In this document: piece after piece, positions 1 to 64,000 of the stretch | Position numbering within the stretch: position 1 is the first letter of the stretch | How the letters are laid out: each line of letters begins with the position of its first letter | Program-made: the position numbers and the translations under genes | Source: a virus | Taxonomy: Duplodnaviria; Heunggongvirae; Uroviricota; Caudoviricetes | IMG/VR virus record: IMGVR_UViG_3300045988_158394 | Direction: 5' to 3' (one strand) | DNA: 64,000 nucleotides | Notes under the pieces: model-generated | Databases searched by the model: none | What the model was told of the DNA's origin: nothing | The model's input: the letters and a program-made list of their open reading frames with translations, nothing else

Positions 1-11434: not shown

Positions 11435-11566
11435 TTAATAGTCATTGATCGCAAAGGCGTAAACTTGCCAAAGGTATTTCGTATAATCGGTACAAATCTC
11501 CTTTACGCTTGATGCTGCATTAACAGTCCCAGCCATAAATAATAACGATAGTAATAGTTTTCTCAT
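11435..11566 (-). CDS. 43-aa secreted peptide (MRKLLLSLLFMAGTVNAASS...)
   Basis: Not in the ORF track (under 60 aa); AGGTGAGG RBS 6 nt before ATG; clear signal peptide. Confidence 0.35.
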   Translation of the reverse strand: MRKLLLSLLFMAGTVNAASSVKEICTDYTKYLWQVYAFAINDY

Positions 11567-11662
11567 TATAACCTCACCTGCCTTATAACCCATTTAGGGT
11601 ACATATTTTCGCCTTTAAAAAAAAGAGGTTATTAGATCCAATTGTGTATTTATTAAGCAGAT

Positions 11663-11679
11663 AATGCTCTAATAAATTT
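11663..11679 (+). promoter_or_regulatory. C1-repressor operator (16/17 match to ATTGCTCTAATAAATTT) ahead of the immI operon
   Basis: AATGCTCTAATAAATTT in the AT-rich intergenic region upstream of c4/icd/ant. Confidence 0.65.
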
Positions 11680-11866
11680 GTATTTTTAAGTCACGAATGC
11701 TATCTTTTCGCATCATATTGACCTTTTAATCGTTCAGGCTTATAGTTCCGCCGTCGTAGCAAATTCTGCGACCGGGTTTAGCAGCCTGAATGATTGTGCG
11801 GACAGCCGCAGATATCCGATATTGCGGTATTTTTGTGTCCGTAAAACCGCGTTACGCCCAAATTAT

Positions 11867-11943
11867 GGTGGGGCGTGATGGGGAGGCTTCGGCCTGCTGG
11901 TTTCACAATCGCCAGTCTGCTAACCCCGTCACGTCCTGCCACC
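11867..11943 (+). ncRNA. c4: c4-type antisense RNA (tRNA-like fold, about 77 nt)
   Basis: GGTGGGGCGTGATGGGG...CCCCGTCACG..CCTGCCACC forms a closed stem; internal CCTGCTGG and TCTGCTAAC are complementary to TAGCAGG and TTTAGCAG just downstream, ahead of icd. Boundaries approximate. Confidence 0.5.
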
Positions 11944-11993
11944 TGTTTAGCAGCGGGTAGCAGGTTGTTAAACCTGATTGTGAGGCCGTAACT

Positions 11994-12215
11994 ATGGTTA
12001 ATGCCAATCCTTGCGCACGCCCAGAATTCATCTGGCGTTTCTATTCCTGTAAAAAACACCACTATCACTTCGTTATCGCAGCAACTGAAGACGAAGCACG
12101 CTCTCAATTGCCTGATGGCCCCTGCATTTTTACTGCCCGTTTTTCAACTAACTCGCGCAATTCACTTAGTTACTGGAGCCTCCCCTTCTCTGCCGACGTT
12201 CAGGGGGTTTTATGA
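11994..12215 (+). CDS. icd: Icd (interference with cell division), 73 aa
   Basis: 73-aa ORF immediately after the c4 region; stop overlaps the ant start (ATGA); same length and position as P1 icd. Confidence 0.7.
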   Translation: MVNANPCARPEFIWRFYSCKKHHYHFVIAATEDEARSQLPDGPCIFTARFSTNSRNSLSYWSLPFSADVQGVL

Positions 12216-13255
12216 AAAAACCTCTCGTCACCCGTAATGACATAGCCGAAGCGATCGCCCTGCATACTGCCTGTATGCCGACACGGGAGATCCCCGGCGC
12301 AATTGCCAACTATTTCATGATAACCAGGCGTTTTTATACCCGAACAGATAAGGCTGTGATCAACAGGCTACTGATAGCCGAGATCAGGGATTATTTGATT
12401 GAACAAGGACGTCTACGTTACGCAACGGTGGCAGCAGAAATGAGAAAGGAGGCACATAGAATGACCAGTAATAATTTGAATGTTAAAAAACCAGCATCTG
12501 TTGCTTCAGCTACGCCATCACCAGCTGTGAATGTTATCTCCAACACTGGAGATACAATCGACAGCCAGACGCTGTTAAAGATGGTTAATGAGGCGCGCAA
12601 GCTATGTGGGGAAAATGAGATCCGCAATAACGATTTTCTCAATAGAATTAAGGATGAACTTGATGGGGAATTTTACGAAACTTTCGTAAAATCCCATGGC
12701 ACAAGGGCCGGGCGCTCTTTTGAGGTCATAACCATGACCTACAAACAAGCCCTGCGAGTCGCCGCGCGCGAGTCAAAAGCGGTCCGCCGTTCGCTGATCG
12801 ACAAACTGGAAGAATTACAGCAGGCAAACTCCCCTACCCCATCGATCCCCCAGACATTACCAGAAGCCCTACGCCTGGCTGCCGAGTTAGCAGAACAGAA
12901 AATGCAGTTGGAACAACAGCTGGTGGCCGCAGCCCCTAAAGTCGATTTTGCCGACCGGGTATCAGTGGCCAATGGAATCCTGATCGGGAACTTTGCAAAG
13001 GTCGTTGGACTTAAGCAAAACGCCCTTTTCTCATGGTTGCGCCAGAATGGCATTCTCATGGCTTTTGGAGCGCGCAAAAACGTACCGCGCCAACAGTACA
13101 TCAACGCCGGGTATTTCACGGTGAAAGAAGTGGTGCTGAATGATGAAAATGGCTACCAGATACGGCTGACGCCCCAATTAACGGGTAAAGGCCAGCAGTG
13201 GTTAACTCGCAAGCTACTTGATGCTGGTTTGTTAAAACCAGTAGCAATAGGTTAA
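12212..13255 (+). CDS. ant1: Antirepressor Ant1, with in-frame internal start giving Ant2 at 12461
   Basis: 347 aa; strong AAGGAGG RBS precedes internal ATG at 12461; C-terminal KilAC-like domain (ILIGNFAKVVGLKQNALF...GKGQQWL). Confidence 0.75.
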   Translation: MKKPLVTRNDIAEAIALHTACMPTREIPGAIANYFMITRRFYTRTDKAVINRLLIAEIRDYLIEQGRLRYATVAAEMRKEAHRMTSNNLNVKKPASVASATPSPAVNVISNTGDTIDSQTLLKMVNEARKLCGENEIRNNDFLNRIKDELDGEFYETFVKSHGTRAGRSFEVITMTYKQALRVAARESKAVRRSLIDKLEELQQANSPTPSIPQTLPEALRLAAELAEQKMQLEQQLVAAAPKVDFADRVSVANGILIGNFAKVVGLKQNALFSWLRQNGILMAFGARKNVPRQQYINAGYFTVKEVVLNDENGYQIRLTPQLTGKGQQWLTRKLLDAGLLKPVAIG

Positions 13256-13332
13256 CAAAAGAAAAAACCTGCCAGCAAACTGGCAGGTTTCTGAGCAGAT
13301 CGTCCAACCCGATCTGGATCGAGTCAGAAAAA

Positions 13333-13349
13333 TTTGCTCTAATAAATTT
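13333..13349 (+). promoter_or_regulatory. C1-repressor operator (16/17) upstream of kilA-repL
   Basis: TTTGCTCTAATAAATTT about 70 bp before the kilA start. Confidence 0.65.
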
Positions 13350-13418
13350 CGTTTTCTAAGTGCAAAGAATCACCATTTCGAGCTGGTGATTGAAGGTTGA
13401 TGCAAATTTGGAGAAAAA

Positions 13419-14219
13419 ATGCAACAAACATTCAATGCGGATATGAATATATCAAACCTTCATCAAAATGTCGATCCTTCAACCACTCTGCCCGTTATTT
13501 GTGGTGTTGAAATTACGACCGACCGCGCTGGCCGTTACAACCTTAATGCTCTACACAGAGCGAGCGGACTCGGTGCCCATAAAGCGCCAGCTCAATGGCT
13601 AAGAACGCTGTCAGCTAAACAGCTCATCGAAGAGCTTGAAAAAGAAACTATGCAGAATTGCATAGTTTCGTTCGAAGGCCGTGGCGGCGGCACTTTTGCC
13701 CATGAATTGCTCGCAGTGGAGTACGCTGGTTGGATTTCTCCCGCGTTTCGGCTGAAGGTAAACCAGACATTTATCGACTATCGAGCCGGAAGATTACAAC
13801 CTGCTATTCCGCAGAGTCTCCCTGAAGCTCTCCGTTTGGCTGCCGACCTGGCAGAGCAAAAGCAACGGCTGGAACAAAAAATGCTTATGGATGCACCTAA
13901 AGTCGAATTCGCCGAACGCGTTGCTACCGCCAGCGGGGTTCTAATCGGCAACTATGCCAAAGTGCTCGGCCTGGGCCAAAACTATCTCTTCACCTGGTTG
14001 CGTGATAACGGAATTCTGATCGCAACCGGTGAACGCAGGAACGTCCCCAAACAAGAATACATATCCCGTGGGTATTTCACCCTTAAAGAAACCGTGATCG
14101 ATACAAGCAATGGAAGCAGGATTTCTTTCACGACTCGTATAACCGGCAAAGGTCAGCAGTGGCTGATGAAGCGATTGCTTGATGCTGGTGTGCTGGTACC
14201 TGTCGCGGCAACGCGCTAA
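13419..14219 (+). CDS. kilA: KilA (KilA-N domain plus KilAC-like C-terminus)
   Basis: 266 aa; N-terminal KilA-N-like segment (YNLNALHRASGLG...AHELLAVEYAGWISPAF); C-terminus paralogous to Ant. Confidence 0.7.
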   Translation: MQQTFNADMNISNLHQNVDPSTTLPVICGVEITTDRAGRYNLNALHRASGLGAHKAPAQWLRTLSAKQLIEELEKETMQNCIVSFEGRGGGTFAHELLAVEYAGWISPAFRLKVNQTFIDYRAGRLQPAIPQSLPEALRLAADLAEQKQRLEQKMLMDAPKVEFAERVATASGVLIGNYAKVLGLGQNYLFTWLRDNGILIATGERRNVPKQEYISRGYFTLKETVIDTSNGSRISFTTRITGKGQQWLMKRLLDAGVLVPVAATR

Positions 14220-14248
14220 CAGACGTAGTAAGAACCACCAGCATTGTA

Positions 14249-15094
14249 ATGCTGGCTAAAGTCACTTTCCTGAGCTGTATAACGATGAGCGATTTTACTT
14301 TTTCTGGCTATGAATTGGCCTGCTTTGTAACACACTCCGGTCTATCCCGTAGCGCCGGGCATATCCTGTCGCAATGTGCAAATCTCGCGGCAACAACCAG
14401 TGAATACTTCATTCACAAGCCTCACCGCCTGATCGCGGCAGAAACTGGTTATAGCCAATCAACCGTCGTTCGTGCATTCCGTGAAGCTGTAAACAAAGGA
14501 ATTCTGTCTGTAGAGATTGTTATCGGCGATCACCATGAACGTCGCGCTAACCTGTACCGGTTTACACCATCCTTTTTGGCCTTCGCACAACAAGCCAAAA
14601 ATGCGCTGATTGAAAGCAAATTAAAGATCTCTTCAGCGGCAACCAAGGTTAAAGCTGTTCTCGCTAAGACATTGGCTTTATTTAATTTTTTATCCACTCC
14701 CCCATGTCAAAATGATACCCCCTCCCCCTGTCAGGATGACGTGGCAATAAAGAATAAGAAGTCACAAGTTAAAAAAACAAAAAGATCAGTTTCCGGCGGT
14801 GCCGGAACGACCAGACTCAAAAAATTGACTTCATGGATCGCTGAGGCAAAAGCAAAGGCTGACAATCTGCGGTTATCCAAAAATCGCGCTCAAAAACATG
14901 AGTTCAAGCAGAAGGTAGAGGCGGCAGCGCGGAAATATGCTTACCTGAAGAACAAGCGTTCTCCTGATATTGGCGGGGTATCAAACTTCGATAATCTGCC
15001 GCATTGCATGACGGTAAACGAAGCTCTTAATGCGGTTTTAGCCAAAAATAAAGATAACGAACAATGGGGTATACCGGCAGGATTCAGAGGGTGA
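14249..15094 (+). CDS. repL: RepL lytic-replicon initiator
   Basis: 281-aa ORF directly after kilA; length and position match P1 repL. Confidence 0.65.
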   Translation: MLAKVTFLSCITMSDFTFSGYELACFVTHSGLSRSAGHILSQCANLAATTSEYFIHKPHRLIAAETGYSQSTVVRAFREAVNKGILSVEIVIGDHHERRANLYRFTPSFLAFAQQAKNALIESKLKISSAATKVKAVLAKTLALFNFLSTPPCQNDTPSPCQDDVAIKNKKSQVKKTKRSVSGGAGTTRLKKLTSWIAEAKAKADNLRLSKNRAQKHEFKQKVEAAARKYAYLKNKRSPDIGGVSNFDNLPHCMTVNEALNAVLAKNKDNEQWGIPAGFRG

Positions 15095-15144
15095 TAGATT
15101 GCTCTAATCTGGAGTCACCTGGCGTTTTCAGTTTGAGGTCGGAG

Positions 15145-15390
15145 ATGCAATCTGATTTTTTACAGTTAGCGATCGCTTTTGCAGGATATGTTTGTATTGG
15201 CTTCTGTGTATACATGATCAGCCGAAAAATGCTTGTCGATATCGACCGCAAAGAACGAGCAGAGGAGATCTTAGTATGGATTTTCTTTGGCGCGGTCTGG
15301 CCATTAGGGATCATGTTTGCTGCAACATTTCTTCTGATGTGGATATTCACCCTTCCAGGTGATTTCTATAGAAAAAAAGCCAGACATTGA
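15145..15390 (+). CDS. Small membrane protein (two predicted TM helices)
   Basis: Start chosen at ATG 15145 after GAGGTCGGAG; the track ORF 15064-15390 has a longer N-terminus. Confidence 0.4.
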   Translation: MQSDFLQLAIAFAGYVCIGFCVYMISRKMLVDIDRKERAEEILVWIFFGAVWPLGIMFAATFLLMWIFTLPGDFYRKKARH

Positions 15391-15464
15391 TACAATCGTT
15401 GCGGGTGCTTGAGGCTATCTGCTTCAGGCATTACCCGAAAAGCAGATAGAAGAAAGCCCCAGAT

Positions 15465-15530
15465 AACATTACGCGTCCTGCAAGACGCTTAACATTAATC
15501 TGAGGCCATATCTATGCTTAGCATACGTAG
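15465..15530 (-). ncRNA. Putative Sok-like antisense RNA (position inferred)
   Basis: Inferred from hok/sok organisation: antisense to the mok-like leader/start region. No promoter verified; boundaries are a guess. Confidence 0.25.
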
Positions 15531-15571
15531 ATTAGCCTCTTACCGACCAAAAGGTCAAGGAGAAGCAGGCT

Positions 15572-15727
15572 ATGAAGCAGCAAAAAGCGATGTTAATCGC
15601 TCTGATCGTCATCTGTTTAACCGTCATTGTGACGGCACTGGTAACGAGGAAAGACCTCTGCGAGGTACGAATCCGAACCGGCCAGACGGAGGTCACTGTC
15701 TTCACAGCCTACGAATCTGAAAGGTAA
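15572..15727 (+). CDS. hok: Hok/Gef-family type I toxin (51 aa)
   Basis: MKQQKAMLIALIVICLTVIVTALVTRKDLCEVRIRTGQTEVTVFTAYESER aligns with Hok; AGGAGA RBS; the overlapping 15514-15720 ORF is the mok-like frame; leader resembles the hok mRNA 5' region. Confidence 0.75.
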   Translation: MKQQKAMLIALIVICLTVIVTALVTRKDLCEVRIRTGQTEVTVFTAYESER

Positions 15728-15806
15728 GAGACCTGGCGGGGAGAGATCCTCGCCACTCTTCGTGTGTCAGGTATCCTCAATGCACCCTTTCCTCTCCAAA
15801 TAAAAA

Positions 15807-15828
15807 AGCTCCCGAAGGAGCTTTAAAA
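15807..15828. terminator. Hairpin terminator between convergent hok locus and structural operon
   Basis: AGCTCC-CGAA-GGAGCT stem with an A-run on the plus strand (T-run for the minus transcript). Confidence 0.55.
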
Positions 15829-15843
15829 TACAAGGGATGACTC

Positions 15844-16353
15844 TTAATCCCACTCAATCCAGTTGTAGACGATACGAAGTGACGGGCGCACAGCGGCAGT
15901 CACATCTTCGGTACTAAAGTCGATTGCATCACTGTAGATTTTGCAGTCCAACATTTCAATTGTTGTAGCAGCTTTTGTCACAGCGTTAACCCCGGAAGAT
16001 TTGGATTCAGGGGTAGCAGCCATCGTGATATCAACATAGTCCTTCGCCGCAATGCGATCTTTAATGAACTGAAGAATATCGCCTTCGATAGTCTCCACGC
16101 ACTGGACCTGGATTTCCCCAGAGTTTCGAATTGGACCGTGCTGGTTGAACTTCACACCATTCGGACCATAGTCCTCCACATCCTCGCGGGTCATTTCAGG
16201 AATTTGCGACGTGCGAACCAGTACGCTGATATCTTCATGGCCTGCAAAAGTGAGCTGGAATTCAGAAGATACCAGTCGTTCGCCTTTGGCCGCGTTGGCA
16301 GTATAGCGGCCCTTAATAAATTTACGGTTTCCCTTAGTGTTATTGTGCCCCAT
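15844..16353 (-). CDS. Virion structural protein (possible tail tube/baseplate)
   Basis: 169-aa ORF at the end of the minus-strand head-tail operon; function from context only. Confidence 0.45.
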   Translation of the reverse strand: MGHNNTKGNRKFIKGRYTANAAKGERLVSSEFQLTFAGHEDISVLVRTSQIPEMTREDVEDYGPNGVKFNQHGPIRNSGEIQVQCVETIEGDILQFIKDRIAAKDYVDITMAATPESKSSGVNAVTKAATTIEMLDCKIYSDAIDFSTEDVTAAVRPSLRIVYNWIEWD

Positions 16354-16364
16354 ATAAAATCCTT

Positions 16365-16946
16365 TTACTGGAACGCCCGAACAATATCGGAGCTGTTATA
16401 TATCGAAGAACCGGTCAACTGGAGGTTGACGGTGTTTTTCAGGAAATGCCCATTGCTGTCCCTGGGCGCATCGAGATCGAAACTTATGTCCTGGATAGCG
16501 ACATCAATGATGTTGATCCGGCGACCAATGTTTAGCGTCACACGCTCCGGGATTCGGCCACCAATACTGGCATCTTTAAGTTCCGGGCTAATCATCGCTG
16601 ACAATGCGGCGATAGCTCCTGAAACCTCCGTGAATGGGTCAAACAAAGCGATGAAAGTTACTGGCAGCGTGAAAGTCGGCGGTGTTCCCCCTTCCCAAAC
16701 CATTAAGCTGTTCCAACGGGCCACCGACGTTGTTTCAGTACCAACCTGCGCAAAACCACTGAAAGCACCAGCAACAGACCCCATGGACATACCGGTAAAC
16801 GGCGCTTCCCAATTCTGGGCCATATTCATTGCTGCCCCCTGGCTGATATATCCGGTAACCTGGTACTGAGAGTTCGTTAAAGTAACTTTCAGAAATGGCG
16901 ATACACCGTCAGCCTGGCTGTAAACCCCATAAGGTATAGGTGCCAT
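16365..16946 (-). CDS. Virion structural protein (hypothetical)
   Basis: 193-aa ORF packed between structural genes. Confidence 0.45.
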   Translation of the reverse strand: MAPIPYGVYSQADGVSPFLKVTLTNSQYQVTGYISQGAAMNMAQNWEAPFTGMSMGSVAGAFSGFAQVGTETTSVARWNSLMVWEGGTPPTFTLPVTFIALFDPFTEVSGAIAALSAMISPELKDASIGGRIPERVTLNIGRRINIIDVAIQDISFDLDAPRDSNGHFLKNTVNLQLTGSSIYNSSDIVRAFQ

Positions 16947-16981
16947 TCAAGTTAAAGGCCGGAGTTCTCCGGCCTCCTCCT

Positions 16982-17797
16982 TTAGCCAAGGCGCTTACGG
17001 CGCAGTTTCATTGACTTTTTGCGGGCAAGTTTTGCCGCGCCGGTCTGGGCTTTTCGACGCGCTTTTTTCAGCGCCGATTTTTGAGCCGCAGTCAGACGTT
17101 TTTTACGCAGGCGTTTACGGATGAGTTTGATCTCACCATTACGAACAACCTTCTTAAATGCTTCAGTCAGCATTTCATCAGAAGTTCCAGCAACAACGAA
17201 CGCCGCTTCCAGTTCGTCGCGGTCGTCGCTATCCAAACCAGCGATAGCGGAACCAACATCAGCAGCTGCGTCGTCGTCTTCATCGTCGGCCAGTGCTTCG
17301 ATCAGGTCATCATCTACACCGCATGCTGCGAGGAAGTCAGCAACATTTGCCCATGCTTCGTTATAGGCATCGTCCTGTTCTTCTGTAACTTCGGTGTCGT
17401 CGTCGTCAGAGATACCCGCGATAGCCTGAACGAAACCATCAAGGGAGTCGAAAGTCAGATCACCGCTATCAGCCCAGGCGAAAACGGCGTCGGCCGCATC
17501 ACTCAACGCATTCTGCATAGCACTTCGATTTGCAGCTTCCAGAATCATCTGGTGCGCCTGTTCAACGGTCCATTCTTTACCTTCTTTCCCTTCCAGGATT
17601 TGCTCAGGAGCCTGGTCAGGTGGAACGTTCTCGTTAATCTGTGCCGCCGGTTCCGGATTATTATTAATAATCGGATCTGCTGGCGGTTGTGCGCTTGCTC
17701 GGGCAGACTCCATCAGCTGCACAGGATCAGAGTTCAAAGCGAAACGGGACAGTCCATTCCCCAAAAATGCCCCGGATTGAAAAAAGTTTTTGCTCAT
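16982..17797 (-). CDS. Highly acidic protein with poly-basic C-terminal tail
   Basis: 271 aa; Asp/Glu-rich core (ADDEDDDAAAD, DSDDRDELE) followed by KRLRKKRLTAAQKSALKKARRKAQ...RRKRLG. Confidence 0.5.
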   Translation of the reverse strand: MSKNFFQSGAFLGNGLSRFALNSDPVQLMESARASAQPPADPIINNNPEPAAQINENVPPDQAPEQILEGKEGKEWTVEQAHQMILEAANRSAMQNALSDAADAVFAWADSGDLTFDSLDGFVQAIAGISDDDDTEVTEEQDDAYNEAWANVADFLAACGVDDDLIEALADDEDDDAAADVGSAIAGLDSDDRDELEAAFVVAGTSDEMLTEAFKKVVRNGEIKLIRKRLRKKRLTAAQKSALKKARRKAQTGAAKLARKKSMKLRRKRLG

Positions 17798-17806
17798 TGT
17801 ATTCCC

Positions 17807-19396
17807 TTACTTAATAAGCAGCGGTACGCCCTGGATACGACGGGCTACGCCAGTCGGGCAGCAGGCCCAGACTACTTCCCATTTATCGAATTCCGCCTGC
17901 GTAACTTTCAGCACATACGGTTCTGTACCGTCAGCATCAGGATCACGAGGAGCCACCAGAGCGCCGGAGGCGACAAAGCGATCTAAAAGTTTGGTCATCC
18001 CTTTAGTCAGGCCAACCGCAGTAATACCGTCCGGGCTATGCTTCATCTGTCGGGCTAACTGGACAAAGAAACGGCTGATTGCATTCATCAGGGATGGGAC
18101 GTGCTGGAAGTGCAGATAGTTATCCTGCGTGCAGCAAGTTAAAGCATCATCGATGATCATCTGGCCCGAAGTACCTACAGATACTTTATTGAGTCGGCCC
18201 TTGACCATAGCTTCTTCGTCCGGGGTGTCTTCAGGATACAGCGGCTGAAGTGATGCACGAGCAATGACGGCACGTTCTTCACCAGCCGGTGAGTAATGCC
18301 AACCGCCGACATCGGAGTTTTTCTTAACGCCACGAGCTTTCGCCGCATACGCCGCGCCAGACAGACCGAAGACAACACGGGATTGGGTCCATTTGTCTTT
18401 GCAGGAGAACGGGAAGTGATAGACAGCACAGCTTACATAATCGGTACCAAGTAAACCGGTATCTTCAACAGCAGAGATCGCTTCCGTGTACGTCAATGTC
18501 GGTTTGACATCAAAGAAGCCATCAATCAGGCGATCAGAACAGATATTACCTAACGCGGTGATCGCCGCATTGTCATAGCAACCCAGGCCGAGAACAGCGG
18601 TGTACATGTACGGCGCATTGTTCAGCACCTTAACCGCACGCAGGTAGGCTTCGGTGGAGATTTTCGACTGATCGCCGTTGGTACCGCCAGTGAACGCCAA
18701 CGATTTTTTGTTTGTTACTTTCGCCGTCGAAATCAGCTCTTCATTAACAACCGCGCGCAGATATTTAGAACGGGCTTCCAGAGCCGTAGGCAGATAACAC
18801 AAGCGGCCCATGTCATCTTTTGCTTCTTCCGCCAAAGACACAGTGTGTGTCTCCAGGGTCGTTACCACGCCGAGCGAAGTCGTCTGGGTCAGTTTCAGGA
18901 GGAAGCGTTCATTACCTGCGCTGTCCGCTGTTGCCGTTTCGATGGTTAACTCACGGGTAGGTGAAATACACGGATCACCATCATCAACGTAGATAGCAAA
19001 GGCTTCGCCACTATCAAGTTCAATTTCAGAACCGTATGGCAACGCACTGTAAGCCGGTTCGCCTGATTCATCGAACATAATAATCGGGAACTTCGCATCA
19101 TCCGGAACAGCACGAACAACATAACCTGACGTTTGCTGAATAGCTTCGTATACGTGGCGAATTGGTTCGAACTGTGAGCCGGAAGACGGCTTCAGCGGTT
19201 CGCCGAGAACATCTTCGTAATTGGACTCAGTAACCGCAAGAACAGTAAACGGCTTGCCACGCGCAAATACGCCAATACCAGCCCACAAGCTGCTATTTAA
19301 TGCAACACCGGTAGATAACGTCGCATCGGCATTGATCGGGCTAACAGCGACGCCGGATGCATTACCTAATGACTGTTGAATTGAATATTGAGACAT
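17807..19396 (-). CDS. Putative tail sheath protein
   Basis: 529-aa ORF next to the major head gene; size and position as the P1 sheath gene; no motif confirmed. Confidence 0.45.
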   Translation of the reverse strand: MSQYSIQQSLGNASGVAVSPINADATLSTGVALNSSLWAGIGVFARGKPFTVLAVTESNYEDVLGEPLKPSSGSQFEPIRHVYEAIQQTSGYVVRAVPDDAKFPIIMFDESGEPAYSALPYGSEIELDSGEAFAIYVDDGDPCISPTRELTIETATADSAGNERFLLKLTQTTSLGVVTTLETHTVSLAEEAKDDMGRLCYLPTALEARSKYLRAVVNEELISTAKVTNKKSLAFTGGTNGDQSKISTEAYLRAVKVLNNAPYMYTAVLGLGCYDNAAITALGNICSDRLIDGFFDVKPTLTYTEAISAVEDTGLLGTDYVSCAVYHFPFSCKDKWTQSRVVFGLSGAAYAAKARGVKKNSDVGGWHYSPAGEERAVIARASLQPLYPEDTPDEEAMVKGRLNKVSVGTSGQMIIDDALTCCTQDNYLHFQHVPSLMNAISRFFVQLARQMKHSPDGITAVGLTKGMTKLLDRFVASGALVAPRDPDADGTEPYVLKVTQAEFDKWEVVWACCPTGVARRIQGVPLLIK

Positions 19397-19456
19397 AACT
19401 TTCCCTGTTATGCGCCCCGCACGGGGGCGCTATGTTAAACGGAGAACTTCCCCTGA

Positions 19457-42035: not shown

Positions 42036-42614
42036 GTGTTGCGCTTTACTGAGGAAGAGTTTCAGGCTTTTAGTGAGCGTCGAAATAAGGGGCGGTCCAG
42101 GCCAAAAACCAAAAAGGATCCATTCTTATCGCTTGCGCCGGTAAAAGAAGTTTCTCCACATGCGAAGGCACTTGCAGCACTTGCAAAGAACCCAGACCTG
42201 CGCGACGGAAATTGCGAGCACTTCGAGCAGGTTTTCATTTTTGATTACTTCGAACGCAAGCACCCTGACATCTATGAGCTGTTGCATGCAACGCCTAACG
42301 GAGGGAAACGTTCAAAAGCAACCGCCGGGAAAATGAAGGCTGAAGGGCAGAAAAAAGGTTATCCGGACATGAGTCTCGATAAAGCATGCGGTATTTATCA
42401 CGGCATGCGAATTGAGCTTAAAGAACCAAATGGTAAAGCCCCGACGAAAGAGCAGATCGCCTGGATGCGCAGGCTTAGAGAGGAAGGTTACTACGTCGTT
42501 CTTGCGTATGGTGCAGAACAAGCGATAACCGCCATCCTGGAATACATAAGCCTTAAAAAGGGTGAGGCTATTGAGCATGTATTGAACGGCGACAAGTGGT
42601 TGTATGCTGCTTAA
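42036..42614 (+). CDS. VRR-NUC-like nuclease domain protein
   Basis: 192 aa; GTG start; C-terminal region (GYPDMSL...GMRIELKEPNGK...QIAWMRRLREEGYYVVLAYG) resembles VRR-NUC (PD-(D/E)xK). Confidence 0.5.
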   Translation: MLRFTEEEFQAFSERRNKGRSRPKTKKDPFLSLAPVKEVSPHAKALAALAKNPDLRDGNCEHFEQVFIFDYFERKHPDIYELLHATPNGGKRSKATAGKMKAEGQKKGYPDMSLDKACGIYHGMRIELKEPNGKAPTKEQIAWMRRLREEGYYVVLAYGAEQAITAILEYISLKKGEAIEHVLNGDKWLYAA

Positions 42615-42810
42615 AATAATAAATTAATTAGTACATATGCGCCATTTGATATAGCGCACATTAACATCGGGAGAATAATCGTGTCATCCAAGGCTAATTA
42701 TGAATCGCTGGCATCGATCATGCCGCGTAATGAACAGGAAACAGATGCTGTAGTGGACCCTGTAATCGCTGAAATGAATGCTCGCCTGGAGGCTGAATTT
42801 GCAGCTGAGA

Positions 42811-43440
42811 ATGAACATACCACGCAGGGCGACTAGGACTGTTTTTTGTGTCGGTAGCGGTCCGTCACTCACTCGTGAGGACTGTGCTGCTATAGAAAAA
42901 ACTGGCTGTTCAATCATCGCGGTTAACAATTCCTGGCAGATGTTCGATGACATTTATGCCTTATACGCCGGTGATTTGTCATGGTGGAAGCAATACGGAT
43001 CCACCATACCGGGAGGGAGATTCCGCAAAGTGACAGCCAACCTGGCGGCGGCGAAATCATTTTCGTTGGAGTACAGGCGATATTGTGGACCGGCGGAAGG
43101 GGTAAATAGCGGCGCGCAGGCTATCAGTCTGGCTGCTGAATCAGGGGCTGAAGTAGTGGTATTAGTCGGCTATGACTGTTCTCTGCAAAACGGCCTTCAT
43201 TGGCATGGCGCGCACCCTCAAGCCCTACGGAATCCAACGCAGGTGTCTATTTCAAAATGGCAACAGCAGTTCCTGGATACCCGCAAAAAACACGCAGATT
43301 TACATATTTTGAATGCAAGTAGGAGCAGTGCAATTCAATGTTTCCCAAGAATAAATTTAGAGGCAGTGATCGCGTTATTATCGTCGGCAGTGGCCCAAGC
43401 GCCGCAAACTTTGTTGCGCCGCGCGGAGTGCCGATTATAG
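42811..43440 (+). CDS. DUF115/Maf-like protein (putative glycosyltransferase-like), copy 1
   Basis: VFCVGSGPSL motif followed by IIAVNN; start placed at ATG 42811. Confidence 0.5.
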   Translation: MNIPRRATRTVFCVGSGPSLTREDCAAIEKTGCSIIAVNNSWQMFDDIYALYAGDLSWWKQYGSTIPGGRFRKVTANLAAAKSFSLEYRRYCGPAEGVNSGAQAISLAAESGAEVVVLVGYDCSLQNGLHWHGAHPQALRNPTQVSISKWQQQFLDTRKKHADLHILNASRSSAIQCFPRINLEAVIALLSSAVAQAPQTLLRRAECRL

Positions 43441-43964
43441 CGGTCAATGGGGCCATCGACTGGCTGAACCGCGCTTCTTATTTTTTCACACTTGATCCAT
43501 CGCCAGACAATATGCGGCGCGTTGGTCGTGGCCGCCGTCGCCGTGGTGTTTGTTATTGCATGGCACTACCCGATGTTAAAGAACGTGAAGTCAGAGACGG
43601 CGTTCTGTGCTTCCGTCGTGTGGCTGAACGTGGCATGGAGCCAAAAAATACGAATTCTCCCGAGTGGTGGGCGTGGCGCTGGTCCGCACATTTCGGACTT
43701 TGCGAAGATGAGAATGAAATTGCCAGCGGCAATAGTGCATATGGTGCTCTGAACCTGGCTTTCCATATCGGATTCAAACATGTCGCCCTGGTGGGCGTTG
43801 ACGCTACACAAGAACCACGCGTTCACTCCGGCGGCACGCCAAAAAATCTAAGTCACCTGCCTTTGTTATTCCAGTCTGCGCGTGAACGGATTGACGTTGT
43901 TTCATGCGGGAAAATGGGAGGTATTCCGCAGATGACTCTTAAAGAATGGCTGAAGAATACATGA
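43338..43964 (+). CDS. DUF115/Maf-like protein, copy 2 (paralogue)
   Basis: [10 protein letters not shown]...IIAVNGA; AGGAGCAG RBS; overlaps the previous ORF's 3' end. Confidence 0.5.
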
Positions 43965-44638
43965 TGGCACCAACAATTTATCACCGTATCGACGGTACCA
44001 AATACAGGAATATCTGGGTTGTTGGTGATCTGCATGGTTGCTACACCAGACTGATGTCCGAACTCCATCGTGTGGATTTTGACCCAGCGCAGGATTTACT
44101 GATATCGGTCGGCGACCTTATCGATCGCGGTACTGAAAATGTCGAATGTCTGGAACTATTGCAGATGCCTTGGTTCAGGGCAGTGATGGGGAACCATGAG
44201 CGGCTGATGATTGATGCGTTAAGTCCTGATGGCAACGTGAATAACTGGCTAATGAATGGCGGACAATGGTTCTTCATGCTGGACACTGATCAGGAAATAT
44301 TAGCCAGGGCGCTGGTGGAGCTGGTAAAGCGTCTGCCCTATATCATTGAGTTGAACACCGGGCAAGAAACTATCGTTATAGCCCATGCCGACTATCCGGA
44401 TAATGAATACCAATTCGGTAAGGAGGTGCCGCTTTTCAACGTTGTCTGGGCGCGCGAGCGTATCAGTGATTCGATGGATGATATTGGTGGCGAAATTTCG
44501 GGCGCAGATCGTTTTATCTTTGGTCACACTCCGGTGAAAAGCCCGAAGACATTCTGGAATCAGCAGTATATCGACACTGGTGCCGTATTTTGCGGAAACC
44601 TGACATTGATGAAAGTGAAAGGTGATGGTGCAGCATGA
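43946..44638 (+). CDS. Ser/Thr protein phosphatase (lambda PPase-like metallophosphatase)
   Basis: GDLHG, GDLIDRG and GNHE metallophosphoesterase motifs. Confidence 0.8.
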
Positions 44639-45336
44639 AGATTGCTTTAGTTCTTCGCTCTGGTGGTGACTATAACGCTTCCGATGTGCAGTGGCTGGTT
44701 AATCAACTGCCAAAAGGCTATGAAATTATTTGCCTGACAGACCTGAAGCGTTTACATGTACCTGGCGTCAAAGTTGTCCCATTGATCAACCAGTGGCAAA
44801 AGTGCCGTGGCTGGTGGGCGAAAATCGAGTTGTTCCGACCGGATATAACCGATGATCTGTTCTATCTGGATTTGGACACGGTTATTGCCGGTGATATACG
44901 CCCAATCCTTGAGAATCCACCAACCTGCTTCACCATGCTTAGGGATTTTTACCATCCACAATATCGTGGTAGCGGTGCCCTGTGGATACCAAATAGTGTA
45001 AAAGCACATATCTGGAGTTCATTCTGGCAAGATCCGGAAGGTTGGATTGCTCGTTGTGTCACTACTGAGTGCTGGGGTGATCAGGGGTTCTTACGGAAGG
45101 TTATGGGCGATGATACACCAGCATTTCAGGATCTGTATCCAGGATGGTTTGTAAGTTACAAGGCCGATGTTGTGGAACCTGGTTCAAAATATGCGAGCGC
45201 GCGTTACTCCAGGGGGAATGGGGCATTACCAAAGGACTGCCGAATAATCTTTTTCCACGGCAAACCGCGGCCTCGCGAAGTGTCAGAGGATTGGCTTCCC
45301 CTCATTAGCTCGTTTTTTGAGCGAGAATCAGAATAA
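44635..45336 (+). CDS. Putative glycosyltransferase (DxD motif)
   Basis: 233 aa with [12 protein letters not shown] resembling GT-A fold DxD glycosyltransferases. Confidence 0.4.
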
Positions 45337-45337
45337 T

Positions 45338-45404
45338 ATTGCTCTAATAATTCCATATTTTTAAAACGTGATGTACACTCATCACGTTTTTTATTAGAGC
45401 AATC
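45338..45404. promoter_or_regulatory. Paired inverted C1-operator-like sites flanking a perfect 11-bp hairpin
   Basis: ATTGCTCTAATAATTCC (plus) and GATTGCTCTAATAAAAAA (minus) bracket AAAACGTGATG-TACACT-CATCACGTTTT. Confidence 0.6.
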
Positions 45405-45417
45405 TATAAGGTGCACT

Positions 45418-45636
45418 ATGTGGCCATTCCGACGGAAATATCACTACTGGCTGATCGCCTTTGTTACGCCGACCGGCGGTATCAGGCATGTCATCACCAG
45501 GTATCGCAACAAGAGACTCACCTTAGCCAGAATTTTACAGGCTGCCATAGGTGAGGGACTGGATACAAATTGCGTAGTCCTTCCACCTTCATACTTAGGA
45601 AAAATGACCGAAGCACAAGCTAATACGGAACTTTGA
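45418..45636 (+). CDS. Hypothetical small protein
   Basis: 72-aa ORF following the operator pair. Confidence 0.4.
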   Translation: MWPFRRKYHYWLIAFVTPTGGIRHVITRYRNKRLTLARILQAAIGEGLDTNCVVLPPSYLGKMTEAQANTEL

Positions 45637-45637
45637 A

Positions 45638-46900
45638 ATGAGCACTTCAGCACAAAACCAATCAATCGAAAATGTTTCTATCCCTGATGTCCTGAATGCC
45701 GGTATCCCGGCCATTATCCAGAACATCCGAGCCGCGCAACGCCGCGTTAGTTGTGATGACCTCACAGCGCGTTTTTTTGATAATGCGGTTCAGTCAGCGG
45801 AGATGCTTCACGCACAGCTTATTGATGTTTATAACGCAGAAGCTGATAGCCATAACTCCCTGGTAGATGCAGCTGAAAATATGCAGTTGGATCTCGGTCT
45901 GAAGGGTAAAGAAATTGAAGAGCTTCAGCTGGAAATTGAACATTTGAAACGCCAGCAACAGGACGCGATCGAAGATGCGACGCATGACGCCAACCAGCGT
46001 GCTGATAATGCCGAACGTATAAGCATTGAGCTGGAAACAAAACTCAATGAAATGACCGCGATGGTTGTGCTGCGGAACTCACAGATTTCAACTCTAAAAT
46101 CTCAATATAAAGAGATCATGAAACTTGATCCTTTTAACCTTGAGAAACGCTATAACAAAGCCAAAAGCGAGCGACAGGAACTGCGTAAGCAGATTGTCGA
46201 CCTTAACCAACAGCTCAAAAAGGCTATTAAAGATGCAAGCGAGGCGCGCGTGGCATTTGCTAATAAAAAAGCAGAGGTTACCGAGCTGGTTAATGAAAAC
46301 GCCAAATTTGCGACGCTCAAGAAGGAAATGTATGGCATTACTGAGCGCCGTTTCCCTGCAAGCAAACTCCATCCGACGTTAGGGCAAATCTCATTCTTCC
46401 CGCGCCTCCTGGCTTATGGGATCTCATCGCCTAAAGAGTTCAATAACGAGCGTCCTTATATCGTTTCTAAGCTGGACTTTGCTTATCAGTTCTGCTGCGA
46501 CATGGGCTATGCCATTGATATACGTATCAACGAATGGTTGATGCCAAACTTCCAGCCGTTGGCCATTTTCCGCGAGTTCCAGCCGGAAGGTTGGGTAGAG
46601 TTCTTCCATGAAATGATCTGTAAAGAGATGGAAAGCCGCCGCCCGGAACTGGTCCGCCGTGTCGAGTGGGCGCAAGAGGTTATGTTGGCAGATGCAGAGC
46701 TACCGTTCGAACCGGAATTCATTGATGAACTGGCCAATAAAGGGCTGCATACCCTGTTTGATGTGGTTACCCGCCGTCATGAGCAGTTGGTTGTCGAATT
46801 GGGTTTAGAGGAAACAGCGGCAAGAAGACTTCTCGATGTTTGCTATGCACGTAGCGATGCATGGGAAAAAGAGAACGGCGGCACTATTTACGTTCGCTGA
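45638..46900 (+). CDS. Coiled-coil protein (hypothetical)
   Basis: 420 aa; N-terminal half heptad-rich (EELQLEIEHLKRQQQ...). Confidence 0.5.
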   Translation: MSTSAQNQSIENVSIPDVLNAGIPAIIQNIRAAQRRVSCDDLTARFFDNAVQSAEMLHAQLIDVYNAEADSHNSLVDAAENMQLDLGLKGKEIEELQLEIEHLKRQQQDAIEDATHDANQRADNAERISIELETKLNEMTAMVVLRNSQISTLKSQYKEIMKLDPFNLEKRYNKAKSERQELRKQIVDLNQQLKKAIKDASEARVAFANKKAEVTELVNENAKFATLKKEMYGITERRFPASKLHPTLGQISFFPRLLAYGISSPKEFNNERPYIVSKLDFAYQFCCDMGYAIDIRINEWLMPNFQPLAIFREFQPEGWVEFFHEMICKEMESRRPELVRRVEWAQEVMLADAELPFEPEFIDELANKGLHTLFDVVTRRHEQLVVELGLEETAARRLLDVCYARSDAWEKENGGTIYVR

Positions 46901-46922
46901 TAGTTACAGTGTCACTTTTAAT

Positions 46923-46955
46923 GCTGGTGGAGTGCGTCCCACCAGCATTTTTTTC
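46923..46955 (+). terminator. Rho-independent terminator
   Basis: GCTGGTGG-AGTGCGTC-CCACCAGC followed by ATTTTTTT. Confidence 0.65.
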
Positions 46956-46973
46956 GTCCAATGAGGAGGGCAT

Positions 46974-47480
46974 TTGAGTATTTTCAATAAACACGCACAC
47001 CAGGAACGTCCGTATATCGTCATAGTCGATATTGATGGGACGATATCAGAGGCAACGGAAGACAGGCTGCATTTGCTTCCACCACCTGGCAAAGGTGCAT
47101 TAACAGAGCACTGGAACGAGTTTAACCTTGCCTGTGACACTGATGCTCCCATCACTCCAGTTATTGATATGGTGCGCCAGTTATTTAACGTTTACACGGT
47201 CTGGTTTGTAACCGGGCGCTGTGAGATAGCCAGGGATAAAACACGAGCCTGGTTGCGTAAGCACGTAACAAACGGGGCTGAGCCTTTGCTATCTATGCGT
47301 CCTGCCACCGATGACAGAAATGACGGCCCAGCAAAGATTGCTCTCCTTAAGAAAATTGGTCTAAGTAAAATCGCGTTCGCGCTGGAAGATAAGATTGAAG
47401 TGGCGCGTGTTTTCAGGAGTCACGGCGTACTTACGTTAATGGTCAGGGAGTATGAAAACGCGCTTCTCCATCAACAGTAA
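46974..47480 (+). CDS. HAD-family phosphatase (DxDGT motif)
   Basis: TTG start after GAGGAGGG; IVIVDIDGTIS HAD motif I. Confidence 0.55.
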   Translation: MSIFNKHAHQERPYIVIVDIDGTISEATEDRLHLLPPPGKGALTEHWNEFNLACDTDAPITPVIDMVRQLFNVYTVWFVTGRCEIARDKTRAWLRKHVTNGAEPLLSMRPATDDRNDGPAKIALLKKIGLSKIAFALEDKIEVARVFRSHGVLTLMVREYENALLHQQ

Positions 47481-47496
47481 TTGCTCTAATAAATCT
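47480..47496 (+). promoter_or_regulatory. C1-repressor operator (16/17) abutting the phosphatase stop
   Basis: ATTGCTCTAATAAATCT begins at the last base of the stop codon. Confidence 0.6.
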
Positions 47497-47674
47497 TGAT
47501 TTTTAAAACAGAGAAAGTGAAAATAAAAACATGCCGCAAGGCGCGGCATGTATCCAATCAATCACAGGAGCTGAAAATATGAACACGGCATTCAAAATCA
47601 TTATGGCCGCGATCTATTTCTGGCTGTTCTCTATCACTTTTGGCGGCATCGTCGCGCATGGGTAAGGGGGATGC

Positions 47675-48400
47675 ATGAAAGGCGAAGTGAAAGAGCGCGG
47701 CATGATTTTCAACGATGAGATGGTCCGAGCCATCCTCGAAGGAAGGAAAACGCAGACGCGGCGGATAATGAAAAATCAGCCTGCGGAAGTTGGTCCAGAA
47801 GCACCAGTGATGGTTAGGGAAATTGGTGCAGGTTTTCAGTGGTACGGGGCTGATGGTGTAAGCAGTGTTTTCAATTGCCCCTTTGGTATCGTCGGCGATC
47901 GAATTTGGGTTCGTGAAACATGGGCGATATTAGGCAATGAAGATGGTTGCAGTGTGGACTGGAACGACAACCTTTGTCGTGGCGATGAGAAGAACGCAGC
48001 AAGGATTTATCGGGCCAGTTGTGAGCAAAAGCCTGGTGATTACGGTTTATGGTCGATACCCGATGATGCCGACTGGAAACCTCACACTGTGAATGAAAAG
48101 TTTGATGGTGGGTGGCGTCCATCAATTCACATGCCGCGATGGGCATCACGCATCCTGTTGGAAATTACCAACGTGCGCGTTGAGCGGTTGAACAATATCA
48201 GCGAATGCGATGCAAGGGATGAGGGCGTTCCGCCTGCTGGAAGTTTGCTTCCTGATCACCCGGGAACATTCCTTACTCCCAAGGGGGATTTCGCAATGGC
48301 CAAGGTTGCGTTCCAGCGCCTGTGGGAATCCATCTATGGTGAAGAAAGCTGGAACGCTAATCCCTGGGTGTGGGTAATCGAGTTTGAGCGTATTCAGTAG
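47675..48400 (+). CDS. Conserved phage protein (possibly ASCH-like fold)
   Basis: 241 aa; AAGGGGG RBS; motifs MIFNDEMVRAILEGRKTQTRR, IWVRETW, HMPRWASR. Confidence 0.5.
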   Translation: MKGEVKERGMIFNDEMVRAILEGRKTQTRRIMKNQPAEVGPEAPVMVREIGAGFQWYGADGVSSVFNCPFGIVGDRIWVRETWAILGNEDGCSVDWNDNLCRGDEKNAARIYRASCEQKPGDYGLWSIPDDADWKPHTVNEKFDGGWRPSIHMPRWASRILLEITNVRVERLNNISECDARDEGVPPAGSLLPDHPGTFLTPKGDFAMAKVAFQRLWESIYGEESWNANPWVWVIEFERIQ

Positions 48401-48409
48401 GGCGAGCGT

Positions 48410-48631
48410 ATGCAATCTGTTATTTGTGAGGAAGTCGGCCTGAATAAAGCATCCCCAGCAGAGTTAAGAGCAAGTCTCGAAATGGCGCATAGCCTTGCTC
48501 AAATTGGTGTCAGGTTTGTACCAATTCCAGTTGAAACAGATGAAGAATTTCACAGGTTAGCGGCATCGGCAGCACAAAAGCTGGAAATCATGGCAGCGAA
48601 AGTAGAGAAAGCTGAAGGAGCGACAAAATGA
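48410..48631 (+). CDS. Hypothetical protein
   Basis: 73-aa ORF in a tightly packed plus-strand array. Confidence 0.4.
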   Translation: MQSVICEEVGLNKASPAELRASLEMAHSLAQIGVRFVPIPVETDEEFHRLAASAAQKLEIMAAKVEKAEGATK

Positions 48632-48843
48632 GCAAGCCAACCGACGAAGAAATAGTTCGGGTGTTGGAAGAACACGGGCGCTGTATGACTTACGTCGTGA
48701 CCAACTGGCTTAGGGATAAATATCGCACACTCAAAACGGCATACGTTTTGCGTCGTCTAAAGAAACTGGAGTTCGACGGGAAAGTAAAGCGCGTTAACAG
48801 TTCTTATATAAGACAAATTTGCTGGGAGGCATCCAGTGAGTAA
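48628..48843 (+). CDS. Hypothetical protein
   Basis: 71-aa ORF, start overlaps the previous stop. Confidence 0.4.
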   Translation: MSKPTDEEIVRVLEEHGRCMTYVVTNWLRDKYRTLKTAYVLRRLKKLEFDGKVKRVNSSYIRQICWEASSE

Positions 48844-49480
48844 CCGTTTTTACATGATGTGCTTGCGTGAAACTGTGGGTAATAACGCCTCATTCCATTG
48901 CCATAACGGCAATGGTTACAGTTCTGATATCGATCGCGCTCATGTTTACACGCTGGAAGAAGCCCAAAAAGCCTGGAATTGTGGGCGAGATATCGATCAG
49001 CCTGTTTGTGCCGATAGTGTGGATGCAATGGCTGTGTGGCACGTTGATTGCCAGTACATCCCTACAGAAAGCCCGATTGAGTCAGATTGCACTGCGTATG
49101 TGGCCTACAAAAAAGGTAGCTGGAACGGCAACGATGTTTACTGGCTTCAACACGGTGGATTGCCAACAGATGACTTCAGTAAAGCGACCATCTTTAGCGT
49201 CGCCAACAAAAACGAACCAGGAATAGTTTGGTTGCCATTTTCCATTGCTGATGCAGCAAAGCGCCGGACGTTCAATATCAATAACTTTAACCGCAGAACA
49301 ATGGTTCAGGGCGCAGGTTTGGTCATGCCTGACTGGTTGAAAGAGCAGAACAGAAGAAAGAAGTCGCGAAGCGGGAAGGTGCGTTGGAATTGTCCGCATT
49401 GCGGAAAAATAACCTGGCAGTACAGCCCATATGATTTTGAAGGCTGTAGTGATTACAACTGTGAAGGATGGCGAGAATGA
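48836..49480 (+). CDS. Hypothetical protein with C-terminal Cys cluster
   Basis: 214 aa; CPHCGK...CSDYNCEGW at the C-terminus. Confidence 0.45.
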   Translation: MSNRFYMMCLRETVGNNASFHCHNGNGYSSDIDRAHVYTLEEAQKAWNCGRDIDQPVCADSVDAMAVWHVDCQYIPTESPIESDCTAYVAYKKGSWNGNDVYWLQHGGLPTDDFSKATIFSVANKNEPGIVWLPFSIADAAKRRTFNINNFNRRTMVQGAGLVMPDWLKEQNRRKKSRSGKVRWNCPHCGKITWQYSPYDFEGCSDYNCEGWRE

Positions 49481-50157
49481 CAATTGACTATCAGGTACTG
49501 CGTGAGGCGGCAGAAAAGGCAACACCAGACGAATGGGTCGCATTTATTTCGACGGATACTGGTACTTATGCGGTGCACACGCCCGGTGATGAACGATGTG
49601 AAGACGTTATCAAATGGACCGGCTTTGATGGACAGAAAAATGCAGAGAACAACGCTCGTTATGTTGCCGCGTTCAACCCAAAGGTTGCACTGGAGCTGCT
49701 TGGTGAAATTAAGCGCCTGGAGGACACAAATATTGATGCTATGTGCCGAATTGCAGAGCTTGAGACTAATCTCGCGGCGCTGGTGGCGGAGAATGCGGGG
49801 CTTAAGGCCTTCAAAACCGCCGTTTATCAGCAGATGGGCGTCGGATGTGATGCTCCTGAATTCTCCATTACGGTAGGTTTGAGTAACTTACGTCGTTTTG
49901 CTGACACACTCCACGCCATTGAGCGTGAGTTCTTTACCAAAGAGCTACCTGATGAAGAGCACGAAGGCGAAACATTCAATGAATGTCCACTTAGCTGGGG
50001 AATGAGCGTCGAACAGTACGTTTCCGAGTTTCGCAAATGCCTGGCTGAAGTACGGGCGCAGGGCGTGGAGATGTTTGCGGAGTGTGCATACACACTTGAA
50101 CATCATGATCACGCAGTAGCCTTCGCCGCTGAGCTTCGCAAAGGAGGCAACCAGTGA
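49468..50157 (+). CDS. Ead/Ea22-like protein, copy 1
   Basis: N-terminus MTIDYQVLREAAEKATPDEW typical of lambdoid Ea22-like proteins. Confidence 0.5.
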   Translation: MARMTIDYQVLREAAEKATPDEWVAFISTDTGTYAVHTPGDERCEDVIKWTGFDGQKNAENNARYVAAFNPKVALELLGEIKRLEDTNIDAMCRIAELETNLAALVAENAGLKAFKTAVYQQMGVGCDAPEFSITVGLSNLRRFADTLHAIEREFFTKELPDEEHEGETFNECPLSWGMSVEQYVSEFRKCLAEVRAQGVEMFAECAYTLEHHDHAVAFAAELRKGGNQ

Positions 50158-50648
50158 GCGAAATTAATTACCAGGCACTGCGTGAGGTGGCGGAACGTGC
50201 AATTCCAGCAATGGAACGCCTGTTAATGTTGCCAGCTGATGATGACTTGTTAAGTGAACAGGAACTTAAAGATTACGGTGTGGATATTGATGCGCTCAAC
50301 GCCTTCAAATTTCTGGCCGGACCAGAAACCGTGCTGGCACTACTTGATGAACGGGAAGCAGACAAAAAGCGCATTGCAGAACTGGAAGATCGGGAAATAA
50401 AACCAGCCAAAGGTGAAGTTCTTGTCGTTGTTTCTGGTTTTACTGGTTGCGGAAAAAGCGCCATTGCCGGGGAAATAGAAATCGCGATGAAGGCTATTGG
50501 TGTACCGGTTCAGTGGACTAATGGCGATGCGGAAAAGCGCATGACAGGAGCTGACTGGCTGACAGCGATTGAGATGTACAAACCAACAGTGCGCATCGTG
50601 GAAGTTAATGTGCCACGCGCCGCAGGCATTCGCATCAAAGGAGAGTGA
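50154..50648 (+). CDS. Ead/Ea22-like protein, copy 2
   Basis: N-terminus MSEINYQALREVAERA paralogous to the preceding gene. Confidence 0.5.
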   Translation: MSEINYQALREVAERAIPAMERLLMLPADDDLLSEQELKDYGVDIDALNAFKFLAGPETVLALLDEREADKKRIAELEDREIKPAKGEVLVVVSGFTGCGKSAIAGEIEIAMKAIGVPVQWTNGDAEKRMTGADWLTAIEMYKPTVRIVEVNVPRAAGIRIKGE

Positions 50649-50649
50649 T

Positions 50650-50847
50650 ATGGACAAAAACACACCTGCTTACTGGAGTTTATCACTTGATACTGAATGC
50701 CCAAAATGCGGCCACAATTTCGATCTGCTTTGCGATGCTGATTTCTGGGAATTTTCTGGAGCAAAACAGGCATGTGAAGAAATAAAAGATTACGAAACAT
50801 GCTGCCCAGAATGTAACCATGAATTTAAAACAGATTTTGTGTATTGA
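50650..50847 (+). CDS. Small Cys-rich protein
   Basis: Start at ATG 50650; two CxxC pairs (CPKCGH...CCPECNH). Confidence 0.4.
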   Translation: MDKNTPAYWSLSLDTECPKCGHNFDLLCDADFWEFSGAKQACEEIKDYETCCPECNHEFKTDFVY

Positions 50848-50857
50848 GGCATAACGA

Positions 50858-52129
50858 ATGACCACTTTTACTAAAGAACAATTAATAGAGATAATTAAGC
50901 GCAATATAACGGTTATGGATCGTTATCCTGATTTAGTAACTGCACAAATGGATCTGGAAGTATACAAAATCGCGCTGGCATCACTGGAAGCAGAACCAGT
51001 TGCTTATATTTTCAAACATCCGGCCGGGAAATTATTCTGGGCTTTAACGGATGAAAGCAATAAAGAGCAACCGGACGTTATTCCTGTTTATGCCGCCCCT
51101 CCAGTGCCAGTAGTACCTGAAGAAAAACCAATGCCTAACGCTCTAAGCATGCTTGAAAGAGAGATCACACAACTGATTGGTGATGCGCAGGAAGCCACTG
51201 TTACTGGCTATGAGTTAATCGCTGAAGCTTGGCGTTTGATGGATGGACAAGACCCTAAAACCAGCGATTGGCATAGCAAGGCTTCGAAGTATTTAAATTC
51301 CAATATTGTAGAAAAAGTTGATGATGACCGTATTGAGGCTGTTAAGGCTGTTTTGCGTAGACTGGCTGGCAACTCTCCGGTAATTCCAGGTGAGGTGCTG
51401 TCAGCAATTATGAAGGTTGCCAGGGTTCGTGCCGATTTCGATGATTTTGACGGTGACAGGCGAGGTATCGGTGATTGTCTGGATGAGGCTGAGCAAGAGC
51501 TTATCGTTACCATTAACAAATATGCCAGTCAGTTGGCAGCAGAACCGATAGCGACTAATGACGTTCGAGAGCAGCAGACAGCCGTTCCGCCAGTTCCTGT
51601 AATACAGGCTGATGTCGCGCAAGCAATTGAAAATCTCAGGCAGAAGTTAGTGGAATGCAATCGCTATAACTACTGCGCAGATGCAGTTAAGGGCGTAGAG
51701 GATGCCTGCCACGCTGCCATGCTTCAGGGTATCCAACCTGTAAGCCAAACTTACAAGTTTCCAGTTAATACACCTTGCCAGGATGCGCCAGCCCATATCT
51801 GGCTGCAAACAGCTGGAGTATGGCCAGAAGATGGCGAGTTAAGCGAATTAACGTGGTGCAGCCACAATCAGCACCATGATGACACGCTATATGTTCGAGC
51901 TGACTTGGTAAATGGCAATTCTCCGGTAACTCCGGATGGTTGGATAAGCTGTAGTGAGCGAATGCCCGCTCAAGATGATTGGATTTTAATTTATTCAAAG
52001 CACAGTGAGTATATGGCAGGACAGGTGCAAGGGGAATACGTGGAGTTGAGCGACGGCACTTTATCGTGGTTAGGGAACGCCTTGTTCTGGATGCTGCTAC
52101 CAGAACCTCCCCAGGAGGCAGGTCAATGA
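50858..52129 (+). CDS. DUF551-like C-terminal domain protein
   Basis: 423 aa; C-terminus WISCSERMPAQDDWILIY resembles the lambdoid DUF551 domain. Confidence 0.45.
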   Translation: MTTFTKEQLIEIIKRNITVMDRYPDLVTAQMDLEVYKIALASLEAEPVAYIFKHPAGKLFWALTDESNKEQPDVIPVYAAPPVPVVPEEKPMPNALSMLEREITQLIGDAQEATVTGYELIAEAWRLMDGQDPKTSDWHSKASKYLNSNIVEKVDDDRIEAVKAVLRRLAGNSPVIPGEVLSAIMKVARVRADFDDFDGDRRGIGDCLDEAEQELIVTINKYASQLAAEPIATNDVREQQTAVPPVPVIQADVAQAIENLRQKLVECNRYNYCADAVKGVEDACHAAMLQGIQPVSQTYKFPVNTPCQDAPAHIWLQTAGVWPEDGELSELTWCSHNQHHDDTLYVRADLVNGNSPVTPDGWISCSERMPAQDDWILIYSKHSEYMAGQVQGEYVELSDGTLSWLGNALFWMLLPEPPQEAGQ

Positions 52130-52622
52130 GCTGGCCTGAAGCATTCGCAACGGTAGGAATTGTGATGGCGGCAGCACTGGGTTTGTATTCAATTTGTCGC
52201 TGGTGGTAACGATGGGAAAAATAACTTTTGTAGTCGATTTGAGGATGGTAAAGAGCCACCTGTTAGCGCCAATCTTGATGTTGCTGGTGGAAGGCTTGTT
52301 TCGGTTCTATTTGGTGACAACCGAGATGACTTCTTCCAACCAGAAGAAGTTGATGTAGTGCGAGAGGCATTAAACGAGTTAAGTGTTGACAACGATGATG
52401 CTCATGCGGAAATCATCCAAAAAATGGAACTGCTAACTCACTAAATTATCAATTATGGTGCTATCACCTACGACACCGAGAGAAAATTTATAATGTCAAA
52501 AGTAAATGTTTTGATTTTTTCAGCAATTGTTGGCTTTGGTTTTACTGCCGGAGTGCAGATTTATATTACGTGGGAAAAAATCATCAACTACGCATGGAGT
52601 TGTTTTATTAAGTGAGGTAAGT

Positions 52623-52916
52623 ATGTGGAGAGGTAATAGTCATGGCAAAAGCCAGATGATACTTACCGAATATCAGCTCGACCACAAAACCAATAAATCA
52701 CGTTCAGTATATTTGCTTCGCCACAATAGCCGCGTAAGGAATACCGTACTGGAGCAAAATCTGACCGTTGAAATGGATAATTACGGGGGCTTCAAGCCAA
52801 CAATATCGCTTGATGATTTTCCTCGTGGTTTAAGCGAAAGAGAAGCAATGCTGAAATTAGCAGAATGGCTACAAAGATTAAGCATTGCTATTGAAGATAA
52901 CTGGTCTGAACCTTAA
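52623..52916 (+). CDS. Hypothetical protein
   Basis: Start at ATG 52623 after GAGG; the longer track ORF starts at 52527. Confidence 0.4.
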   Translation: MWRGNSHGKSQMILTEYQLDHKTNKSRSVYLLRHNSRVRNTVLEQNLTVEMDNYGGFKPTISLDDFPRGLSEREAMLKLAEWLQRLSIAIEDNWSEP

Positions 52917-52922
52917 ATTAAT

Positions 52923-53297
52923 ATGATGACACTAAAACATTTTCTTGACCGCCCATTATGGGCGGCAGCCGCAGGCTATGACTTTAATTATATGGATTGC
53001 ATGTCTTATACTGCCAATGCATACGACCATTCGTTCAGCCTGCTGTTTAATTCTTTAAGAATATTGCCGGAAACAGAAGTTGGAGAGCTTCATTTATGGA
53101 TATTGGGCTTTATCGCGGCTGTCGTTGGTATTGCTGTATGGCCTTTTATTTTCTGGCTGGTGGCTGTTGTAGTGTGGTTTAAGTGCAAGACATACCGGAG
53201 AAAGTATTTCTTAGGTGATGGAATGACTGATATTGCCAAAATGAACATTGAAAAATGGACTAAGGAATGTGAAAAGAAATGGCGCAAAAAGAAATGA
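52923..53297 (+). CDS. Membrane protein
   Basis: 124 aa with a hydrophobic segment (LWILGFIAAVVGIAVWPFIFWLVAVVVWF). Confidence 0.45.
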   Translation: MMTLKHFLDRPLWAAAAGYDFNYMDCMSYTANAYDHSFSLLFNSLRILPETEVGELHLWILGFIAAVVGIAVWPFIFWLVAVVVWFKCKTYRRKYFLGDGMTDIAKMNIEKWTKECEKKWRKKK

Positions 53298-54211
53298 CCA
53301 GAATCACTGAAGAGCGTATATCAGAGACTATTTCCCGTATCGAAATGTATGGTCACGGTGCTGGATATACGGCAGATGAAGTATTGGCACTTGCCCAAAT
53401 GGCTTTGGCGGCTTGCAAAGATGATAAAAAAATGAAGCTTATCGACTTGTTAGTGAAGGAGCTGTCTAAGTGCGGCGGGTGGCCTGATGGAATGAGTTAT
53501 TGTTACCTACCCAGTGTCAATTTAATGGCACCATGCGCGACTTTTGCTTTTGGCTCAGACCACAAAAAAGACACTTTCTTTGGGCGCAATTTTTGTTGTG
53601 AGATTGAGCTTCCAATTGGTGACCTTGATAGCGATGAATACCAGTCAGTTGTCACTCGCGAACAATACGAATCAGCTCTCATAGCGTCGCAGAAAGTCGA
53701 GTTCAATGGTGATGAACTTGAAAGTAAGACTTACAGGTTGGATTTTGGGCAATGGCTGGAACAGCAACGCGGGAAAATCGATGTGGACTGTGGTTGTGTG
53801 TCCACTGAAACATTCATGCACTGGCTGCGGGTAGCTTACGAGGCTGGCAACTATCCGGACATTCCGGATAGTTCGGTGCCAGCGAAAGGAAAGGGCGTCC
53901 CCGGTGAACGTATCCGAATTAAGCCGCATGTTTATCGCGAACTGGTTAACCGCCTCCACGATACAGCGGTCAAGTGTGCTGGCACCCAGCAATTACGAGA
54001 AAGAATTAGCCGTGTTTTGGGCGACGTTATTACGCCAGATCATCATAAACAAGCCGAGAAAAGTGACCTAGAAAGGTGTCACCTTGAGGCGGCATTAAAC
54101 ATTAAGCCGGGGCATACGCTTGGCATTATCGATGCTCTGTTGGTTCATAAGATGGCCATGGCTTTATTGCCGTTGGTGGATGCTGGCGATACAAGCGAGG
54201 GTGAAGTATGA
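53279..54211 (+). CDS. Hypothetical protein
   Basis: 310-aa ORF, coupled to neighbours. Confidence 0.45.
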   Translation: MAQKEMTRITEERISETISRIEMYGHGAGYTADEVLALAQMALAACKDDKKMKLIDLLVKELSKCGGWPDGMSYCYLPSVNLMAPCATFAFGSDHKKDTFFGRNFCCEIELPIGDLDSDEYQSVVTREQYESALIASQKVEFNGDELESKTYRLDFGQWLEQQRGKIDVDCGCVSTETFMHWLRVAYEAGNYPDIPDSSVPAKGKGVPGERIRIKPHVYRELVNRLHDTAVKCAGTQQLRERISRVLGDVITPDHHKQAEKSDLERCHLEAALNIKPGHTLGIIDALLVHKMAMALLPLVDAGDTSEGEV

Positions 54212-54570
54212 GAGTTGCAGATCACATCAAACACCTTGAAAGAATTATCGAAAACGGTGAACTCTTAAGAGATCAGATGAGACGCACGGCAGAAGTCAGA
54301 GAGGCGATAATCCGCAGTCAGGCTGGTAAATTAAAGCAATTGTCAGAGATTAACGCGCTATACAAGAACAGACGTAACCGGGCGGCGCGGCGGCTTCAGA
54401 AAGCACGTAATGAAATTAAATTGGTGGAGGCAAAACTGAAAAAACAGATTCAGCGTTACGATCAGCAAGATGCTTTTTATGCCGCCATCAAGGCGGCTGC
54501 TAATGAAATAGGCATCTGGAAGTTGCTGGTGGAGAAAGCAAAGACGAAGTTAAATGCCAACGAAAGCTGA
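54208..54570 (+). CDS. Basic coiled-coil protein
   Basis: 120-aa ORF rich in Lys/Arg heptads. Confidence 0.45.
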   Translation: MRVADHIKHLERIIENGELLRDQMRRTAEVREAIIRSQAGKLKQLSEINALYKNRRNRAARRLQKARNEIKLVEAKLKKQIQRYDQQDAFYAAIKAAANEIGIWKLLVEKAKTKLNANES

Positions 54571-55220
54571 ACTACAGGTACCCACCAGCACATACAGAAA
54601 ATGATTGTTTCCACATCAAGGAGATTTTAATGTTTCACTGAAACATTAAGTAAGCCAGTGCATAATTCCATTTTTTACTGACCTTAAAAGCAAAATCAAA
54701 ACGATGATGAGGATAATAGCCAGAATCTGGCTAATAACAGGCGCATCTAAAAATGCACTCAGGAACTGAAAAAAAGCAGTCATTAAGGTGGTTCCTTGTC
54801 AAATGTAAAGGAGCACTTGCTCACGTTGACGTAGAAACCCAACCCTTATATAGTTGGATTCGGTGAAAGAAAGTCGTTAACGTGAGCTTACGGCACATGT
54901 TTTCGGAACAACATCAGGGAACGGCTAATTCCTTGATGCGGGTGGGGTCTGTAATGCAGACCCTATCTATTAACGTCATGATTGCATCTCAAATTTTCTC
55001 CTTATCTTCATTAATCAAAATTCATTTCATTTGTGAAACATCACAATATTTAGAAAATGGCCCTCTTGCAAGTGCATAACTTTGTGGATAAATCAGGAAG
55101 AAAAAAGTTGATTCTGCGCACGGCAAGGCAGATAAGCTGTGCACAAAAATCAATGGGAGAAGAAAAAAAATTAAAAGTTACTTTGCTGGTTAAATAATAG
55201 TCGTTACTCAATTATTCTGG

Positions 55221-55484
55221 ATGGGATTTGATATGTACGATTGGAATATTGCAGCTAAAAGTCAGGAAGAACGGGATAAGGTTAACGTTGATCTGGCTGC
55301 CAGCGGTGTGGCGTACAAAGAGCGATTGAACATACCTGTCATAGCTGAACAGGTAGCCCGCGAGCAACCAGAGAATCTGCGCACCTATTTCATGGAACGG
55401 CTACGGCACTACTGGCAGTTAAGCCTCCAGTTGCCAAAAGGGAGCGATCCGGCATATCAGAAAGATGATGCCGTAAAGAAATAG
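55221..55484 (+). CDS. hot: Homologue of DNA polymerase III theta subunit (HolE-like)
   Basis: [43 protein letters not shown] aligns with E. coli HolE. Confidence 0.75.
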
Positions 55485-55610
55485 CGGTAGTTAACCGTTT
55501 TGAACTTCTCGTATCCTGGCAATGACAGCTTCATGCTGGGCTTGGATAGCGGCTTTTTCGTTTTCAAGTCGGGCAATAGACATCTCTAATTCTTTGCTGT
55601 ACCAGGCGAG

Positions 55611-56063
55611 TTAGGCCAGGTTCATCCGGTTGTGGTCGAGAGTTGGAGACACTTCGACGCGCTCCCTTTCTTCCTGCTTTAATGAGAAGAGATTCATCTC
55701 ATCCCTTGAGGAAAATTCAGCAACAATTTCTTGTTGATGATCCGGTCGCTGCGGCATCCTCGCCAGTATAAATGGCGGTTCTTTTGAAAACATGAATGTC
55801 GGCTGTGACCGTGTTTTCACCCATCTAGCCTGCTGTCTTTCGGCAAGTTCACAGGCTTCATCATAGTTATTTGCCAAACCAAGCACGGATGGACGGTCCC
55901 ACGCGCCACCATTCAGACAATAAACAACAATTTTCCCGTCATGTTCTGTAACCCCATAGGGATGGTCCCACCAGGCGTCCAGCTGAGCTTTAGAGCGTTT
56001 CTCGTTAGGAGTGCAGTCAAAATTTTTGGGCAATACAGGATCGAGAGGAATGCCATTAGGCAT
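55611..56063 (-). CDS. Hypothetical protein divergent from humD (P1 lxr position)
   Basis: 150-aa ORF; shares the LexA-box promoter region with humD. Confidence 0.5.
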   Translation of the reverse strand: MPNGIPLDPVLPKNFDCTPNEKRSKAQLDAWWDHPYGVTEHDGKIVVYCLNGGAWDRPSVLGLANNYDEACELAERQQARWVKTRSQPTFMFSKEPPFILARMPQRPDHQQEIVAEFSSRDEMNLFSLKQEERERVEVSPTLDHNRMNLA

Positions 56064-56200
56064 AGCTAATTCCTTATTAACTGATTGGCAACGAGGTTAC
56101 GCTGATCCGTTGGTGATGAATAGTAGCAAAGCGCACAAAATCATCAGCGGTTGTTGATGTACGTAACGCGTTTGCACCAAAGGTGTCTCTTTAATGTATA

Positions 56201-56216
56201 CTGTATAAATGAACAG
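56201..56216. promoter_or_regulatory. LexA (SOS) box
   Basis: Perfect CTGT-N8-ACAG palindrome (CTGTATAAATGAACAG) about 22 bp upstream of the humD start. Confidence 0.75.
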
Positions 56217-56237
56217 TATTATTGAGGTGAAAACGCT

Positions 56238-56627
56238 ATGGGCTTCCCTTCTCCTGCGGCGGATTATGTTGAAAGCCGAATTTCTCTTGATCAGCAACTA
56301 ATCAGGCATCCATCAGCAACCTACTTCATGCGGGCAGCTGATAGCCATCACCGTGAGGGAATATTGCAGGGTGCTTTGCTGGTGGTTGATTCCTCGCTTA
56401 CTCCGGTTGATGGTTCTCTGCTTGTGTGCGCTATGGAGGGTGAATATCGCATAAAGAGATACAGGAAGTATCCGCGCCAGCACCTGGAGGATTTAAGCAC
56501 CGGGAAGAAAGAGGCGTTACCAGTAGATGACGATGGATACACGGGCAGTAATGCTGTTTTTGGTGTGATCACTCATGTCATCAATGATGCCCGAAGTGGG
56601 GAATTTGATGATTGTCCGGTGATTTAA
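56238..56627 (+). CDS. humD: UmuD'-like protein (S24 peptidase family)
   Basis: 129 aa; resembles the processed form of UmuD; GAGGTGA RBS. Confidence 0.75.
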   Translation: MGFPSPAADYVESRISLDQQLIRHPSATYFMRAADSHHREGILQGALLVVDSSLTPVDGSLLVCAMEGEYRIKRYRKYPRQHLEDLSTGKKEALPVDDDGYTGSNAVFGVITHVINDARSGEFDDCPVI

Positions 56628-56667
56628 GCTGCAAAGTGCTGGTGCTTTATGCCTGTGAAGTTTATAA

Positions 56668-56692
56668 TTGTGTACACATAACGAGTACACGA
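56668..56692. promoter_or_regulatory. phd-doc operator palindromes
   Basis: TGTGTACACA and GAGTACACGA half-site palindromes overlap the phd promoter/RBS. Confidence 0.55.
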
Positions 56693-56699
56693 GGTGTTT

Positions 56700-56921
56700 A
56701 TGCGATCCATTAACTTCCGTACCGCGCGCGGCAACCTTTCTGAAGTGCTCAACAATGTTGAAGCCGGGGAAGAGGTTGAAATCACCCGCAGAGGCCGTGA
56801 GCCAGCAGTAATTGTCAGCAAGGCTACTTTCGAAGCCTACAAAAAAGCGGCGCTGGATGCTGAATTTGCATCCCTGTTTGACACCCTGGACTCCACCAAC
56901 AAGGAACTGGTTAACCGATAA
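56700..56921 (+). CDS. phd: Antitoxin Phd
   Basis: 73 aa from ATG 56700 (GAGGTG RBS): [39 protein letters not shown]...; stop overlaps the doc start (TAATG). Confidence 0.85.
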
Positions 56922-57301
56922 TGAGGCATATATCACCGGAAGAACTTATTGCGCTTCATGATGCGAATATAAACCGCTACGGCGGCCTGCCGGGAATGTC
57001 AGATCCGGGTAGGGCAGAGGCCATTATCGGGAGAGTTCAGGCCAGAGTTGCCTACGAAGAGATCACCGACCTTTTCGAAGTCTCCGCCACCTACCTGGTG
57101 GCTACAGCGAGAGGGCATATATTCAATGATGCCAATAAGCGTACCGCGCTAAACAGTGCGCTGTTATTTCTACGCCGTAACGGGGTGCAGGTATTTGACT
57201 CCCCTGAACTGGTAGACCTTACCGTAGGGGCTGCGACCGGAGAGATATCTGTATCTACTGTCGCCGCCACGTTACGTAGATTGTATGGTTCTGCGGAGTA
57301 G
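56921..57301 (+). CDS. doc: Toxin Doc (Fic-fold kinase)
   Basis: 126 aa; Fic-type motif [19 protein letters not shown]. Confidence 0.85.
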
Positions 57302-57485
57302 ATCAATGGCACGTAAATACAACAAATTGTCCCGTAGAGCGTTAAAGATGCTTCTTGATGGCGTGAGTCGCCGCGAGGTAAAGCAATACCTGGTTGGTAA
57401 GCAAATTGGTGCCAGGACCGCTATTGCTGTGTTATGCCGTCAGGAAATGGTTGTGCTTAAACAGAGAATGCCGGGCAGCAGATAA
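57285..57485 (+). CDS. Small basic protein downstream of doc (P1 pdcA position)
   Basis: 66-aa ORF; alternative start at 57306. Confidence 0.4.
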
Positions 57486-57512
57486 AGCCCAATCAGTGAT
57501 GAAAGGTGTGAT

Positions 57513-58556
57513 GTGAAAGCCGTAATTACTCCCTTTGTACAAAAAGAGCTTGGCGTCGCCACATTCAAAGTGGATCAGGAAGTCAGAAAGCTGGTGGAGG
57601 CTGGCCGTAAATTTATTATGGAGCCGGTGCCGCGTGAGTTAATCGAGCACATGGACGACGGCCTCGTTGTTTCCGAGCAAACTATGGCAACAAATGAGGC
57701 GTTGCAGCCGTTTTTTAACAGCGATGAACTGTTTCGCCGTATTGGTGGAATTGACGCGCTGGTGGCGTGGTTGCGTAGGAAAGAGGGTCAATGCCAGGCC
57801 GCAGATCGTAGTTGGTGTGACAACCATATTGTCCACGCTGAACGAGACAATAGCGCGGTGTTGTTGTGCTGGCATCACGATAACCATTACCGGATGCGTG
57901 GTTTTAATGAGCTGAAAGAAACGCTGCATAATAATCGCGTTAACTGGATACTGGATGTCGCCCGTCAGGAAATGGGGCTTTCAGATGGCCATGATTTAAG
58001 TATTCAGGAACTGTGCTGGTGGGCTTTCATGCGCAACATGATGCACCTGATGCCGGAAGAAGTTTGCCGTATATCAATAAATAAGATGAAAGCCGCAACG
58101 CAGGATAGCGGACCTCTGAAAGAGGCGGATATTCGCCCGTATGACGATCGCGCTACAGCATATGTTCAGATGATGGAAGAACGCGCCGCGCCGATGCGTG
58201 CAAAAGTATGCTCTGTGGATGTTGACTCCGACCCTGGCATGGCGCATTTCAAAATACCAAAACTGCAATCGCTAAAATTACCTGAGTACATGGACTTTGT
58301 TGCTTCCCGTCCATGCTGTGGGTGTGGAGCGGCGGGAGCTGGCGCTCACATTACGCCTTATATCGTTCGTCATAGTCGATTATGCGCGCATGACATTTAC
58401 GCAATTCCTCTGTGCCAGTCATGCCAGCGTGATATTGAGCGTGACCGCGATAATTGGGAGAAGACGCACGGTAGGCTGGCGATGCATCAACGATTGTTCT
58501 TTGATTACGCGCTTGGAGTCGGCGCTATCACAAGTCACTCGTCGAGTGTTAGATAA
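57513..58556 (+). CDS. Hypothetical protein (P1 pdcB position)
   Basis: 347 aa; Cys-rich C-terminus ([12 protein letters not shown]...[12 protein letters not shown]). Confidence 0.5.
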
Positions 58557-58557
58557 A

Positions 58558-58574
58558 ATTGCTCTAATGTATTG
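58558..58574 (+). promoter_or_regulatory. C1-operator-like site (14/17) upstream of lpa
   Basis: ATTGCTCTAATGTATTG immediately after the upstream stop, about 70 bp before lpa. Confidence 0.5.
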
Positions 58575-58644
58575 CTATTTCTTTAATCGATGGTATTATA
58601 TTCCACGTTGATTAGTTGACATGGGCTAATCAGTAGGTGACAGG

Positions 58645-59097
58645 ATGTTACTTAACTGGCAGGGACGCCACTTCATGGAAATAAAACACTCACGAATAAC
58701 ATCGTACGAGATTGCGGATTACATGATCCGCACTAAATCTCTTCTATCAGCGAAAGAACTCGCAGCAATTCTTGAAAAGGAATACCCGCATCTGGATGTC
58801 GATAAGCGCGATGTTTATCTGCGCTTAAAGGCTATCGCTGTGTCTAAGTATTCGTCTGTTTTGATTGATGACAGTACACGCCCACGTAGATTTCAGATCC
58901 ACTCTCTGAATCCTGAATTCTTTCGCCGTAGCCGCGCTCCGCGCCGGTTTGATGAAAAACTCCAGAACGAACTCTATATGACGCAGGACGAAAAGGAACG
59001 CCGGGAGCACCAGCCTTGGGTAATGGCGCGTCAACTTTTCAATAAGGTGGCCCGTCAGCACCGTCATTACGGTAATGCCACATCCGCACGTATCTGA
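58645..59097 (+). CDS. lpa: Late promoter activator Lpa
   Basis: 150-aa ORF directly upstream of pacA, under a C1-operator-like site. Confidence 0.6.
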   Translation: MLLNWQGRHFMEIKHSRITSYEIADYMIRTKSLLSAKELAAILEKEYPHLDVDKRDVYLRLKAIAVSKYSSVLIDDSTRPRRFQIHSLNPEFFRRSRAPRRFDEKLQNELYMTQDEKERREHQPWVMARQLFNKVARQHRHYGNATSARI

Positions 59098-59182
59098 TTG
59101 ATTGCTTGCCCGTTCCGGGCCTTTTGACATGTGACTTTCGTTACCCTCGCGTCAAAAAGAGTTTTTACGAAAGGAAGCATAA

Positions 59183-60376
59183 GTGACCTGGGACGATCAC
59201 AAAAAGAATTTTGCTCGCCTGGCGCGAGATGGTGGTTACACCATCGCACAGTATGCCGCCGAGTTTAATCTTAACCCTAATACCGCACGTCGTTATCTCC
59301 GTGCCTTCAAAGAAGACACCAGGACTGCGGACAGCCGCAAGCCAAATAAGCCAGTCAGGAAGCCACTAAAAAGCATGATCATTGATCACTCTAATGATCA
59401 ACATGCAGGTGATCATATTGCGGCTGAAATAGCGGAAAAACAGAGAGTTAATGCCGTTGTCAGTGCCGCAGTCGAGAATGCGAAGCGCCAAAATAAGCGC
59501 ATAAATGATCGTTCAGATGATCATGACGTGATCACCCGCGCCCACCGGACCTTACGTGATCGCCTGGAACGCGACACCCTGGATGATGATGGTGAACGCT
59601 TTGAATTCGAAGCTGGCGATTACCTGATAGATAACGTTGAAGCGCGGAAGGCCGCGCGCGCTATGTTGCGTCGGTCCGGGGCCGATGTTCTGGAAACCAC
59701 TCTTCTTGAAAAGTCTCTTTCTCATCTCCTTATGCTGGAGAACGCCAGGGATACGTGTATTCGCCTGGTGCAGGAAATGCGCGATCAGCAAAAGGACGAT
59801 GATGAAGGTACTCCGCCTGAATACCGTATCGCGAGCATGCTAAACAGCTGTTCCGCGCAGATAAGCAGCCTGATCAACACCATTTACAGCATCCGGAATA
59901 ACTATCGAAAAGAAAGCCGGGAGGCGGAAAAGCACGCTTTGTCTATGGGGCAAGCTGGCATTGTTAAGCTGGCATACGAACGAAAGCGTGAAAATAACTG
60001 GTCAGTGCTGGAAGCAGCTGAATTCATCGAGGCGCATGGCGGGAAAGTGCCGCCCCTGATGCTGGAGCAAATCAAAGCCGATCTGCGTGCTCCGAAGACC
60101 AATACCGATGATGAGGAAAGGCAAACAGCCGTCGGTGGCCCTTCTCTTGAAGATCTGGACAAAGTTGCGCGAGAACGGGCCGCCAACCGCCGCGCCGATG
60201 CCGCATTGTGGATTGAGCAGCGTAGGGAAGAAATCGCCGATATCGTTGATACAGGCGGTTATGGAGATGTTGATACTGAAGGTGTATCAAACGACCCATG
60301 GCTGGAACAAGACCTGGACGAAGACGAGGAGGAAGACGAAGAAGTTACCCGCAAGCTATACGGGGATGATGATTAA
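59183..60376 (+). CDS. pacA: Terminase small subunit PacA (contains pac site)
   Basis: 397 aa; GTG start after AAGGAAG; the GATC-rich pac site lies inside the 5' part; acidic C-terminus. Confidence 0.8.
59374..59536. other. pac packaging site (Dam-methylatable hexanucleotide clusters)
   Basis: Four TGATCA/G-type elements at 59375-59416 and three at 59505-59534, about 162 bp in all, as described for P1 pac. Confidence 0.8.
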
Positions 60377-61860
60377 TGGCCAGAAGTTGCGTAACGGATC
60401 CACGTTGGCGCGAGCTGGTGGCGCTATATCGTTATGACTGGATTGCTGCCGCTGATGTTTTGTTCGGCAAAACACCTACCTGGCAGCAGGATCTGATTAT
60501 TGAGTCTGTGCAGGAACAGGGTAGCAAGACATCTGTTTCGTCTGGTCACGGTACCGGGAAATCAGACATGACTTCTATCATGATCATGTTGTTCATAATC
60601 ATGTATCCCGGTGCCCGCGCCATTATCGTTGCGAACAAAATTCAGCAGGTAATGACCGGTATATTCAAGTACATCAAGATAAACTGGGCTACTGCCACCA
60701 GCCGTTTCCCATGGCTTGCTGATTATTTTGTTCTGACAGAAACCGCTTTCTATGAGGTTACTGGTAAAGGTGTATGGACTGTAGTACCGAAGGGCTTTCG
60801 TCTGGGAAGTGAAGAAGCTCTCGCCGGTGAACACGCAGATCATCTTCTGTATATTATCGATGAAGCCTCCGGTGTCAGTGATAGAGCTTTCGGTATCATC
60901 ACCGGTGCTCTTACCGGACAGGATAACCGCATCTTATTGCTGTCACAGCCTACACGCCCAAGCGGCTATTTCTACGATACTCACCATAAACTGGCCAAGC
61001 GTCCTGGTAACCCTGATGGCGTTTATACGGCGATCACGCTTAACAGTGAGGAATCACCGCTGGTAACGCCAGCATTTATCAAAATGAAGCTGGCGGAGTA
61101 CGGCGGTCGCGATAACCCTATGTACATGATTAAGGTACGCGGCCTATTCCCTAAATCACAGGATGGCTTCCTTCTTGGACGTGATGAGGTTGAACGTGCA
61201 ACGCGGCGGAAAGTCAAGATTGCAAAAGGATGGGGCTGGCTTGCATGTGTGGACGTTGCTGGTGGTACGGGACGGGATAAGTCCGTTATCAATATCATGA
61301 TGGTGTCCGGCCAGAGAAATAAACGCCGTGTAATCAACTATCGAATGCTGGAATACACAGACGTTACAGAAACGCAGCTTGCCGCCAAAATTTTCGCAGA
61401 ATGTAATCCTGAGCGATTCCCAAATATTACCATAGCGATAGACGGCGATGGCCTGGGTAAAGCAACGGCGGATCTGATGTACGAGTATTATGGTATTACC
61501 GTACAGCGTATACGCTGGGGTAAAAAGATGCATAGCCGTGAAGATAAGAGCCTGTACTTTGATAAACGTGCTTATGCCAACGTTCAAGCCGCAGAGGCCG
61601 TAAAATCTGGTCGTATGAGACTGGATAAGGGTAATGAAACTATTGAGGAAGCGTCGAAAATCCCTGTAGGGATTAACTCCGCAGGTCAATGGAAGGTGAT
61701 GAGTAAGGAGGATATGAAGAAAAAACTCAACCTGCACTCACCAGACCATTGGGATACATATTGTTTCGCTATGCTGGCGGATTATGTTCCCCAGGACGAA
61801 GTGCTTAGCGTCGAAGACGAAGCGCAGGTTGATGAAGCTCTGGCATGGCTTAATGAATGA
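60376..61860 (+). CDS. pacB: Terminase large subunit PacB
   Basis: 494 aa; Walker-A-like SSGHGTGKS, Walker-B-like [10 protein letters not shown]; start overlaps the pacA stop. Confidence 0.8.
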
Positions 61861-61863
61861 ATA

Positions 61864-61880
61864 TTTGCTCTAATAAATTG
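61864..61880 (+). promoter_or_regulatory. C1-repressor operator (15/17) heading the second immI-like module
   Basis: TTTGCTCTAATAAATTG, 4 bp after the pacB stop. Confidence 0.6.
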
Positions 61881-62011
61881 TGTTTTTTAACTACCGATGT
61901 TACATTGAACCTGACCTCTTGCGCCTTGAGGCATTTTCGGTTTATGCTTATCAGGCACCTCAGTAAAACGGGTGCCGGGATTGAGACCCCGGATAATGCA
62001 AAAGGCGACAC

Positions 62012-62034
62012 AGACGCCAAAAGCGTCTTTTTTT
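62012..62034 (+). terminator. Terminator/attenuator hairpin in the leader of the second immI-like module
   Basis: AGACGC-CAAAA-GCGTCT followed by TTTTTTT. Confidence 0.55.
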
Positions 62035-62083
62035 GTGTCATGCCATCGCACAGCCATACGTAGCGTTTAGCTCAGAGATCAAT

Positions 62084-62159
62084 GGTAGTGCTGGCTGGGC
62101 TGCCGAAAGGCAGGCCGGTTCCCTTTTGCGCCGGTAGTCTCAACCCAGTCAGTGCTACC
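62084..62159 (+). ncRNA. c4-like antisense RNA, second diverged copy
   Basis: GGTAGTGCTGG...CCAGTCAGTGCTACC closing stem with internal hairpins, same position relative to icd' as the first c4; GTCTCAA is complementary to TTGAGAC downstream. Confidence 0.4.
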
Positions 62160-62219
62160 GCCATTGAGATTGAGACCTCACGCGGTAGCTCCTTAAATTA
62201 GCAAAAGGAGGCTGCCATT

Positions 62220-62441
62220 GTGGCTACTATCCCTACCCCTGCTCATCCTGAATTTATCTGGCGCTTTTACTCCTGCCAAAAACGTCACTATCACTTCGTT
62301 ATTGCACCGACAGAAGATGAGGCACGTTCTCAGCTTCCGGATGCTCCCTGTATTTTCTCTGCCCGCTTTTCTACCGATTCGCGCAATTCTCTCAGTTACT
62401 GGTGCCTCCCTGTTAACGCTTCTGCTCAGGAGGGACTATGA
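62220..62441 (+). CDS. Icd paralogue (73 aa)
   Basis: MATIPTPAHPEFIWRFYSCQKRHYHFVIAPTEDEARSQLPDAPCIF... clearly paralogous to Icd at 11994-12215; GTG start after AAGGAGG; stop overlaps the next start. Confidence 0.7.
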   Translation: MATIPTPAHPEFIWRFYSCQKRHYHFVIAPTEDEARSQLPDAPCIFSARFSTDSRNSLSYWCLPVNASAQEGL

Positions 62442-63550
62442 GAACGTCATTAGTCACCCGTGAAGAGATGATCGAGGCAATTGAACAGCACACTGCCTGT
62501 ATCAGTACCAGGGATATACCGGGCGTTATTGCCAACTACTTCATGATCACCAAACAACTTTACCGGAGAAAGGACAAACACGCGGTTCACCGCATTCTGC
62601 TAACCGATATCCGTGAATACCTGCTCGAACAGGGTCATCTGAATTACGCAACCGTCGCAGCCGAAGCACGCAAGGAGGCACACAGAATGAAAGCAACTAA
62701 CGTTAAATCAGAAAAAATTTATGCACCTTCAGTTCAGGAATCGGAACTGGTGGTTGTTCAGAATCAGCCGGATGAAATTCCCGTTCTGGAATGGCAGGGA
62801 GTACGTGTCGTGACAACCGAAACTCTTGCTAGAGGGTATGGGGTCGATGAAGCCAATATTCGCAACAATTTGTCTCGCAACCTTGACCGCTTTGAAGCAG
62901 GTAAGCATTACTTTCTTCTAACTGCTTTAAAATTAAGAGAATTTAAGAACAGAGTAACCGGAAGTTACTCTGTTGGTAAGAACGCCAGAAGCCTTACACT
63001 CTGGACAGAGCGCGGCGCTGCACGCATGTCTAAGATCGTGGACACAAATGAAGCATGGGCATTCTTTGAAAAACTGGAAGACAGCTACTTCCGGCAAAAA
63101 GAACAGCAACCGGTTGCAATCCCCCAGACGCTTCCAGAAGCTCTGCGCCTGGCTGCCGAACTGGCTGAACAAAAGCAGCTTCTGGAACAGAAAGCCCACC
63201 AGCTAAATCAGCAGCTGGTGGCCGCCGCTCCTAAAGTCGATTTTGCCGACCGGGTATCAGTAGCTAAAGGGATCCTGATTGGGAATTTTGCAAAGGTTGT
63301 TGGACTTAAGCAAAACGCGCTGTTTGCCTGGTTACGGGAGAACGGCATCCTGATAGCGTCCGGTGGACGTAAAAATGTGCCGTTCCAGCAGTACATCAAT
63401 GCGGGGTATTTCACGGTGAAAGAAGTGGTGCTGGATGATGAAGATGGCTACCAGATACGGTTGACGCCTCAATTAACGGGTAAAGGCCAGCAGTGGTTGA
63501 CGCGTAAACTGCTCGATGCTGGCTTGTTAAAACCGGTGGCGGCTGAATAA
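62438..63550 (+). CDS. Antirepressor paralogue with Bro-N-like middle domain and KilAC-like C-terminus (internal start at 62687)
   Basis: 370 aa; N-terminal 80 aa paralogous to Ant1; conserved AAGGAGG before internal ATG 62687; central Bro-N-like segment; C-terminus near-identical to Ant1. Confidence 0.7.
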   Translation: MRTSLVTREEMIEAIEQHTACISTRDIPGVIANYFMITKQLYRRKDKHAVHRILLTDIREYLLEQGHLNYATVAAEARKEAHRMKATNVKSEKIYAPSVQESELVVVQNQPDEIPVLEWQGVRVVTTETLARGYGVDEANIRNNLSRNLDRFEAGKHYFLLTALKLREFKNRVTGSYSVGKNARSLTLWTERGAARMSKIVDTNEAWAFFEKLEDSYFRQKEQQPVAIPQTLPEALRLAAELAEQKQLLEQKAHQLNQQLVAAAPKVDFADRVSVAKGILIGNFAKVVGLKQNALFAWLRENGILIASGGRKNVPFQQYINAGYFTVKEVVLDDEDGYQIRLTPQLTGKGQQWLTRKLLDAGLLKPVAAE

Positions 63551-63582
63551 TGGAAGAATGCCCGGTTGATGCCGGGCATAAT

Positions 63583-64000
63583 TTATTGCGCGCTTTCGGG
63601 GTTGTCGTTTACTGGCTGCCCCTTCTTGGTTTTACGGCTGCGCGTAACTGATGCGGCTGACTTAACCTTTTTCTCTTCGCGAGTGATGGCAATTTGTTTT
63701 TTTACATTTTCAATATCTGCCAGGCGATATATTTTTGCCTGCGGCCAGCGGTCGCAGATGATCGGTTCTATGGAGTCATAAAGGCTAAATTTTGCTTTTT
63801 CGAATTCACCGTTGATGATAATTCCATCACGGAGAGTTTCATCGCAGATAAACACGCCACACAGTGGCACATGGTAACTAACTGATTTACCATCATTGTA
63901 GTTAGGGCTACTGGAAATGTAGTGGACGCGCAGCATTGTTTCGCTAAAGCCGTGTACGCGCATACGGAATTTTTCATCCTCCGGGTACTGCCTCATTAGC
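63583..64000 (-). CDS. c1: Probable C1 repressor, C-terminal portion (gene starts beyond window end)
   Basis: Minus-strand frame open to the window edge, convergent on the ant-like gene; position as expected for c1. Identity not verifiable here. Confidence 0.45.
   Translation of the reverse strand, partial: LMRQYPEDEKFRMRVHGFSETMLRVHYISSSPNYNDGKSVSYHVPLCGVFICDETLRDGIIINGEFEKAKFSLYDSIEPIICDRWPQAKIYRLADIENVKKQIAITREEKKVKSAASVTRSRKTKKGQPVNDNPESAQ

Follow-up and report, generated by a model that had tools for sequence, protein, structure and literature searches.

C1 operators of a P1-like phage-plasmid, with a probable additional operator at a second immI-like module

Introduction

The viral DNA analysed here (IMG/VR record IMGVR_UViG_3300045988_158394; 64,000 nucleotides, hereafter the window) carries repeated copies of a 17-nt motif resembling the operator of the P1 repressor C1. 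An earlier note, made from the sequence alone, listed ten copies and counted at least eleven. It proposed that they define a C1 regulon, that two of them are fused to stop codons, and that a second immunity module is also under C1 control. Hence, two questions arise. Are these motifs C1 operators, and does the regulon extend to the second module? In P1, C1 binds each operator and blocks the sigma-70 promoter that it overlaps. The literature gives 22 operators for P1, together with a C1 consensus (PMC8546580).

Results

Kinship of the window to P1

Alignment of the window with positions 36430–93648 of P1, at ~95–98% identity over the aligned blocks, identifies its source as a P1-like phage-plasmid (genus Punavirus), of which it spans the segment from the tail fibre to c1. 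The regulon lies only partly inside this segment, as the immC operators, like the larger part of c1, are located past the window end. The 138 C-terminal amino acids of C1 encoded in the window match P1 C1 at 136 positions (99%). The N-terminal, DNA-binding part of C1 is located beyond the window end. In pHNTH9F11-2, the closest full record, C1 is identical to P1 C1.100 at 282 of 283 residues.

Operator motifs

The consensus ATTGCTCTAATAAATTT, with at most three mismatches, occurs 11 times in the window, compared to 0.42 times expected from 100 dinucleotide-preserving shuffles (mean 0.42, maximum 2). Likewise, a weight matrix derived from 16 annotated P1 operators yielded 11 sites of at least 16 bits, where 200 shuffles gave 0.165 on average. 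The eleven sites score 19.7–28.8 bits, and the annotated P1 operators 16.5–28.8 bits. Shuffled sequence had been proposed in the earlier note as a check on its reading, and the enrichment holds under both scores. The motif is present at all ten coordinates listed there, and the eleventh copy, counted but unlisted, is the minus-strand site at 31821–31837 (Table 1).

Comparison with mapped P1 operators, also proposed in the note, gave a similar answer. Ten of the eleven sites correspond to C1 protein_bind features of the P1 GenBank record AF234172 (Op51, Op53, Op68, Op72ab, Op82, Op86ab, Op88, Op94), with which they share position, strand and sequence. This orthology, together with the 'phage repressor C1' annotation of AF234172, supports the reading of the motifs as C1 operators. 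Across these ten sites there were 0 changes in 164 nt relative to P1, compared to ~28 changes in ~1000 nt of their 60-nt flanks on each side. The bivalent Op72 and the paired Op86 are shared with P1 as well. Furthermore, the P1 annotation places a -35 or -10 element inside or against each operator, and the flanks in the window are nearly identical to those of P1. We conclude that the eleven sites are very probably C1 operators. That they are AT-rich 17-mers arisen by chance, with no regulatory role, can practically be dismissed, since only the weakest matrix matches (35835, 47355) occur at chance frequency, whereas the eleven strong sites outnumber every shuffle and ten of them occupy mapped P1 operator positions, free of substitutions despite diverged flanks.

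Three weaker matrix matches of 8–12 bits were found, at 35835 (-), 42621 (-) and 47355 (+), where ~4.5 matches of at least 8 bits are expected by chance. We dropped 35835, at the ban/dbn junction, and 47355 as extra operators, because matches that strong arise at chance rate.

Table 1. Positions of operators, RNAs and genes in the window. Mismatches are counted against the consensus. Where an operator has two names, the second is the newer one used in AF234172.
Feature	Position	Strand	Mismatches	Description
Op51 / Oc4	11663..11679	+	1	immI operon (c4-icd-ant) operator; AATGCTCTAATAAATTT; P1 48140-48156; identical to P1
First C4 antisense RNA	11861..11946	+		resident P1-type immI; Rfam RF01695, 69.6 bits
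Op53 / OrepL	13333..13349	+	1	covers -10 of PkilA (kilA-repL, lytic replication)
Op55 / Orlf, truncated	15098..15108	+		first 11 nt left (ATTGCTCTAAT); <8 bits
Op68 / Odmt	28288..28304	+	1	adjoins -35 of Pdmt (uhr-hrdC-dmt)
Op72a / Obana	31810..31826	+	0	perfect consensus match; dmt stop codon inside
Op72b / Obanb	31821..31837	-	2	inverted partner, 6 bp overlap with Op72a; pair forms the bivalent ban operator
Op82 / O26	41714..41730	-	2	between divergent gene 26 and pmgL promoters
Op83 / Oppp, degenerate orthologue	42621..42637	-		TATGTACTAATTAATTT; 11.9 bits
Op86a / OpmgRa	45338..45354	+	3	1 nt past pmgQ stop codon; overlaps -35 of PpmgR
Op86b / OpmgRb	45387..45403	-	3	convergent partner of Op86a, 49 bp downstream
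Op88 / OpmgT	47480..47496	+	1	first base is last base of pap stop codon
Op94 / Olpa	58558..58574	+	3	operator of late-promoter activator gene lpa; 1 nt past pdcB stop codon
Extra operator	61864..61880	+	2	TTTGCTCTAATAAATTG, 22.1 bits; Op51 paralogue; 3 nt past pacB stop codon
Putative P51a-like promoter	61878..61906	+		-35 TTGTGT 61878-61883, 17-nt spacer, -10 TACATT 61901-61906
IsrK-type leader RNA	61955..62033	+		Rfam RF01394, 58.2 bits
Second C4 antisense RNA	62078..62165	+		Rfam RF01695, 75 bits vs gathering score 45, full model
icd-like gene	62220..62441	+		81% amino-acid identity to P1 Icd
Second antirepressor gene (ant)	62438..63550	+		370 aa, 57% identical to P1 Ant1; ORF6N + ANT/KilAC domains
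c1, 3' part	63583..64000	-		gene continues past window end

The window differs from P1 in three operators. A module swap has cut Op55 short: a hok/sok module (sok RNA at 15403–15577) replaces the sequence 3' of the remaining part. Op83 carries two substitutions relative to P1, one of them at C5, a position that is invariant among P1 operators. Finally, the site at 61864 comes in addition to the P1 set. The degenerate Op83 at 42621 and the truncated Op55 at 15098 were, like the 31821 (-) half of Op72, not listed in the earlier note.

Operators at stop codons

Both stop-codon overlaps described in the earlier note are real. The dmt gene ends in ...SILL*, and its TAA (31817–31819) forms positions 8–10 of the operator at 31810. 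Similarly, pap ends in ...HQQ*, and the last A of its TAA (47478–47480) is position 1 of the operator at 47480. The note had called pap a HAD phosphatase, a fair label given that a HAD_PNKP phosphatase domain was found. The two overlaps (dmt/Op72a and pap/Op88) are shared with P1 and readable from its annotation too. More generally, six plus-strand operators begin inside the stop codon of the upstream gene or 0–3 nt from it. The genome is tightly packed and each C1-controlled promoter begins right behind the gene before it, which explains why operators contact stop codons. Moreover, the operator sequence includes TAATAA, an in-frame tandem stop in one reading frame.

Bound repressors can block an elongating polymerase. 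Given the proximity of these six operators to stop codons, it might be argued that they serve mainly as roadblocks against read-through from upstream, rather than as blocks of initiation. However, the -35 and -10 elements annotated in P1 in or against each operator suffice for repression, and no observation requires a roadblock. We consider a mainly roadblock function very unlikely; both roles may coexist.

A second immI-like module between pacB and c1

Compared to P1, the window has ~1.7 kb (61859–63583) inserted between pacB and c1, without counterpart in P1 or P7. By its content and part order, the insertion is an immI copy that has diverged. The second immunity module of the earlier note is indeed present and comprises an operator, a leader of the IsrK type, a C4 RNA and the genes icd and ant; the C1 control attributed to it is argued from sequence.

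The operator at 61864 has no positional orthologue in P1 or P7, as the site falls within sequence that P1 lacks. It departs from the consensus in its first and last bases (positions 1 and 17), both of which recur in mapped operators (T1 in Op53, G17 in Op94). Its last 3 nt are shared with the -35 of the putative P51a-like promoter, as at Op51/P2c4. This promoter was placed by homology, using the alignment of the Op51 region and the P1 annotation. A simple promoter scan gave no call at 61878..61906, where the -35 matches at 3 of 6 positions. A further promoter candidate (TTGCGC, 18-nt spacer, TATGCT) ends 7 nt upstream of the IsrK-like RNA start. According to a terminator scan, the leader contains an intrinsic terminator, with a stem at 62012–62028 followed by a T run. 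Further downstream, the end of icd (62441) overlaps the start of ant (62438). Two other ORFs are probably not genes: a 68-aa ORF at 61857–62063, which has no Pfam match and overlaps the IsrK-type RNA, and an 'ash family protein' ORF annotated across the C4 RNA in relatives.

The leader contains an a1 site TTGAGAC (61981–61987) and a b1 site GCAAAAGG (61998–62005), both predicted to be unpaired in the fold. One loop of the second C4, CCTTTTGC, is complementary to GCAAAAGG at both 61998 and 62201; the other, GTCTCAA, is complementary to TTGAGAC at both 61981 and 62170. The b2 site (62201–62208) overlaps the icd ribosome-binding site. In contrast, the recognition loops of the resident immI C4, whose c4-a1b1 region is found at 11740–11792 (Rfam), are CACAATC and CTGCTAA. 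The recognition loops of each C4 fit the upstream and downstream sites of its own module and match none of the target sites in the other module.

Spread and conservation of the second module

A 431-nt query that runs from the pacB end through the operator and leader to C4 is matched over 80% or more of its length in at least 216 plasmid records, and the 64-nt operator-promoter stretch is covered in 270 plasmid records. From these matches, many natural P1-like plasmids carry the predicted second antirepressor cassette.

The operator core TGCTCTAAT is retained in 8 of 9 divergent copies, and with it the TACATT -10 across pacB-c1 copies, while the 5–10 nt directly upstream vary freely. Core and -10 are also retained at two primary immI loci (L003, L004), where the leader-to-C4 stretch is 88–90% identical. 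A leader copy in a non-P1 context (L005), on the other hand, lacks the operator site, which fits retention of the operator only alongside a P1-type C1. This pattern argues against the alternative that the operator at 61864 is a passenger relic, brought in with the cassette from another P1-like immI locus and now without effect, and that a constitutive promoter, together with the terminator and C4, fully sets expression of the module. A relic would be consistent with the weak -35 proposed here, with the P1 annotation, where the promoter controlled by Op51 is one of two feeding immI, and with a C5-to-T substitution in the module-2 operator of one relative (L011) at the otherwise invariant position 5. 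The latter implies that selection on this operator is not absolute. On balance, we consider a relic unlikely, and C1 control at 61864 is likely to be functional.

Discussion

Our results describe an ordinary P1 regulon with one modest addition, the operator of the second module. The set of ten orthologous operators is textbook P1 biology and no discovery; it amounts to the mapped C1 regulon, preserved whole in a wild relative, and little is at stake in it. By extension from P1, C1 in the lysogen would keep off lytic replication by kilA-repL (Op53), the dmt operon (Op68) and the ban helicase operon (bivalent Op72ab), as well as the morphogenesis units (Op82, Op86ab, Op88) and the late-gene activator lpa (Op94). 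Through Op51, it would also silence one promoter of the two that drive the immI antirepressor operon.

For the second module, we infer C1 binding, promoter activity and the action of Ant-2 on C1, which Ant-2 would inactivate. By homology, the site at 61864 would be an Op51-type operator of a paralogous immI cassette, where C1 represses a P51a-like promoter. The other candidate promoter may stay active, like P51b in P1. Hence, by analogy with Op51, C1 control in the second module probably extends to one promoter only, not to both. Transcripts would either end at the IsrK-type terminator or continue through C4 and icd to ant. The second C4, with both loops on a2 and b2 at the icd ribosome-binding site, would then keep Ant-2 off. 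As the two C4 specificities do not overlap, the phage would possess two independently locked antirepressors.

The part order of the second module is that of the immI region of P1 and P7 (Op51, P51a/P51b, c4, icd, ant1/ant2). In both, an operator over the -35 is followed by an a1/b1 leader, C4, a2/b2 at the icd ribosome-binding site, icd, and an ant gene that overlaps the icd end. The two differ in location, since immI adjoins sim whereas the second module lies between pacB and c1. They also differ in the IsrK-type leader with its own terminator and in the ORF6N middle domain of Ant-2. The IsrK-orf45-anrP locus of the Salmonella Gifsy-1 prophage (PMC4825925) likewise has, upstream of an antirepressor gene, an RNA of the IsrK family whose intrinsic terminator is leaky. 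In contrast to that locus, the unit in the window resides in a P1-type plasmid prophage, behind a putative C1 operator, and has a recognizable C4 RNA downstream of the leader and ahead of the coding genes.

The P1-like plasmids pTZ20_1P and RCS47 carry this insertion too, likewise between pacB and c1 (Venturini et al., 2019; PMC6906374). The passages of that paper on antirepressor, pacB and immunity give an account of two short hypothetical ORFs plus ant, without C4 or IsrK-type RNA, and the word 'operator' is absent from its text. A one-sentence mention in it is the only description of a second immI that we found in the literature.

Possibly, the second cassette is a working part of the switch and not redundant, although we regard this as doubtful. 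A drop in C1 would then yield an excess of IsrK-type RNA, which titrates the second C4 and frees Ant-2. The short IsrK-type RNA would share its exposed a/b sites with the ant mRNA, and release of Ant-2 would create a positive-feedback loop. If so, two C4 RNAs that do not cross-react could provide resistance to induction by relatives with either cassette type, while the phage itself could induce lysogens that hold one cassette type only.

The addition to the regulon matters mainly through its spread. Many P1-like plasmids would tie a second antirepressor cassette, with another antisense specificity, into the same repressor circuit, and the plasmids with this cassette often bear resistance genes. 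This bears on coexistence and mutual induction among P1-like elements, and on plasmid stability. It also offers a testable setting in which the IsrK RNA family is linked with the C4/ant paradigm.

Finally, an operator lies at, or at most ~5 nt from, each of three mosaic junctions. These are the breakpoint in Op55, the left boundary of the pacB-c1 insertion, and the point where homology to the immI loci of L003 and L004 begins. It is a possibility that operators also serve as joints for cassette exchange.

C1 operators of the window

Eleven sites in the window match ATTGCTCTAATAAATTT, the consensus of the asymmetric 17-bp operator of the P1 repressor C1, with at most three mismatches, compared to a mean of 0.42 and a maximum of 2 in dinucleotide-preserving shuffles. 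At a threshold of 16 bits, a weight matrix derived from sixteen annotated P1 operators recovered the same set of eleven, against a mean of 0.165 across 200 shuffles. Chance frequency, which the earlier note had named as a refuting outcome, is thus excluded, and all ten of the coordinates listed there were correct. The additional site (31821-31837, minus strand) shares six bases with the site at 31810-31826. Three extra matrix matches at 8–12 bits were no more frequent than in the 200 shuffles.

In line with their interpretation as C1 operators, ten of these sites coincide with C1 protein_bind features of the P1 record AF234172 (Table). Their 164 non-overlapping bases contain no changes relative to P1, while the flanks (60 bases on each side) contain ~28 differences in ~1000 bases. 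Had the operators diverged as their flanks did, they should hold four to five changes; all ten thus appear to be under constraint. In P1, C1 blocks the sigma-70 promoters that overlap its asymmetric operators; its binding is strengthened by Lxc, and it is antagonised by Coi and Ant (PMC8546580; P1 annotation). The mechanism at these ten orthologous sites is most probably the same. Since the whole P1 genome has 22 operators (PMC8546580, which also restates the consensus), the window holds roughly half of the regulon; the immC operator cluster lies outside it.

Two P1 operators are not intact. Op83 carries two substitutions relative to P1, one of them at the otherwise invariant C5, and scores 11.9 bits. 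Op55 is reduced to its first eleven bases, ATTGCTCTAAT (15098-15108), because a hok/sok-type toxin-antitoxin module (15109-15801; sok RNA at 15403-15577, Rfam, 114.9 bits) has taken the place of rlfA, rlfB and some of the P1 segment behind them, with the breakpoint between operator positions 11 and 12.

Operators, parts of the second module, stretches foreign to P1 and stop codons preceding operators
Feature	Position	Strand	Remarks
Op51 / Oc4	11663	+	P1 annotation
Op53 / OrepL	13333	+	P1 annotation
Op68 / Odmt	28288	+	P1 annotation
Op72a and Op72b / Obanab	31810 and 31821	+ and -	P1 annotation
Op82 / O26	41714	-	P1 annotation
Op86a and Op86b / OpmgRab	45338 and 45387	+ and -	P1 annotation
Op88 / OpmgT	47480	+	P1 annotation
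Op94 / Olpa	58558	+	P1 annotation
Operator TTTGCTCTAATAAATTG	61864	+	
IsrK-family RNA	61955-62033		with intrinsic terminator
C4 antisense RNA	62078-62165		full length; 75 bits
icd homologue			81% identity with Icd of P1
Antirepressor, 370 residues			57% identical to P1 Ant1; ORF6N + ANT/KilAC domains
Non-P1 stretch	5267-5874		~600 bp within sit (tail ruler / transglycosylase) gene; no blastn-level alignment to P1
Non-P1 stretch	15109-15801		replaced/inserted relative to P1 (alignment to AF234172)
Non-P1 stretch	23706-25964		plasmid replication/incompatibility segment (P1: incA iterons, repA); no alignment to P1
Non-P1 stretch	48370-53835		5.5-kb insertion within pmgT operon, downstream of Op88
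Non-P1 stretch	61859-63583		between pacB and c1
pmgQ stop, Op86a	45334-45338	+	stop ends one base before operator
pdcB stop, Op94	58554-58558	+	stop ends one base before operator
pacB stop, 61864 site	61858-61864	+	stop ends three bases before operator
repL stop, Op55 remnant	15092-15098	+	directly abutting

Relation to P1

Megablast identified the window as phage P1 and relatives (genus Punavirus), and direct alignment gave blocks collinear with AF234172 36430-93648 at 95–98% identity, broken by four replaced or inserted stretches and a fifth between pacB and c1. The insertion downstream of Op88, which codes for two Ead/Ea22-like proteins, one DUF551 protein and several others without family match, would be under C1 control via this operator if co-transcribed. 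The 3' part of c1 occupies the last 418 bases (minus strand), and 136 of its 138 residues are identical to P1 C1; in the closest full record, pHNTH9F11-2, C1 is identical to P1 C1.100 at 282 of 283 residues. As to the non-P1 replication segment, we note that the full plasmid closest to the window has the type IncHI1B rather than IncY. Three tRNA genes lie in the ban operon region (32495-32645 and 34120-34192; Rfam tRNA), as in P1.

A second immunity module

For P1, ten of the C1 sites are already on record, as are the two stop-codon overlaps of the earlier note. Judged from sequence, the single addition is an Op51-type operator that would link to the C1 circuit an antirepressor cassette that is accessory but widespread and differs in specificity. 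Venturini et al. mention the insertion, for RCS47 among others, as ant with two short hypothetical ORFs, and their text does not contain the word 'operator' (PMC6906374). We found no description of the 61864 operator, the second C4 or the IsrK-type leader in this setting, which is weak evidence because most of the older P1 literature lay outside the search.

The operator lies five bases into the pacB-c1 insertion, which is absent from P1 and P7. The earlier note spoke of a second immunity module, and this insertion holds one, with operator, IsrK-type leader, C4, icd and ant homologues. The stretch after the operator can be aligned to the Op51/P51a part of immI, the P1 antirepressor operon (c4-icd-ant), with the -10 TACATT conserved. 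The loops of the second C4, CCTTTTGC and GTCTCAA, match their own leader twice: at an upstream pair within the IsrK-type RNA, both sites being unpaired in the predicted fold, and at a downstream pair, of which GCAAAAGG overlaps the ribosome-binding site of icd. CACAATC and CTGCTAA are the loops that the resident C4, of P1 type, uses for its own a and b sites, and in a complementarity search the recognition loops of neither C4 fitted the target sites of the other module. The full set of parts and the module's own C4 targets indicate a complete immI paralogue of different specificity.

An IsrK-type leader also occurs at the primary immI locus of two P1-like plasmids (CP099272.1 and NZ_CP058684.1; ~1500-1860), where the operator is preceded by genes other than sim. 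Their a1 site is TTGGAAC, versus TTGAGAC in the second module. This suggests a third class of C4 specificity.

Coverage of at least 80% was found in 308 plasmid records for a 1.76-kb query, in 216 for a 431-base query (pacB end, operator, leader, C4) and in 270 for a 64-base query (pacB end, operator, promoter); the phages JL22, RCS47 and vB_EcoM-673R5 also carry the module. In an alignment of nine pacB-c1 copies and two primary immI loci sharing the leader type, the operator core TGCTCTAAT was invariant except for one C-to-T change in one plasmid, while the bases from the pacB stop to the operator vary freely and operator positions 1-2 also vary. Homology to these two immI loci (CP099272.1 and NZ_CP058684.1) starts at base 61865, the operator's second base. 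Beside the one leader copy in a non-P1 context, no C1-type site was found.

We infer that C1 would repress the P51a-like promoter, and that a second, putative promoter (TTGCGC, spacer of 18 nt, TATGCT) would remain active. Most transcripts would stop at the leader terminator and some would read through, as has been shown for Gifsy-1 IsrK (PMC4825925), with icd/ant translation blocked by the second C4. Speculatively, the short leader RNA might titrate this C4 via its a1/b1 sites. For Gifsy-1, a processed RNA of ~80 nt, orf45-prime, is reported just downstream of IsrK (PMC4825925). Judging from where it lies and how long it is, it could belong to the C4 type, in which case IsrK trans-activation would be recast as titration of C4.

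Operators at stop codons

The earlier note had described two operators fused to stop codons, and both overlaps are present. The dmt gene ends in SILL, with its TAA at positions 8-10 of Op72a, and pap ends in HQQ, with the last A of its TAA as position 1 of Op88. The P1 annotation has the same overlaps (dmt end 68676 within Obana, 68667-68683; pap end 84293 at the OpmgT start). The pattern is broader than these two, as four further plus-strand operators start 0-3 nt past an upstream stop (Table). Throughout the window, operator starts are ends of transcription units. The simplest reading is tight packing, where a C1-controlled promoter starts where the preceding gene ends; nothing requires a special coupling mechanism. 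The operator consensus includes TAATAA, two stops in tandem in one of the frames, and the preceding gene can take its stop codon from the operator.

In plasmid pE2865-1 (NZ_AP018809.1, 1555-1577), a 4-nt deletion takes out the pacB TGA. The frame continues GAA TAT TTG CTC TAA, stopping at the TAA in the operator of the second module, the same arrangement as dmt and Op72a.

Follow-up and report, generated by a model that had tools for sequence, protein, structure and literature searches.

Three plus-strand genes of the window, the stretch of 64,000 nucleotides analysed here (IMG/VR record IMGVR_UViG_3300045988_158394), encode proteins that end alike, and two of them, ant1 and ant′, had been read in the first-pass annotation as repeats whose recombination could resolve the DNA between them. 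Do these repeats serve to excise a genome segment, or do they belong to a larger arrangement? Our analysis indicates that the window probably derives from a P1-like phage-plasmid carrying KilA together with two paralogous, independently gated antirepressor modules of the immI type. Both modules are copies of the already known antirepressor switch controlled by antisense RNA, each with its own RNA lock and key, and all of their components are members of known families.

A C-terminal block in three proteins

Ant1, KilA, and Ant′ do end in one common KilAC-like block, as first proposed. The Pfam family ANT/KilAC (PF03374, gathering cutoff 25.3 bits) scored 106.9 bits in Ant1, 112.2 bits in KilA, and 109.5 bits in Ant′ (E about 1e-31 in all three; Table 1), and the motifs quoted for the block (IPQT/SLPEALRLAA.LAEQK, ILIGNFAKV, GKGQQWL, and LLDAG) were found. 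These scores and the alignment rule out low complexity as the cause of the similarity. The Ant1 and Ant′ copies are 90% identical in amino acids and 82.4% identical in nucleotides over 408 aligned nt, interrupted by a single 21-nt indel, and their longest exact runs are 32, 30, 29, 20, and 17 nt, which confirms the close DNA similarity noted earlier. The KilA block is far from both (64–67% amino acid identity, 62–65% nucleotide identity, longest exact run 11–12 nt), values that rule out KilA as a recombination partner. The block common to Ant1 and Ant′ is a case of ordinary paralogy, and the KilA copy one of older domain shuffling.

The N-terminal parts had been described as different and unrelated. 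Different they are in the middle or upstream domain, which is ORF6N in Ant′, KilA-N in KilA, and neither in Ant1, but Ant1 and Ant′ share 63% identity over residues 1–83 (67% in nucleotides), and the two proteins differ only in their middle 125–145 residues. HMM searches, the check suggested at the outset, placed KilA-N at residues 27–123 of KilA (PF04383, E = 3.7e-21, 75.4 bits) and ORF6N in the middle of Ant′ (PF10543, E = 2e-17, 63.7 bits), both above the gathering score, in addition to KilAC in all three proteins. The Ant1 middle matched no Pfam family even at E ≤ 10, and neither BLASTP nor hhalign (26 versus 33 natural alleles; probability 0.4%) detected similarity between the two middles; these searches gave no support for their homology. 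The PHROG family phrog_1726 matches both middles. All-against-all clustering linked the two only via 469-aa proteins that hold both in tandem, an arrangement found in the natural Ants L132 and L159.

The KilA-N, Bro-N, and ORF6N domains are said to have been described by Iyer et al. in 2002 as shuffled with KilAC in phage regulators. The window displays the same pattern, one KilAC with alternating N-terminal domains; unlike in the general case, Ant1 and Ant′ are close paralogues with three of four segments in common and lie inside duplicated regulatory modules. That the repeats are the 3′ ends of two complete modules had been overlooked in the earlier reading.

Two immI-type modules

The modules align as wholes (62208–63540 with 11982–13245, E = 2.5e-157). 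Upstream of both ant1 and ant′ lie an icd gene and a C4 antisense RNA, and a predicted C1 operator heads each module. The icd and icd′ products are equal in length, 71% identical, and both members of NF033153, and each gene overlaps the start of its ant by an ATGA stop/start. The internal Ant2 start, AAGGAGGCACA-N5-ATG at Met84, is kept in both genes and lies in frame at 12461 in ant1, as in the P1 annotation. In each module C4 lies upstream of icd, its loops have their complements, and b2 overlaps the icd Shine-Dalgarno sequence (GAGG in module 1, GGAGG in module 2), as expected of an immI module. The leaders belong to different Rfam families (c4-a1b1 and isrK), and module 2 occupies the pacB-c1 interval rather than the place ahead of kilA-repL. 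Location does not define mechanism, because the same module type fills the canonical slot in other plasmids.

Table 1. Features of the two modules and of kilA. Positions are those of the window; the gathering score of Rfam RF01695 is 45 bits.
Feature	Position	Strand	Basis or remark
Module 1	11663–13255	+	canonical immI; P7-type recognition loops
C1 operator, Op51/Oc4 equivalent, AATGCTCTAATAAATTT	11663–11679	+	predicted; one consensus mismatch; same place as annotated P1 Oc4
Leader	11740–11799	+	Rfam RF03163 c4-a1b1, 55.5 bits; matches P1 annotation
Decoy a1, TTAGCAG	11778–11784	+	complementary to module 1 C4 loop
Decoy b1, GATTGTG	11792–11798	+	complementary to module 1 C4 loop
C4 antisense RNA	11861–11946	+	Rfam RF01695, 69.6 bits
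C4 loop b′, TCACAATC	11903–11910	+	P7-type
C4 loop a′, CTGCTAA	11917–11923	+	P7-type
Targets a2 and b2	11947–11983 (a2 11947–11953; b2 11976–11983)	+	exact complements of a′/b′; P1 annotation
icd (73 aa)	11994–12215	+	NCBIfam NF033153, E 4.3e-14
ant1 (347 aa)	12212–13255	+	Pfam ANT, E 8.7e-31; KilAC block 12845–13252
C1 operator Op53/OrepL	13333–13349	+	operator scan; P1 annotation; upstream of kilA-repL
kilA (266 aa)	13419–14219	+	PF04383 and PF03374 (E 2e-32); KilAC block 13806–14216
Module 2	61864–63579	+	D6-type loops, IsrK-family leader; inserted between pacB and c1
C1 operator-like site, TTTGCTCTAATAAATTG	61864–61880	+	predicted; 15 of 17 consensus positions, mismatches at the two ends; 4 bp after pacB stop
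Candidate promoter TTGTGT-17-TACATT	61878–61906	+	−35 overlaps operator, as P51a; by alignment with module 1
Candidate promoter TTGCGC-18-TATGCT	61919–61948	+	P51b position; by alignment with module 1
Leader, IsrK family	61955–62035	+	Rfam RF01394 isrK, 58.2 bits (61955–62033); gathering score 50
a1′, TTGAGAC	61981–61987	+	complementary to C4′ loop
b1′, GCAAAAGG	61998–62005	+	complementary to C4′ loop
Terminator-like hairpin of leader	62012–62028	+	followed by T-run
C4′ antisense RNA	62078–62165	+	Rfam RF01695, 75.0 bits
C4′ loop b′, CCTTTTGC	62122–62129	+	in hairpin loop; D6-type
C4′ loop a′, GTCTCAA	62137–62143	+	D6-type
Targets a2′ and b2′	62170–62211 (a2′ 62170–62176; b2′ 62201–62208)	+	exact complements
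icd′ (73 aa)	62220–62441	+	NF033153, E 2.6e-13
ant′ (370 aa)	62438–63550	+	Pfam ANT, E 1.3e-31; KilAC block 63119–63547
Ant1-type N-extension of Ant′	aa 1–83	+	alignment
ORF6N of Ant′	62783–63037 (aa 116–200)	+	Pfam
Predicted Ant2′ start	62687	+	conserved Shine-Dalgarno and ATG
Hairpin terminator	63558–63579	+	between ant′ and convergent c1
c1 stop	63583	−	named from JL22, P1, and plasmid annotation

Module 1 is the P1/P7 immI region (c4-icd-ant1/ant2), with 96% DNA identity and every annotated element in place; its C4 loops are those of P7 and unlike those of P1. Module 2 resembles this region in the order of its parts, the icd-ant coupling, and the internal Ant2 start, but differs from it in its pacB-c1 location, its isrK-family leader, the ORF6N middle of its Ant, and its loops, which are unrelated to the canonical ones (Table 1). 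In P1 the gap between pacB and c1 measures only 24 bp. The 1.72 kb insert found there in the window is common, being present in JL22, RCS47, and 309 of 758 matching PLSDB plasmids (about 40%), and the inserts of RCS47, pTZ20_1P, and JL22 are the same as module 2 at 95–99% identity. The comparison shows that the coding sequence labeled “ash family protein” by RefSeq over the C4′ locus is an RNA gene, the predicted C4′, and it assigns the “ant/Roi” gene in the pacB-c1 interval to a complete immunity module. We found no open-access paper that treats the insert as a complete module gated by antisense RNA, with an operator and a specificity of its own.

Two further systems share parts of module 2. 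Positions 75117–75444 of phage D6 are 95% identical to 61954–62281 of the window (leader, C4′, and icd′ start) and carry the same a′/b′ loops; the ant gene downstream in D6 is a different one (942 bp, annotated as Rha/Roi/KilA-like), and its context is not P1-like. The IsrK-orf45-AnrP module of Gifsy-1 likewise combines a leader matching the isrK model, a terminator-like hairpin, a coupled small ORF, and an antirepressor-like gene, and in both systems a short RNA is complementary to a downstream element, but in module 2 a distinct C4 RNA, recognisable as such, stands together with an Icd-like ORF between leader and ant.

Scanning the window for C1 operators gave 11 matches against 0.42 expected. 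The core of the predicted module 2 operator, TGCTCTAATAAAT, is kept upstream of 40 of the 47 modules in the pacB-c1 slot, and it lies at −327 to −355 from the icd start, conserved across 156 related modules. The candidate promoters of module 2 are weak matches, which a stricter consensus promoter scan missed. The icd′ gene starts with GTG in the window and with ATG in its relatives. Full-length ant′ was found in 45 of 47 copies in the pacB-c1 slot, and the gene is under purifying selection: of 12 comparisons with other 370-aa alleles, 11 gave dN/dS values of 0.06–0.25 (dS is only 0.008 in the twelfth).

In a P1 or P7 lysogen, C4 RNA pairs with a2/b2 and stops the translation of icd and thereby the expression of ant; Ant, on escape from C4 control, inactivates the C1 repressor. 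Each module of the window would similarly run from a C1-repressible promoter through a leader with the decoys a1/b1 and the C4 RNA to a2/b2 over the icd ribosome-binding site, with a translationally coupled ant giving a long (Ant1) and a short (Ant2) product. In module 2, C4′ would be transcribed and processed and would act as a translational repressor. The a′ and b′ loops of each C4 have exact 7–8-nt complements at their own a1, b1, a2, and b2, and no exact complement of either C4's loops was found at the targets of the other module. The summed a+b duplex energy in the a2/b2 region is −22.6 kcal/mol for the module 1 C4 on its own targets versus −12.4 kcal/mol on those of module 2, and −21.6 kcal/mol for the module 2 C4 on its own targets versus −15.7 kcal/mol on those of module 1. 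As the loops have no common recognition sequence, each RNA should gate only the antirepressor of its own module. A lysogen would then be immune to phages with either specificity, and the phage should escape lysogens in which one or the other C4 is missing.

Target of Ant′ and exchange between the repeats

The N-terminal and KilAC segments that Ant′ shares with Ant1, together with the occupancy of the canonical immI slot in some plasmids, argue that Ant′ would inactivate C1. An ORF6N-type Ant adjoins kilA at that slot in 25 complete plasmids, and pO26_EH031_1 has no other intact ant at that position, which suggests that this type can substitute for Ant1. The middle domain of Ant′ has no detectable similarity to that of Ant1, and Ant′ could therefore have another target, with module 2 regulated as described and Ant′ directed elsewhere than to C1 by ORF6N. 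We consider this unlikely. The annotation of JL22, which names the Ant′ homologue Roi, a DNA-binding protein, would agree with it, as would two precedents: AriS of Listeria inhibits the SOS response through its KilAC domain, in a paper that calls the role of KilAC in P1 Ant unclear (PMC9043618), while the IsrK-AnrP module of Gifsy-1 in Salmonella acts on a different operon (PMC4825925). Yet Ant′ retains the Ant1-specific N-extension, the Ant2 start, and a KilAC block close to that of Ant1; its gene stands under a predicted C1 operator and adjoins c1; and beside the Ants at the canonical slot there are the natural Ants with both middles in tandem. Targets named for such a diversion are the repressor of another co-resident prophage, a DNA site, and, via KilAC, the host SOS machinery.

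The ant1 and ant′ repeats are in direct orientation and 50.27 kb apart, and the supposition that they are substrates for homologous recombination is supported by natural crossovers. In the complete plasmid pO26_EH031_1, 90 consecutive module-2-specific sites are followed by 62 consecutive module-1-specific sites, with the breakpoint inside a 17-nt exact run (13149–13165/63444–63460); the IMG/VR locus L105 crosses over inside a 20-nt exact run (13004–13023), and in L038 and pLH85-a-A the change of type falls at the 5′ edge of the KilAC block. Such mosaics with clean crossovers inside KilAC make the block a real but rare recombination substrate. The identity of ant1 to ant′ is the same within genomes (0.841, n = 11) as between genomes (0.841, n = 110), which rules out concerted evolution or gene conversion between the two and indicates that exchange is rare.

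The further claim, that recombination between these repeats resolves the intervening segment, was not upheld, and it is very unlikely that deletion of the 50 kb is a meaningful pathway of genome rearrangement. The direct orientation, the 82% identity with exact runs of up to 32 nt, and the crossovers just described speak for it, and two draft contigs look like its products: L105 joins the upstream flank of immI, an ant1-type module, and c1, with its crossover at the predicted deletion joint, and L012 (25.8 kb) connects pacB through a module to the downstream flank of a third slot. Both are draft assemblies that break at these very repeats, however, and may be chimeric. The segment between the repeats holds kilA, repL, parAB, the plasmid repA, ban, head and tail genes, phd/doc, and pacAB, and c1 lies outside it; its resolution would therefore yield a replicon circle without repressor and a repressor circle without replicon, and both products, with replication, partition, packaging, and structural genes split from c1, should be inviable as prophages. 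Sequence divergence of 18%, as between these repeats, strongly depresses RecA-dependent recombination. In the roughly 700 complete PLSDB plasmids that gave matches, the recombinant joints found lie in plasmids of full size, and the two joints inspected there proved to be replacements of a cassette or a module. A chimeric query of the ant1 middle and c1 retrieved no closed plasmid at ≥80% coverage and three at 77% (pLH85-a-A, CP104510, and CP053046); in pLH85-a-A, the one of the three inspected, the joint is a cassette swap and not a deletion, because it is flanked by pacB. No deletion joint, of the kind that programmed or site-specific resolution would leave, occurred in any complete plasmid inspected. 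The shared gene ends are thus rare recombination points that swap parts between copies, not a 50-kb excision device. The KilAC block, the common icd, and the Ant N-terminus would offer homology for rare swaps of C4 regions, middles, and whole modules, both between slots and between phages.

That module 2 is a neutral or decaying passenger, left by recombination with a D6-like element and now functionless, is scarcely credible: its absence from P1 and P7, its deletion and frameshift derivatives, and the GTG start of icd′ would fit, but its ORFs are all intact, the loops change together with all four targets in every case, ant′ is constrained in 11 of 12 comparisons, the operator is conserved, and about 40% of matching P1-like plasmids carry it. 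Besides P1 and P7, which lack it, module 2 is deleted or frameshifted in CP099028, phi456, and slot 2 of pO26_EH031_1, and is therefore dispensable.

Loop types among related modules

We typed 156 related modules from IMG/VR by their C4 loops. All 156 have complements of their own C4 at all four targets, and the modules fall into 16 loop types, every one of which is accompanied by compensating changes at each of the four targets. None of 25 co-resident module pairs has the same loop type or the same b′ loop, a result that is in large part trivial because of linkage between slot and backbone. Nearly every module in the immI slot has the P1-type backbone and nearly every one in the pacB-c1 slot the D6-type, which leaves only a few pairs of like backbone to inform the comparison. 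Orthogonality between some types is not guaranteed, since b′ loops can form pairings of up to 7–8 nt with non-cognate partners if G-U pairs are allowed. A single plasmid holds as many as three stacked modules.

Heteroimmunity of P1 and P7 via C4 antisense RNA is the classic two-allele example. The window and the 156 typed modules suggest a much larger system, in which 16 or more loop combinations exist, each with targets to match. A tentative extension, which we hold to be possible though short of probable, is that the one to three stacked antirepressor modules of each P1-like phage-plasmid (in the immI, pacB-c1, and dbn/gene-5 slots) form a heteroimmunity code. The two C4 loops would diversify as five sites (a1, b1, a′/b′, a2, and b2) change in step; recombination in the icd, Ant-N, and KilAC blocks would reshuffle loops, middles, and whole modules; stacking would be selected for widening both escape and immunity; and the sRNAs of the IsrK family would be the a1/b1 leaders of such modules, serving as sponges for C4 RNA. 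If so, the combination of types would decide which P1-like plasmids superinfect, induce, or exclude one another, a matter of some relevance since many of these plasmids carry antibiotic-resistance genes. Should orthogonality hold, the module set would predict which plasmids a P1-like plasmid can invade or exclude, with a bearing on how CTX-M, SHV, and other resistance genes spread on phage-plasmids, and the modules would form a natural set of orthogonal RNA repressor/target pairs. In the open-access literature we found nothing on heteroimmunity or C4 diversity in phage-plasmids, though such work may have been published elsewhere. D6-like prophages have been reported to contain two c4-icd regions (PMC6799933).

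Three proteins ending in a KilAC domain

The first-pass annotation proposed that Ant1, KilA and Ant' share a C-terminal block, and all three match the Pfam ANT/KilAC family (PF03374, E values of 9e-31 to 2e-32), a similarity far beyond chance. Within this block, Ant1 and Ant' are 90% identical in protein and 82.4% identical in DNA over 408 nt (one 21-nt indel; longest exact runs of 32, 30, 29, 20 and 17 nt), bearing out the claim that their ends are alike at the nucleotide level. KilA, which was to be aligned with them, shares only 64–67% of amino acids and 62–65% of nucleotides with either, with longest exact runs of 11–12 nt. Upstream of the block, Pfam recovered the anticipated KilA-N domain in KilA and an ORF6N domain in Ant'; no similarity between the Ant1 and Ant' middles was found with Pfam, BLASTP or hhalign, and one PHROG profile matches both.

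Ant1 and Ant' had been called unrelated in their N-terminal parts, which is incorrect. Residues 1–83 are 63% identical, both genes retain the internal Shine-Dalgarno sequence and the ATG (codon 84) from which the shorter Ant2 product starts, and at an ATGA each gene overlaps the stop of a 73-aa Icd-like ORF; both ORFs match NF033153 and are 71% identical to each other. Divergence is limited to the middle 125–145 residues. The KilAC block is best explained by paralogy in Ant1 and Ant' and by older domain shuffling in KilA. Iyer and colleagues reportedly described such shuffling in the KilAC-type family in 2002. The pattern is long known (PMC9043618). At this level the finding is real but mostly ordinary.

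Coordinates of features in the window
Feature	Position	Strand	Remarks
C1 operator heading module 1	11663-11679		operator scan
Leader, module 1	11740-11792		precedes C4; Rfam family c4-a1b1
C4 antisense RNA, module 1	11861-11946		before icd; Rfam, 69.6 bits (gathering score 45)
Ant1 ORF	12212-13255	+	347 aa
KilA ORF	13419-14219	+	266 aa
tRNA genes (three)	32495-32567, 32573-32645, 34120-34192		annotated Asn, Thr, Met in JL22, as in P1
C1 operator heading module 2	61864-61880		operator scan; 4 bp past pacB stop
Leader, module 2	61955-62033		precedes C4'; Rfam family isrK
C4' antisense RNA, module 2	62078-62165		before icd'; Rfam, 75.0 bits (gathering score 45)
Ant' ORF	62438-63550	+	370 aa
Other C1-operator matches	28288, 31810, 31821, 41714, 45338, 45387, 47480, 58558		0-3 mismatches

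Two immunity modules and their predicted specificity

At 96% identity, the region around these genes matches immI-kilA-repL of phages P1 and P7, the P1-like phage JL22 is collinear with the window, and the record closest to the second locus is plasmid pHNTH9F11-2 (99.8%), which together mark the window, by sequence, as a P1-like phage-plasmid (Punavirus). The resemblance between ant1 and ant' reaches upstream beyond their protein-coding parts. A scan for the 17-bp C1 operator gave 11 matches in the window versus 0.42 expected, one of them heading each module. The canonical immI module (module 1) coincides with the curated P1 annotation at Oc4, a1, b1, c4, a2, b2, icd, ant1 and ant2. Module 2 has equivalent parts in the same order: an operator overlapping a candidate -35 element, another candidate promoter that stops 7 nt short of the isrK match, a leader that includes a terminator-like hairpin, C4', targets covering the icd' ribosome-binding site, icd', ant', and a terminator that faces the convergent c1 gene. 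Since the pacB-c1 spacer of P1 is only 24 bp, module 2 is a 1.72-kb insert (61861–63582).

Three smaller features of module 2 were observed. Its operator region (61860–61890) shares 87% identity over 31 nt with the Op53/P53 region before kilA (13329–13359) and is nearer to that region than to Op51 of module 1. The icd' start at 62220 is GTG in the window, JL22 and slot 1 of plasmid pO26_EH031_1, and ATG in phage D6, plasmid pLH85-a-A and slot 2 of pO26_EH031_1. A RefSeq 'ash family protein' CDS (WP_071527722.1, NZ_CP054193.1) lies exactly over the C4' RNA gene and a2' site (62082–62201; comparison locus L008, 1422–1541) and looks like a protein call on an RNA gene.

Citron and Schuster reportedly traced the heteroimmunity of P1 and P7 in 1990 to two-base differences in the pairing of C4 loops with a2 and b2. 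In these phages, the a' and b' loops of C4 base-pair with the a2 and b2 sites of the icd-ant mRNA, and the two-base differences cause heteroimmunity (PMC12197685). The loops of module 1 (a' CTGCTAA, b' TCACAATC) are identical to those of P7, not P1, while those of module 2 (a' GTCTCAA, b' CCTTTTGC) are identical to those of D6. In both modules, exact complements of every loop occur at all four sites of the same module and at no site of the other. Duplex energies on the a2/b2 region, summed over a and b, favor the cognate partner for module-1 C4 (-22.6 kcal/mol versus -12.4 on the module 2 target) and module-2 C4 (-21.6 versus -15.7 on the module 1 target). Complementarity and energies together predict that the two switches should be orthogonal.

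The best-supported reading is of two immI modules, differing in specificity and each gated independently, alongside KilA. C4' would be made and would repress icd' and ant', the module 2 leader may act like IsrK (PMC4825925), and Ant' would inactivate the C1 repressor. The main rival to this last step is that Ant' acts on another target; we favor C1 because the Ant1 N-terminal extension, the Ant2 start and the KilAC domain are retained, and because an ORF6N-type Ant occupies the canonical immI slot in 25 plasmids. No other intact ant is present at that slot in pO26_EH031_1. The part families, KilAC domain shuffling and the insert, which is common, are all known; of more interest are the stacked antisense-gated modules, predicted to be orthogonal, within a wider combinatorial specificity system, which receives only passing mention in the accessible literature.

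Relatives and diversity of the modules

The insert is present in JL22 (99%), RCS47 (95%) and, at a coverage of at least 80%, in 309 of 758 matching PLSDB plasmids. It has been mentioned merely as two short ORFs and an ant gene between pacB and c1 (Venturini et al. 2019), and a second c4-icd region was noted in D6-like prophages (PMC6799933). Among 159 Icd-encoding loci from IMG/VR, 156 modules were typed, with 16 loop combinations: the P1-type backbone has two a' variants and six b' loops, the D6/isrK-type backbone three of each. In all 156, a1, b1, a2 and b2 are complementary to their own C4, strong covariation evidence for functional loop-target interactions. A conserved operator core stands at a fixed upstream distance in 72/75 immI-slot and 40/47 pacB-c1-slot modules. 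Purifying selection acts on ant', as dN/dS is 0.06–0.25 in 11 of 12 comparisons (dS is only 0.008 in the twelfth) and 45/47 pacB-c1-slot copies are full length.

Between dbn and gene 5 there is a third slot for insertions. This site (36836–36894, a stop codon and terminator hairpin) is empty in the window; in other P1-like contigs, L090, L083 and L087 among them, a third C4-icd-ant module occupies it. None of 25 co-resident pairs, from 21 contigs with two or three modules, has a common type or b' loop, mostly because each slot favors one backbone.

Module 2 also decays. CP099028 (L005, CP099028.1, 2500–2600) has a fusion of the 3' end of pacB with the KilAC-coding part of ant', joined at a GAAGCTCTG..TGGCT microhomology (window 61835–61850 and about 63128–63145), leaving a 110-aa KilAC-only ORF; phage phi456 (L004) has the same remnant, annotated 'Ant2', with an IS1 element in place of pacAB and the 5' part of module 2. 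The 24-bp spacer of P1 (L002, 1708–1731, ..CCATGCCGGATGG..) looks like the 3' half of the terminator of module 2 (63555–63582, ..TGATGCCGGGCAT..), a hint that the module may once have been present in P1 and then lost.

Exchange between modules

The ant1 and ant' repeats lie in direct orientation at a distance of 50.27 kb, close to the first-pass estimate; that annotation had cast them as substrates for recombination that could resolve the intervening segment. We searched with two chimeric queries that can match in a single place only if the predicted joints exist. The 'ORF6N middle + Op53/kilA' query is joined in 25 complete plasmids and the 'Ant1 middle + c1' query in 3. The two inspected, pO26_EH031_1 and pLH85-a-A, are full-size plasmids with replacements, not deletions. 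In pO26_EH031_1 a whole module-2-type unit occupies the immI slot, and 90 consecutive module-2-specific sites give way to 62 consecutive module-1-specific sites inside a 17-nt exact run (13149–13165/63444–63460); at its pacB-c1 slot lies another module, which has a different key and whose ant' is frameshifted. In pLH85-a-A, the middle is of Ant1 type, swapped into module-2 context, with breakpoints at the start of Ant2 and at the KilAC block's 5' edge.

Canonical linked arrangements dominate the IMG/VR loci (72 immI-slot modules all of module-1 type, 39 pacB-c1-slot modules all of module-2 type), and mosaics are found at each of the shared boundaries (L038, L046, L057, L012, L105). At the canonical immI slot of L132 and L159, a 469-aa Ant carries Ant1-type and ORF6N middles in tandem before a single KilAC domain. 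The draft contig L105 joins the immI upstream flank, an ant1-type module, a crossover at 13004–13023 and c1, exactly the predicted deletion joint; in L012 (contig 2548876964_000006, 25.8 kb), pacB is followed by a module and then by the flank of the third slot. Both are leads only, because assemblies break at repeats. Among L105 and L109 (both of IMG genome 2534681832) and L012 we also observed a third arrangement, of pacB, truncated module 2 and a complete module-1-like unit. These draft joints may reflect genuine rearrangement, the co-residence of two elements, or chimeric assembly.

Resolution itself finds no support. Between the repeats lie kilA, repL, parAB, repA, ban, head and tail genes, phd/doc and pacAB, and c1 lies outside, so either product should fail as a prophage. 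Identity between ant1 and ant' is 0.841 within genomes (n=11) versus 0.841 between genomes (n=110), which counts against resolution as a pathway.

The scattered C1-operator matches, among them a bivalent pair at 31810–31837, fit a C1 regulon dispersed as in P1. Downstream of repL, the sok antitoxin RNA (RF01794) has a strong match at 15403–15577 (114.9 bits). Since hokD is annotated at the corresponding place in pO26_EH031_1, a type I toxin-antitoxin of the hok/sok kind adjoins the lytic replicon.

Follow-up and report, generated by a model that had tools for sequence, protein, structure and literature searches.

The region between repL and bplB in the window, the whole stretch of 64,000 nucleotides analysed here, is occupied by a cassette that carries a small gene, orf81, followed by a hok/sok module. 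By its gene content, the element is P1-like and not P1 itself, with the P1 genes rlfA-rlfB-pmgF missing between repL and bplB. Homology to P1 (NC_005856) ends at 15108 and restarts at 15802, as placed by blastn breakpoints and an alignment of the junctions. The original prediction had put a hok/sok-like locus at 15400-15830, between repL and the structural operon, and had supposed that it is no part of canonical P1. The locus and its position stand, the operon being bplB/pmgG/21/22, and a comparison with P1 and P7, both of which hold rlfA-rlfB-pmgF downstream of repL, bears out the absence from canonical P1. The predicted extent was slightly narrow, as the candidate hok promoter begins at 15369 and the cassette spans 15109-15801. 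The features of the region, in order, are:

15098-15108, plus strand: C1 operator core ATTGCTCTAAT (11 nt), P1 Orlf/Op55; the left junction lies directly after it
15109-15801: cassette of 693 bp with orf81 and hok/sok, in place of 1826 bp (rlfA, rlfB, pmgF) in P1
15145-15390, plus strand: orf81, encoding a small hydrophobic protein (two hydrophobic stretches), in the left 280 bp of the cassette
15369-15396, plus strand: candidate hok promoter (TAGAAA, 16 nt, TACAAT) of the extended -10 type, a TG preceding the -10
15403-15825, plus strand: predicted full-length hok mRNA, comprising tac, leader, mok/hok, 3' UTR, fbi and a P1-derived hairpin
15403-15414, plus strand: tac element GGGUGCUUGAGG, 5' end of the mRNA
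15453-15460, plus strand: ucb / anti-SD element AAAGCCCC; in the closed form its partner is the mok ribosome site
15522 to 15452, minus strand: predicted Sok antisense RNA (71 nt), where the SokW feature of 933W maps by alignment
15514-15720, plus strand: mok frame (68 aa), overlapping hok in another frame, with a GAGG ribosome site at 15502-15505
15529-15558, minus strand: candidate Sok promoter (-35 TTGACC at 15558 to 15553, 18-nt spacer, -10 TAATCT at 15534 to 15529)
15572-15727, plus strand: hok toxin gene, 51 aa, encoding MKQQKAMLIALIVICLTVIVTALVTRKDLCEVRIRTGQTEVTVFTAYESER
15705-15719, plus strand: small hairpin whose loop displays UACG; Tyr47 codon UAC at 15710-15712
15735-15754, plus strand: G+C-rich 3' UTR hairpin, intact here and conserved in a consensus of 31 loci
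15776-15788, plus strand: fbi element CCUCAAUGCACCC, complementary to tac with one bulge
15802-15826: P1-derived hairpin AAAGCTCC-CGAA-GGAGCTTT, terminator of the bplB operon on the minus strand; right junction
56694-57301, plus strand: phd-doc type II pair (phd 56694-56921, doc 56921-57301)

The product of hok had been taken for a Hok-family peptide of 51 residues, and profile searches agree. It matches the Pfam family HOK_GEF (PF01848) with E=2.4e-22 and 78.7 bits against a cut-off of 22, as well as phrog_251 (PHROG 251, ‘MokW-like host killing’) with E=4.9e-32. The peptide is identical to HokW at 47 of 51 residues and to a chromosomal E. coli HokD-type protein at 48 of 51. NCBIfam Hok models also match it, with scores under their curated cut-offs (49.5 vs 73). 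The overlapping mok-like frame holds up as well: it has its own GAGG, matches phrog_37205 (E=8e-21) and lies at the place homologous to the annotated mok of Rac. Pfam returned no match for Mok, orf81, RepL or BplB, and NCBIfam returned none for Mok or orf81.

The likeness of the leader to the 5' region of hok mRNA is confirmed by Rfam, in which the family RF01794 (‘sok’) matches 15403-15577 on the plus strand along its entire length (model positions 1-157), scoring 114.9 bits (gathering threshold 59; E=2e-25). Since this match has the orientation of the hok mRNA and stops at the hok AUG, it identifies the hok leader and Sok target and not the Sok transcript. The hok leader contains the Sok target, which places the Sok gene on the opposite strand. 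As sequence matches, those to Hok, mok and RF01794 are judged to be beyond chance.

The -35 region of the candidate hok promoter is supplied by the final codons of orf81, and its -10 aligns with TAGAAT in the Rac and 933W loci. From this site the promoter scan predicts a start at about 15403, which is also the first position of the Rfam model match. Another promoter-like site on the plus strand, within the leader (15489-15518), is attributed to chance, with two sites in the region compared to 1.0±0.9 expected. Downstream, the hairpin at 15802-15826 occupies the place of the Rac locus's own terminator, and the scan calls it a terminator on the minus strand only. On the plus strand it is followed by only three U, leaving the 3' end of the hok mRNA uncertain.

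The predicted transcript is strongly structured. The 424-nt region has a folding energy of -165.7 kcal/mol (z=-8.46 relative to shuffled sequences), and the minimum free energy fold pairs the 5' end with the 3' end. The tac-fbi duplex has a calculated energy of -21.0 kcal/mol, equalled by 6 of 2000 (0.3%) random 110-nt stretches of the window. In the folds, the mok GAGG is paired with GCCCC of the anti-SD, and a hairpin spans 15456-15505. When the 3' end is removed in silico, the first ~120 nt refold and the 5' end enters a local hairpin. Refolding of the leader after 3' loss is what the model for plasmid R1 expects, the source of which also defines tac, fbi, ucb and dcb (PMC9841398).

Related loci preserve this architecture. 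One genome per species was scanned, giving 47 loci, and 31 distinct full-length mRNA regions were aligned and folded; Hok matches in very small ‘Acinetobacter’ and ‘Xanthomonas’ contigs, probably contaminants, were excluded. The consensus fold of the 31 loci retains the end-to-end helix. Position 4 of tac covaries with its fbi partner (U-A in 18 loci, C-G in 11), and compensatory changes in other loci convert GAGG/CCUC into GAGA/UCUC or GAAG/CUUC. Five pairs covary in the Sok-target hairpin (columns 56-107). Within the anti-SD, AAAGCCC is constant in 31/31 loci and the last C is present in 30/31. A CUCUUAC/GUAAGAG helix, which joins the region preceding the hok ribosome site to the hok stop codon, shows a single G-U wobble across the 31 loci. 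The locus in the window fits every conserved fold feature of this consensus; its sequence identity, the full set of cis elements at the sequence level and the conserved folding are direct observations.

The same alignment draws attention to the small hairpin at 15705-15719. Its stem covaries (columns 309/323 are CG in 16 loci and UA in 14; columns 310/322 are GC in 20 and AU in 8), while its loop UACGAA is invariant. In hokB, C, D, and E, sites like this one are reported to undergo A-to-I editing by TadA, changing Tyr to Cys (bioRxiv 10.1101/2025.08.07.668861). The hairpin is a candidate A-to-I site of this reported TadA type.

On the opposite strand, the predicted Sok RNA has an unpaired 5' tail whose complement is the mok AUG with its ribosome site; a long terminator hairpin follows, and the RNA ends in a GGGGCUUUCU tail. 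A segment of 80 nt (15445-15524), slightly longer than Sok, folds at -33.2 kcal/mol (z=-5.05). A generic sigma-70 scan of the region found no minus-strand promoter, missing the Sok candidate because its -10 (TAATCT) matches at only 3/6 positions. Given this -10 and the 18-nt spacer, the assignment draws on homology with sokW and on conservation. The block CTCCTTG(A)CC…GTAAGAGGCTAAxCT, which contains the candidate promoter, is conserved in 17 aligned loci ranging from Escherichia to Photorhabdus, and mutation of the homologous sokW promoter abolishes antitoxin activity (PMC8621323). The stretch covering the Sok 5' tail and the mok start (15506-15522) is among the least conserved, with a mean identity of 0.73 in eight relatives compared to 0.92 for the Sok hairpin. 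Such low conservation is as expected of a recognition region.

The two parts of the cassette differ in their relatives. The segment 15391-15787 is 87-91% identical to Rac-type and Stx lambdoid prophage loci, and this homology ends just past fbi. The product of orf81 matches phrog_3772 over its full length (E=6e-54), and in tblastn its matches occur in P1-like phages only, with a homologue in SJ46, which is without hok, that is 44% identical. A one-piece origin of the cassette from a lambdoid prophage was therefore rejected, as the Rac/933W homology is confined to 15391-15787 and orf81 is found only in P1-like elements. A longer reading frame for orf81 (15064-15390, 108 aa) was also discarded: the PHROG profile covers no more than residues 28-108 of it, and a start at 15145 has a GAGG 6 nt before it. 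The promoter scan found no promoter-like site for orf81; between repL and hok it detected a single terminator-like site (15347-15362), a weak one. Perfect C1 operator cores, one of which directly precedes the cassette, number seven in the window against 0.03 expected.

The cassette is widespread. At least 12 plasmids contain an exact (100% identical) copy, and a minimum of 255 PLSDB plasmids match 80% or more of the cassette, many of them at 100% identity and annotated ‘hokD’. The hok/sok module itself (at least 80%) is present in ~442 of ~516 repL-bearing PLSDB plasmids, and the P1 arrangement rlfA-rlfB-pmgF in 99-101 PLSDB plasmids. Seven phage records contain the whole cassette, namely phi456 (OR339795), MH422554, pSvP1 (MH445380), MH445381, Ro157c2YLVW (two accessions) and 673R5. 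Among 5,426 complete E. coli genomes, 230 contain the whole cassette and 4,739 (87%) contain at least one related module, mostly chromosomal and 80-95% identical. Hundreds of P1-like plasmids preserve the cassette with at least 95% identity.

In many relatives, the site has been altered. About one third of the plasmid matches end at module position 359. In one related locus (L008), a 1337-bp insert with IS186-type ends CATAAGCGCTAACTTAAGGGT duplicates 15739-15749, and a chromosomal hok locus (L021) holds the same insertion; IS186B has been named in pSvP1 (Venturini 2019, PMC6906374). In many related plasmids, IS186 lies in the hairpin at 15735-15754 and separates hok from fbi. RCS47, SJ46 and a further locus (L007) hold only 15391-15540 as a relic, with other cargo up to 15802. 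The cassette in the window is unbroken, while many relatives carry IS186 or are without the hok coding part. Given that intact, IS186-interrupted and relic copies all occur and that the P1 arrangement is rarer, the module appears to be old at the repL-bplB site, with laboratory P1 as the minority state. By these counts, hok/sok is the commonest state of the site in natural P1-like phage-plasmids.

The HOK_GEF and full-length RF01794 matches, the folding, the tac-fbi pairing, the features of Sok and the likeness to hokW-sokW together lead to the reading that the locus is a structurally intact hok/mok/sok type I module of the prophage/chromosomal HokD-HokW lineage, carried as cargo in the variable region between repL and bplB of a P1-like element. 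This reading is given a probability of about 80%. Counted against it are the replacement of the Rac-type terminator by the P1 hairpin, the NCBIfam Hok scores below cut-off and the Sok promoter missed by the generic scan.

A mechanism can be proposed by homology with R1 hok/sok and Sp5 hokW-sokW, and transcription, toxicity, and killing after loss of the locus would be expected on the same grounds. The weak promoter at 15369-15396 would produce a stable mRNA from about 15403. In this mRNA, tac-fbi pairing and the anti-SD over the mok ribosome site would allow neither translation of hok mRNA nor binding of Sok. Slow trimming of the 3' end would then strip fbi, upon which the leader would refold. 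Short-lived Sok RNA from the convergent promoter at 15529-15558 would pair with the mok start region, blocking translation of mok and the coupled translation of hok and marking the duplex for RNase III. If Sok production stops, through plasmid loss or a shut-off of transcription, Hok would be translated and inserted into the inner membrane, leading to cell death.

The chief benefit of the module is most likely stabilisation of the one-copy plasmid prophage beside phd-doc, to which help with lysis after induction may add. That phd-doc resides on the same element, as had been proposed, is verified by Pfam for both genes: phd matches PhdYeFM_antitox (E=2.9e-13) and doc matches Fic/DOC (E=1.9e-9). 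Post-segregational killing by hok/sok alongside phd-doc is likely, and the description of the element as holding two addiction systems would follow from it. Two further points concern the addiction role. The chromosomal hokA, hokB, and hokC, which do not belong to the HokD/HokW lineage, reportedly do not mediate post-segregational killing (bioRxiv 10.1101/2025.08.07.668861), an observation counted against the intact module as best explanation. In addition, the chromosomal Sok RNAs of the 87% of complete E. coli genomes with a related module might cross-neutralise the Hok encoded here. The conceivable roles would rank from plasmid stabilisation through lysis help and phage exclusion to a silent passenger, and they are not mutually exclusive.

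A tentative alternative holds that the module serves mainly the lytic cycle, in which Sok would be lost on induction and Hok would damage the membrane early, giving faster lysis and more release. The trigger could be C1-repressed kilA-repL transcription that reads through orf81 and collides with the convergent Sok promoter. The closest tested relative, hokW-sokW, acts in this way in Sp5 (PMC8621323), and the arrangement of the locus is compatible with such a trigger: the module is co-oriented with kilA-repL-orf81, a C1 operator core is retained just upstream, and neither a promoter-like site for orf81 nor more than the weak terminator-like site precedes hok. Rac-type and 933W hok are likewise co-oriented with their upstream genes, but by chance alone three such contexts would agree with a probability of about 1 in 8. 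Read-through and interference are themselves purely conjectural, and P1 and P7 lyse normally without the module. A lytic function is compatible with a role in addiction.

It is unlikely that the module is a largely or wholly inactive passenger, comparable to the silent hok loci of E. coli K-12 and retained through recent inheritance with the backbone. The module has lost its own terminator, and IS186 interrupts the stretch from hok to fbi in about one third of related plasmids while others are without the hok coding part, which indicates that the site tolerates inactivation. Because the copies are 99-100% identical, their conservation says little about selection. However, every known cis element is intact in the window's copy, the near-identical HokW and its sokW are active (PMC8621323), and 42 of 45 tested Hok homologues are toxic (bioRxiv 10.1101/2025.08.07.668861).

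An equally doubtful proposal is that the module is wired to the lysis-lysogeny switch, instead of or besides killing upon plasmid loss. It derives from the position of the module, which follows the C1-repressed kilA-repL-orf81 genes immediately and in the same orientation, past a C1 operator core. Upon derepression, read-through would meet the Sok promoter from the opposite direction and shut it off, freeing Hok as an early membrane-damaging aid to lysis. Interference of read-through with the convergent Sok promoter is speculation; if true, it would also account for the loss of sokW RNA on induction of Sp5. Sok cross-talk is a second, related possibility, under which the chromosomal modules would set the hosts where addiction works. 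Finally, abortive infection by the lysogen, in which an invader shuts off host transcription, Sok decays and Hok kills before the phage cycle ends, is improbable: PADLOC gave no match for Hok, Mok or orf81, hok is not enriched beside defence systems (bioRxiv 10.1101/2025.08.07.668861), and the reported effect on T4 was small and obtained with a high-copy construct, compared to about one copy of a P1-like prophage.

The reading of the locus as an intact hok/mok/sok module has small discovery value, as the module is of a textbook type, is already known and is annotated as hokD, in identical copies, in hundreds of public records. Its significance lies in the site. Laboratory P1 and P7 are unrepresentative of natural P1-like phage-plasmids between repL and bplB, where most of the latter hold hok/sok in intact, IS186-interrupted or relic form. 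Consequently, P1-like phage-plasmids that carry antibiotic resistance often hold a second, RNA-based stability or lysis module beside phd-doc, which may affect their persistence.

Natural P1-like phage-plasmids (e.g., NZ_CP022733.1 and NC_017653.1) contain the same 693-bp cassette at 99-100% identity in the same place between repL and bplB. In these records, the toxin ORF alone is annotated (by PGAP as ‘hokD, type I toxin-antitoxin system toxin’, sometimes as ‘MokW’), and sok, mok, and the RNA elements are without annotation; otherwise there is no difference of substance. The literature search found no experiment on a hok/sok locus in a P1-like element, and in publications on P1-like elements no explicit description of hok/sok or test of the locus. 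The nearest statements are a remark that the substitution in pSvP1 comprises ‘2 orfs including antibacterial toxin’ (Venturini 2019, PMC6906374) and the designation of rlfA-rlfB-pmgF as variable region 5 of P1-like phage-plasmids (PMC9603915). The left flank (kilA, repL, operator core) and the right flank (bplB terminator, bplB, pmgG, gene 21) are shared with P1 and P7 at 95-99% identity. Between them, P1 holds 1826 bp with rlfA (DUF3800), rlfB and pmgF and is without hok.

[quoted passage not shown] Its toxin, however, is only ~42-45% identical to the one encoded here, similar to the 44% between HokW and R1 Hok (PMC8621323). Loci of the R1 type are found on conjugative plasmids, whereas the present lineage occurs in prophages, chromosomes, and P1-like plasmids. 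A 2026 preprint catalogue finds Hok enriched in prophages (bioRxiv 10.1101/2025.08.07.668861).

Much closer is the Rac-type prophage hok, or chromosomal HokD (RelF), of E. coli, with 91% nucleotide identity over 397 nt and a toxin identical at 47-48 of 51 residues. The Sok promoter is identical (TTGACC, 18 nt, TAATCT) and mok is in the same frame. In contrast, the Rac copy has its own terminator 8 nt past fbi where the P1 bplB terminator is found here, and the upstream -35 region, contributed here by orf81, differs.

The closest tested relative is hokW-sokW of the Stx2 phage Sp5/933W, a working type I toxin-antitoxin system. Between the mRNA 5' end and fbi, the nucleotide identity is 87.6% over 388 nt; both loci have the same tac and fbi as well as homologous Sok hairpins and promoter blocks, while the Sok 5' tail, the recognition region, differs. 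In 933W, a 1-nt deletion brings mokW in frame with hokW and yields an N-terminally extended HokW, whereas here, as in Rac, mok and hok occupy separate frames. Expression of sokW from its own promoter neutralises HokW, which is toxic (Takada 2021, PMC8621323). On induction of Sp5 the sokW RNA vanishes, and deletion of hokW-sokW delays growth arrest by ~40 min and halves phage release (PMC8621323). The context of hokW-sokW is a lambdoid prophage, whereas the locus described here belongs to a plasmid prophage.

Three other P1-like elements, RCS47, SJ46 and NZ_CP083486.1, retain no more of the hok/sok module than its first 150 nt (window 15391-15540). This relic holds the hok promoter, the 5' pairing element tac, the coding part of Sok and the Sok -10; the Sok -35 is absent. 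It is followed by a different ORF of about 200 aa on the minus strand, up to the shared right junction at 15802. Judged from sequence comparison, the 150-nt relic and the shared junction imply that the hok/sok state is older than the variants found in these three elements.

The recombination junction between the cassette of orf81 and hok/sok and the P1 backbone directly follows the 11-nt core of Op55/Orlf, a C1 operator (window 15098-15108). The core is retained in the window and the six bases at the 3' end of the operator are swapped for others; the same six bases of P1 Op55 likewise deviate from the operator consensus. The cassette's first gene is as follows.

15145-15390: orf81 (phrog_3772), 81 aa, two hydrophobic stretches

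This gene is restricted to P1-like elements, where it is positioned directly 3' of repL. SJ46 encodes a homologue that is 44% identical and is not accompanied by hok. Since a promoter scan of orf81 showed no promoter-like site of its own, the gene may be co-transcribed with kilA-repL.

Two hairpins mark the 3' part of the module, and an insert in a related plasmid (L008) falls between hok and the 3' pairing element fbi.

15705-15719: small hairpin with a covarying stem and an invariant UACGAA loop that includes the hok Tyr47 codon
15735-15754: G+C-rich hairpin past the hok stop codon, with the IS186 target at 15739-15749
L008 2860-4196: 1337-bp insert

Among related loci, the G+C-rich hairpin is a repeated target of IS186 (PMC6906374). 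In about one in three of the related plasmids, an insert of 1337 bp whose ends are CATAAGCGCTAACTTAAGGGT lies between hok and fbi, and a chromosomal hok locus (L021) carries the same insertion. The window copy of the hairpin is intact, without the insert. As for the smaller hairpin, hokB, hokC, hokD and hokE are reported to undergo A-to-I editing by TadA, which converts Tyr to Cys (bioRxiv 10.1101/2025.08.07.668861, introduction), and by analogy the Tyr47 hairpin matches as a candidate site of this kind. If editing occurs at Tyr47, it would give Hok a second Cys near the C-terminus.

Among complete E. coli genomes, 4,739 of 5,426 carry related hok/sok modules of the same lineage on the chromosome, at one to nine per genome and 80-95% identity; the comparison also drew on loci L011-L020. 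Because the 17-nt 5' tails of Rac-type Sok and the window Sok are the same at all but 2 bases, cross-neutralisation between resident prophage modules and the plasmid module is conceivable from their sequences. Hok coding sequences 100% identical to that of the window also occur in very short contigs from unrelated genera, over residues 5-51 in Acinetobacter idrijaensis (L018, 275 bp) and over residues 1-41 in Xanthomonas pisi (L030, 431 bp). These copies most likely represent assembly contamination rather than transfer.

Elsewhere in the window, a second immI-like module (61955-63550) lies between pacB and the site occupied by c1 in P1.

60376-61860: pacB
61955-62033: isrK (Rfam)
62078-62165: second C4 antisense RNA
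62220-62441: 73-aa ORF
62438-63550: antirepressor of 370 aa (ORF6N and KilAC domains)

Among the genomes compared, this insert is also present in JL22 (99.2%), RCS47 and 673R5 and is missing from P1, P7 and MH422554.

The lambdoid prophage loci differ in how the overlapping mok frame relates to hok. In 933W (L003 1616-1828, aligned to window 15514-15727), the loss of 1 nt ahead of the hok ribosome site brings MokW into the frame of HokW, and MokW is therefore an N-terminally extended HokW. Unlike 933W, both the window and Rac have mok in a frame different from that of hok.

Follow-up and report, generated by a model that had tools for sequence, protein, structure and literature searches.

Phage P1 genes pmgO, pmgP and pmgQ form a conserved accessory module of Gram-negative phages that possibly glycosylates proteins

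Protein glycosylation in viruses, whether of the virion or of other proteins, has so far been documented mainly in mycobacteriophages and giant viruses. The systems that glycosylate the virions of mycobacteriophages and chlorovirus PBCV-1 use other enzyme families than those considered here, no sialyltransferase-fold enzyme and no link to Kdo has been described for them, and a glycan has never been observed in P1. Characterised glycosyltransferases with the Maf/GT42 fold use CMP-activated ulosonic acids. The known enzymes that most resemble the products of the P1 locus analyzed in this work are: (i) for PmgO and PmgP, the Maf flagellin glycosyltransferase of PDB entry 5mu5, which has 632 residues and extra domains whereas PmgO and PmgP are single domains of about 209 residues, and the GT42 enzymes Cst-I and Cst-II of Campylobacter jejuni, whose likeness to PmgO and PmgP is marginal (E = 0.005), (ii) for PmgQ, retaining GT8 enzymes (glycogenin, Gat1, GlyE and LgtC), with which it shares the GT-A fold, the DxD motif and the C-terminal His motif, but PmgQ is shorter (233 aa) and falls outside the curated Pfam GT8 model, and (iii) for Ppp, the lambda phosphatase (NinI/ORF221), to which it is 64% identical according to the P1 record.

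The window, i.e., the whole stretch of 64,000 nt that was analyzed, belongs to a P1-type phage and shows 98-99% identity to P1, P7 and RCS47. A first-pass annotation made from the sequence alone had proposed a cluster of four genes. This cluster is real: the four ORFs are all carried by the + strand at the positions proposed and match the annotated P1/P7 genes pmgO/hdmB, pmgP/hdmC, ppp and pmgQ/hdmD at 98-99% nucleotide identity. The locus is a known P1 operon, long annotated yet uncharacterised, and not a chance pattern, and its content is pmgN-pmgO-pmgP-ppp-pmgQ. The gene order, the overlaps and the flanking operators are the same as in P1 (AF234172) and P7 (hdmB, hdmC, ppp and hdmD in AF503408), the genes are the same ones, and no sequence-level difference was noted between the GenBank genes of P1/P7 and those of the window. 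The features of the locus are:

42582-42608 of the window (L001 5983-6009), position equivalent to the promoter PpmgN, from the annotation of the P1 record
42589..42617, + strand, sigma-70 promoter-like site (scan match GCGACA-17-TAAAAT) that overlaps the P1-annotated PpmgN
42621..42637, - strand, C1 repressor operator Oppp (former Op83), by homology with the monovalent C1 operator annotated in P1
42681..42836, + strand, pmgN, ORF of 51 aa, first gene of the operon, annotated in P1
42811..43440, + strand, pmgO, 209 aa, putative single-domain Maf/MptE/GT42-like enzyme
43338..43440, + strand, pmgO/pmgP overlap of 103 nt, pmgP being in the -1 frame relative to pmgO
43338..43964, + strand, pmgP, 208 aa, distantly paralogous to PmgO, with the highest conservation in the module
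43946..44638, + strand, ppp, 230 aa, lambda-type (NinI/PrpA-like) Mn-dependent Ser/Thr protein phosphatase, between pmgP and pmgQ
44635..45336, + strand, pmgQ, 233 aa, putative divergent GT8-like GT-A glycosyltransferase with DLD at residues 79-81 and HGKPRP at residues 208-213
45338..45354, + strand, C1 operator OpmgRa (pattern match with 3 mismatches), annotated in P1

The annotation of P1 gives this operon a C1-repressed promoter and a late promoter located farther upstream. In the window, Oppp has five mismatches to the consensus (read by eye from the sequence) and was therefore missed by a pattern search that tolerated three. In a lysogen, this operator would keep the operon repressed. 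OpmgRa opens the next operon (pmgR-pmgS) and therefore marks the 3′ boundary of the pmgN-pmgQ operon. The first gene, pmgN, has no Pfam match, is missing upstream of the PmgO gene in the P1-like relative L005 and is restricted to the P1 lineage. An alternative ATG of pmgO at 42778 leads to the 220-aa product annotated in P1. Since ppp lies between pmgP and pmgQ, the two paralogous genes pmgO and pmgP do not flank the phosphatase gene, contrary to the initial description.

The GSGPS motif pointed out by the first-pass annotation is found, as VGSGPS, in both PmgO (residues 14-19) and PmgP (residues 16-21). The two proteins are indeed paralogues, as had been proposed, but distant ones: their pairwise BLAST alignment shows 39% identity over only 36 aa (E = 0.003), whereas the profile-profile comparison of their families by hhalign extends over the full length (97.5% probability, E = 4.9e-12). 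PmgP matches phrog_2111 (E = 4e-132); its family has a mean column identity of 57% over 40 homologues and includes 244 clusters at E <= 1e-10 among 1.84 billion representatives. H173 of PmgP is invariant in the alignment of homologues, as are H130 and H132 of PmgO, which are located in a lower-confidence loop of its structure model. These residues would be candidate counterparts of the catalytic histidine that follows the lid region in the CMP-Neu5Ac-using enzymes Cst-I and Cst-II. The DUF115/Maf-like label is backed by the fold of the PmgO model but not by Pfam, as the matches to PF01973 (MptE-like, former DUF115/MAF_flag10) reach 23.4 bits for PmgO and 21.0 bits for PmgP, below the gathering threshold of 34.6, and cover only the last ~35 profile positions. 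The family assignment of both proteins therefore rests on the fold search. Some homologues in both families carry precomputed PF01973 matches.

The model of PmgO exhibits the Rossmann-like fold common to Maf, MptE and GT42 sialyltransferases, and its best structural match is the Maf glycosyltransferase 5mu5, with the most residues aligned (162). PmgP probably has the same fold, given its profile match to PmgO. When a joint PmgO+PmgP profile was compared to PDB sequences, the best matches were seven Campylobacter Cst-II entries (E = 0.005, 19.9 bits); in this weak alignment, SGPS corresponds to GNGPS, AVN to RCN and NSG..LxGxD to TSG..LSGID. The weakness of this sequence link to Cst-II speaks against a role in glycosylation. 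Searches of the PDB with the single sequences of PmgO, PmgP and PmgQ and with the separate PmgO and PmgP profiles gave nothing significant, and none of the three proteins has an NCBIfam match. E. coli K-12 is not known to produce CMP-sialic acid; for this reason, and because the similarity is marginal, "sialyltransferase" is for PmgO and PmgP the label of a fold and not of a function. The literature search on DUF115/MptE-like proteins in phages retrieved nothing relevant, the matches being to DUF1156.

The presence of a DxD glycosyltransferase-like gene was corroborated: the DLD motif of PmgQ (D79-L80-D81) is invariant in 40 homologues, and PmgQ is GT8-like by profile and has a GT-A fold closest to GT8 structures by fold search. 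No Pfam family, Glyco_transf_8 included, matches PmgQ at E <= 1. In GT8 enzymes, a C-terminal His binds Mn2+. Residues H208, G209, P211 and P213 of PmgQ are at least 90% conserved; the region of Gat1 and glycogenin aligned to them is "HF.G..KPW".

The identification of a Ser/Thr phosphatase was also correct, since Ppp matches Pfam Metallophos (60.2 bits for a cutoff of 21.5) and its translation harbors the canonical metal-binding motifs GDLHG, GDLIDRG and GNHE. Ppp further matches phrog_246 (NinI-like, E = 1.5e-113) and NCBIfam PRK11439 (274 bits), and it remains under the NCBIfam equivalog cutoffs of E. coli PrpA and PrpB (274 and 241 bits versus 326 and 332). The ppp gene was found only in P1 and its closer relatives, i.e., in part of the P1 lineage, and is absent at all other module loci. 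It is a separately acquired insertion of the P1 lineage, located in the operon but outside the conserved module. This distribution rules out Ppp as a member of the modification pathway to which it had been attributed.

The first scan of viral contigs retrieved only P1 copies and was repeated from a distant first sequence. In the 22 non-P1 viral loci, PmgP and PmgQ are always adjacent, and PmgO is present in 19 of them. At the species level, 17 genome loci were found, from Enterobacteriaceae, Zhongshania, Commensalibacter, Methylophilaceae, Brevundimonas and Sinomicrobium; all three genes are present in 10 of these loci and PmgP is accompanied by PmgQ in 13. Natural fusions also associate PmgO with PmgP (P0361), PmgP with PmgQ (P0369 and P0436), PmgQ with PmgP (P0457), and PmgQ with PmgP and a SAM methyltransferase (P0420). 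A new finding of the present analysis is thus that unrelated phages, from Proteobacteria and Bacteroidota alike, share PmgP and PmgQ as a pair that PmgO usually accompanies.

The most common locations of the module are immediately after the major capsid gene and between the lysis and terminase genes (L003, L107, L113 and L121). The former, after the capsid gene or after the capsid and connector genes, is found in at least 10 independent loci (L097, L104, L105, L117, L119, L124, L130, L131, L189 and L190). A late-gene position is also typical of unrelated moron insertions, an observation that weighs against glycosylation. In Pseudescherichia chromosomes, the module is located among genes encoding an inverse autotransporter with seven Big_1 domains and two further Big_1 proteins. 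Genes often found within or beside the module encode SAM methyltransferases, of FkbM type (L103), of TylF type fused to PmgQ (XacN1) or belonging to Methyltransf_23/24/25 elsewhere, a second GT-A enzyme and a GT4-like enzyme. Unlike Maf loci, none of the module neighbourhoods examined includes flagellin or flagellar genes or genes for the synthesis of nonulosonic acids (Pse/Leg/Neu). In the P1-like relatives L005, L112, L123 and L132, kdsB, which encodes a CMP-Kdo synthetase (270 bits on TIGR00466 in L005, for a cutoff of 155), is located 2-3 kb downstream. The four copies are just 33-50% identical, and the association with kdsB is therefore old. That kdsB is present in some P1-like relatives only, and not in P1 itself, runs counter to a Kdo-based glycosylation. 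In L005, kdsB adjoins pap, a gene absent from most modules. Pap was considered as a Kdo-8-phosphate phosphatase, a proposal with no support beyond this adjacency: it has only a HAD_PNKP domain, weak PDB matches and no NCBIfam match.

The synteny in distant phages and the natural fusions make plausible the modification pathway suggested by the first-pass annotation, apart from its phosphatase and its anti-restriction role, of which the former takes no part in it and the latter is unsupported. PmgO, PmgP and PmgQ are probably glycosyltransferases acting in one pathway. PmgO and PmgP would be single-domain enzymes of the Maf/GT42 fold and PmgQ a GT8-like retaining hexosyltransferase; during the lytic cycle, they would work jointly in the cytoplasm, perhaps in a complex, and assemble a short protein-linked glycan. 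The first-pass annotation had envisaged DNA, virion proteins and host receptors as targets; the genomic context favours protein over DNA, and a protein could plausibly be the acceptor, the likeliest one in phages being a virion protein (capsid, connector or tail component). Since E. coli K-12 offers no CMP-ulosonic acid other than CMP-Kdo, the likeliest product would be an acidic Kdo-type sugar plus a hexose, the latter added before or after, and CMP-Kdo is tentatively put forward as the donor. The kdsB genes of the four P1-like relatives speak for Kdo, as does the finding that all named hosts of the module are LPS-bearing Gram-negatives. We know of no Kdo transferase that has this fold, those of CAZy GT30, GT73, GT99 and GT107 being different. 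Overall, we propose with moderate confidence that these genes constitute an accessory protein-glycosylation module, possibly Kdo-based, which might confer a fitness benefit.

Single in-frame deletions of pmgO, pmgP, pmgQ and ppp lead to normal plaques and leave the efficiency of plating on EcoA, EcoB and EcoK hosts at the wild-type level (PMC9024508), which disagrees with the anti-restriction function initially suggested, and CRISPRi knockdown scores the four genes as non-essential (PMC10695390). The viability of deletions and knockdowns leaves the database labels "putative morphogenetic function" and "head morphogenesis" without support, and the four genes are accessory and not morphogenetic. 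The lack of a plaque-assay phenotype of the single deletions is also an argument against glycosylation. Neither the 2026 cryo-EM paper on P1 nor the 2022 virion proteome mentions a glycan, and neither study looked for one.

The three enzymes could instead add Kdo and a hexose to the core of the host LPS, the P1 receptor, during infection; such a masking of the receptor would result in superinfection exclusion or in a lower loss of progeny on cell debris. We consider this remodelling of the LPS core as unlikely. The annotation of P1 has C1 repressing the operon in the lysogenic state, and lysogenic conversion would therefore not be expected. Elsewhere, the module belongs to late structural operons, right after the capsid gene, a position that would leave little time for the renewal of surface LPS, and its non-phage copies are located among adhesin genes and not in waa clusters.

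PmgO and PmgP might also be kinases similar to MptE or to thiamine pyrophosphokinase that transfer pyrophosphate to a sugar or a small molecule, PmgQ then acting on the product. This is quite improbable: the structural match with the most aligned residues is a Maf glycosyltransferase, the best matches of the joint profile are the Cst-II entries and none is MptE or a pyrophosphokinase, the partner genes encode glycosyltransferases, sugar methyltransferases and a CMP-sugar synthetase, and most modules lack ppp and pap.

Phage glycosyltransferases often act on DNA, and an expression shortly before packaging would fit a glycosylation of phage DNA bases that allows evasion of nucleases. However, no resistance of P1 DNA to restriction enzymes is known, which counts against such a hypermodification. 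Furthermore, no TET/JBP enzyme, hydroxymethylase or 5-hmdU kinase was found in the Pfam-annotated neighbourhoods, and the module is also present in bacterial adhesin loci. Phage enzymes that add Kdo, heptose and other sugars to 5-hydroxymethylcytosine are described in a preprint (10.1101/2023.12.21.572611), but the Kdo-DNA transferase adopts a GT-B fold and depends on a methyltransferase and a TET enzyme. Sensitivity to type I restriction is, in addition, unchanged in the deletion mutants (PMC9024508). Altogether, we regard an action on DNA as very unlikely.

The overlap between pmgO and pmgP, initially estimated at about 100 nt and measured here at 103 nt, had raised the possibility of a fusion or a frameshift. 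It is a real and conserved arrangement, and not a frameshift or a sequencing error. The ATG of pmgP falls inside the codons for the conserved C-terminal "CFP" motif of PmgO, and similar overlaps are found in L003 (94 nt), L005 (109 nt), L089 (49 nt) and L090 (40 nt). A programmed -1 frameshift producing a PmgO-PmgP fusion protein in P1 was rejected as extremely improbable after the comparison of starts, overlap lengths and heptamers across loci: although all overlapping cases have pmgP in the -1 frame, the P1 overlap includes two X_XXY_YYZ heptamers in the pmgO frame (TTTCCCA at 43341 and AAATTTA at 43353) and an in-frame fusion of PmgO and PmgP exists elsewhere (P0361), chance alone predicts about one such heptamer in 256 codons, those of P1, L005, L089 and L097 differ and L003 and L090 have none, overlap lengths range from 40 to 109 nt and drop to 7-16 nt in L098, L102 and L104, and pmgP has its own start codon, at a fixed distance of 17 residues before SGPS in all six overlap loci (ATG in five, GTG in L097) and preceded by AGGAG in P1 and L089.

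In its most specific and rather doubtful form, the proposal of an accessory protein glycosylation is that PmgO and PmgP are the first members of a class of protein O-glycosyltransferases that have the sialyltransferase fold, depend on CMP-Kdo and, with the GT8-like PmgQ, would decorate virion proteins, and surface adhesins in some bacteria, with a glycan containing Kdo. If so, protein glycosylation with Kdo would be seen here for the first time, and a new modification would have come to light in the classic phage P1. P1 is among the phages most used in genetics, and these four genes are still labelled with a putative morphogenetic function. Even if there were no glycan, the conservation of the module across bacterial phyla would still have to be explained. 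The module recurs beside capsid genes in many phages of Gram-negative bacteria, and the claim that protein glycosylation is common in proteobacterial phages too can be tested with existing mutants. If the link with Kdo is true, another enzyme family would join those known to transfer Kdo and protein glycans would include one more type, with a possible bearing on virion stability, on the immune recognition of therapeutic phages and on phage engineering.

A nucleotide search showed that positions 42600-45500 are 98-99% identical, over their full length, to P1, P7, RCS47, SJ46 and other P1-type phage-plasmids. The four ORFs of this region are already catalogued genes, annotated as pmgO, pmgP, ppp and pmgQ in P1 and as hdmB, hdmC, ppp and hdmD in P7. 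They are tightly packed, with overlaps of 103 nt (pmgO/pmgP), 19 nt (pmgP/ppp) and 4 nt (ppp/pmgQ):

42589-42617, + strand, promoter-like site (promoter scan)
42681-42836, + strand, pmgN, 51-aa gene overlapping pmgO
42811-43440, + strand, pmgO ORF (alternative ATG at 42778)
43338-43964, + strand, pmgP ORF
43946-44638, + strand, ppp ORF
44635-45336, + strand, pmgQ ORF
41714 and 45338, canonical C1 operators flanking the region on both sides (pattern search)

The P1 record places the sigma-70 promoter PpmgN and the C1 repressor operator Oppp at the start of the operon, and a late promoter farther upstream, ahead of pmgL. The window has 11 matches to the C1 operator consensus (ATTGCTCTAATAAATTT) with at most three mismatches (0.4 expected by chance), including those at 31810, 41714, 45338, 45387 and 47480, in keeping with an immunity network of the P1 type. 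With five mismatches, the annotated Oppp is weaker and hence fell outside this search. At 10001-12000, close to a C1 operator match at 11663, GC content drops markedly (0.364 compared to about 0.47-0.49 elsewhere); this part of the P1 genome was probably acquired separately. The pmgN gene, essential by CRISPRi (PMC10695390) but non-essential by deletion (PMC9024508), has no family match and is not conserved outside the P1 lineage upstream of pmgO-pmgP-pmgQ (hereafter the module).

The first-pass annotation had described two DUF115/Maf-like paralogues flanking a Ser/Thr phosphatase, and a DxD glycosyltransferase-like gene. The motifs are indeed present (GSGPS near the N-terminus of PmgO and PmgP, DLD in PmgQ) and Ppp has a clear Metallophos match in Pfam; the gene order, however, is pmgO, pmgP, ppp, pmgQ, so that the paralogues do not flank the phosphatase. 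The MptE-like family (former DUF115) was recovered below its cutoff of 34.6 bits (23.4 for PmgO and 21.0 for PmgP), and PmgQ had no match in the Pfam search. In PHROGs, the families of PmgO, PmgQ and Ppp are labelled "alpha-2,3-sialyltransferase", "glycosyltransferase" and "NinI-like phosphatase", respectively, and that of PmgP is unnamed. PmgO and PmgP are barely alike in pairwise comparison (E = 0.003), yet their family profiles align over their full length (97.5% probability, E = 4.9e-12), indicating that they are old paralogues. The best matches of their joint profile among PDB sequences are seven Cst-II entries (E about 0.005), with SGPS, AVN, NSG and GxD aligned with the CMP-sugar-binding motifs of Cst-II. 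By sequence, the PmgQ family profile matches structures of GT8 enzymes (Gat1, E = 1.7e-8; GlyE; and glycogenin, E about 5e-5); its DxD is invariant, and its C-terminal His-Gly-x-Pro-x-Pro lines up with the metal-binding motif of GT8.

The pmgP frame reaches 94-109 nt upstream into pmgO in P1, L003 (a lambdoid prophage of Citrobacter) and L005 (a distant contig of P1-like type), and it is the -1 frame every time. The pmgP ATG lies within the codons of the conserved "CFP" motif of PmgO, exactly 17 residues ahead of the SGPS of PmgP; past this ATG, the PmgP frame is conserved and the PmgO tail is not. Other comparison loci have overlaps of 49 nt (L089), 40 nt (L090) or just 7-16 nt (L098, L102 and L104). 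Slippery heptamers occur in some overlap loci and are not conserved among them. The conserved arrangement, in which pmgP has its own ATG, and the unconserved heptamers argue against the frameshift initially envisaged: pmgO and pmgP are two separately initiated genes, which are probably translationally coupled. Nor is the overlap an assembly error. Gene callers often overlook this overlap: because pmgP starts inside pmgO, it is either shortened past SGPS (called genes of L003 and L005) or left out, and no CDS is annotated between 7037 and 7602 in phage EP_H11 (L109). The pmgP positions are:

window, 43338-43964, pmgP
L109, 7001-7609, pmgP
L003, 6510-7130, pmgP
L005, 6525-7151, pmgP

We scanned loci from species-level genomes and viral contigs with profiles of the three families. 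All three genes were found in 10 of the 17 species-level loci, and PmgP with PmgQ in 13; these loci cover Enterobacteriaceae, Zhongshania, Commensalibacter, Methylophilaceae, Brevundimonas and the Bacteroidota genus Sinomicrobium. In each of 22 non-P1 viral loci, PmgP adjoins PmgQ, and 19 of the 22 also have PmgO; named carriers include Citrobacter phiNP, Cronobacter JK004, E. coli EP_H11 and IME392, and Xanthomonas and Stenotrophomonas jumbo phages. An exhaustive profile search retrieved 244 PmgP clusters (E ≤ 1e-10) among 1.84 billion representatives. Natural fusions uncovered by this search join PmgO+PmgP (P0361), PmgP+PmgQ (P0369 and P0436), PmgQ+PmgP (P0457) and PmgQ+PmgP+SAM methyltransferase (P0420). 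P0473 and P0493 have, after PmgP, another domain that is more divergent. Only P1 and its closer relatives have ppp, between pmgP and pmgQ; five other P1-like lineages and all non-P1 modules examined lack it, and an independent insertion is the best reading. A variant without PmgP and PmgQ associates a PmgO-like protein, a protein of about 290 aa and a Methyltransf_23 enzyme, ahead of terminase (L004 6001-8007) or of baseplate and tail-fibre genes (L191 8001-10052).

SAM methyltransferases, one of FkbM type, are found within or beside the module, and ORF373 of XacN1 (L110 6630-7946) is a TylF-type sugar O-methyltransferase fused to PmgQ. Further companions of the module are a second small protein of GT-A type and one that is GT4-like. 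In four P1-like relatives (L005, L112, L123 and L132), the CMP-Kdo synthetase gene kdsB lies beyond pmgS, 2-3 kb downstream; that of L005 scores 270 bits (equivalog cutoff 155), and the four copies share 33-50% identity. P1 Pap (46974-47480) is a HAD phosphatase of the PNKP-phosphatase type, whose homologue in L005 overlaps the kdsB stop codon by 4 nt (10658-11892). This hints at a role in sugar-phosphate metabolism, for example as Kdo-8-phosphate phosphatase, for which no direct support was found beyond this overlap. In HK97-type prophages, the module immediately follows the major capsid gene, or capsid and connector genes, in at least 10 independent loci (L097, L104, L105, L117, L119, L124, L130, L131, L189 and L190); its place in lambdoid prophages is between the lysis cassette and terminase. 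Five Pseudescherichia chromosomes (L091-L095, e.g., L091 281-13419) have the three genes interspersed with genes of Big_1 proteins: an inverse autotransporter of 1178 aa (IAT_beta and seven Big_1), a protein of 999 aa (Big_1+RCC1) and one of 494 aa (Big_1). This may be a locus where the same enzymes glycosylate bacterial adhesins.

In-frame deletions of pmgO, pmgP, pmgQ and ppp give normal plaques and wild-type plating on EcoA, EcoB and EcoK hosts (Gonzales et al., PMC9024508), making the suggested anti-restriction role unlikely as far as type I restriction is concerned. The main text of that paper, including its virion proteome account, mentions none of the four gene names. All four are also non-essential in a CRISPRi screen (PMC10695390); therefore, the "morphogenetic" label is unsupported. 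Our literature search found no paper giving a function to the PmgO, PmgP or PmgQ families. "Norphogenetic protein", a typo from the pmgM note of the P1 record, is now the propagated NCBI/UniRef name of PmgO/PmgP homologues across many genera, and some homologues of PmgQ in Salmonella bear the name "phosphohydrolase", apparently taken from the adjoining ppp.

The most economical reading is that pmgO-pmgP-pmgQ is an accessory glycosylation module, in which two sialyltransferase-fold enzymes and a GT8-like hexosyltransferase would act together. Synteny and natural fusions point to a single pathway, and the methyltransferase, extra glycosyltransferase and kdsB partners to sugar chemistry. The modification pathway proposed by the first-pass annotation thus remains plausible in these respects but loses its phosphatase, which by its distribution is not part of the module. 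The neighbouring phage capsid/virion genes and bacterial adhesin genes favour a protein acceptor. Characterised glycosyltransferases of the PmgO/PmgP fold use CMP-ulosonic acids, of which CMP-Kdo is the sole one that E. coli K-12 is known to make. Since relatives also carry kdsB, the foremost candidate for the acidic sugar is Kdo.

Remodelling of the LPS core by the three enzymes, rather than protein glycosylation, appears unlikely. The predicted fold of PmgO and PmgP would by itself allow CMP-sugar transfer or pyrophosphoryl transfer; no kinase was matched by the joint profile among PDB sequences, and we consider it quite improbable that the two proteins are pyrophosphokinases. DNA glycosylation is more improbable still: Kdo on 5hmC has a precedent (10.1101/2023.12.21.572611), but this requires a TET pathway, absent from the loci studied here. 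Overall, the comparative evidence turns a vague guess of "sugar transferases" into the specific hypothesis of an accessory glycosylation module, which the P1 mutants already available make testable and whose wider kind is that of virus-encoded glycosylation modules.

Follow-up and report, generated by a model that had tools for sequence, protein, structure and literature searches.

The region between pmgQ and pmgR in the P1-like phage-plasmid considered here contains two inverted C1 operators, which, together with the promoter they accompany, are already known: they have stood in the records of P1 and P7 since 2004. What can be added to the known locus is modest, namely comparative evidence from sequences that an unannotated hairpin lying between the operators may serve as an RNA element of the + strand, nested in the promoter. 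The best explanation of the whole, a C1-repressed promoter within which is nested a + strand terminator, is in my judgment probably correct.

The window, by which I mean the whole stretch of 64,000 nt that was analysed, represents a P1-like phage-plasmid, its identity to P1 and P7 being about 98%. A blastn comparison to the P1 record shows it to follow P1 36430-93648 collinearly, apart from a few segments that have been replaced. Over 44600-46900, identity to phages P1, P7, RCS47 and SJ46 is 97.7-98.1%, and a plasmid of E. coli O111:H- 11128 matches 45150-45650 at 100% identity. Of c1, the 3' part is present at 63584-64000 (96.4% identical to P1 93232-93648, within the c1 coding sequence), as an open reading frame of 137 aa on the - strand that runs past the end of the window. 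Between pacB and c1 lies a segment (61858-63584) without counterpart in P1, which opens with an operator-like site, TTTGCTCTAATAAATTG (61864-61880), and which codes for a protein of 370 aa (62438-63550) bearing ORF6N and ANT/KilAC antirepressor domains. A portion of its gene (63200-63534) is 86% identical to P1 ant1, and the protein may be a second C1-controlled antirepressor. A further stretch of about 5.5 kb (48369-53836) is absent from the P1 record at that place, both of its flanks being equivalents of P1 85182.

The inverted sites occupy the intergenic region between pmgQ (44635-45336) and pmgR-pmgS (45418-46900), and the genes neighbouring this region are all on the + strand. The pmgQ homologue, taken from the list of open reading frames and about 98% identical to its counterparts in P1 and P7 (where the locus is named pmgQ/hdmD), is the last gene of the pmgN-pmgQ unit, and only 1 nt separates the end of its stop codon from the first operator. 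The controlled genes, both open reading frames of the + strand, are pmgR (45418-45636) and pmgS (45638-46900). A Shine-Dalgarno-like AAGGTG (45408-45413, +) is found in the sequence 4 nt upstream of the ATG of pmgR at 45418, and a strong terminator-like hairpin called by the terminator scan 3' of pmgS (46920-46949, +; -18.1 kcal/mol) is likely the end of the pmgRS unit. Deletion of pmgR, an essential gene, leaves heads and tails unjoined, and complementation in trans works (PMC9024508). Knock-down of pmgR by CRISPRi gave no phenotype, and the gene was scored as non-essential, contrary to its known essentiality (PMC10695390); since the knock-down of pmgR itself was so scored, CRISPRi is uninformative regarding the structure of the operon or the dependence of pmgR on upstream transcription. 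Further downstream, between OpmgT (47480) and pmgT, the - strand at 47529-47551 offers a strong terminator-like hairpin whose T-run is also on the - strand, amidst genes on the + strand. An Rfam match to GcvB overlaps this hairpin, weak and below threshold (E = 0.16), and is probably due to chance.

Read along the + strand, 45338-45403 is ATTGCTCTAATAA-TTCCATATTTTT-AAAACGTGATG-TACACT-CATCACGTTTT-TTATTAGAGCAAT. The outer arms, 45338-45350 (ATTGCTCTAATAA) and 45391-45403, are exact reverse complements, a 13-nt perfect inverted repeat as reported by the repeat finder. The C1 operator consensus is an asymmetric 17-bp sequence, ATTGCTCTAATAAATTT (as quoted in PMC8546580). It is matched in 14 of 17 positions, the first 13 perfectly, by both operator a, ATTGCTCTAATAATTCC, at 45338-45354 on the + strand and operator b, ATTGCTCTAATAAAAAA, at 45387-45403 on the - strand. 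Sites with three or fewer mismatches to the consensus number 11 in the window, as against 0.42 expected from shuffled sequences. A preliminary description, made from the letters alone, had seen two operator-like sites on opposite strands flanking a perfect 11-bp hairpin, and it was accurate: the two sites and the hairpin correspond to perfect inverted repeats of 13 and 11 nt, and each site agrees with the consensus to the extent just given.

The same description took the sites to be C1 operators in a regulatory intergenic region, and judging from sequence identity this is what they are. Each is a 17-bp site already annotated as a C1 operator, OpmgRa or OpmgRb (Op86a/b), assigned to pmgR-pmgS in P1 and to the sht operon in P7. 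In the P1 record (AF234172), the + site (P1 82152-82168) is the “monovalent C1-controlled operator OpmgRa,” formerly Op86a, controlling pmgR and pmgS, and the - site (82201-82217) is OpmgRb, formerly Op86b. Both are entered there as C1 protein_bind features, and PpmgR is entered as a predicted sigma-70 promoter. The P7 record (AF503408) names the sites Op(sht[a]) and Op(sht[b]), operators of the sht operon. The locus, the sites, their orientation and their spacing are the same as here, and nothing material differs: the whole hairpin and both operators are identical in the window, P1 and P7, and the single base by which the window departs from P1 falls in the linker 3' of site b (CTATAAGG vs CTACAAGG). 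A search of the accessible literature, which did not extend to the original P1 genome paper and the primary operator papers, returned nothing relevant on Op86, OpmgR and Op72ab.

The preliminary description went too far in calling this pair unique in the window as a bidirectional arrangement of operators. Another inverted pair, in this case overlapping, is found at 31810-31826 (+) and 31821-31837 (-), and it maps to the annotated divalent ban operator of P1, Obanab/Op72ab. The second overlapping pair of P1, Oc1ab at c1, is outside this window. Obanab (Op72ab) and Oc1ab (Op99ab) resemble the present pair in that two inverted 17-bp C1 sites are found at one promoter, but in those cases the sites overlap, with an offset of 11 bp, whereas here a hairpin and T-run intervene and the distance is 49 bp, each site being termed “monovalent” in the P1 record. 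On account of its 49-bp offset, the 45338-45403 pair does not belong to the bivalent class (the Op72ab/Op99ab type), whose sites overlap at an offset of 11 bp.

Two observations concern the operators of the window more broadly. Six + strand operators (starting at 11663, 13333, 28288, 45338, 47480 and 61864) have a common motif downstream, approximately ATTGCTCTAATAAATTT-nnn-TTTTTTAAn, with the T-run and then TAA about 20-28 nt from the start of the operator, suggesting that they share a promoter-operator cassette, or that the recognition element extends beyond the 17-mer. The site equivalent to Oppp/Op83 of P1 (42621-42637, -) is degenerate, TATGTACTAATTAATTT as compared to CATGCACTAATTAATTT in P1, and was missed by the consensus search.

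In total, 142 related loci were considered, falling into three lineages with PmgS identity down to 69%. Searches with PmgS found 82 loci in IMG/VR and 2 in GTDB, and searches with DNA patterns found 51 in metagenomes and 3 in IMG/VR. To these were added P1, P7, Cronobacter phage JK004 (PmgS 68.8% identical) and two Salmonella plasmids. A scan of GTDB for distant relatives gave only the two close loci, and scans of IMG/VR and the metagenomes for such relatives gave only the same three lineages. Matches to PmgS at about 20-25% identity were set aside, as they did not come from P1-type elements.

The order operator a, hairpin, T-run, operator b is kept in all loci. Sites a and b are offset by 49 bp throughout, except in two loci (L054 and L121), where one extra T makes it 50 bp. 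Variation was counted in the 81 loci found by protein, a set that is unbiased with respect to DNA. In these, minor alleles number 0 in the core of operator a, 1 in the core of operator b, 0 in the loop of the hairpin, and 7.2 per column in the linker of 5 nt that joins operator b to the ribosome-binding site. (The figure for diversity at the 3' end of pmgQ is left out, because it is inflated by misalignment of indels.) Both cores and the 49-bp offset are retained in the JK004 and Salmonella lineages, at about 69% PmgS identity, and core a is identical there. By these comparisons the operators are under purifying selection relative to their flanks.

The linker itself (45404-45408) is hypervariable even among relatives otherwise 97-98% identical, appearing in at least 10 variants, amongst them CTACA, CTATA, CCATA, CCAAA, TTACA, ATACA and CAAAA. 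The core of operator b is altered in a single relative, L055 (IMGVR_UViG_2744054872_000006, 2696-2780), which has ATCAGAG for ATTAGAG; its hairpin also shows a G-U change, and its spacer 3' of operator a has several changes.

The hairpin, AAAACGTGATG-TACACT-CATCACGTTTT (45363-45390, +), consists of a perfect 11-bp stem, containing a 7-bp core (CGTGATG/CATCACG), and a 6-nt loop. Its arms, 45363-45373 and 45380-45390, were given by the repeat finder as an 11-nt perfect inverted repeat, and perfect hairpins of at least 11 bp number 9 in the window, as against 0.13 in dinucleotide shuffles. The full stem folds with -12.9/-13.4 kcal/mol (z about -5.5 to -5.7), with -13.4 kcal/mol on either strand, and the 7-bp core stem alone, with four G-C pairs, with -8.5 kcal/mol. 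Right after the core stem on the + strand comes a T-run, TTTTTTATT (45387-45395), which overlaps operator b and would be the U-tract of the proposed terminator. The six T columns are invariant in an alignment of 34 sequences. On the - strand the stem is followed by the tail UUUUAAAAAUAU / UUUUAAAAA, the long T-run being confined to the + strand.

The JK004 and Salmonella lineages differ from the window by two double compensatory changes (one from G-C to A-U and one from A-U to G-C), and five further stem pairs vary on one side only, always so as to give G-U on the + strand. There are 19 stem haplotypes among the 142 loci. All five of those found in at least two loci are fully paired on the + strand, while four of the five are mismatched on the - strand; seven singleton haplotypes have one + strand mismatch each. 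The stem of JK004 folds with -13.5 kcal/mol on the + strand as compared to -5.8 on the -, where it suffers 3 mismatches, and that of Salmonella N1543 with -13.5 as compared to -9.7. Counts of haplotypes are not phylogenetically independent, and the strand asymmetry should be read as good but non-conclusive evidence. With that understood, it argues that the hairpin has been selected as an RNA of the + strand, in one direction only. The proposal in the preliminary description of a bidirectional terminator is unsupported for this reason, and also because the T-run is found only on the + strand and the neighbouring genes are all on that strand. An E-value scan with Rfam over 44500-47700 gave no known RNA family at the site of the hairpin, and in those parts of the P1 and P7 records that were inspected no terminator is annotated, the hairpin included.

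If the hairpin is an RNA element, the function that comes most readily to mind is an intrinsic terminator of the upstream pmgN-pmgQ unit, and on balance I favour this from its sequence and position. As with Rho-independent terminators of enterobacteria and their phages, a stem-loop is followed directly by a U-run, shortly 3' of a stop codon, and the pairs covary. The hairpin begins 26 nt past the stop codon of pmgQ, at the end of a transcription unit, and rightward promoters point at it from upstream, namely PpmgN and, at a distance of 3.6 kb, the late promoter LPpmgL. It differs from those terminators in its short, GC-poor core, in being nested in the promoter of the next unit, and in the repressor site that overlaps it. 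Several considerations weigh on the other side. The energy of the core stem is -8.5 kcal/mol, as against the -18.1 of the hairpin 3' of pmgS. RNA-seq at 30 min, given as gene-level fold changes (PMC8201110), drops only about 0.8 log2 from pmgQ to pmgR, and in the wild type pmgS is back up, so that termination does not show at this level. The benefit of a terminator before an essential morphogenetic gene is not obvious if late read-through matters. Finally, the hairpin went uncalled by the consensus terminator scan, whether in the window, in JK004 or in the Salmonella plasmid. The scan misses it because the stem is extended through four A-T pairs, after which there are too few T's in the tail.

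The promoter of pmgR-pmgS presents a different problem, as there are two candidates. PpmgR as annotated in P1 and transferred by alignment (45339-45367, +) has a -35 of TTGCTC (45339-45344), within OpmgRa, a 17-bp spacer, and a -10 of TAAAAC (45362-45367), predicting a start in the loop of the hairpin or where its left arm ends (about 45373-45376). The placement of the -35 at positions 2-7 of the operator is also that of the established promoter P1ban. However, the annotated -10 is without the final T, and the key second A is a G in JK004 and in four loci of the P1 lineage. The alternative (45352-45379, +) has a -35 of TCCATA (45352-45357), a 16-bp spacer, and as its -10 the hairpin loop itself, TACACT (45374-45379), with a predicted start at about 45385-45387. 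The loop fits TAnnnT throughout, as TACACT in the P1 lineage, within which it is invariant, and as TATCAT elsewhere. A promoter scan of the window called neither candidate, each being weak, with 7 of 12 matches to consensus. In JK004, the scan calls TTTACT-16-TATCAT (9 of 12) at the place equivalent to the loop. The annotated -10 of PpmgR may thus be the wrong hexamer.

A known promoter of P1 has the same geometry as the alternative. In Plpa/Olpa (P94/Op94), the -35, at operator position +14, overlaps the operator at its 3' end, and the -10 falls at +36, exactly the position of the loop TACACT here. Plpa is unlike the present case in that it has one operator only, its hexamers (TTGCTA / TATTAT) are near consensus, and its -10 is not enclosed in a hairpin.

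That there is a promoter at this place may be judged from published RNA-seq of P1vir in wild-type and dksA hosts, expressed as log fold changes (Table S1 of PMC8201110). At 10 min, the values for pmgO to pmgQ are 6.9-7.4 in the wild type and 6.1-6.6 in dksA, those for pmgR are 9.0 in both, and those for pmgS are 10.0 and 9.1, respectively (PMC8201110). Comparable C1-controlled early genes give 10.0 (ant1) and 8.6-9.4 (the dmt operon) in the same data (PMC8201110). The early step-up at pmgR amounts to 4- to 8-fold (data of PMC8201110), with the understanding that the values are fold changes rather than absolute levels and so the comparison across genes is approximate. Since the early values of pmgR and pmgS are high, like those of C1-controlled early genes, a promoter evidently fires early at the junction, which would suit either pair of hexamers.

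Two other kinds of promoter were sought at the site and rejected. A late Lpa-dependent promoter does not fit, the -22 boxes of six P1 late promoters (approximately ACAAGTGACT) being unlike the hairpin, with no TAnnnT at the right distance. Nor does a leftward promoter from site b, there being no acceptable -10 at 16-18 bp in the window (AGTGTA). A promoter-like ATGATA-18-TAAAAT is seen on the - strand in the JK004 and Salmonella-plasmid lineage (L086 2212-2241, L087 3201-3230), with the hairpin loop, read as its reverse complement, for a -35. The P1 lineage does not have this site, and for that reason a leftward promoter was rejected as a conserved feature.

These elements can be put together as follows. 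In the lysogen, C1 and its corepressor Lxc would sit on sites a and b and keep the pmgRS promoter off. Site a overlaps what would be the -35 of the sigma-70 promoter for pmgR-pmgS, and site b would cover the start or the early transcribed region, from +2 to +18 under one choice of -10 and from +13 to +29 under the other. When C1 is inactivated, the pmgRS promoter would fire early. The hairpin followed by UUUUUUAUU on the + strand would most likely act as an intrinsic terminator, or as a stabiliser of the 3' end, for transcripts from PpmgN and LPpmgL, which upon forming the hairpin would end at least partly in the T-run. The pmgRS transcript, both of whose predicted starts fall inside the hairpin or past it, would lack the full stem and escape termination. 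In this way the upstream unit would have its terminator nested in the promoter-operator of the next. A more elaborate version is conceivable though doubtful, that of a three-in-one insulator. In this version, a + strand terminator, whose loop is the -10 of the next promoter, is bracketed by two C1 sites; in lysogens, C1 bound to the U-tract would make a leaky terminator a complete block, and after induction the same DNA would end the upstream unit and start pmgRS inside the hairpin.

One could dispense with RNA altogether and suppose that the region is a core promoter with its -10 in the loop, palindromic in its flanks by chance and bracketed by operators, with nothing terminated. Such a promoter would account for the invariance of the loop in the 81 loci and its agreement with TAnnnT in all lineages, for the geometry shared with Plpa, for the promoter called in JK004, and for the silence of the terminator scan. 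It would leave unexplained why a spacer or discriminator, which has no reason to remain complementary, has been held by two compensatory changes and repeated + strand G-U changes to a stem of about -13 kcal/mol in three lineages, and why the T6 run that follows is invariant. I consider it unlikely that the hairpin is without function in RNA.

C1-mediated looping has been reported at the c1 region of P1, and the preliminary description proposed that C1 binding here might loop the site or gate read-through into the operon downstream. For gating, C1 at site b would be a roadblock to transcription from the upstream operon into pmgRS through a bidirectional terminator. The two conserved sites, their fixed 49-bp offset and the overlap of site b with the U-tract are in keeping with this. 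However, O26/Op82 and Oppp/Op83 are C1 operators belonging to the upstream unit, whose late promoter moreover depends on Lpa, an activator itself repressed by C1, so there is little in the lysogen that needs gating. Furthermore, 49 bp from centre to centre would be very short for a loop, an extra T is tolerated in L054 and L121, and the terminator is not bidirectional. The model is improbable in my estimation. Neither looping nor gating by C1 is needed, classical repression of the promoter being the simpler reading.

Two further readings deal with the outer arms. The RNA of operator a might pair with that of operator b in late read-through transcripts, producing a 24-bp bulged duplex and with it a site for RNase III that separates the mRNA of pmgQ from that of pmgRS. 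The extended 66-nt fold is indeed stable (-26.9 kcal/mol, z = -7.7), but when a and b are scored as strands of an RNA helix they do not covary, and the terminal pair of that helix is broken in JK004 and the Salmonella lineage. The cores are therefore conserved as sequence, as fits a protein site and not RNA pairing, and recognition by C1 accounts for their invariance, making the RNase III duplex very improbable. Scarcely credible, lastly, is that the 66-bp palindrome, long and near-perfect as it is (arms of 13 and 11 bp with a 12-nt bulge), acts as DNA, whether by forming a cruciform or by binding some dimeric protein that is not C1, for the outer arms are accounted for by the C1 consensus, and 3 of the 11 stem positions in JK004, like the common variants in the P1 lineage, are asymmetric in DNA yet pair as G-U in the + strand RNA.

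The importance of the locus beyond the biology of P1 is small. Within that biology, a C1-repressed promoter with a nested + strand terminator would provide a compact and testable example of a terminator overlapping the promoter of the next unit and a repressor site, ahead of an essential morphogenesis gene, pmgR. The possibility that the -10 of PpmgR has been wrongly placed may be useful to those who engineer P1 or P1-like phage-plasmids.

Follow-up and report, generated by a model that had tools for sequence, protein, structure and literature searches.

The gene block between pap (46974-47480) and pmgV (54208-54570) in the window, the 64,000-nucleotide stretch of P1-like phage-plasmid DNA analysed here, is best explained as an early accessory operon of the P1 family. 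In this explanation, to which we assign a probability of roughly 0.8, the block is a published hotspot of exchangeable cassettes held between conserved anchors, and reference P1 carries a deleted version. The block comprises known, highly variable, non-essential early genes and is ordinary for the family. The hotspot is not new, as it is already in print as RD-5 (pap to lxr), a variation hotspot of P1-like phage-plasmids (PMC6906374), and as variable region 8 (pmgT to humD), where the article describes 'pmgT replaced by gene clusters' (PMC9603915). The exact gene combination of the window was absent from the collections searched, and the best matches to the block are two E. coli plasmids with 81% coverage and 99% identity.

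In this putative operon, a C1 operator and sigma-70 promoters directly after pap are followed by about 16 translationally packed plus-strand cistrons. The operator/promoter and orf28 form its conserved left anchor, and the PmgU module and pmgV its right one. They enclose an array of cassettes that are exchanged where genes meet and at a short conserved linker-coding motif within modular proteins. We infer that the operon is shut off in the lysogen and that C1 derepression or infection leads to its transcription as a single mRNA. Its products would be dispensable and would modulate the host or the lysis-lysogeny decision, as reported for Ea22 of lambda and Stx phages, rather than being morphogenetic proteins. 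A derived 5.47-kb internal deletion in reference P1 gave rise to the annotated pmgT and pmgU.

Organization and control of the block

A sequence-only reading had described about 12 tightly coupled genes between a HAD phosphatase and hot. The ORFs and coordinates are as described there, and the count comes to 13 conventional plus-strand genes and three small hydrophobic ORFs, packed tightly from 47579 to 54570. Pfam assigns the product of pap to HAD_PNKP, and hot (55221-55484) matches DNA_pol3_theta. Gene junctions range from a 19-nt overlap to a 10-nt gap, with one 48-nt gap as the single exception, and within the block a terminator scan yielded no terminator-like site that exceeded background.

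A C1 repressor operator equivalent to P1 Op88/OpmgT lies at 47480-47496 on the plus strand, with one mismatch to ATTGCTCTAATAAATTT. There are eight C1-type sites in the window compared to 0.04 expected, and the position of this one corresponds to the annotated OpmgT and PpmgT of P1. The operator overlaps the predicted sigma-70 promoters P2pmgT and P1pmgT (about 47481-47524), which include a −35 element TTGATT (47496-47501) and a −10 element GAAAAT (47519-47524). A GC-rich 10-bp hairpin (47529-47551, assigned to neither strand) is located where the operon mRNA is predicted to begin. Because a T-run follows it on the minus strand, the hairpin looks like a terminator on that strand. The structure of the remaining leader is not unusual (z = -0.75).

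At the other end, pmgV (plus strand) encodes a 120-aa coiled-coil-like protein (phrog_4403) and forms the conserved right-hand anchor. The pmgU-pmgV stretch is 99.9% identical to that of P1 at the DNA level, and pmgV is found in every locus. We compared 39 P1-like loci that have both pap and pmgV, comprising 34 IMG/VR contigs and five reference records. The block spans 521-8,450 bp among these loci and holds many different gene combinations, while pap, orf28, the C-terminal part of the 310-aa gene, and pmgV occur in 39 of 39.

Genes of the block

The first conventional gene (47675-48400, on the plus strand as are all genes below) encodes a full-length, 241-aa ASCH-like protein (phrog_874), of which P1 PmgT retains the N-terminal 232 aa. 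It has at least 8000 homologues of about 240 aa in which residues W233, V234, and F237, located beyond the P1 breakpoint, are invariant, and homologues in unrelated prophages align through residue 240-241. There is no Pfam match at E<=0.01, and the AF2 model (pLDDT 62) has ASCH, YqfB, and DUF984 as its top PDB matches at E 0.07-0.2. Next come a 73-aa DUF1382 protein (48410-48631; PF07131, 100.5 bits; phrog_292), for which PGAP places the start 10 codons later, and a 71-aa protein (48628-48843; phrog_9799) whose gene overlaps the preceding one as ATGA. A 214-aa Cys-rich protein (48836-49480) is a homologue of P7 Upf87.6 and carries a C-terminal CxxC...C...C motif. Among its 43 homologues, C186, C189, and C204 are invariant and C209 is nearly so. 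Its structure model is confident, yet lacks a structural analogue.

Two Ead/Ea22-family proteins follow, of 229 aa (49468-50157; PF13935, 71 bits) and 164 aa (50154-50648; PF13935, 74.9 bits), with BLASTP similarity to each other only over the N-terminal ~15 residues (E 3e-4). In the 229-aa protein, the lambdoid DNA match stops at 49805, where the N-terminal/coiled-coil part gives way to the C-terminal domain. The 164-aa protein has a different C-terminal domain with a Walker-A-like GFTGCGKS, for which the P-loop matches are only weak. The adjacent 65-aa zinc-ribbon-like protein (50650-50847; CPKC...CPEC; phrog_4173, E 8.8e-27) gives weak, sub-threshold matches to zinc-hook, TRASH, and YnfU, and its gene is rare, being present in one of 54 other P1-like loci (49 fetched with PmgV plus five reference records). 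A 423-aa modular protein (50858-52129) ends in a DUF551 domain (PF04448, 39.3 bits) and contains two linker motif copies; thirteen different PHROGs match separate segments of it. The two Ea22-like paralogues, the DUF551-like protein, and the Cys-cluster proteins (the 214-aa and 65-aa products) named in the earlier reading are thus borne out, as the HMM annotation it proposed recovered Ead_Ea22 twice, DUF551, DUF1382, and HAD_PNKP.

A 77-aa gene (52212-52444; phrog_3876), which that reading missed, is frameshifted here by a 1-bp deletion near 52237. It is broken in the window only and is intact in all other loci examined. Further downstream are genes for a 97-aa protein (52623-52916; phrog_1258), a 124-aa membrane protein (52923-53297; phrog_2638) that is strongly hydrophobic at about aa 66-90 (hydropathy 2.6), and a 310-aa modular protein (53279-54211). 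The C-terminal ~111-120 aa of the last constitute the P1 PmgU module, a portable C-terminal domain. In the full library, this module (aa 188-301) is C-terminal in proteins 227-442 aa long, and aa 140-205 represent a separate, widely spread module. Searches of the block proteins against Pfam, NCBIfam, PHROGs, PADLOC, and PDB returned only DUFs or nothing.

Reference P1 as a deletion derivative

The distance from the pap stop to the pmgV start is 6,727 bp in the window and 1,260 bp in reference P1, which agrees with the earlier statement that the block is shorter in P1. Gene content differs by one contiguous 5,466-bp piece (48370-53835, not strand-specific) that is absent from P1 and that includes P1-family-specific genes as well as lambdoid ones. 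Both P1 breakpoints are intragenic, one inside the 241-aa gene and the other inside the 310-aa gene. P1 PmgT consists of a truncated ASCH-like protein (232 codons), without the family-invariant W233, V234, and F237, joined to a 77-aa tail produced by out-of-frame reading of the 310-aa gene. P1 PmgU is a start-less remnant corresponding to the C-terminal 111 aa of the 310-aa protein. The same junction occurs at 100% identity in seven natural E. coli plasmids and two IMG/VR contigs. However, only three of the 39 loci have the P1 arrangement, and long versions are the norm among P1-like elements. Because the breakpoints are intragenic and the long forms are the norm, the alignments show P1 to be short here through a loss of 5.5 kb and not through a gain by the window's element.

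Mosaic cassettes and recombination joints

Hundreds of Stx, lambdoid, and P22-like phages are 95-98% identical in DNA to window positions 48825-51966, and these central cassettes matched 5,339 chromosomal places. One annotated P22-like phage carries the 214-aa gene, an Ea22 gene, a small gene, and a DUF551 gene in the same order between recT and xis. The outer parts (47500-48830 and 52100-54570) have nucleotide matches almost only in P1-family phages, with the single exception of a ~310-bp piece inside the ASCH-like gene that matches three Yersinia phages. The earlier description of the block as lambdoid-type therefore fits its central third but not its outer parts, which are P1-family-specific at the DNA level.

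Recombination joints coincide with the borders of genes and with a linker motif of 23-26 nt, of which the window has three copies compared to zero expected, all on the plus strand. Copy 1 (51367-51392), encoding GNSPVIPG, is a recombination joint with a pile-up of breakpoints, and in loci L172, L194, and L206 it is fused directly to copy 3. Copy 2 (51913-51938), encoding GNSPVTPD, is also a joint and lies where breakpoints pile up most (51900-51980); matches to p95JB1A, MH422554, and a Stx2c phage start at 51908-51914. Copy 3 (53845-53870), encoding GNYPDIPD, is directly upstream of the PmgU module, and the right ends of three independent rearrangements fall there within 30 nt (53836 in P1, 53866 in L201, and 53842 in L172/L194/L206).

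Small hydrophobic ORFs

The small membrane peptides proposed earlier are present as open frames at 47579-47665 (orf28), 52126-52209 (orf27), and 52493-52615 (orf40), all on the plus strand. Each has a 19-residue stretch with a mean Kyte-Doolittle hydropathy of 1.8-2.1. They are missing from the reference P1 annotation, and none has a Pfam family above threshold. All three have already been called in other records, for instance under the name 'membrane protein' in Salmonella phage SJ46. For orf28 and orf40 these are the exact peptides, whereas orf27 is represented by an allele with one different residue, its exact form in the window being absent from the collection.

The first cistron of the operon, orf28, encodes a predicted single-helix hydrophobic peptide of 28 aa, MNTAFKIIMAAIYFWLFSITFGGIVAHG. 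An AGGAG precedes its ATG by 8 nt, and 9 nt separate its stop from the next start. It is intact in all 49 P1-type leaders recovered and is present in each of the 39 loci, P1 included, whatever gene comes next; even the 521-bp minimal block retains it, and in some phages homology stops directly after it. Variable sites number 4 of 87 in orf28 (three synonymous, one Ala to Ser) versus 22 of 107 in its flanks (Fisher p = 0.0012). This suggests purifying selection on orf28, although only four variable sites are behind the claim and a cis-acting leader function could partly explain the conservation.

The 27-aa peptide of orf27, MSWPEAFATVGIVMAAALGLYSICRWW, is preceded by AGGAGG. Its start overlaps the stop of the DUF551 gene as ATGA, and its stop is 2 nt before the next start. 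A second allele, MSWPEAFAIVGVAMAIAAIFIFWG, is located downstream of another gene and differs at 29 of 72 nt, while its frame stays open and hydrophobic and the other two frames are closed. In copies of this second allele whose ATG has become ATA, an upstream TGA to GGA change opens an in-frame ATG that compensates for the lost start. These patterns suggest that orf28 and orf27 are translated small membrane proteins. The 40-aa orf40 (phrog_5525) has a weak Shine-Dalgarno sequence and occupies the one intergenic gap of appreciable size. Its substitution pattern seems neutral (12 non-synonymous versus 4 synonymous, p = 0.41), and one start loss, one frameshift, and one stop loss occur among 65 loci, so it may be non-functional.

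Alternative explanations

The difference from P1 had been attributed to a recent mosaic acquisition in which lambdoid DNA was inserted into a P1-looking backbone. The shorter P1 block would fit, P1-like phage-plasmids are reported to have exchanged ~30% of their genes (PMC10879196), and the 95-98% identity of the central third to lambdoid and Stx phages indicates that DNA moved between the two phage types. Mosaicism by cassette exchange is indeed real, but the proposed direction is wrong for P1. An insertion sits poorly with intragenic breakpoints that leave an out-of-frame PmgT tail and a start-less PmgU, with a full-length 241-aa form that typifies the family, with the absence from P1 of P1-family-specific genes, and with a P1 arrangement confined to three loci. 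It is very improbable and, for this difference, already largely refuted. Chance open frames in leader or intergenic DNA, from which no protein is made, are a somewhat better but still quite unlikely account of the three small ORFs. Short AT-rich hydrophobic ORFs easily arise by chance, none of the three has a Pfam family, and orf40 shows neutral evolution, with 3 of 65 loci carrying a disrupted copy. In contrast, orf28 has a strong Shine-Dalgarno sequence, fourfold fewer variable sites than its flanks with mostly synonymous change, and a place in the minimal block, and the divergent orf27 allele preserves its frame with a compensated start.

Regarding function, the pmg names and 'morphogenetic protein' labels imply genes for head or particle assembly. 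This is scarcely credible, as it derives only from the old P1 label 'putative morphogenetic function' and from names copied from that label, whereas both CRISPRi and deletion have shown that P1 does not require pmgT, pmgU, or pmgV (PMC10695390). Moreover, the promoter is early and C1-controlled with no late promoter annotated for the operon, the gene content ranges from 0.5 to 8.5 kb in phages that otherwise resemble each other, and the central cassettes reside in the early-left operon of a P22-like phage. A counter-defence or superinfection-exclusion island, whose early genes inhibit host immunity and whose small membrane proteins exclude other phages, is unlikely but deserves more weight. 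It fits circumstantially with the early promoter, the dispensability of the genes, the extreme turnover of cassettes, small proteins without a recognized fold such as the 214-aa product, and several membrane peptides. However, nothing in the block matches a PADLOC defence model, the articles examined on the hotspot, the pmg genes, and Ea22 yielded no defence link for these families, and the sole experimental phenotype of a member family concerns the lysis-lysogeny balance. Ea22 favours lysogeny and forms a tetramer in which the N-terminal/coiled-coil part is conserved but the C-terminal domain varies (PMC10834534, PMC7093339). Within the accessory operon favoured here, the Ea22 proteins might by analogy be pro-lysogenic, although the lambda and Stx Ea22 proteins tested have different C-terminal domains.

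Comparison with known systems

Synteny comparison with P1 and P7, as had been proposed, reveals shared anchors. Reference P1 (NC_005856) has the same promoter/operator, an unannotated orf28, the first 232 codons of the first gene, the PmgU module, and pmgV, with shared parts 97.6-99.9% identical. It differs by the missing 5,466 bp, the out-of-frame PmgT tail, and the PmgU remnant. The P7 genes upf86.8-upf90.8 include an Ea22-like gene and a hybrid modular protein, and Upf87.6 corresponds to the 214-aa gene, with 98% DNA identity over 48825-49513. However, the P7 block is 4,148 bp. In Upf89.5, window positions 51370-51749 are fused directly to 53721-55189, so the genes from orf27 through that of the 124-aa protein are absent from P7.

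The lambdoid early-left accessory ('ea' or exo-xis) region resembles the block in being early and non-essential, in its Ead/Ea22 genes, whose N-terminal/coiled-coil part is conserved and whose C-terminal domains are swapped, in its DUF551 proteins, in DNA identity over 48825-51966, and, in the P22-like phage, in local gene order. Unlike that region, the block has a P1 C1 operator instead of PL/N, lacks flanking recombination and excision genes, and consists over its outer two thirds of P1-family-specific DNA, save the Yersinia-phage piece. RD-5/region 8 agrees with the window in location, flanking genes, and kind of content, with alternative cassettes in JL22, P7, SJ46, RCS47, and many plasmids. 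In the passages searched, the articles on this hotspot take P1 as the baseline in which pmgT was 'replaced' or 'modified', whereas our analysis identifies P1 as the deleted form.

Identity and setting of the accessory block

The accessory block lies on the plus strand between pap (46974-47480) and pmgV (54208-54570), in a region that resembles phage P1 and its relatives. Its neighbours are pap, pmgS, pmgV, hot (55221-55484) and lxr, and its flanks are 97.6% and 99.9% identical to P1 by pairwise BLAST. Because of the P1-family matches and eight matches to the 17-bp C1 operator (0.04 expected in the window), the sequence identifies the element as a P1-like phage-plasmid. Directly 3ˊ of pap is a match to the C1 operator Op88/OpmgT (47480-47496, one mismatch to the consensus) together with a sigma-70 promoter, and the operator position agrees with the P1 annotation. 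Location, operator and promoter place the block in the pap-pmgV variable operon of the P1 family, and the presence of the operator suggests that the block is repressed in the lysogen and expressed early.

C1 operator matches also adjoin, at 11663 and 61864, two C4 antisense RNA genes located elsewhere on the window (within 11740-11946 and 61955-62165). The first is accompanied by a1/b1 targets (11740-11792, 11861-11946), and the second (62078-62165) adjoins an isrK-like sRNA (61955-62033). Positions 15403-15577 match the sok antitoxin RNA over its entire length (Rfam RF01794, 114.9 bits), which implies a putative hok/sok-type type I toxin-antitoxin module on the element.

The sequence-only reading had described a packed accessory gene block with Ea22 and DUF551 members, and this observation is confirmed because the ORF listing, the junction analysis and the Pfam families agree, the named families scoring above their gathering cut-offs. 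From the ORF listing and junction analysis, the plus-strand series after pap begins with the small hydrophobic orf28 (47579-47665) and continues with a 241-aa ASCH-like gene (47675-48400), a DUF1382 gene (48410-48631), a 71-aa gene (48628-48843), a 214-aa Cys-rich gene (48836-49480), two Ead/Ea22 genes (49468-50157 and 50154-50648), a 65-aa zinc-ribbon-like gene (50650-50847) and the gene for a 423-aa DUF551 protein (50858-52129). It is completed by a second small hydrophobic ORF, orf27 (52126-52209), a 77-aa gene of phrog_3876 (52212-52444), a third such ORF, orf40 (52493-52615), a 97-aa gene (52623-52916), the gene for a 124-aa membrane protein (52923-53297), a 310-aa gene (53279-54211) and pmgV. 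Neighbouring genes overlap by up to 19 nt or stand no more than 10 nt apart, with a single 48-nt gap as the exception.

The 77-aa gene is frameshifted in the window by a single-base deletion near 52237 (GTCGAATTTG to GTCGATTTG), a lesion missed by the sequence-only reading. The gene is intact in p95JB1A, mip270_04 and every other locus examined, so that the window shows either a sequencing error or a gene that was inactivated recently. A very hydrophobic 45-aa ORF (54646-54783; MTAFFQFLSAFLDAPVISQILAIILIIVLILLLRSVKNGIMHWLT) is located on the minus strand in the interval that separates pmgV from the upfM region. It is called by PGAP in p95JB1A as WP_000123562.1, is unlisted in the reference P1 annotation and has no match in Pfam or PHROG.

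Variation among loci and the origin of P1 pmgT and pmgU

The hotspot from pap to lxr has been published as RD-5 (PMC6906374), and PMC9603915 treats it as variable region 8, with pmgT "replaced by a series of gene clusters" in JL22. We fetched 49 loci that carry PmgV and mapped the proteins of the window on them and on five reference records. Among the 39 loci with both genes, the distance from pap to pmgV varies from 521 to 8,450 bp, with many gene combinations between them; the constant elements are pap, orf28, the C-terminal portion of the 310-aa protein, and pmgV. The whole block of the window is found in no record of the phage, plasmid or E. coli collections searched, and its best matches are two plasmids (81% coverage, 99% identity). 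It is therefore a new combination inside a known, published variable region.

The distance from pap to pmgV is 1,260 bp in P1, 4,148 bp in P7 and 6,727 bp in the window. The block had been supposed to be shorter in P1, which is correct, and for this reason to be possibly a mosaic acquisition. It is indeed a mosaic; the difference from P1, however, is a deletion in P1 and not an insertion in the window, with breakpoints inside two genes. In pairwise BLAST, reference P1 (NC_005856) matches window positions 46901-48369 and 53836-55600, and in P1 these two stretches meet at one coordinate. The 5,466 bp missing from P1 start in the 241-aa gene after codon 232 and end in the 310-aa gene. Upon translation, P1 PmgT (309 aa) consists of 232 ASCH-like residues followed by 77 residues from the wrong frame of the 310-aa gene, and P1 PmgU coincides exactly with the C-terminal 111 residues of that 310-aa product.

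The longer, 241-aa form of the first of these proteins is the family norm. There are more than 8000 homologues of about 240 aa, those from unrelated prophages align with the 241-aa protein up to residue 240-241, and an alignment of 32 sequences shows no variation at W233, V234 and F237, which lie just beyond the P1 breakpoint. No direct repeats beyond approximately 1 nt of microhomology are present at the P1 deletion endpoints, and the deletion thus arose by illegitimate, not homologous, recombination. A search of 5,426 complete genomes recovered the P1 junction with 100% identity on 7 natural plasmids of E. coli, and two IMG/VR contigs have it as well. This form is no laboratory curiosity, yet it is in the minority.

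An origin of P1 pmgT and pmgU by deletion was found stated in no paper of the openly searchable full-text literature. Comparisons of the type in PMC9603915 and PMC6906374 speak, in the passages searched, of pmgT as "replaced" or "modified" in other elements. If P1 is accepted as the deletion derivative, these published comparisons run the other way and two "putative morphogenetic" genes leave the gene list. P1 serves as the reference for a large family of resistance-carrying phage-plasmids, and the chief value of the finding is for curation; the current understanding of phage biology is unaltered by these findings.

Small hydrophobic ORFs

The three small ORFs had been noted as unlisted membrane peptides. 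They are present in the window but not new to databases, as identical or nearly identical sequences stand in existing records, where some carry the name "membrane protein"; orf40 also constitutes its own PHROG.

The first cistron, orf28, encodes 28 aa with a hydropathy of 2.1, has AGGAG 8 nt 5ˊ of its ATG and ends 9 nt ahead of the next start. It is intact in 49/49 of the P1-type leaders recovered and is kept regardless of the gene that follows. Only 4 of its 87 sites vary, compared to 22 of 107 in the flanks (Fisher's test p = 0.0012), and the variable sites comprise three synonymous third positions and one Ala-to-Ser change (synonymous excess p = 0.035). A structured RNA leader was considered as the reason for this conservation and rejected, with folding no better than that of shuffled sequences (z = -0.75); no Rfam family occurs inside the block. 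With respect to type I toxin-antitoxin systems, orf28 does encode a small hydrophobic peptide, and the antisense side offers a terminator-like hairpin (47551-47529) near which no minus-strand promoter match was found. This hairpin is located at the 5ˊ end of the operon leader and could stop antisense or convergent transcription, because its T-run is on the minus strand only. We consider orf28 to be a real gene that is unannotated in reference P1. No paper of the openly searchable full-text literature was found to name it, and it is an inexpensive, well-defined candidate for small-protein validation in a model phage.

The start of orf27 overlaps the stop of the DUF551 gene as ATGA, with AGGAGG upstream. 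A second allele, which differs at 29 of 72 nt and is located behind another upstream gene, retains an open, hydrophobic frame while both other frames are closed. Where the ATG of this allele is lost, an upstream stop is gone too, exposing an in-frame ATG. We regard orf27 as probably real. The status of orf40 as a gene is doubtful: its changes (12 non-synonymous and 4 synonymous) equal the neutral expectation, and among 65 loci the start codon, the reading frame and the stop codon have each been lost once.

Linker motifs and modular joints

A motif of 23-26 nt is present in three copies in the 64-kb window, where none is expected, and all three are located in the block. The copies start at 51367, 51913 and 53845 and encode GNSPVIPG, GNSPVTPD and GNYPDIPD, respectively, which form linkers inside the 423-aa and 310-aa proteins. 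When homology breakpoints were mapped among 80 related loci, they piled up at the first two motifs (51360-51400 and 51900-51980) and, in lower number, at the third (53840-53880), as well as at gene boundaries (52126, 52617-52622, 52916, 53298 and about 54182). In three loci (L172, L194 and L206), copy 1 runs straight into copy 3 with an overlap of 24 nt, creating a hybrid protein. The right breakpoints of P1 (53836) and of the minimal locus L201 (53866) lie no more than 30 nt from copy 3.

The 521-bp block of L201 (IMGVR_UViG_2778261696_000004; locus 9659-9663) has its left breakpoint at the orf28 stop codon, which is joined straight to the linker motif before the PmgU module, the C-terminal part of the 310-aa protein; a GTG start for this module follows 11 nt past the stop. 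A full-library HMMER search with the 310-aa query places the module (residues 188-301) at the C-terminus of proteins of 227-442 aa, and residues 140-205 constitute an independent module that recurs in hundreds of proteins. These matches confirm the modularity of the 310-aa protein. Paralogy between the 423-aa and 310-aa proteins was rejected: BLASTP was empty, and only short modules and the linker motif are shared. A 29-nt near-palindrome occurs in inverted orientation in the two genes (51731-51759 and 53715-53743), and P7 fuses window position 51749 to 53721 at this element to yield its hybrid Upf89.5. The linker-motif joints provide a clear example of modular phage protein reshuffling.

A bolder joint reading, to which we assign a probability slightly below one half (about 0.45), is that orf28 would be a translated membrane protein and the universal first gene of the C1-controlled operon throughout the P1 family, reference P1 included, with orf27 a second such peptide. 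In the same reading, cassettes would be shuffled through a dedicated linker motif within a fixed frame (orf28, the PmgU module and pmgV), and pmgT and pmgU of P1 would be deletion scars rather than genes. The modestly new elements are the deletion origin of P1 pmgT and pmgU, the conserved first cistron and the linker-motif joints.

Possible functions of the block

The two Ead/Ea22 proteins match PF13935 at 71.0 and 74.9 bits (gathering score 27 bits), and DUF551 (PF04448) is matched at 39.3 bits (gathering score 22 bits) by residues 361-419 of the 423-aa protein. In lambda and Stx phages, Ea22 promotes lysogeny. Its N-terminal/coiled-coil part is conserved and its C-terminal domain exchangeable, DUF551 being one of the versions; the pro-lysogenic activity and tetrameric state of lambda Ea22 were established for proteins with other C-terminal domains (PMC10834534, PMC7093339). 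In the second Ea22 protein of the block (50154-50648), the C-terminal domain (residues ~85-164) contains a Walker-A-like GFTGCGKS and gives only weak, non-significant matches to P-loop proteins such as adenylyl-sulfate kinase, ArsA and FtsY.

An ASCH assignment for the 241-aa protein is weakly supported. Homologues bear the PGAP label "ASCH domain-containing", the search of Pfam and NCBIfam returned no match at E<=0.01, and ASC-1 was matched among PDB sequences at E 0.84. The AF2 model has a pLDDT of 62 with residues 80-157 unmodelled, and its five best Foldseek PDB matches are to ASCH, DUF984 and YqfB structures (E 0.07-0.2, TM 0.2-0.44). The 214-aa protein yields a confident model (pLDDT 91.9) for which no structural analogue was found. 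For the block proteins, Pfam, NCBIfam, PHROGs and PADLOC yielded no more than DUFs and families without a name, or no match at all, and PDB sequence searches with five block proteins gave nothing better than E 0.2.

In our working model, the block would form a dispensable operon that is repressed by C1, expressed early and codes for modulators of the host or of the lysis-lysogeny decision. P1 pmgT, pmgU and pmgV are non-essential (PMC10695390), and the "morphogenetic" label for the block genes is not supported. A counter-defence role is an alternative that could hold alongside the modulator model; with regard to defence proteins, none of the 10 block proteins tested matched a PADLOC family.

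Relation to lambdoid early regions

The block had been called lambdoid-type, a description that fits its centre, which shares DNA identity with Stx and lambdoid phages, but not its outer parts. Positions 48825-49805 are 97.9% identical to an Stx2c phage, shorter matches reach 51966, and the range 48825-51966 is matched by hundreds of Stx, lambdoid and P22-like records. In this comparison, 448 phage records match, mostly Stx or lambdoid, and matches to the block in E. coli genomes fall mostly on chromosomes, at 5,339 places versus 1,268 on plasmids. For the outer parts (47500-48830 and 52100-54570), matches are almost confined to P1-family phages, the exception being three Yersinia phages with a piece of ~310 bp inside the ASCH-like gene.

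The same order of 214-aa gene, Ea22, small gene and DUF551 is found between recT and xis in the P22-like phage vB_EcoP-611R6, where the set lies in the early-left operon. Gene families and DNA are common to the block and the lambdoid exo-xis/early-left region. The lambdoid region is located between the recombination genes and xis/int under the control of PL, whereas the genes of the block follow pap and a C1 operator.

What the first reader, a model, noticed from the sequence alone, without database searches (positions are those of the whole stretch)
61864..63550. Second, diverged immI-type immunity module between pacB and the probable c1 gene
The operator, leader terminator, tRNA-like c4-type RNA, 73-aa icd paralogue and antirepressor with a conserved internal Ant2-type start are all repeated here with diverged sequence. 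The c4-like RNA differs in its predicted recognition loops and the antirepressor carries a Bro-N-like domain in place of the Ant1 central domain. As far as I recall, canonical P1 has c1 directly after pacB, so this looks like an acquired or duplicated second antisense-RNA-controlled antirepressor system that could alter immunity specificity. I cannot confirm from memory that it is absent from described P1-like genomes.
Basis: partly seen in the sequence, partly recalled or inferred. Interest (0 to 1): 0.8.

Follow-up and report, generated by a model that had tools for sequence, protein, structure and literature searches.

The report
Second antisense-RNA-gated antirepressor module
This P1-like phage-plasmid carries, between its packaging gene pacB and its repressor gene c1, a complete second copy of the small-RNA-controlled "antirepressor" switch that sets phage immunity. 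The switch is real and probably functional, but it is common in relatives of P1 and belongs to a known kind.

Summary
Window 61861-63582 is a 1.7-kb module that replaces the 24-bp pacB-c1 spacer of reference P1. It holds:
- a C1 operator over a promoter;
- an IsrK-type leader carrying target boxes a1 and b1 and a terminator;
- a C4-family antisense RNA (Rfam, 75 bits);
- boxes a2 and b2 over the ribosome-binding site of a 73-aa icd;
- a translationally coupled 370-aa antirepressor with a nested Ant2-type start.

Its c4 loops (GUCUCAA, CCUUUUGC) differ from those of the window's canonical immI. That canonical c4 is identical to P7's.

Across relatives, the loops and all four target boxes change together, giving at least five specificity types. 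This is strong comparative evidence that the RNA-target pairing is under selection. icd and ant are under purifying selection.

The module is not new as a sequence. It is in phages RCS47 (deposited annotation calls only ant there), JL22 and 673R5, in 309 PLSDB plasmids, and in 303 of 5426 complete E. coli genomes. One paper mentions it as "ant plus two orfs". The leader and c4 belong to the phage D6 / Gifsy-1 IsrK lineage. The central protein domain is ORF6N, not Bro-N.

Most likely it acts as a second, heteroimmune lock on C1. That function is inferred, not shown.

The parts
61864..61880 (+). C1 repressor operator (TTTGCTCTAATAAATTG), starting 4 bp after the pacB stop codon
   Evidence: 2 mismatches to ATTGCTCTAATAAATTT. 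The window has 11 sites against 0.42 expected. The operator sequence is invariant in all 7 pacB-c1 variants compared.
61878..61906 (+). Putative C1-controlled promoter: -35 TTGTGT (61878-83, overlapping the operator), 17-bp spacer, extended -10 TGtTACATT (61898-61906)
   Evidence: Read from the sequence. Module 1 has the same geometry (TTGTAT 11678-83, 17 bp, TGcTATCTT). In P1 the annotated promoter P2c4/P51a has its -35 overlapping operator Oc4. The tool's own consensus scan did not call it.
61919..61948 (+). Putative constitutive leader promoter: -35 TTGCGC (61919-24), 18-bp spacer, -10 TATGCT (61943-48). The predicted start is near 61955.
   Evidence: It lies 7 nt upstream of position 1 of the Rfam isrK match. 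The TTGCGC box and its spacing are conserved in D6, whose -10 is TATATT. It is positionally analogous to P1 P1c4/P51b. Inferred only.
61955..62035 (+). IsrK-type leader RNA with box a1 (TTGAGAC 61981-87), box b1 (GCAAAAGG 61998-62005) and an intrinsic terminator (62012-28 plus U7)
   Evidence: Rfam isrK RF01394, 58.2 bits against gathering 50. Terminator scan. Complementarity to the c4 loops.
62082..62162 (+). c4-type antisense RNA. The mature form is predicted at about 62084-62162 (79 nt) by homology with the annotated P1 c4. Loop b' is CCUUUUGC (62122-29). Single-stranded a' is GUCUCAA (62137-43).
   Evidence: Rfam C4, 75 bits. Fold z -5.6. 13 of 27 pairs show compensatory changes and 95.8% of cells are paired, with 0 of 500 shuffles as good.
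62170..62211 (+). Downstream targets a2 (TTGAGAC 62170-76) and b2 (GCAAAAGG 62201-08). b2 overlaps the icd Shine-Dalgarno sequence AAGGAGG (62205-11).
   Evidence: Exact complementarity to a' and b'. Both boxes co-vary with the loops in all variants.
62220..62441 (+). icd paralogue (73 aa, GTG start). Its stop codon overlaps the ant start (ATGA at 62438-41).
   Evidence: 79% identical to icd of module 1. NCBIfam NF033153, 49.8 bits. dN/dS 0.06-0.22 against variants.
62438..63550 (+). Antirepressor, Ant1-type long form (370 aa). Ant1-like N-terminus (aa 1-83), ORF6N centre (aa 116-200, nt 62783-63037), KilAC/ANT C-terminus (aa 258-359, nt 63209-63514).
   Evidence: BLASTP against the window's Ant1. 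Pfam. dN/dS 0.22-0.33.
62687..63550 (+). Nested Ant2-type short form (287 aa), from an in-frame ATG preceded by AAGGAGG (62672-78)
   Evidence: The Shine-Dalgarno sequence and ATG are conserved with module 1. The position is that of the ant2 CDS annotated in P1 and P7.
63558..63579 (.). G+C-rich hairpin between the convergent ant and c1 genes. Probably a shared terminator.
   Evidence: Terminator scan: 9 pairs, 6 of them G-C. The c1 stop codon follows at 63583.

Best explanation
Window 61861-63582 is a second, independent immI-type switch that gates an antirepressor. Its sequence organisation follows P1/P7 immI and the Gifsy-1 IsrK locus.

In a lysogen:
- C1 sits on the operator (61864-80) and shuts the strong upstream promoter.
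- A weaker downstream promoter still makes the leader.
- Most transcripts stop at the leader terminator, giving an IsrK-like RNA of about 78 nt.
- Read-through transcripts are processed to a c4 RNA of about 79 nt.
- Loops a' and b' of c4 pair with boxes a2 and b2. This covers the icd ribosome-binding site, so icd is not translated. The translationally coupled ant is then not translated either.

When C1 is absent (fresh infection) or fails:
- Transcription outruns c4.
- The a1/b1 leader copies can titrate c4.
- Icd and the two Ant forms are made, and Ant inactivates C1.

The loops of this c4 (GUCUCAA / CCUUUUGC) share no 7-nt or longer complementarity with the targets of the window's other c4, which is P7-type. 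The element therefore carries two locks with different keys. As a prophage it should silence the ant genes of incoming phages of either c4 type. As an infecting phage it should escape a resident prophage that makes only one of the two c4 RNAs.

Shown here: the anatomy, family membership, loop-target co-variation, purifying selection and prevalence. Inferred: transcription, RNA processing, repression, the target of Ant, and the effect on immunity.
For: - Rfam gathering-level matches to C4 and isrK.
- The operator matches the C1 consensus and is invariant across 7 variants.
- a' and b' are exactly complementary to a1/a2 and b1/b2, and b2 lies over the Shine-Dalgarno sequence.
- Five specificity types occur on this backbone. 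In each, the loop and both of its targets changed together. The a and b alleles occur in all four combinations.
- c4 stems keep pairing through 13 double changes.
- Between variants, divergence is concentrated in the leader-c4-target block (59-80% identity) while the flanks stay 94-100% identical.
- icd and ant show dN/dS of 0.06-0.33. Of the 10 PGAP-annotated full-length copies inspected, 8 are intact, one is frameshifted and one has an internal stop.
- The icd stop overlaps the ant start (ATGA), and the nested Ant2 start is conserved.
- Gifsy-1 has the same isrK-then-C4-then-antirepressor order. Experiments there show a 77-nt terminated leader, a processed RNA of about 80 nt, and trans-activation of antirepressor translation by the leader (PMC4825925).
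- P1 annotation of Oc4, P2c4/P1c4, a1, b1, c4, a2, b2, icd, ant1 and ant2 provides the template.
Against: - There are no expression data for this module.
- The two promoters are weak consensus matches found by eye. The tool's scan did not call them.
- The centre of Ant is replaced by an ORF6N domain, so binding to C1 is not assured.
- Some copies in other plasmids are frameshifted or carry an internal stop.
- The P7-type c4 has two 6-nt complementarities near the icd-2 start (62198-203 and 62217-22). These are at about chance level by my estimate, but some cross-talk is not excluded.
Confidence: 0.7

Rival explanations
1. The RNA gate works as described, but this Ant does not act on C1. Its swapped ORF6N centre directs it to the repressor of another resident prophage (lambdoid, Stx or D6-like). 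The P1-like element would then induce or disarm neighbours when it enters lytic growth.
For: - The ORF6N centre is 40-54% identical to antirepressors of Stx and other lambdoid phages.
- It is the most variable protein segment between variants, at 74-87% against 94-100% for the flanks, as expected for a target-recognition part.
- Trans-acting antirepressors that work across prophages are documented in Salmonella (PMC3121763, listed; not read here).
Against: - The N-terminal 83 aa and the C-terminal ~146 aa are those of P1-type Ant1, nearly identical at the C-terminus.
- The nested Ant1/Ant2 arrangement is kept.
- The module is wired to a C1 operator and sits beside c1.
Confidence: 0.18
2. The selected product is the c4 RNA alone, acting as a defensive immunity determinant that silences ant of incoming D6-type or RCS47-type phages. 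On this view icd and ant are passengers or are decaying.
For: - This c4 is loop-identical to that of phage D6.
- Some ant copies elsewhere are frameshifted or carry an internal stop.
Against: - dN/dS is well below 1 for icd and ant.
- Targets a2 and b2 co-vary with the loops in every type. A passenger target would not be expected to do so.
- 8 of the 10 PGAP-annotated full-length copies inspected are intact.
Confidence: 0.07
3. The module is the ancestral state, and reference P1 and P7 lost it by deletion. On this view it is not an acquired addition.
For: - Filled and empty junctions are about equally common: 303 against 308 E. coli genomes.
- The 24-bp P1 spacer shares ATGCCGG with the hairpin at the right end of the module.
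- No IS element or target duplication flanks the module.
Against: - The leader-c4 block is of the D6/IsrK lineage and is mosaic.
- The same cassette type occupies the canonical immI site in other P1-like plasmids, which fits a mobile cassette.
- Direction cannot be decided without a phylogeny. This rival concerns history, not mechanism, and is compatible with the best explanation.
Confidence: 0.3

Closest known systems
immI operon of phages P1 and P7 (Oc4/Op51 operator, c4 antisense RNA, icd, ant1/ant2)
   Same: - Same order of parts: operator over a promoter, a1 and b1, terminator, c4, a2 and b2 over the icd ribosome-binding site, icd coupled to ant, and nested ant1/ant2.
- icd is 79% identical and Ant 57% identical.
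   Different: - Location: pacB-c1 rather than sim-kilA.
- c4 is only distantly similar in sequence and has different loops.
- The leader is isrK-type. It does not reach the gathering score of Rfam c4-a1b1 in the window.
- The Ant centre is an ORF6N domain.
- It is present in addition to a P7-identical immI.
The same pacB-c1 insert in phage RCS47 (FO818745), JL22, vB_EcoM-673R5, pTZ20_1P and hundreds of P1-like plasmids
   Same: - Same site and same flanks.
- 88-99.8% nucleotide identity.
- Invariant operator and promoter region.
   Different: - Variants differ in c4 specificity. RCS47 has b' CCUUUGAC. pCUPF12A has a' GUUCCAA. The 673R5 class has a different c4 altogether.
- Variants also differ in the Ant centre.
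- The window's type equals JL22.
immI-like region of phage D6 (orf83 icd, orf82 Rha/Roi-type antirepressor)
   Same: - Leader, c4 and the start of icd are 95-97% identical.
- Loops and targets are identical.
   Different: - D6 has no C1 operator upstream.
- D6 has a different antirepressor protein.
Gifsy-1 isrK-orf45(STnc1160)-anrP locus of Salmonella (Hershko-Shalev et al. 2016, PMC4825925)
   Same: - An isrK-family leader is directly followed by a C4-family RNA and an antirepressor-like gene.
- In both, the leader carries the a1/b1-type boxes. In Gifsy-1, Rfam c4-a1b1 overlaps isrK.
   Different: - No icd. The short ORF used for coupling overlaps the C4 region.
- It is not under a P1 C1 operator.
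- The downstream effect there is through antiterminator AntQ.
- About 69% identity is the level seen for lambdoid relatives.

Membership tests
Rfam C4 antisense RNA (RF01695) | Covariance-model score at or above the curated gathering score | tested here: met
   75.0 bits against 45, E 8e-13, full-length model match at 62078-62165.
Rfam C4 antisense RNA (RF01695) | Long closing stem enclosing two hairpins and a single-stranded segment, maintained by compensatory changes | tested here: met
   27 pairs, 95.8% of cells paired, 13 pairs with changes on both sides, 0 of 500 shuffles as good; slid controls reach 28-53% paired.
Rfam C4 antisense RNA (RF01695) | Two exposed elements (a', b') complementary to a target pair upstream (a1, b1) and a target pair downstream (a2, b2), with b2 at the ribosome-binding site | tested here: met
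   7- and 8-nt exact matches at 61981, 61998, 62170 and 62201. These co-vary across five types.
Rfam C4 antisense RNA (RF01695) | Stable RNA of about 77 nt processed from the operon transcript, repressing ant in trans | not testable with these tools
   Needs a Northern blot or RNA-seq, plus reporter assays.
P1/P7 immI operon | C1 operator overlapping the operon promoter | tested here: met
   Operator at 61864-80. The -35 overlaps its 3' end, as for P1 Oc4/P2c4. The promoter itself is only a sequence inference.
P1/P7 immI operon | icd ORF translationally coupled to ant1, with ant2 nested in frame | tested here: met
   NF033153 match. ATGA overlap at 62438-41. Shine-Dalgarno sequence plus ATG at 62672-89, in frame.
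P1/P7 immI operon | Position between the sim genes and kilA/repL | tested here: not met
   The module lies between pacB and c1. The canonical site in this window (11663-13255) holds a separate, P7-identical immI.
P1/P7 immI operon | The Ant1/Ant2 complex binds and inactivates C1 | not testable with these tools
   Only the Ant1-like N- and C-terminal segments are conserved. Biochemistry is needed.
Rfam isrK (RF01394) leader | Gathering-level match, own terminator, and a C4 RNA directly downstream as in Gifsy-1 | tested here: met
   58.2 bits against 50. Terminator. Gifsy-1 has isrK at 34240-34316 followed by C4 at 34131-34214 on the same strand.
   No Bro-N match even at E<=10. ORF6N (PF10543) matches at E 4e-18.
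Phage antirepressor KilAC/ANT family (PF03374) | C-terminal ANT domain above the gathering score | tested here: met
   109.5 bits against 25.3, aa 258-359.

The most novel reading that the evidence does not exclude
P1-like phage-plasmids may run a combinatorial, multi-lock immunity code. On this reading there are two independent c4-gated antirepressor cassettes per genome. Each has two short recognition boxes (a and b) that reassort freely, plus a separately diversifying antirepressor centre. Carrying a second lock would make an element dominant over single-lock relatives: it escapes their immunity but remains immune to them. It would also link its immunity to that of another phage genus (D6), which uses the identical c4. 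That would be an RNA-based arms race shaping which phage-plasmids, many of them carriers of resistance genes, can coexist or displace each other.
Probability: 0.4. Interest if true: 0.55.

Novelty: new member of a known kind. Interest (0 to 1): 0.35.

Why it matters
P1-like phage-plasmids are frequent carriers of ESBL and other resistance genes. Which of them can superinfect, displace or coexist with one another depends on immunity. Roughly half of the P1-like elements in complete E. coli genomes carry this extra switch, yet deposited annotation is incomplete and uneven. RCS47 calls only ant, JL22 calls 'Roi' and hypothetical ORFs, and PGAP calls Icd-like and antirepressor proteins plus an 'ash family protein' ORF over the c4 RNA. 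None of these marks the RNA genes.

Recognising it as a second c4 lock has three uses:
- It gives a concrete, testable explanation for heteroimmunity patterns among these elements.
- It offers a typing scheme based on the a/b box alleles.
- It ties the P1 c4 literature to the separately described Salmonella IsrK system.

It is not a new kind of mechanism.

Tried and rejected
- **Bro-N assignment of the Ant centre.** Rejected. Pfam gives ORF6N only.
- **Recent duplication of module 1.** Rejected. dS against module 1 is saturated, and the leader-c4 block is 95-97% identical to D6.
- **Cross-reaction between the two c4 RNAs.** RNAduplex energies on loop segments with flanking stem bases were too noisy to interpret. 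Exact-complement search shows no cross matches of 7 nt or more. It finds two 6-mers of the P7-type c4 near the icd-2 start. I estimate roughly 0.5 such matches per element by chance, and the start-codon context is not conserved in D6 or RCS47.
- **Signs of transposition at the module ends.** None found. The module exactly fills the interval between the pacB and c1 stop codons. Whether it was gained or lost is unresolved.
- **Literature.** Gilcrease & Casjens 2018 (phage D6) is not held by DOI or PMC id. The original RCS47 paper did not appear among the 25 listed of 41 papers that mention RCS47. The JL22 paper does not mention the module. The SJ46 paper contains none of the antirepressor or immunity terms, and none of its displayed passages discusses the module.
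- **NCBIfam.** It has no model hit for the 39-aa ORF over c4 that PGAP names 'ash family protein'.
Full report
**Context**

The window is a P1-like phage-plasmid. pacA and pacB run on the + strand (59183-61860). The 3' part of c1 lies on the - strand from 63583.

In reference P1 (NC_005856), pacB stops at 93206 and the convergent c1 stops at 93231. Only 24 bp separate them. Aligning the junctions by eye shows that window 61861-63582 fills exactly the interval between the two stop codons. The finding's coordinates (61864-63550) therefore cover essentially a whole 1.7-kb insert.

Yes. All parts are present.

- **Operator.** TTTGCTCTAATAAATTG at 61864-80 differs from the 17-bp C1 operator consensus only at its first and last bases. 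The window has 11 such sites against 0.42 expected from shuffles.
- **RNAs.** Rfam at gathering thresholds finds a C4 antisense RNA at 62078-62165 (75 bits, E 8e-13). Upstream it finds an isrK-family RNA at 61955-62033 (58 bits). The canonical immI of the same window gives C4 at 11861-11946 and c4-a1b1 at 11740-11792.
- **Fold.** The c4 fold is far more stable than shuffles (-46.4 kcal/mol, z -5.6).
- **Terminator.** An intrinsic terminator closes the leader at 62012-28 plus T7.
- **Proteins.** The 73-aa ORF at 62220-62441 is 79% identical to the first icd and matches NCBIfam phage_ICD_like. The 370-aa ORF at 62438-63550 is 57% identical to the window's Ant1. Residues 1-83 and about 225-370 are conserved and the middle is unalignable.
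- **Domains.** Pfam places ORF6N at aa 116-200 and KilAC/ANT at aa 258-359. Bro-N is not matched even at E<=10.
- **Nested start.** The in-frame ATG at 62687, preceded by AAGGAGG, reproduces the Ant2 start of module 1 and of P1/P7.
- **Coupling.** The icd stop overlaps the ant start (ATGA).

**Anatomy of the RNA switch**

The unpaired parts of this c4 are the hairpin-2 loop CCUUUUGC (b') and the segment GUCUCAA (a').

- Exact complements lie upstream in the leader: a1 TTGAGAC at 61981-87 and b1 GCAAAAGG at 61998-62005.
- Exact complements also lie downstream: a2 at 62170-76 and b2 at 62201-08.
- b2 overlaps the icd Shine-Dalgarno sequence AAGGAGG.

The window's first c4 is base-for-base the P7 c4. 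Its loops are CUGCUAA and CACAAUC, with targets TTAGCAG and GATTGTG. P1 itself has a different pair of alleles.

Between the two modules of this window, the second c4 has no complementarity of 6 nt or more to module 1's targets. The P7-type c4 has only two 6-nt matches near the icd-2 start, and no cross match of 7 nt or more exists. I judge those two 6-mers to be at about chance level. The start-codon context is also not conserved in relatives.

Two promoter-like sites can be read from the sequence.

- TTGTGT-17-TGtTACATT has its -35 overlapping the operator. It has the same geometry as module 1 and as the P1 promoter P2c4.
- TTGCGC-18-TATGCT ends 7 nt before the first base of the isrK match. 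Its -35 box and spacing are conserved in D6.

These promoters are inferences. The consensus scan did not call them.

**Evidence from relatives**

This was the most informative test. I collected the module from 13 other loci and located each c4 with its complementary boxes. On the D6-type backbone there are five specificity types.

| a box / b box | Found in |
|---|---|
| TTGAGAC / GCAAAAGG | this window, JL22, D6 |
| TTGAGAC / GTCAAAGG | RCS47, an O177:H21 plasmid |
| TTGGAAC / GTCAAAGG | pCUPF12A at pacB-c1, the D6-like pF8704 |
| TTGGAAC / GCAAAAGG | pWP5-S18 and pF1140-3, at the canonical immI/kilA site |
| TTGGCCT / GTCTAAGG | 673R5, pO103, pOkiPb, APEC17; a much more diverged c4 |

- In every case the loop in c4, the upstream box and the downstream box changed together. 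The only imperfections are single G-U pairs in the last type.
- The two a alleles and two b alleles of the near-identical backbone occur in all four combinations.
- The c4 helices themselves keep pairing through 13 double substitutions.
- Segment-wise identity shows where variation sits. Against the 673R5 class, the operator/promoter block is 99% identical. icd and the ends of ant are 94-100% identical. The leader is 79-80%, c4 59% and the target region 60%. The Ant centre is a second variable patch at 74-87%.
- icd and ant evolve under purifying selection (dN/dS 0.06-0.33).

Together these results argue that the RNA-target pairing is functional and that its specificity is what diversifies.

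**How it most likely works**

The parts match P1 immI one for one. In Gifsy-1 the same isrK-C4-antirepressor order is found. Gifsy-1 also has experimental support: a 77-nt terminated leader, a processed RNA of about 80 nt complementary to it, and activation of antirepressor translation by the leader in trans (PMC4825925).

I therefore infer the following sequence of events.

1. C1 closes the strong promoter in the lysogen.
2. Basal transcription supplies c4.
3. c4 masks the icd ribosome-binding site, which blocks the coupled ant.
4. Loss or absence of C1 lets transcription, and the a1/b1 decoys, overcome c4.
5. Icd and Ant are then made.

Because the two c4 RNAs of this element have unrelated keys, the element has two locks. 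It should silence incoming ant genes of either type. It should also escape a resident prophage that makes only one of the two c4 RNAs. That Ant-2 targets C1 is inferred from its Ant1-like ends, its C1 operator and its position. The swapped ORF6N centre leaves room for another target.

**Comparison with what is known**

The insert is not new as a sequence.

- It lies between pacB and c1 in phage RCS47, where it is annotated only as 'ant'. It is also there in JL22 ('Roi' plus hypothetical ORFs) and in 673R5.
- It is found in 309 PLSDB plasmids at 80% coverage or more.
- It is found in 303 of 5426 complete E. coli genomes, almost always on plasmids. By comparison, 308 genomes have the P1-type empty junction.
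- Venturini et al. 2019 mention it as two hypothetical ORFs plus ant (PMC6906374).
- The isrK-C4 tandem is also present at about 69% identity in some 80 Stx and lambdoid phage records. A few of those annotate both RNAs.

I did not find two things in the searchable literature. One is a description of this insert as a complete second c4 circuit with its own specificity series. The other is a link between IsrK and P1 c4: a 2025 review treats them as separate systems. Key subscription papers were not available, so this absence is weak evidence.

**Verdict**

This is a real, well-formed and probably functional second immI-type module. It is a member of the known C4/IsrK-gated antirepressor kind, it is common among P1 relatives, and it has been partly noted before. 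Interest is moderate to low. The worthwhile residue is the two-lock, reassorting-key reading, which is testable with simple genetics.

Noticed in passing
window 11861-11946 (and 11740-12000): The canonical immI c4, its a1/b1 leader and its a2/b2 region are base-for-base identical to P7, not P1. In immI terms this element is P7-type plus D6-type.
   Followed up: yes
window 62082-62201; L011 2629-2748; L012 602-721: PGAP annotates a 39-aa 'ash family protein' ORF that coincides with the c4 RNA gene. It is probably an artefact of a conserved RNA, and is positionally equivalent to Gifsy-1 'orf45'. NCBIfam gives no hit for it.
   Followed up: partly
L018 (Gifsy-1) 34131-34329, minus strand: In Gifsy-1 the Rfam families isrK and c4-a1b1 overlap, and a C4-family RNA follows directly. 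IsrK therefore appears to be the a1/b1 leader of a c4-type module. Rfam lists isrK outside the C4 clan, and the IsrK paper does not mention phage P1.
   Followed up: partly
L016 752-832 and L017 752-832 (pWP5-S18, pF1140-3): In these P1-like plasmids a D6/isrK-type c4-icd-ant cassette, with its own operator-like site, occupies the canonical immI position next to kilA. The search found only one ant-like place in each record. This suggests the cassette can sit at either site.
   Followed up: partly
window 62687-63109 (Ant aa 84-224): The ORF6N centre of Ant is a second hypervariable patch between otherwise 94-100% identical variants (74-87%). It may be a protein-level specificity determinant.
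   Followed up: partly
window 62220: icd of this module starts with GTG here and in JL22. RCS47, D6 and the 673R5 class have ATG at the same position.
   Followed up: no
window 15403-15577: A strong Rfam sok antitoxin match (115 bits) lies just downstream of the repL region, implying a hok/sok-type addiction locus there. I did not check whether reference P1 has one at this place.
   Followed up: no
L009 (E. coli APEC17 chromosome, 3566324-3575986): A P1-like segment (lpa, pacA, pacB, the module, c1, coi, cre, ref) is recorded in a chromosome rather than a plasmid. This is either an integrated P1-like prophage or an assembly join.
   Followed up: no
window 32495-32645 and 34120-34192: Three tRNA genes are present. 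I did not compare them with the P1 tRNA set.
   Followed up: no
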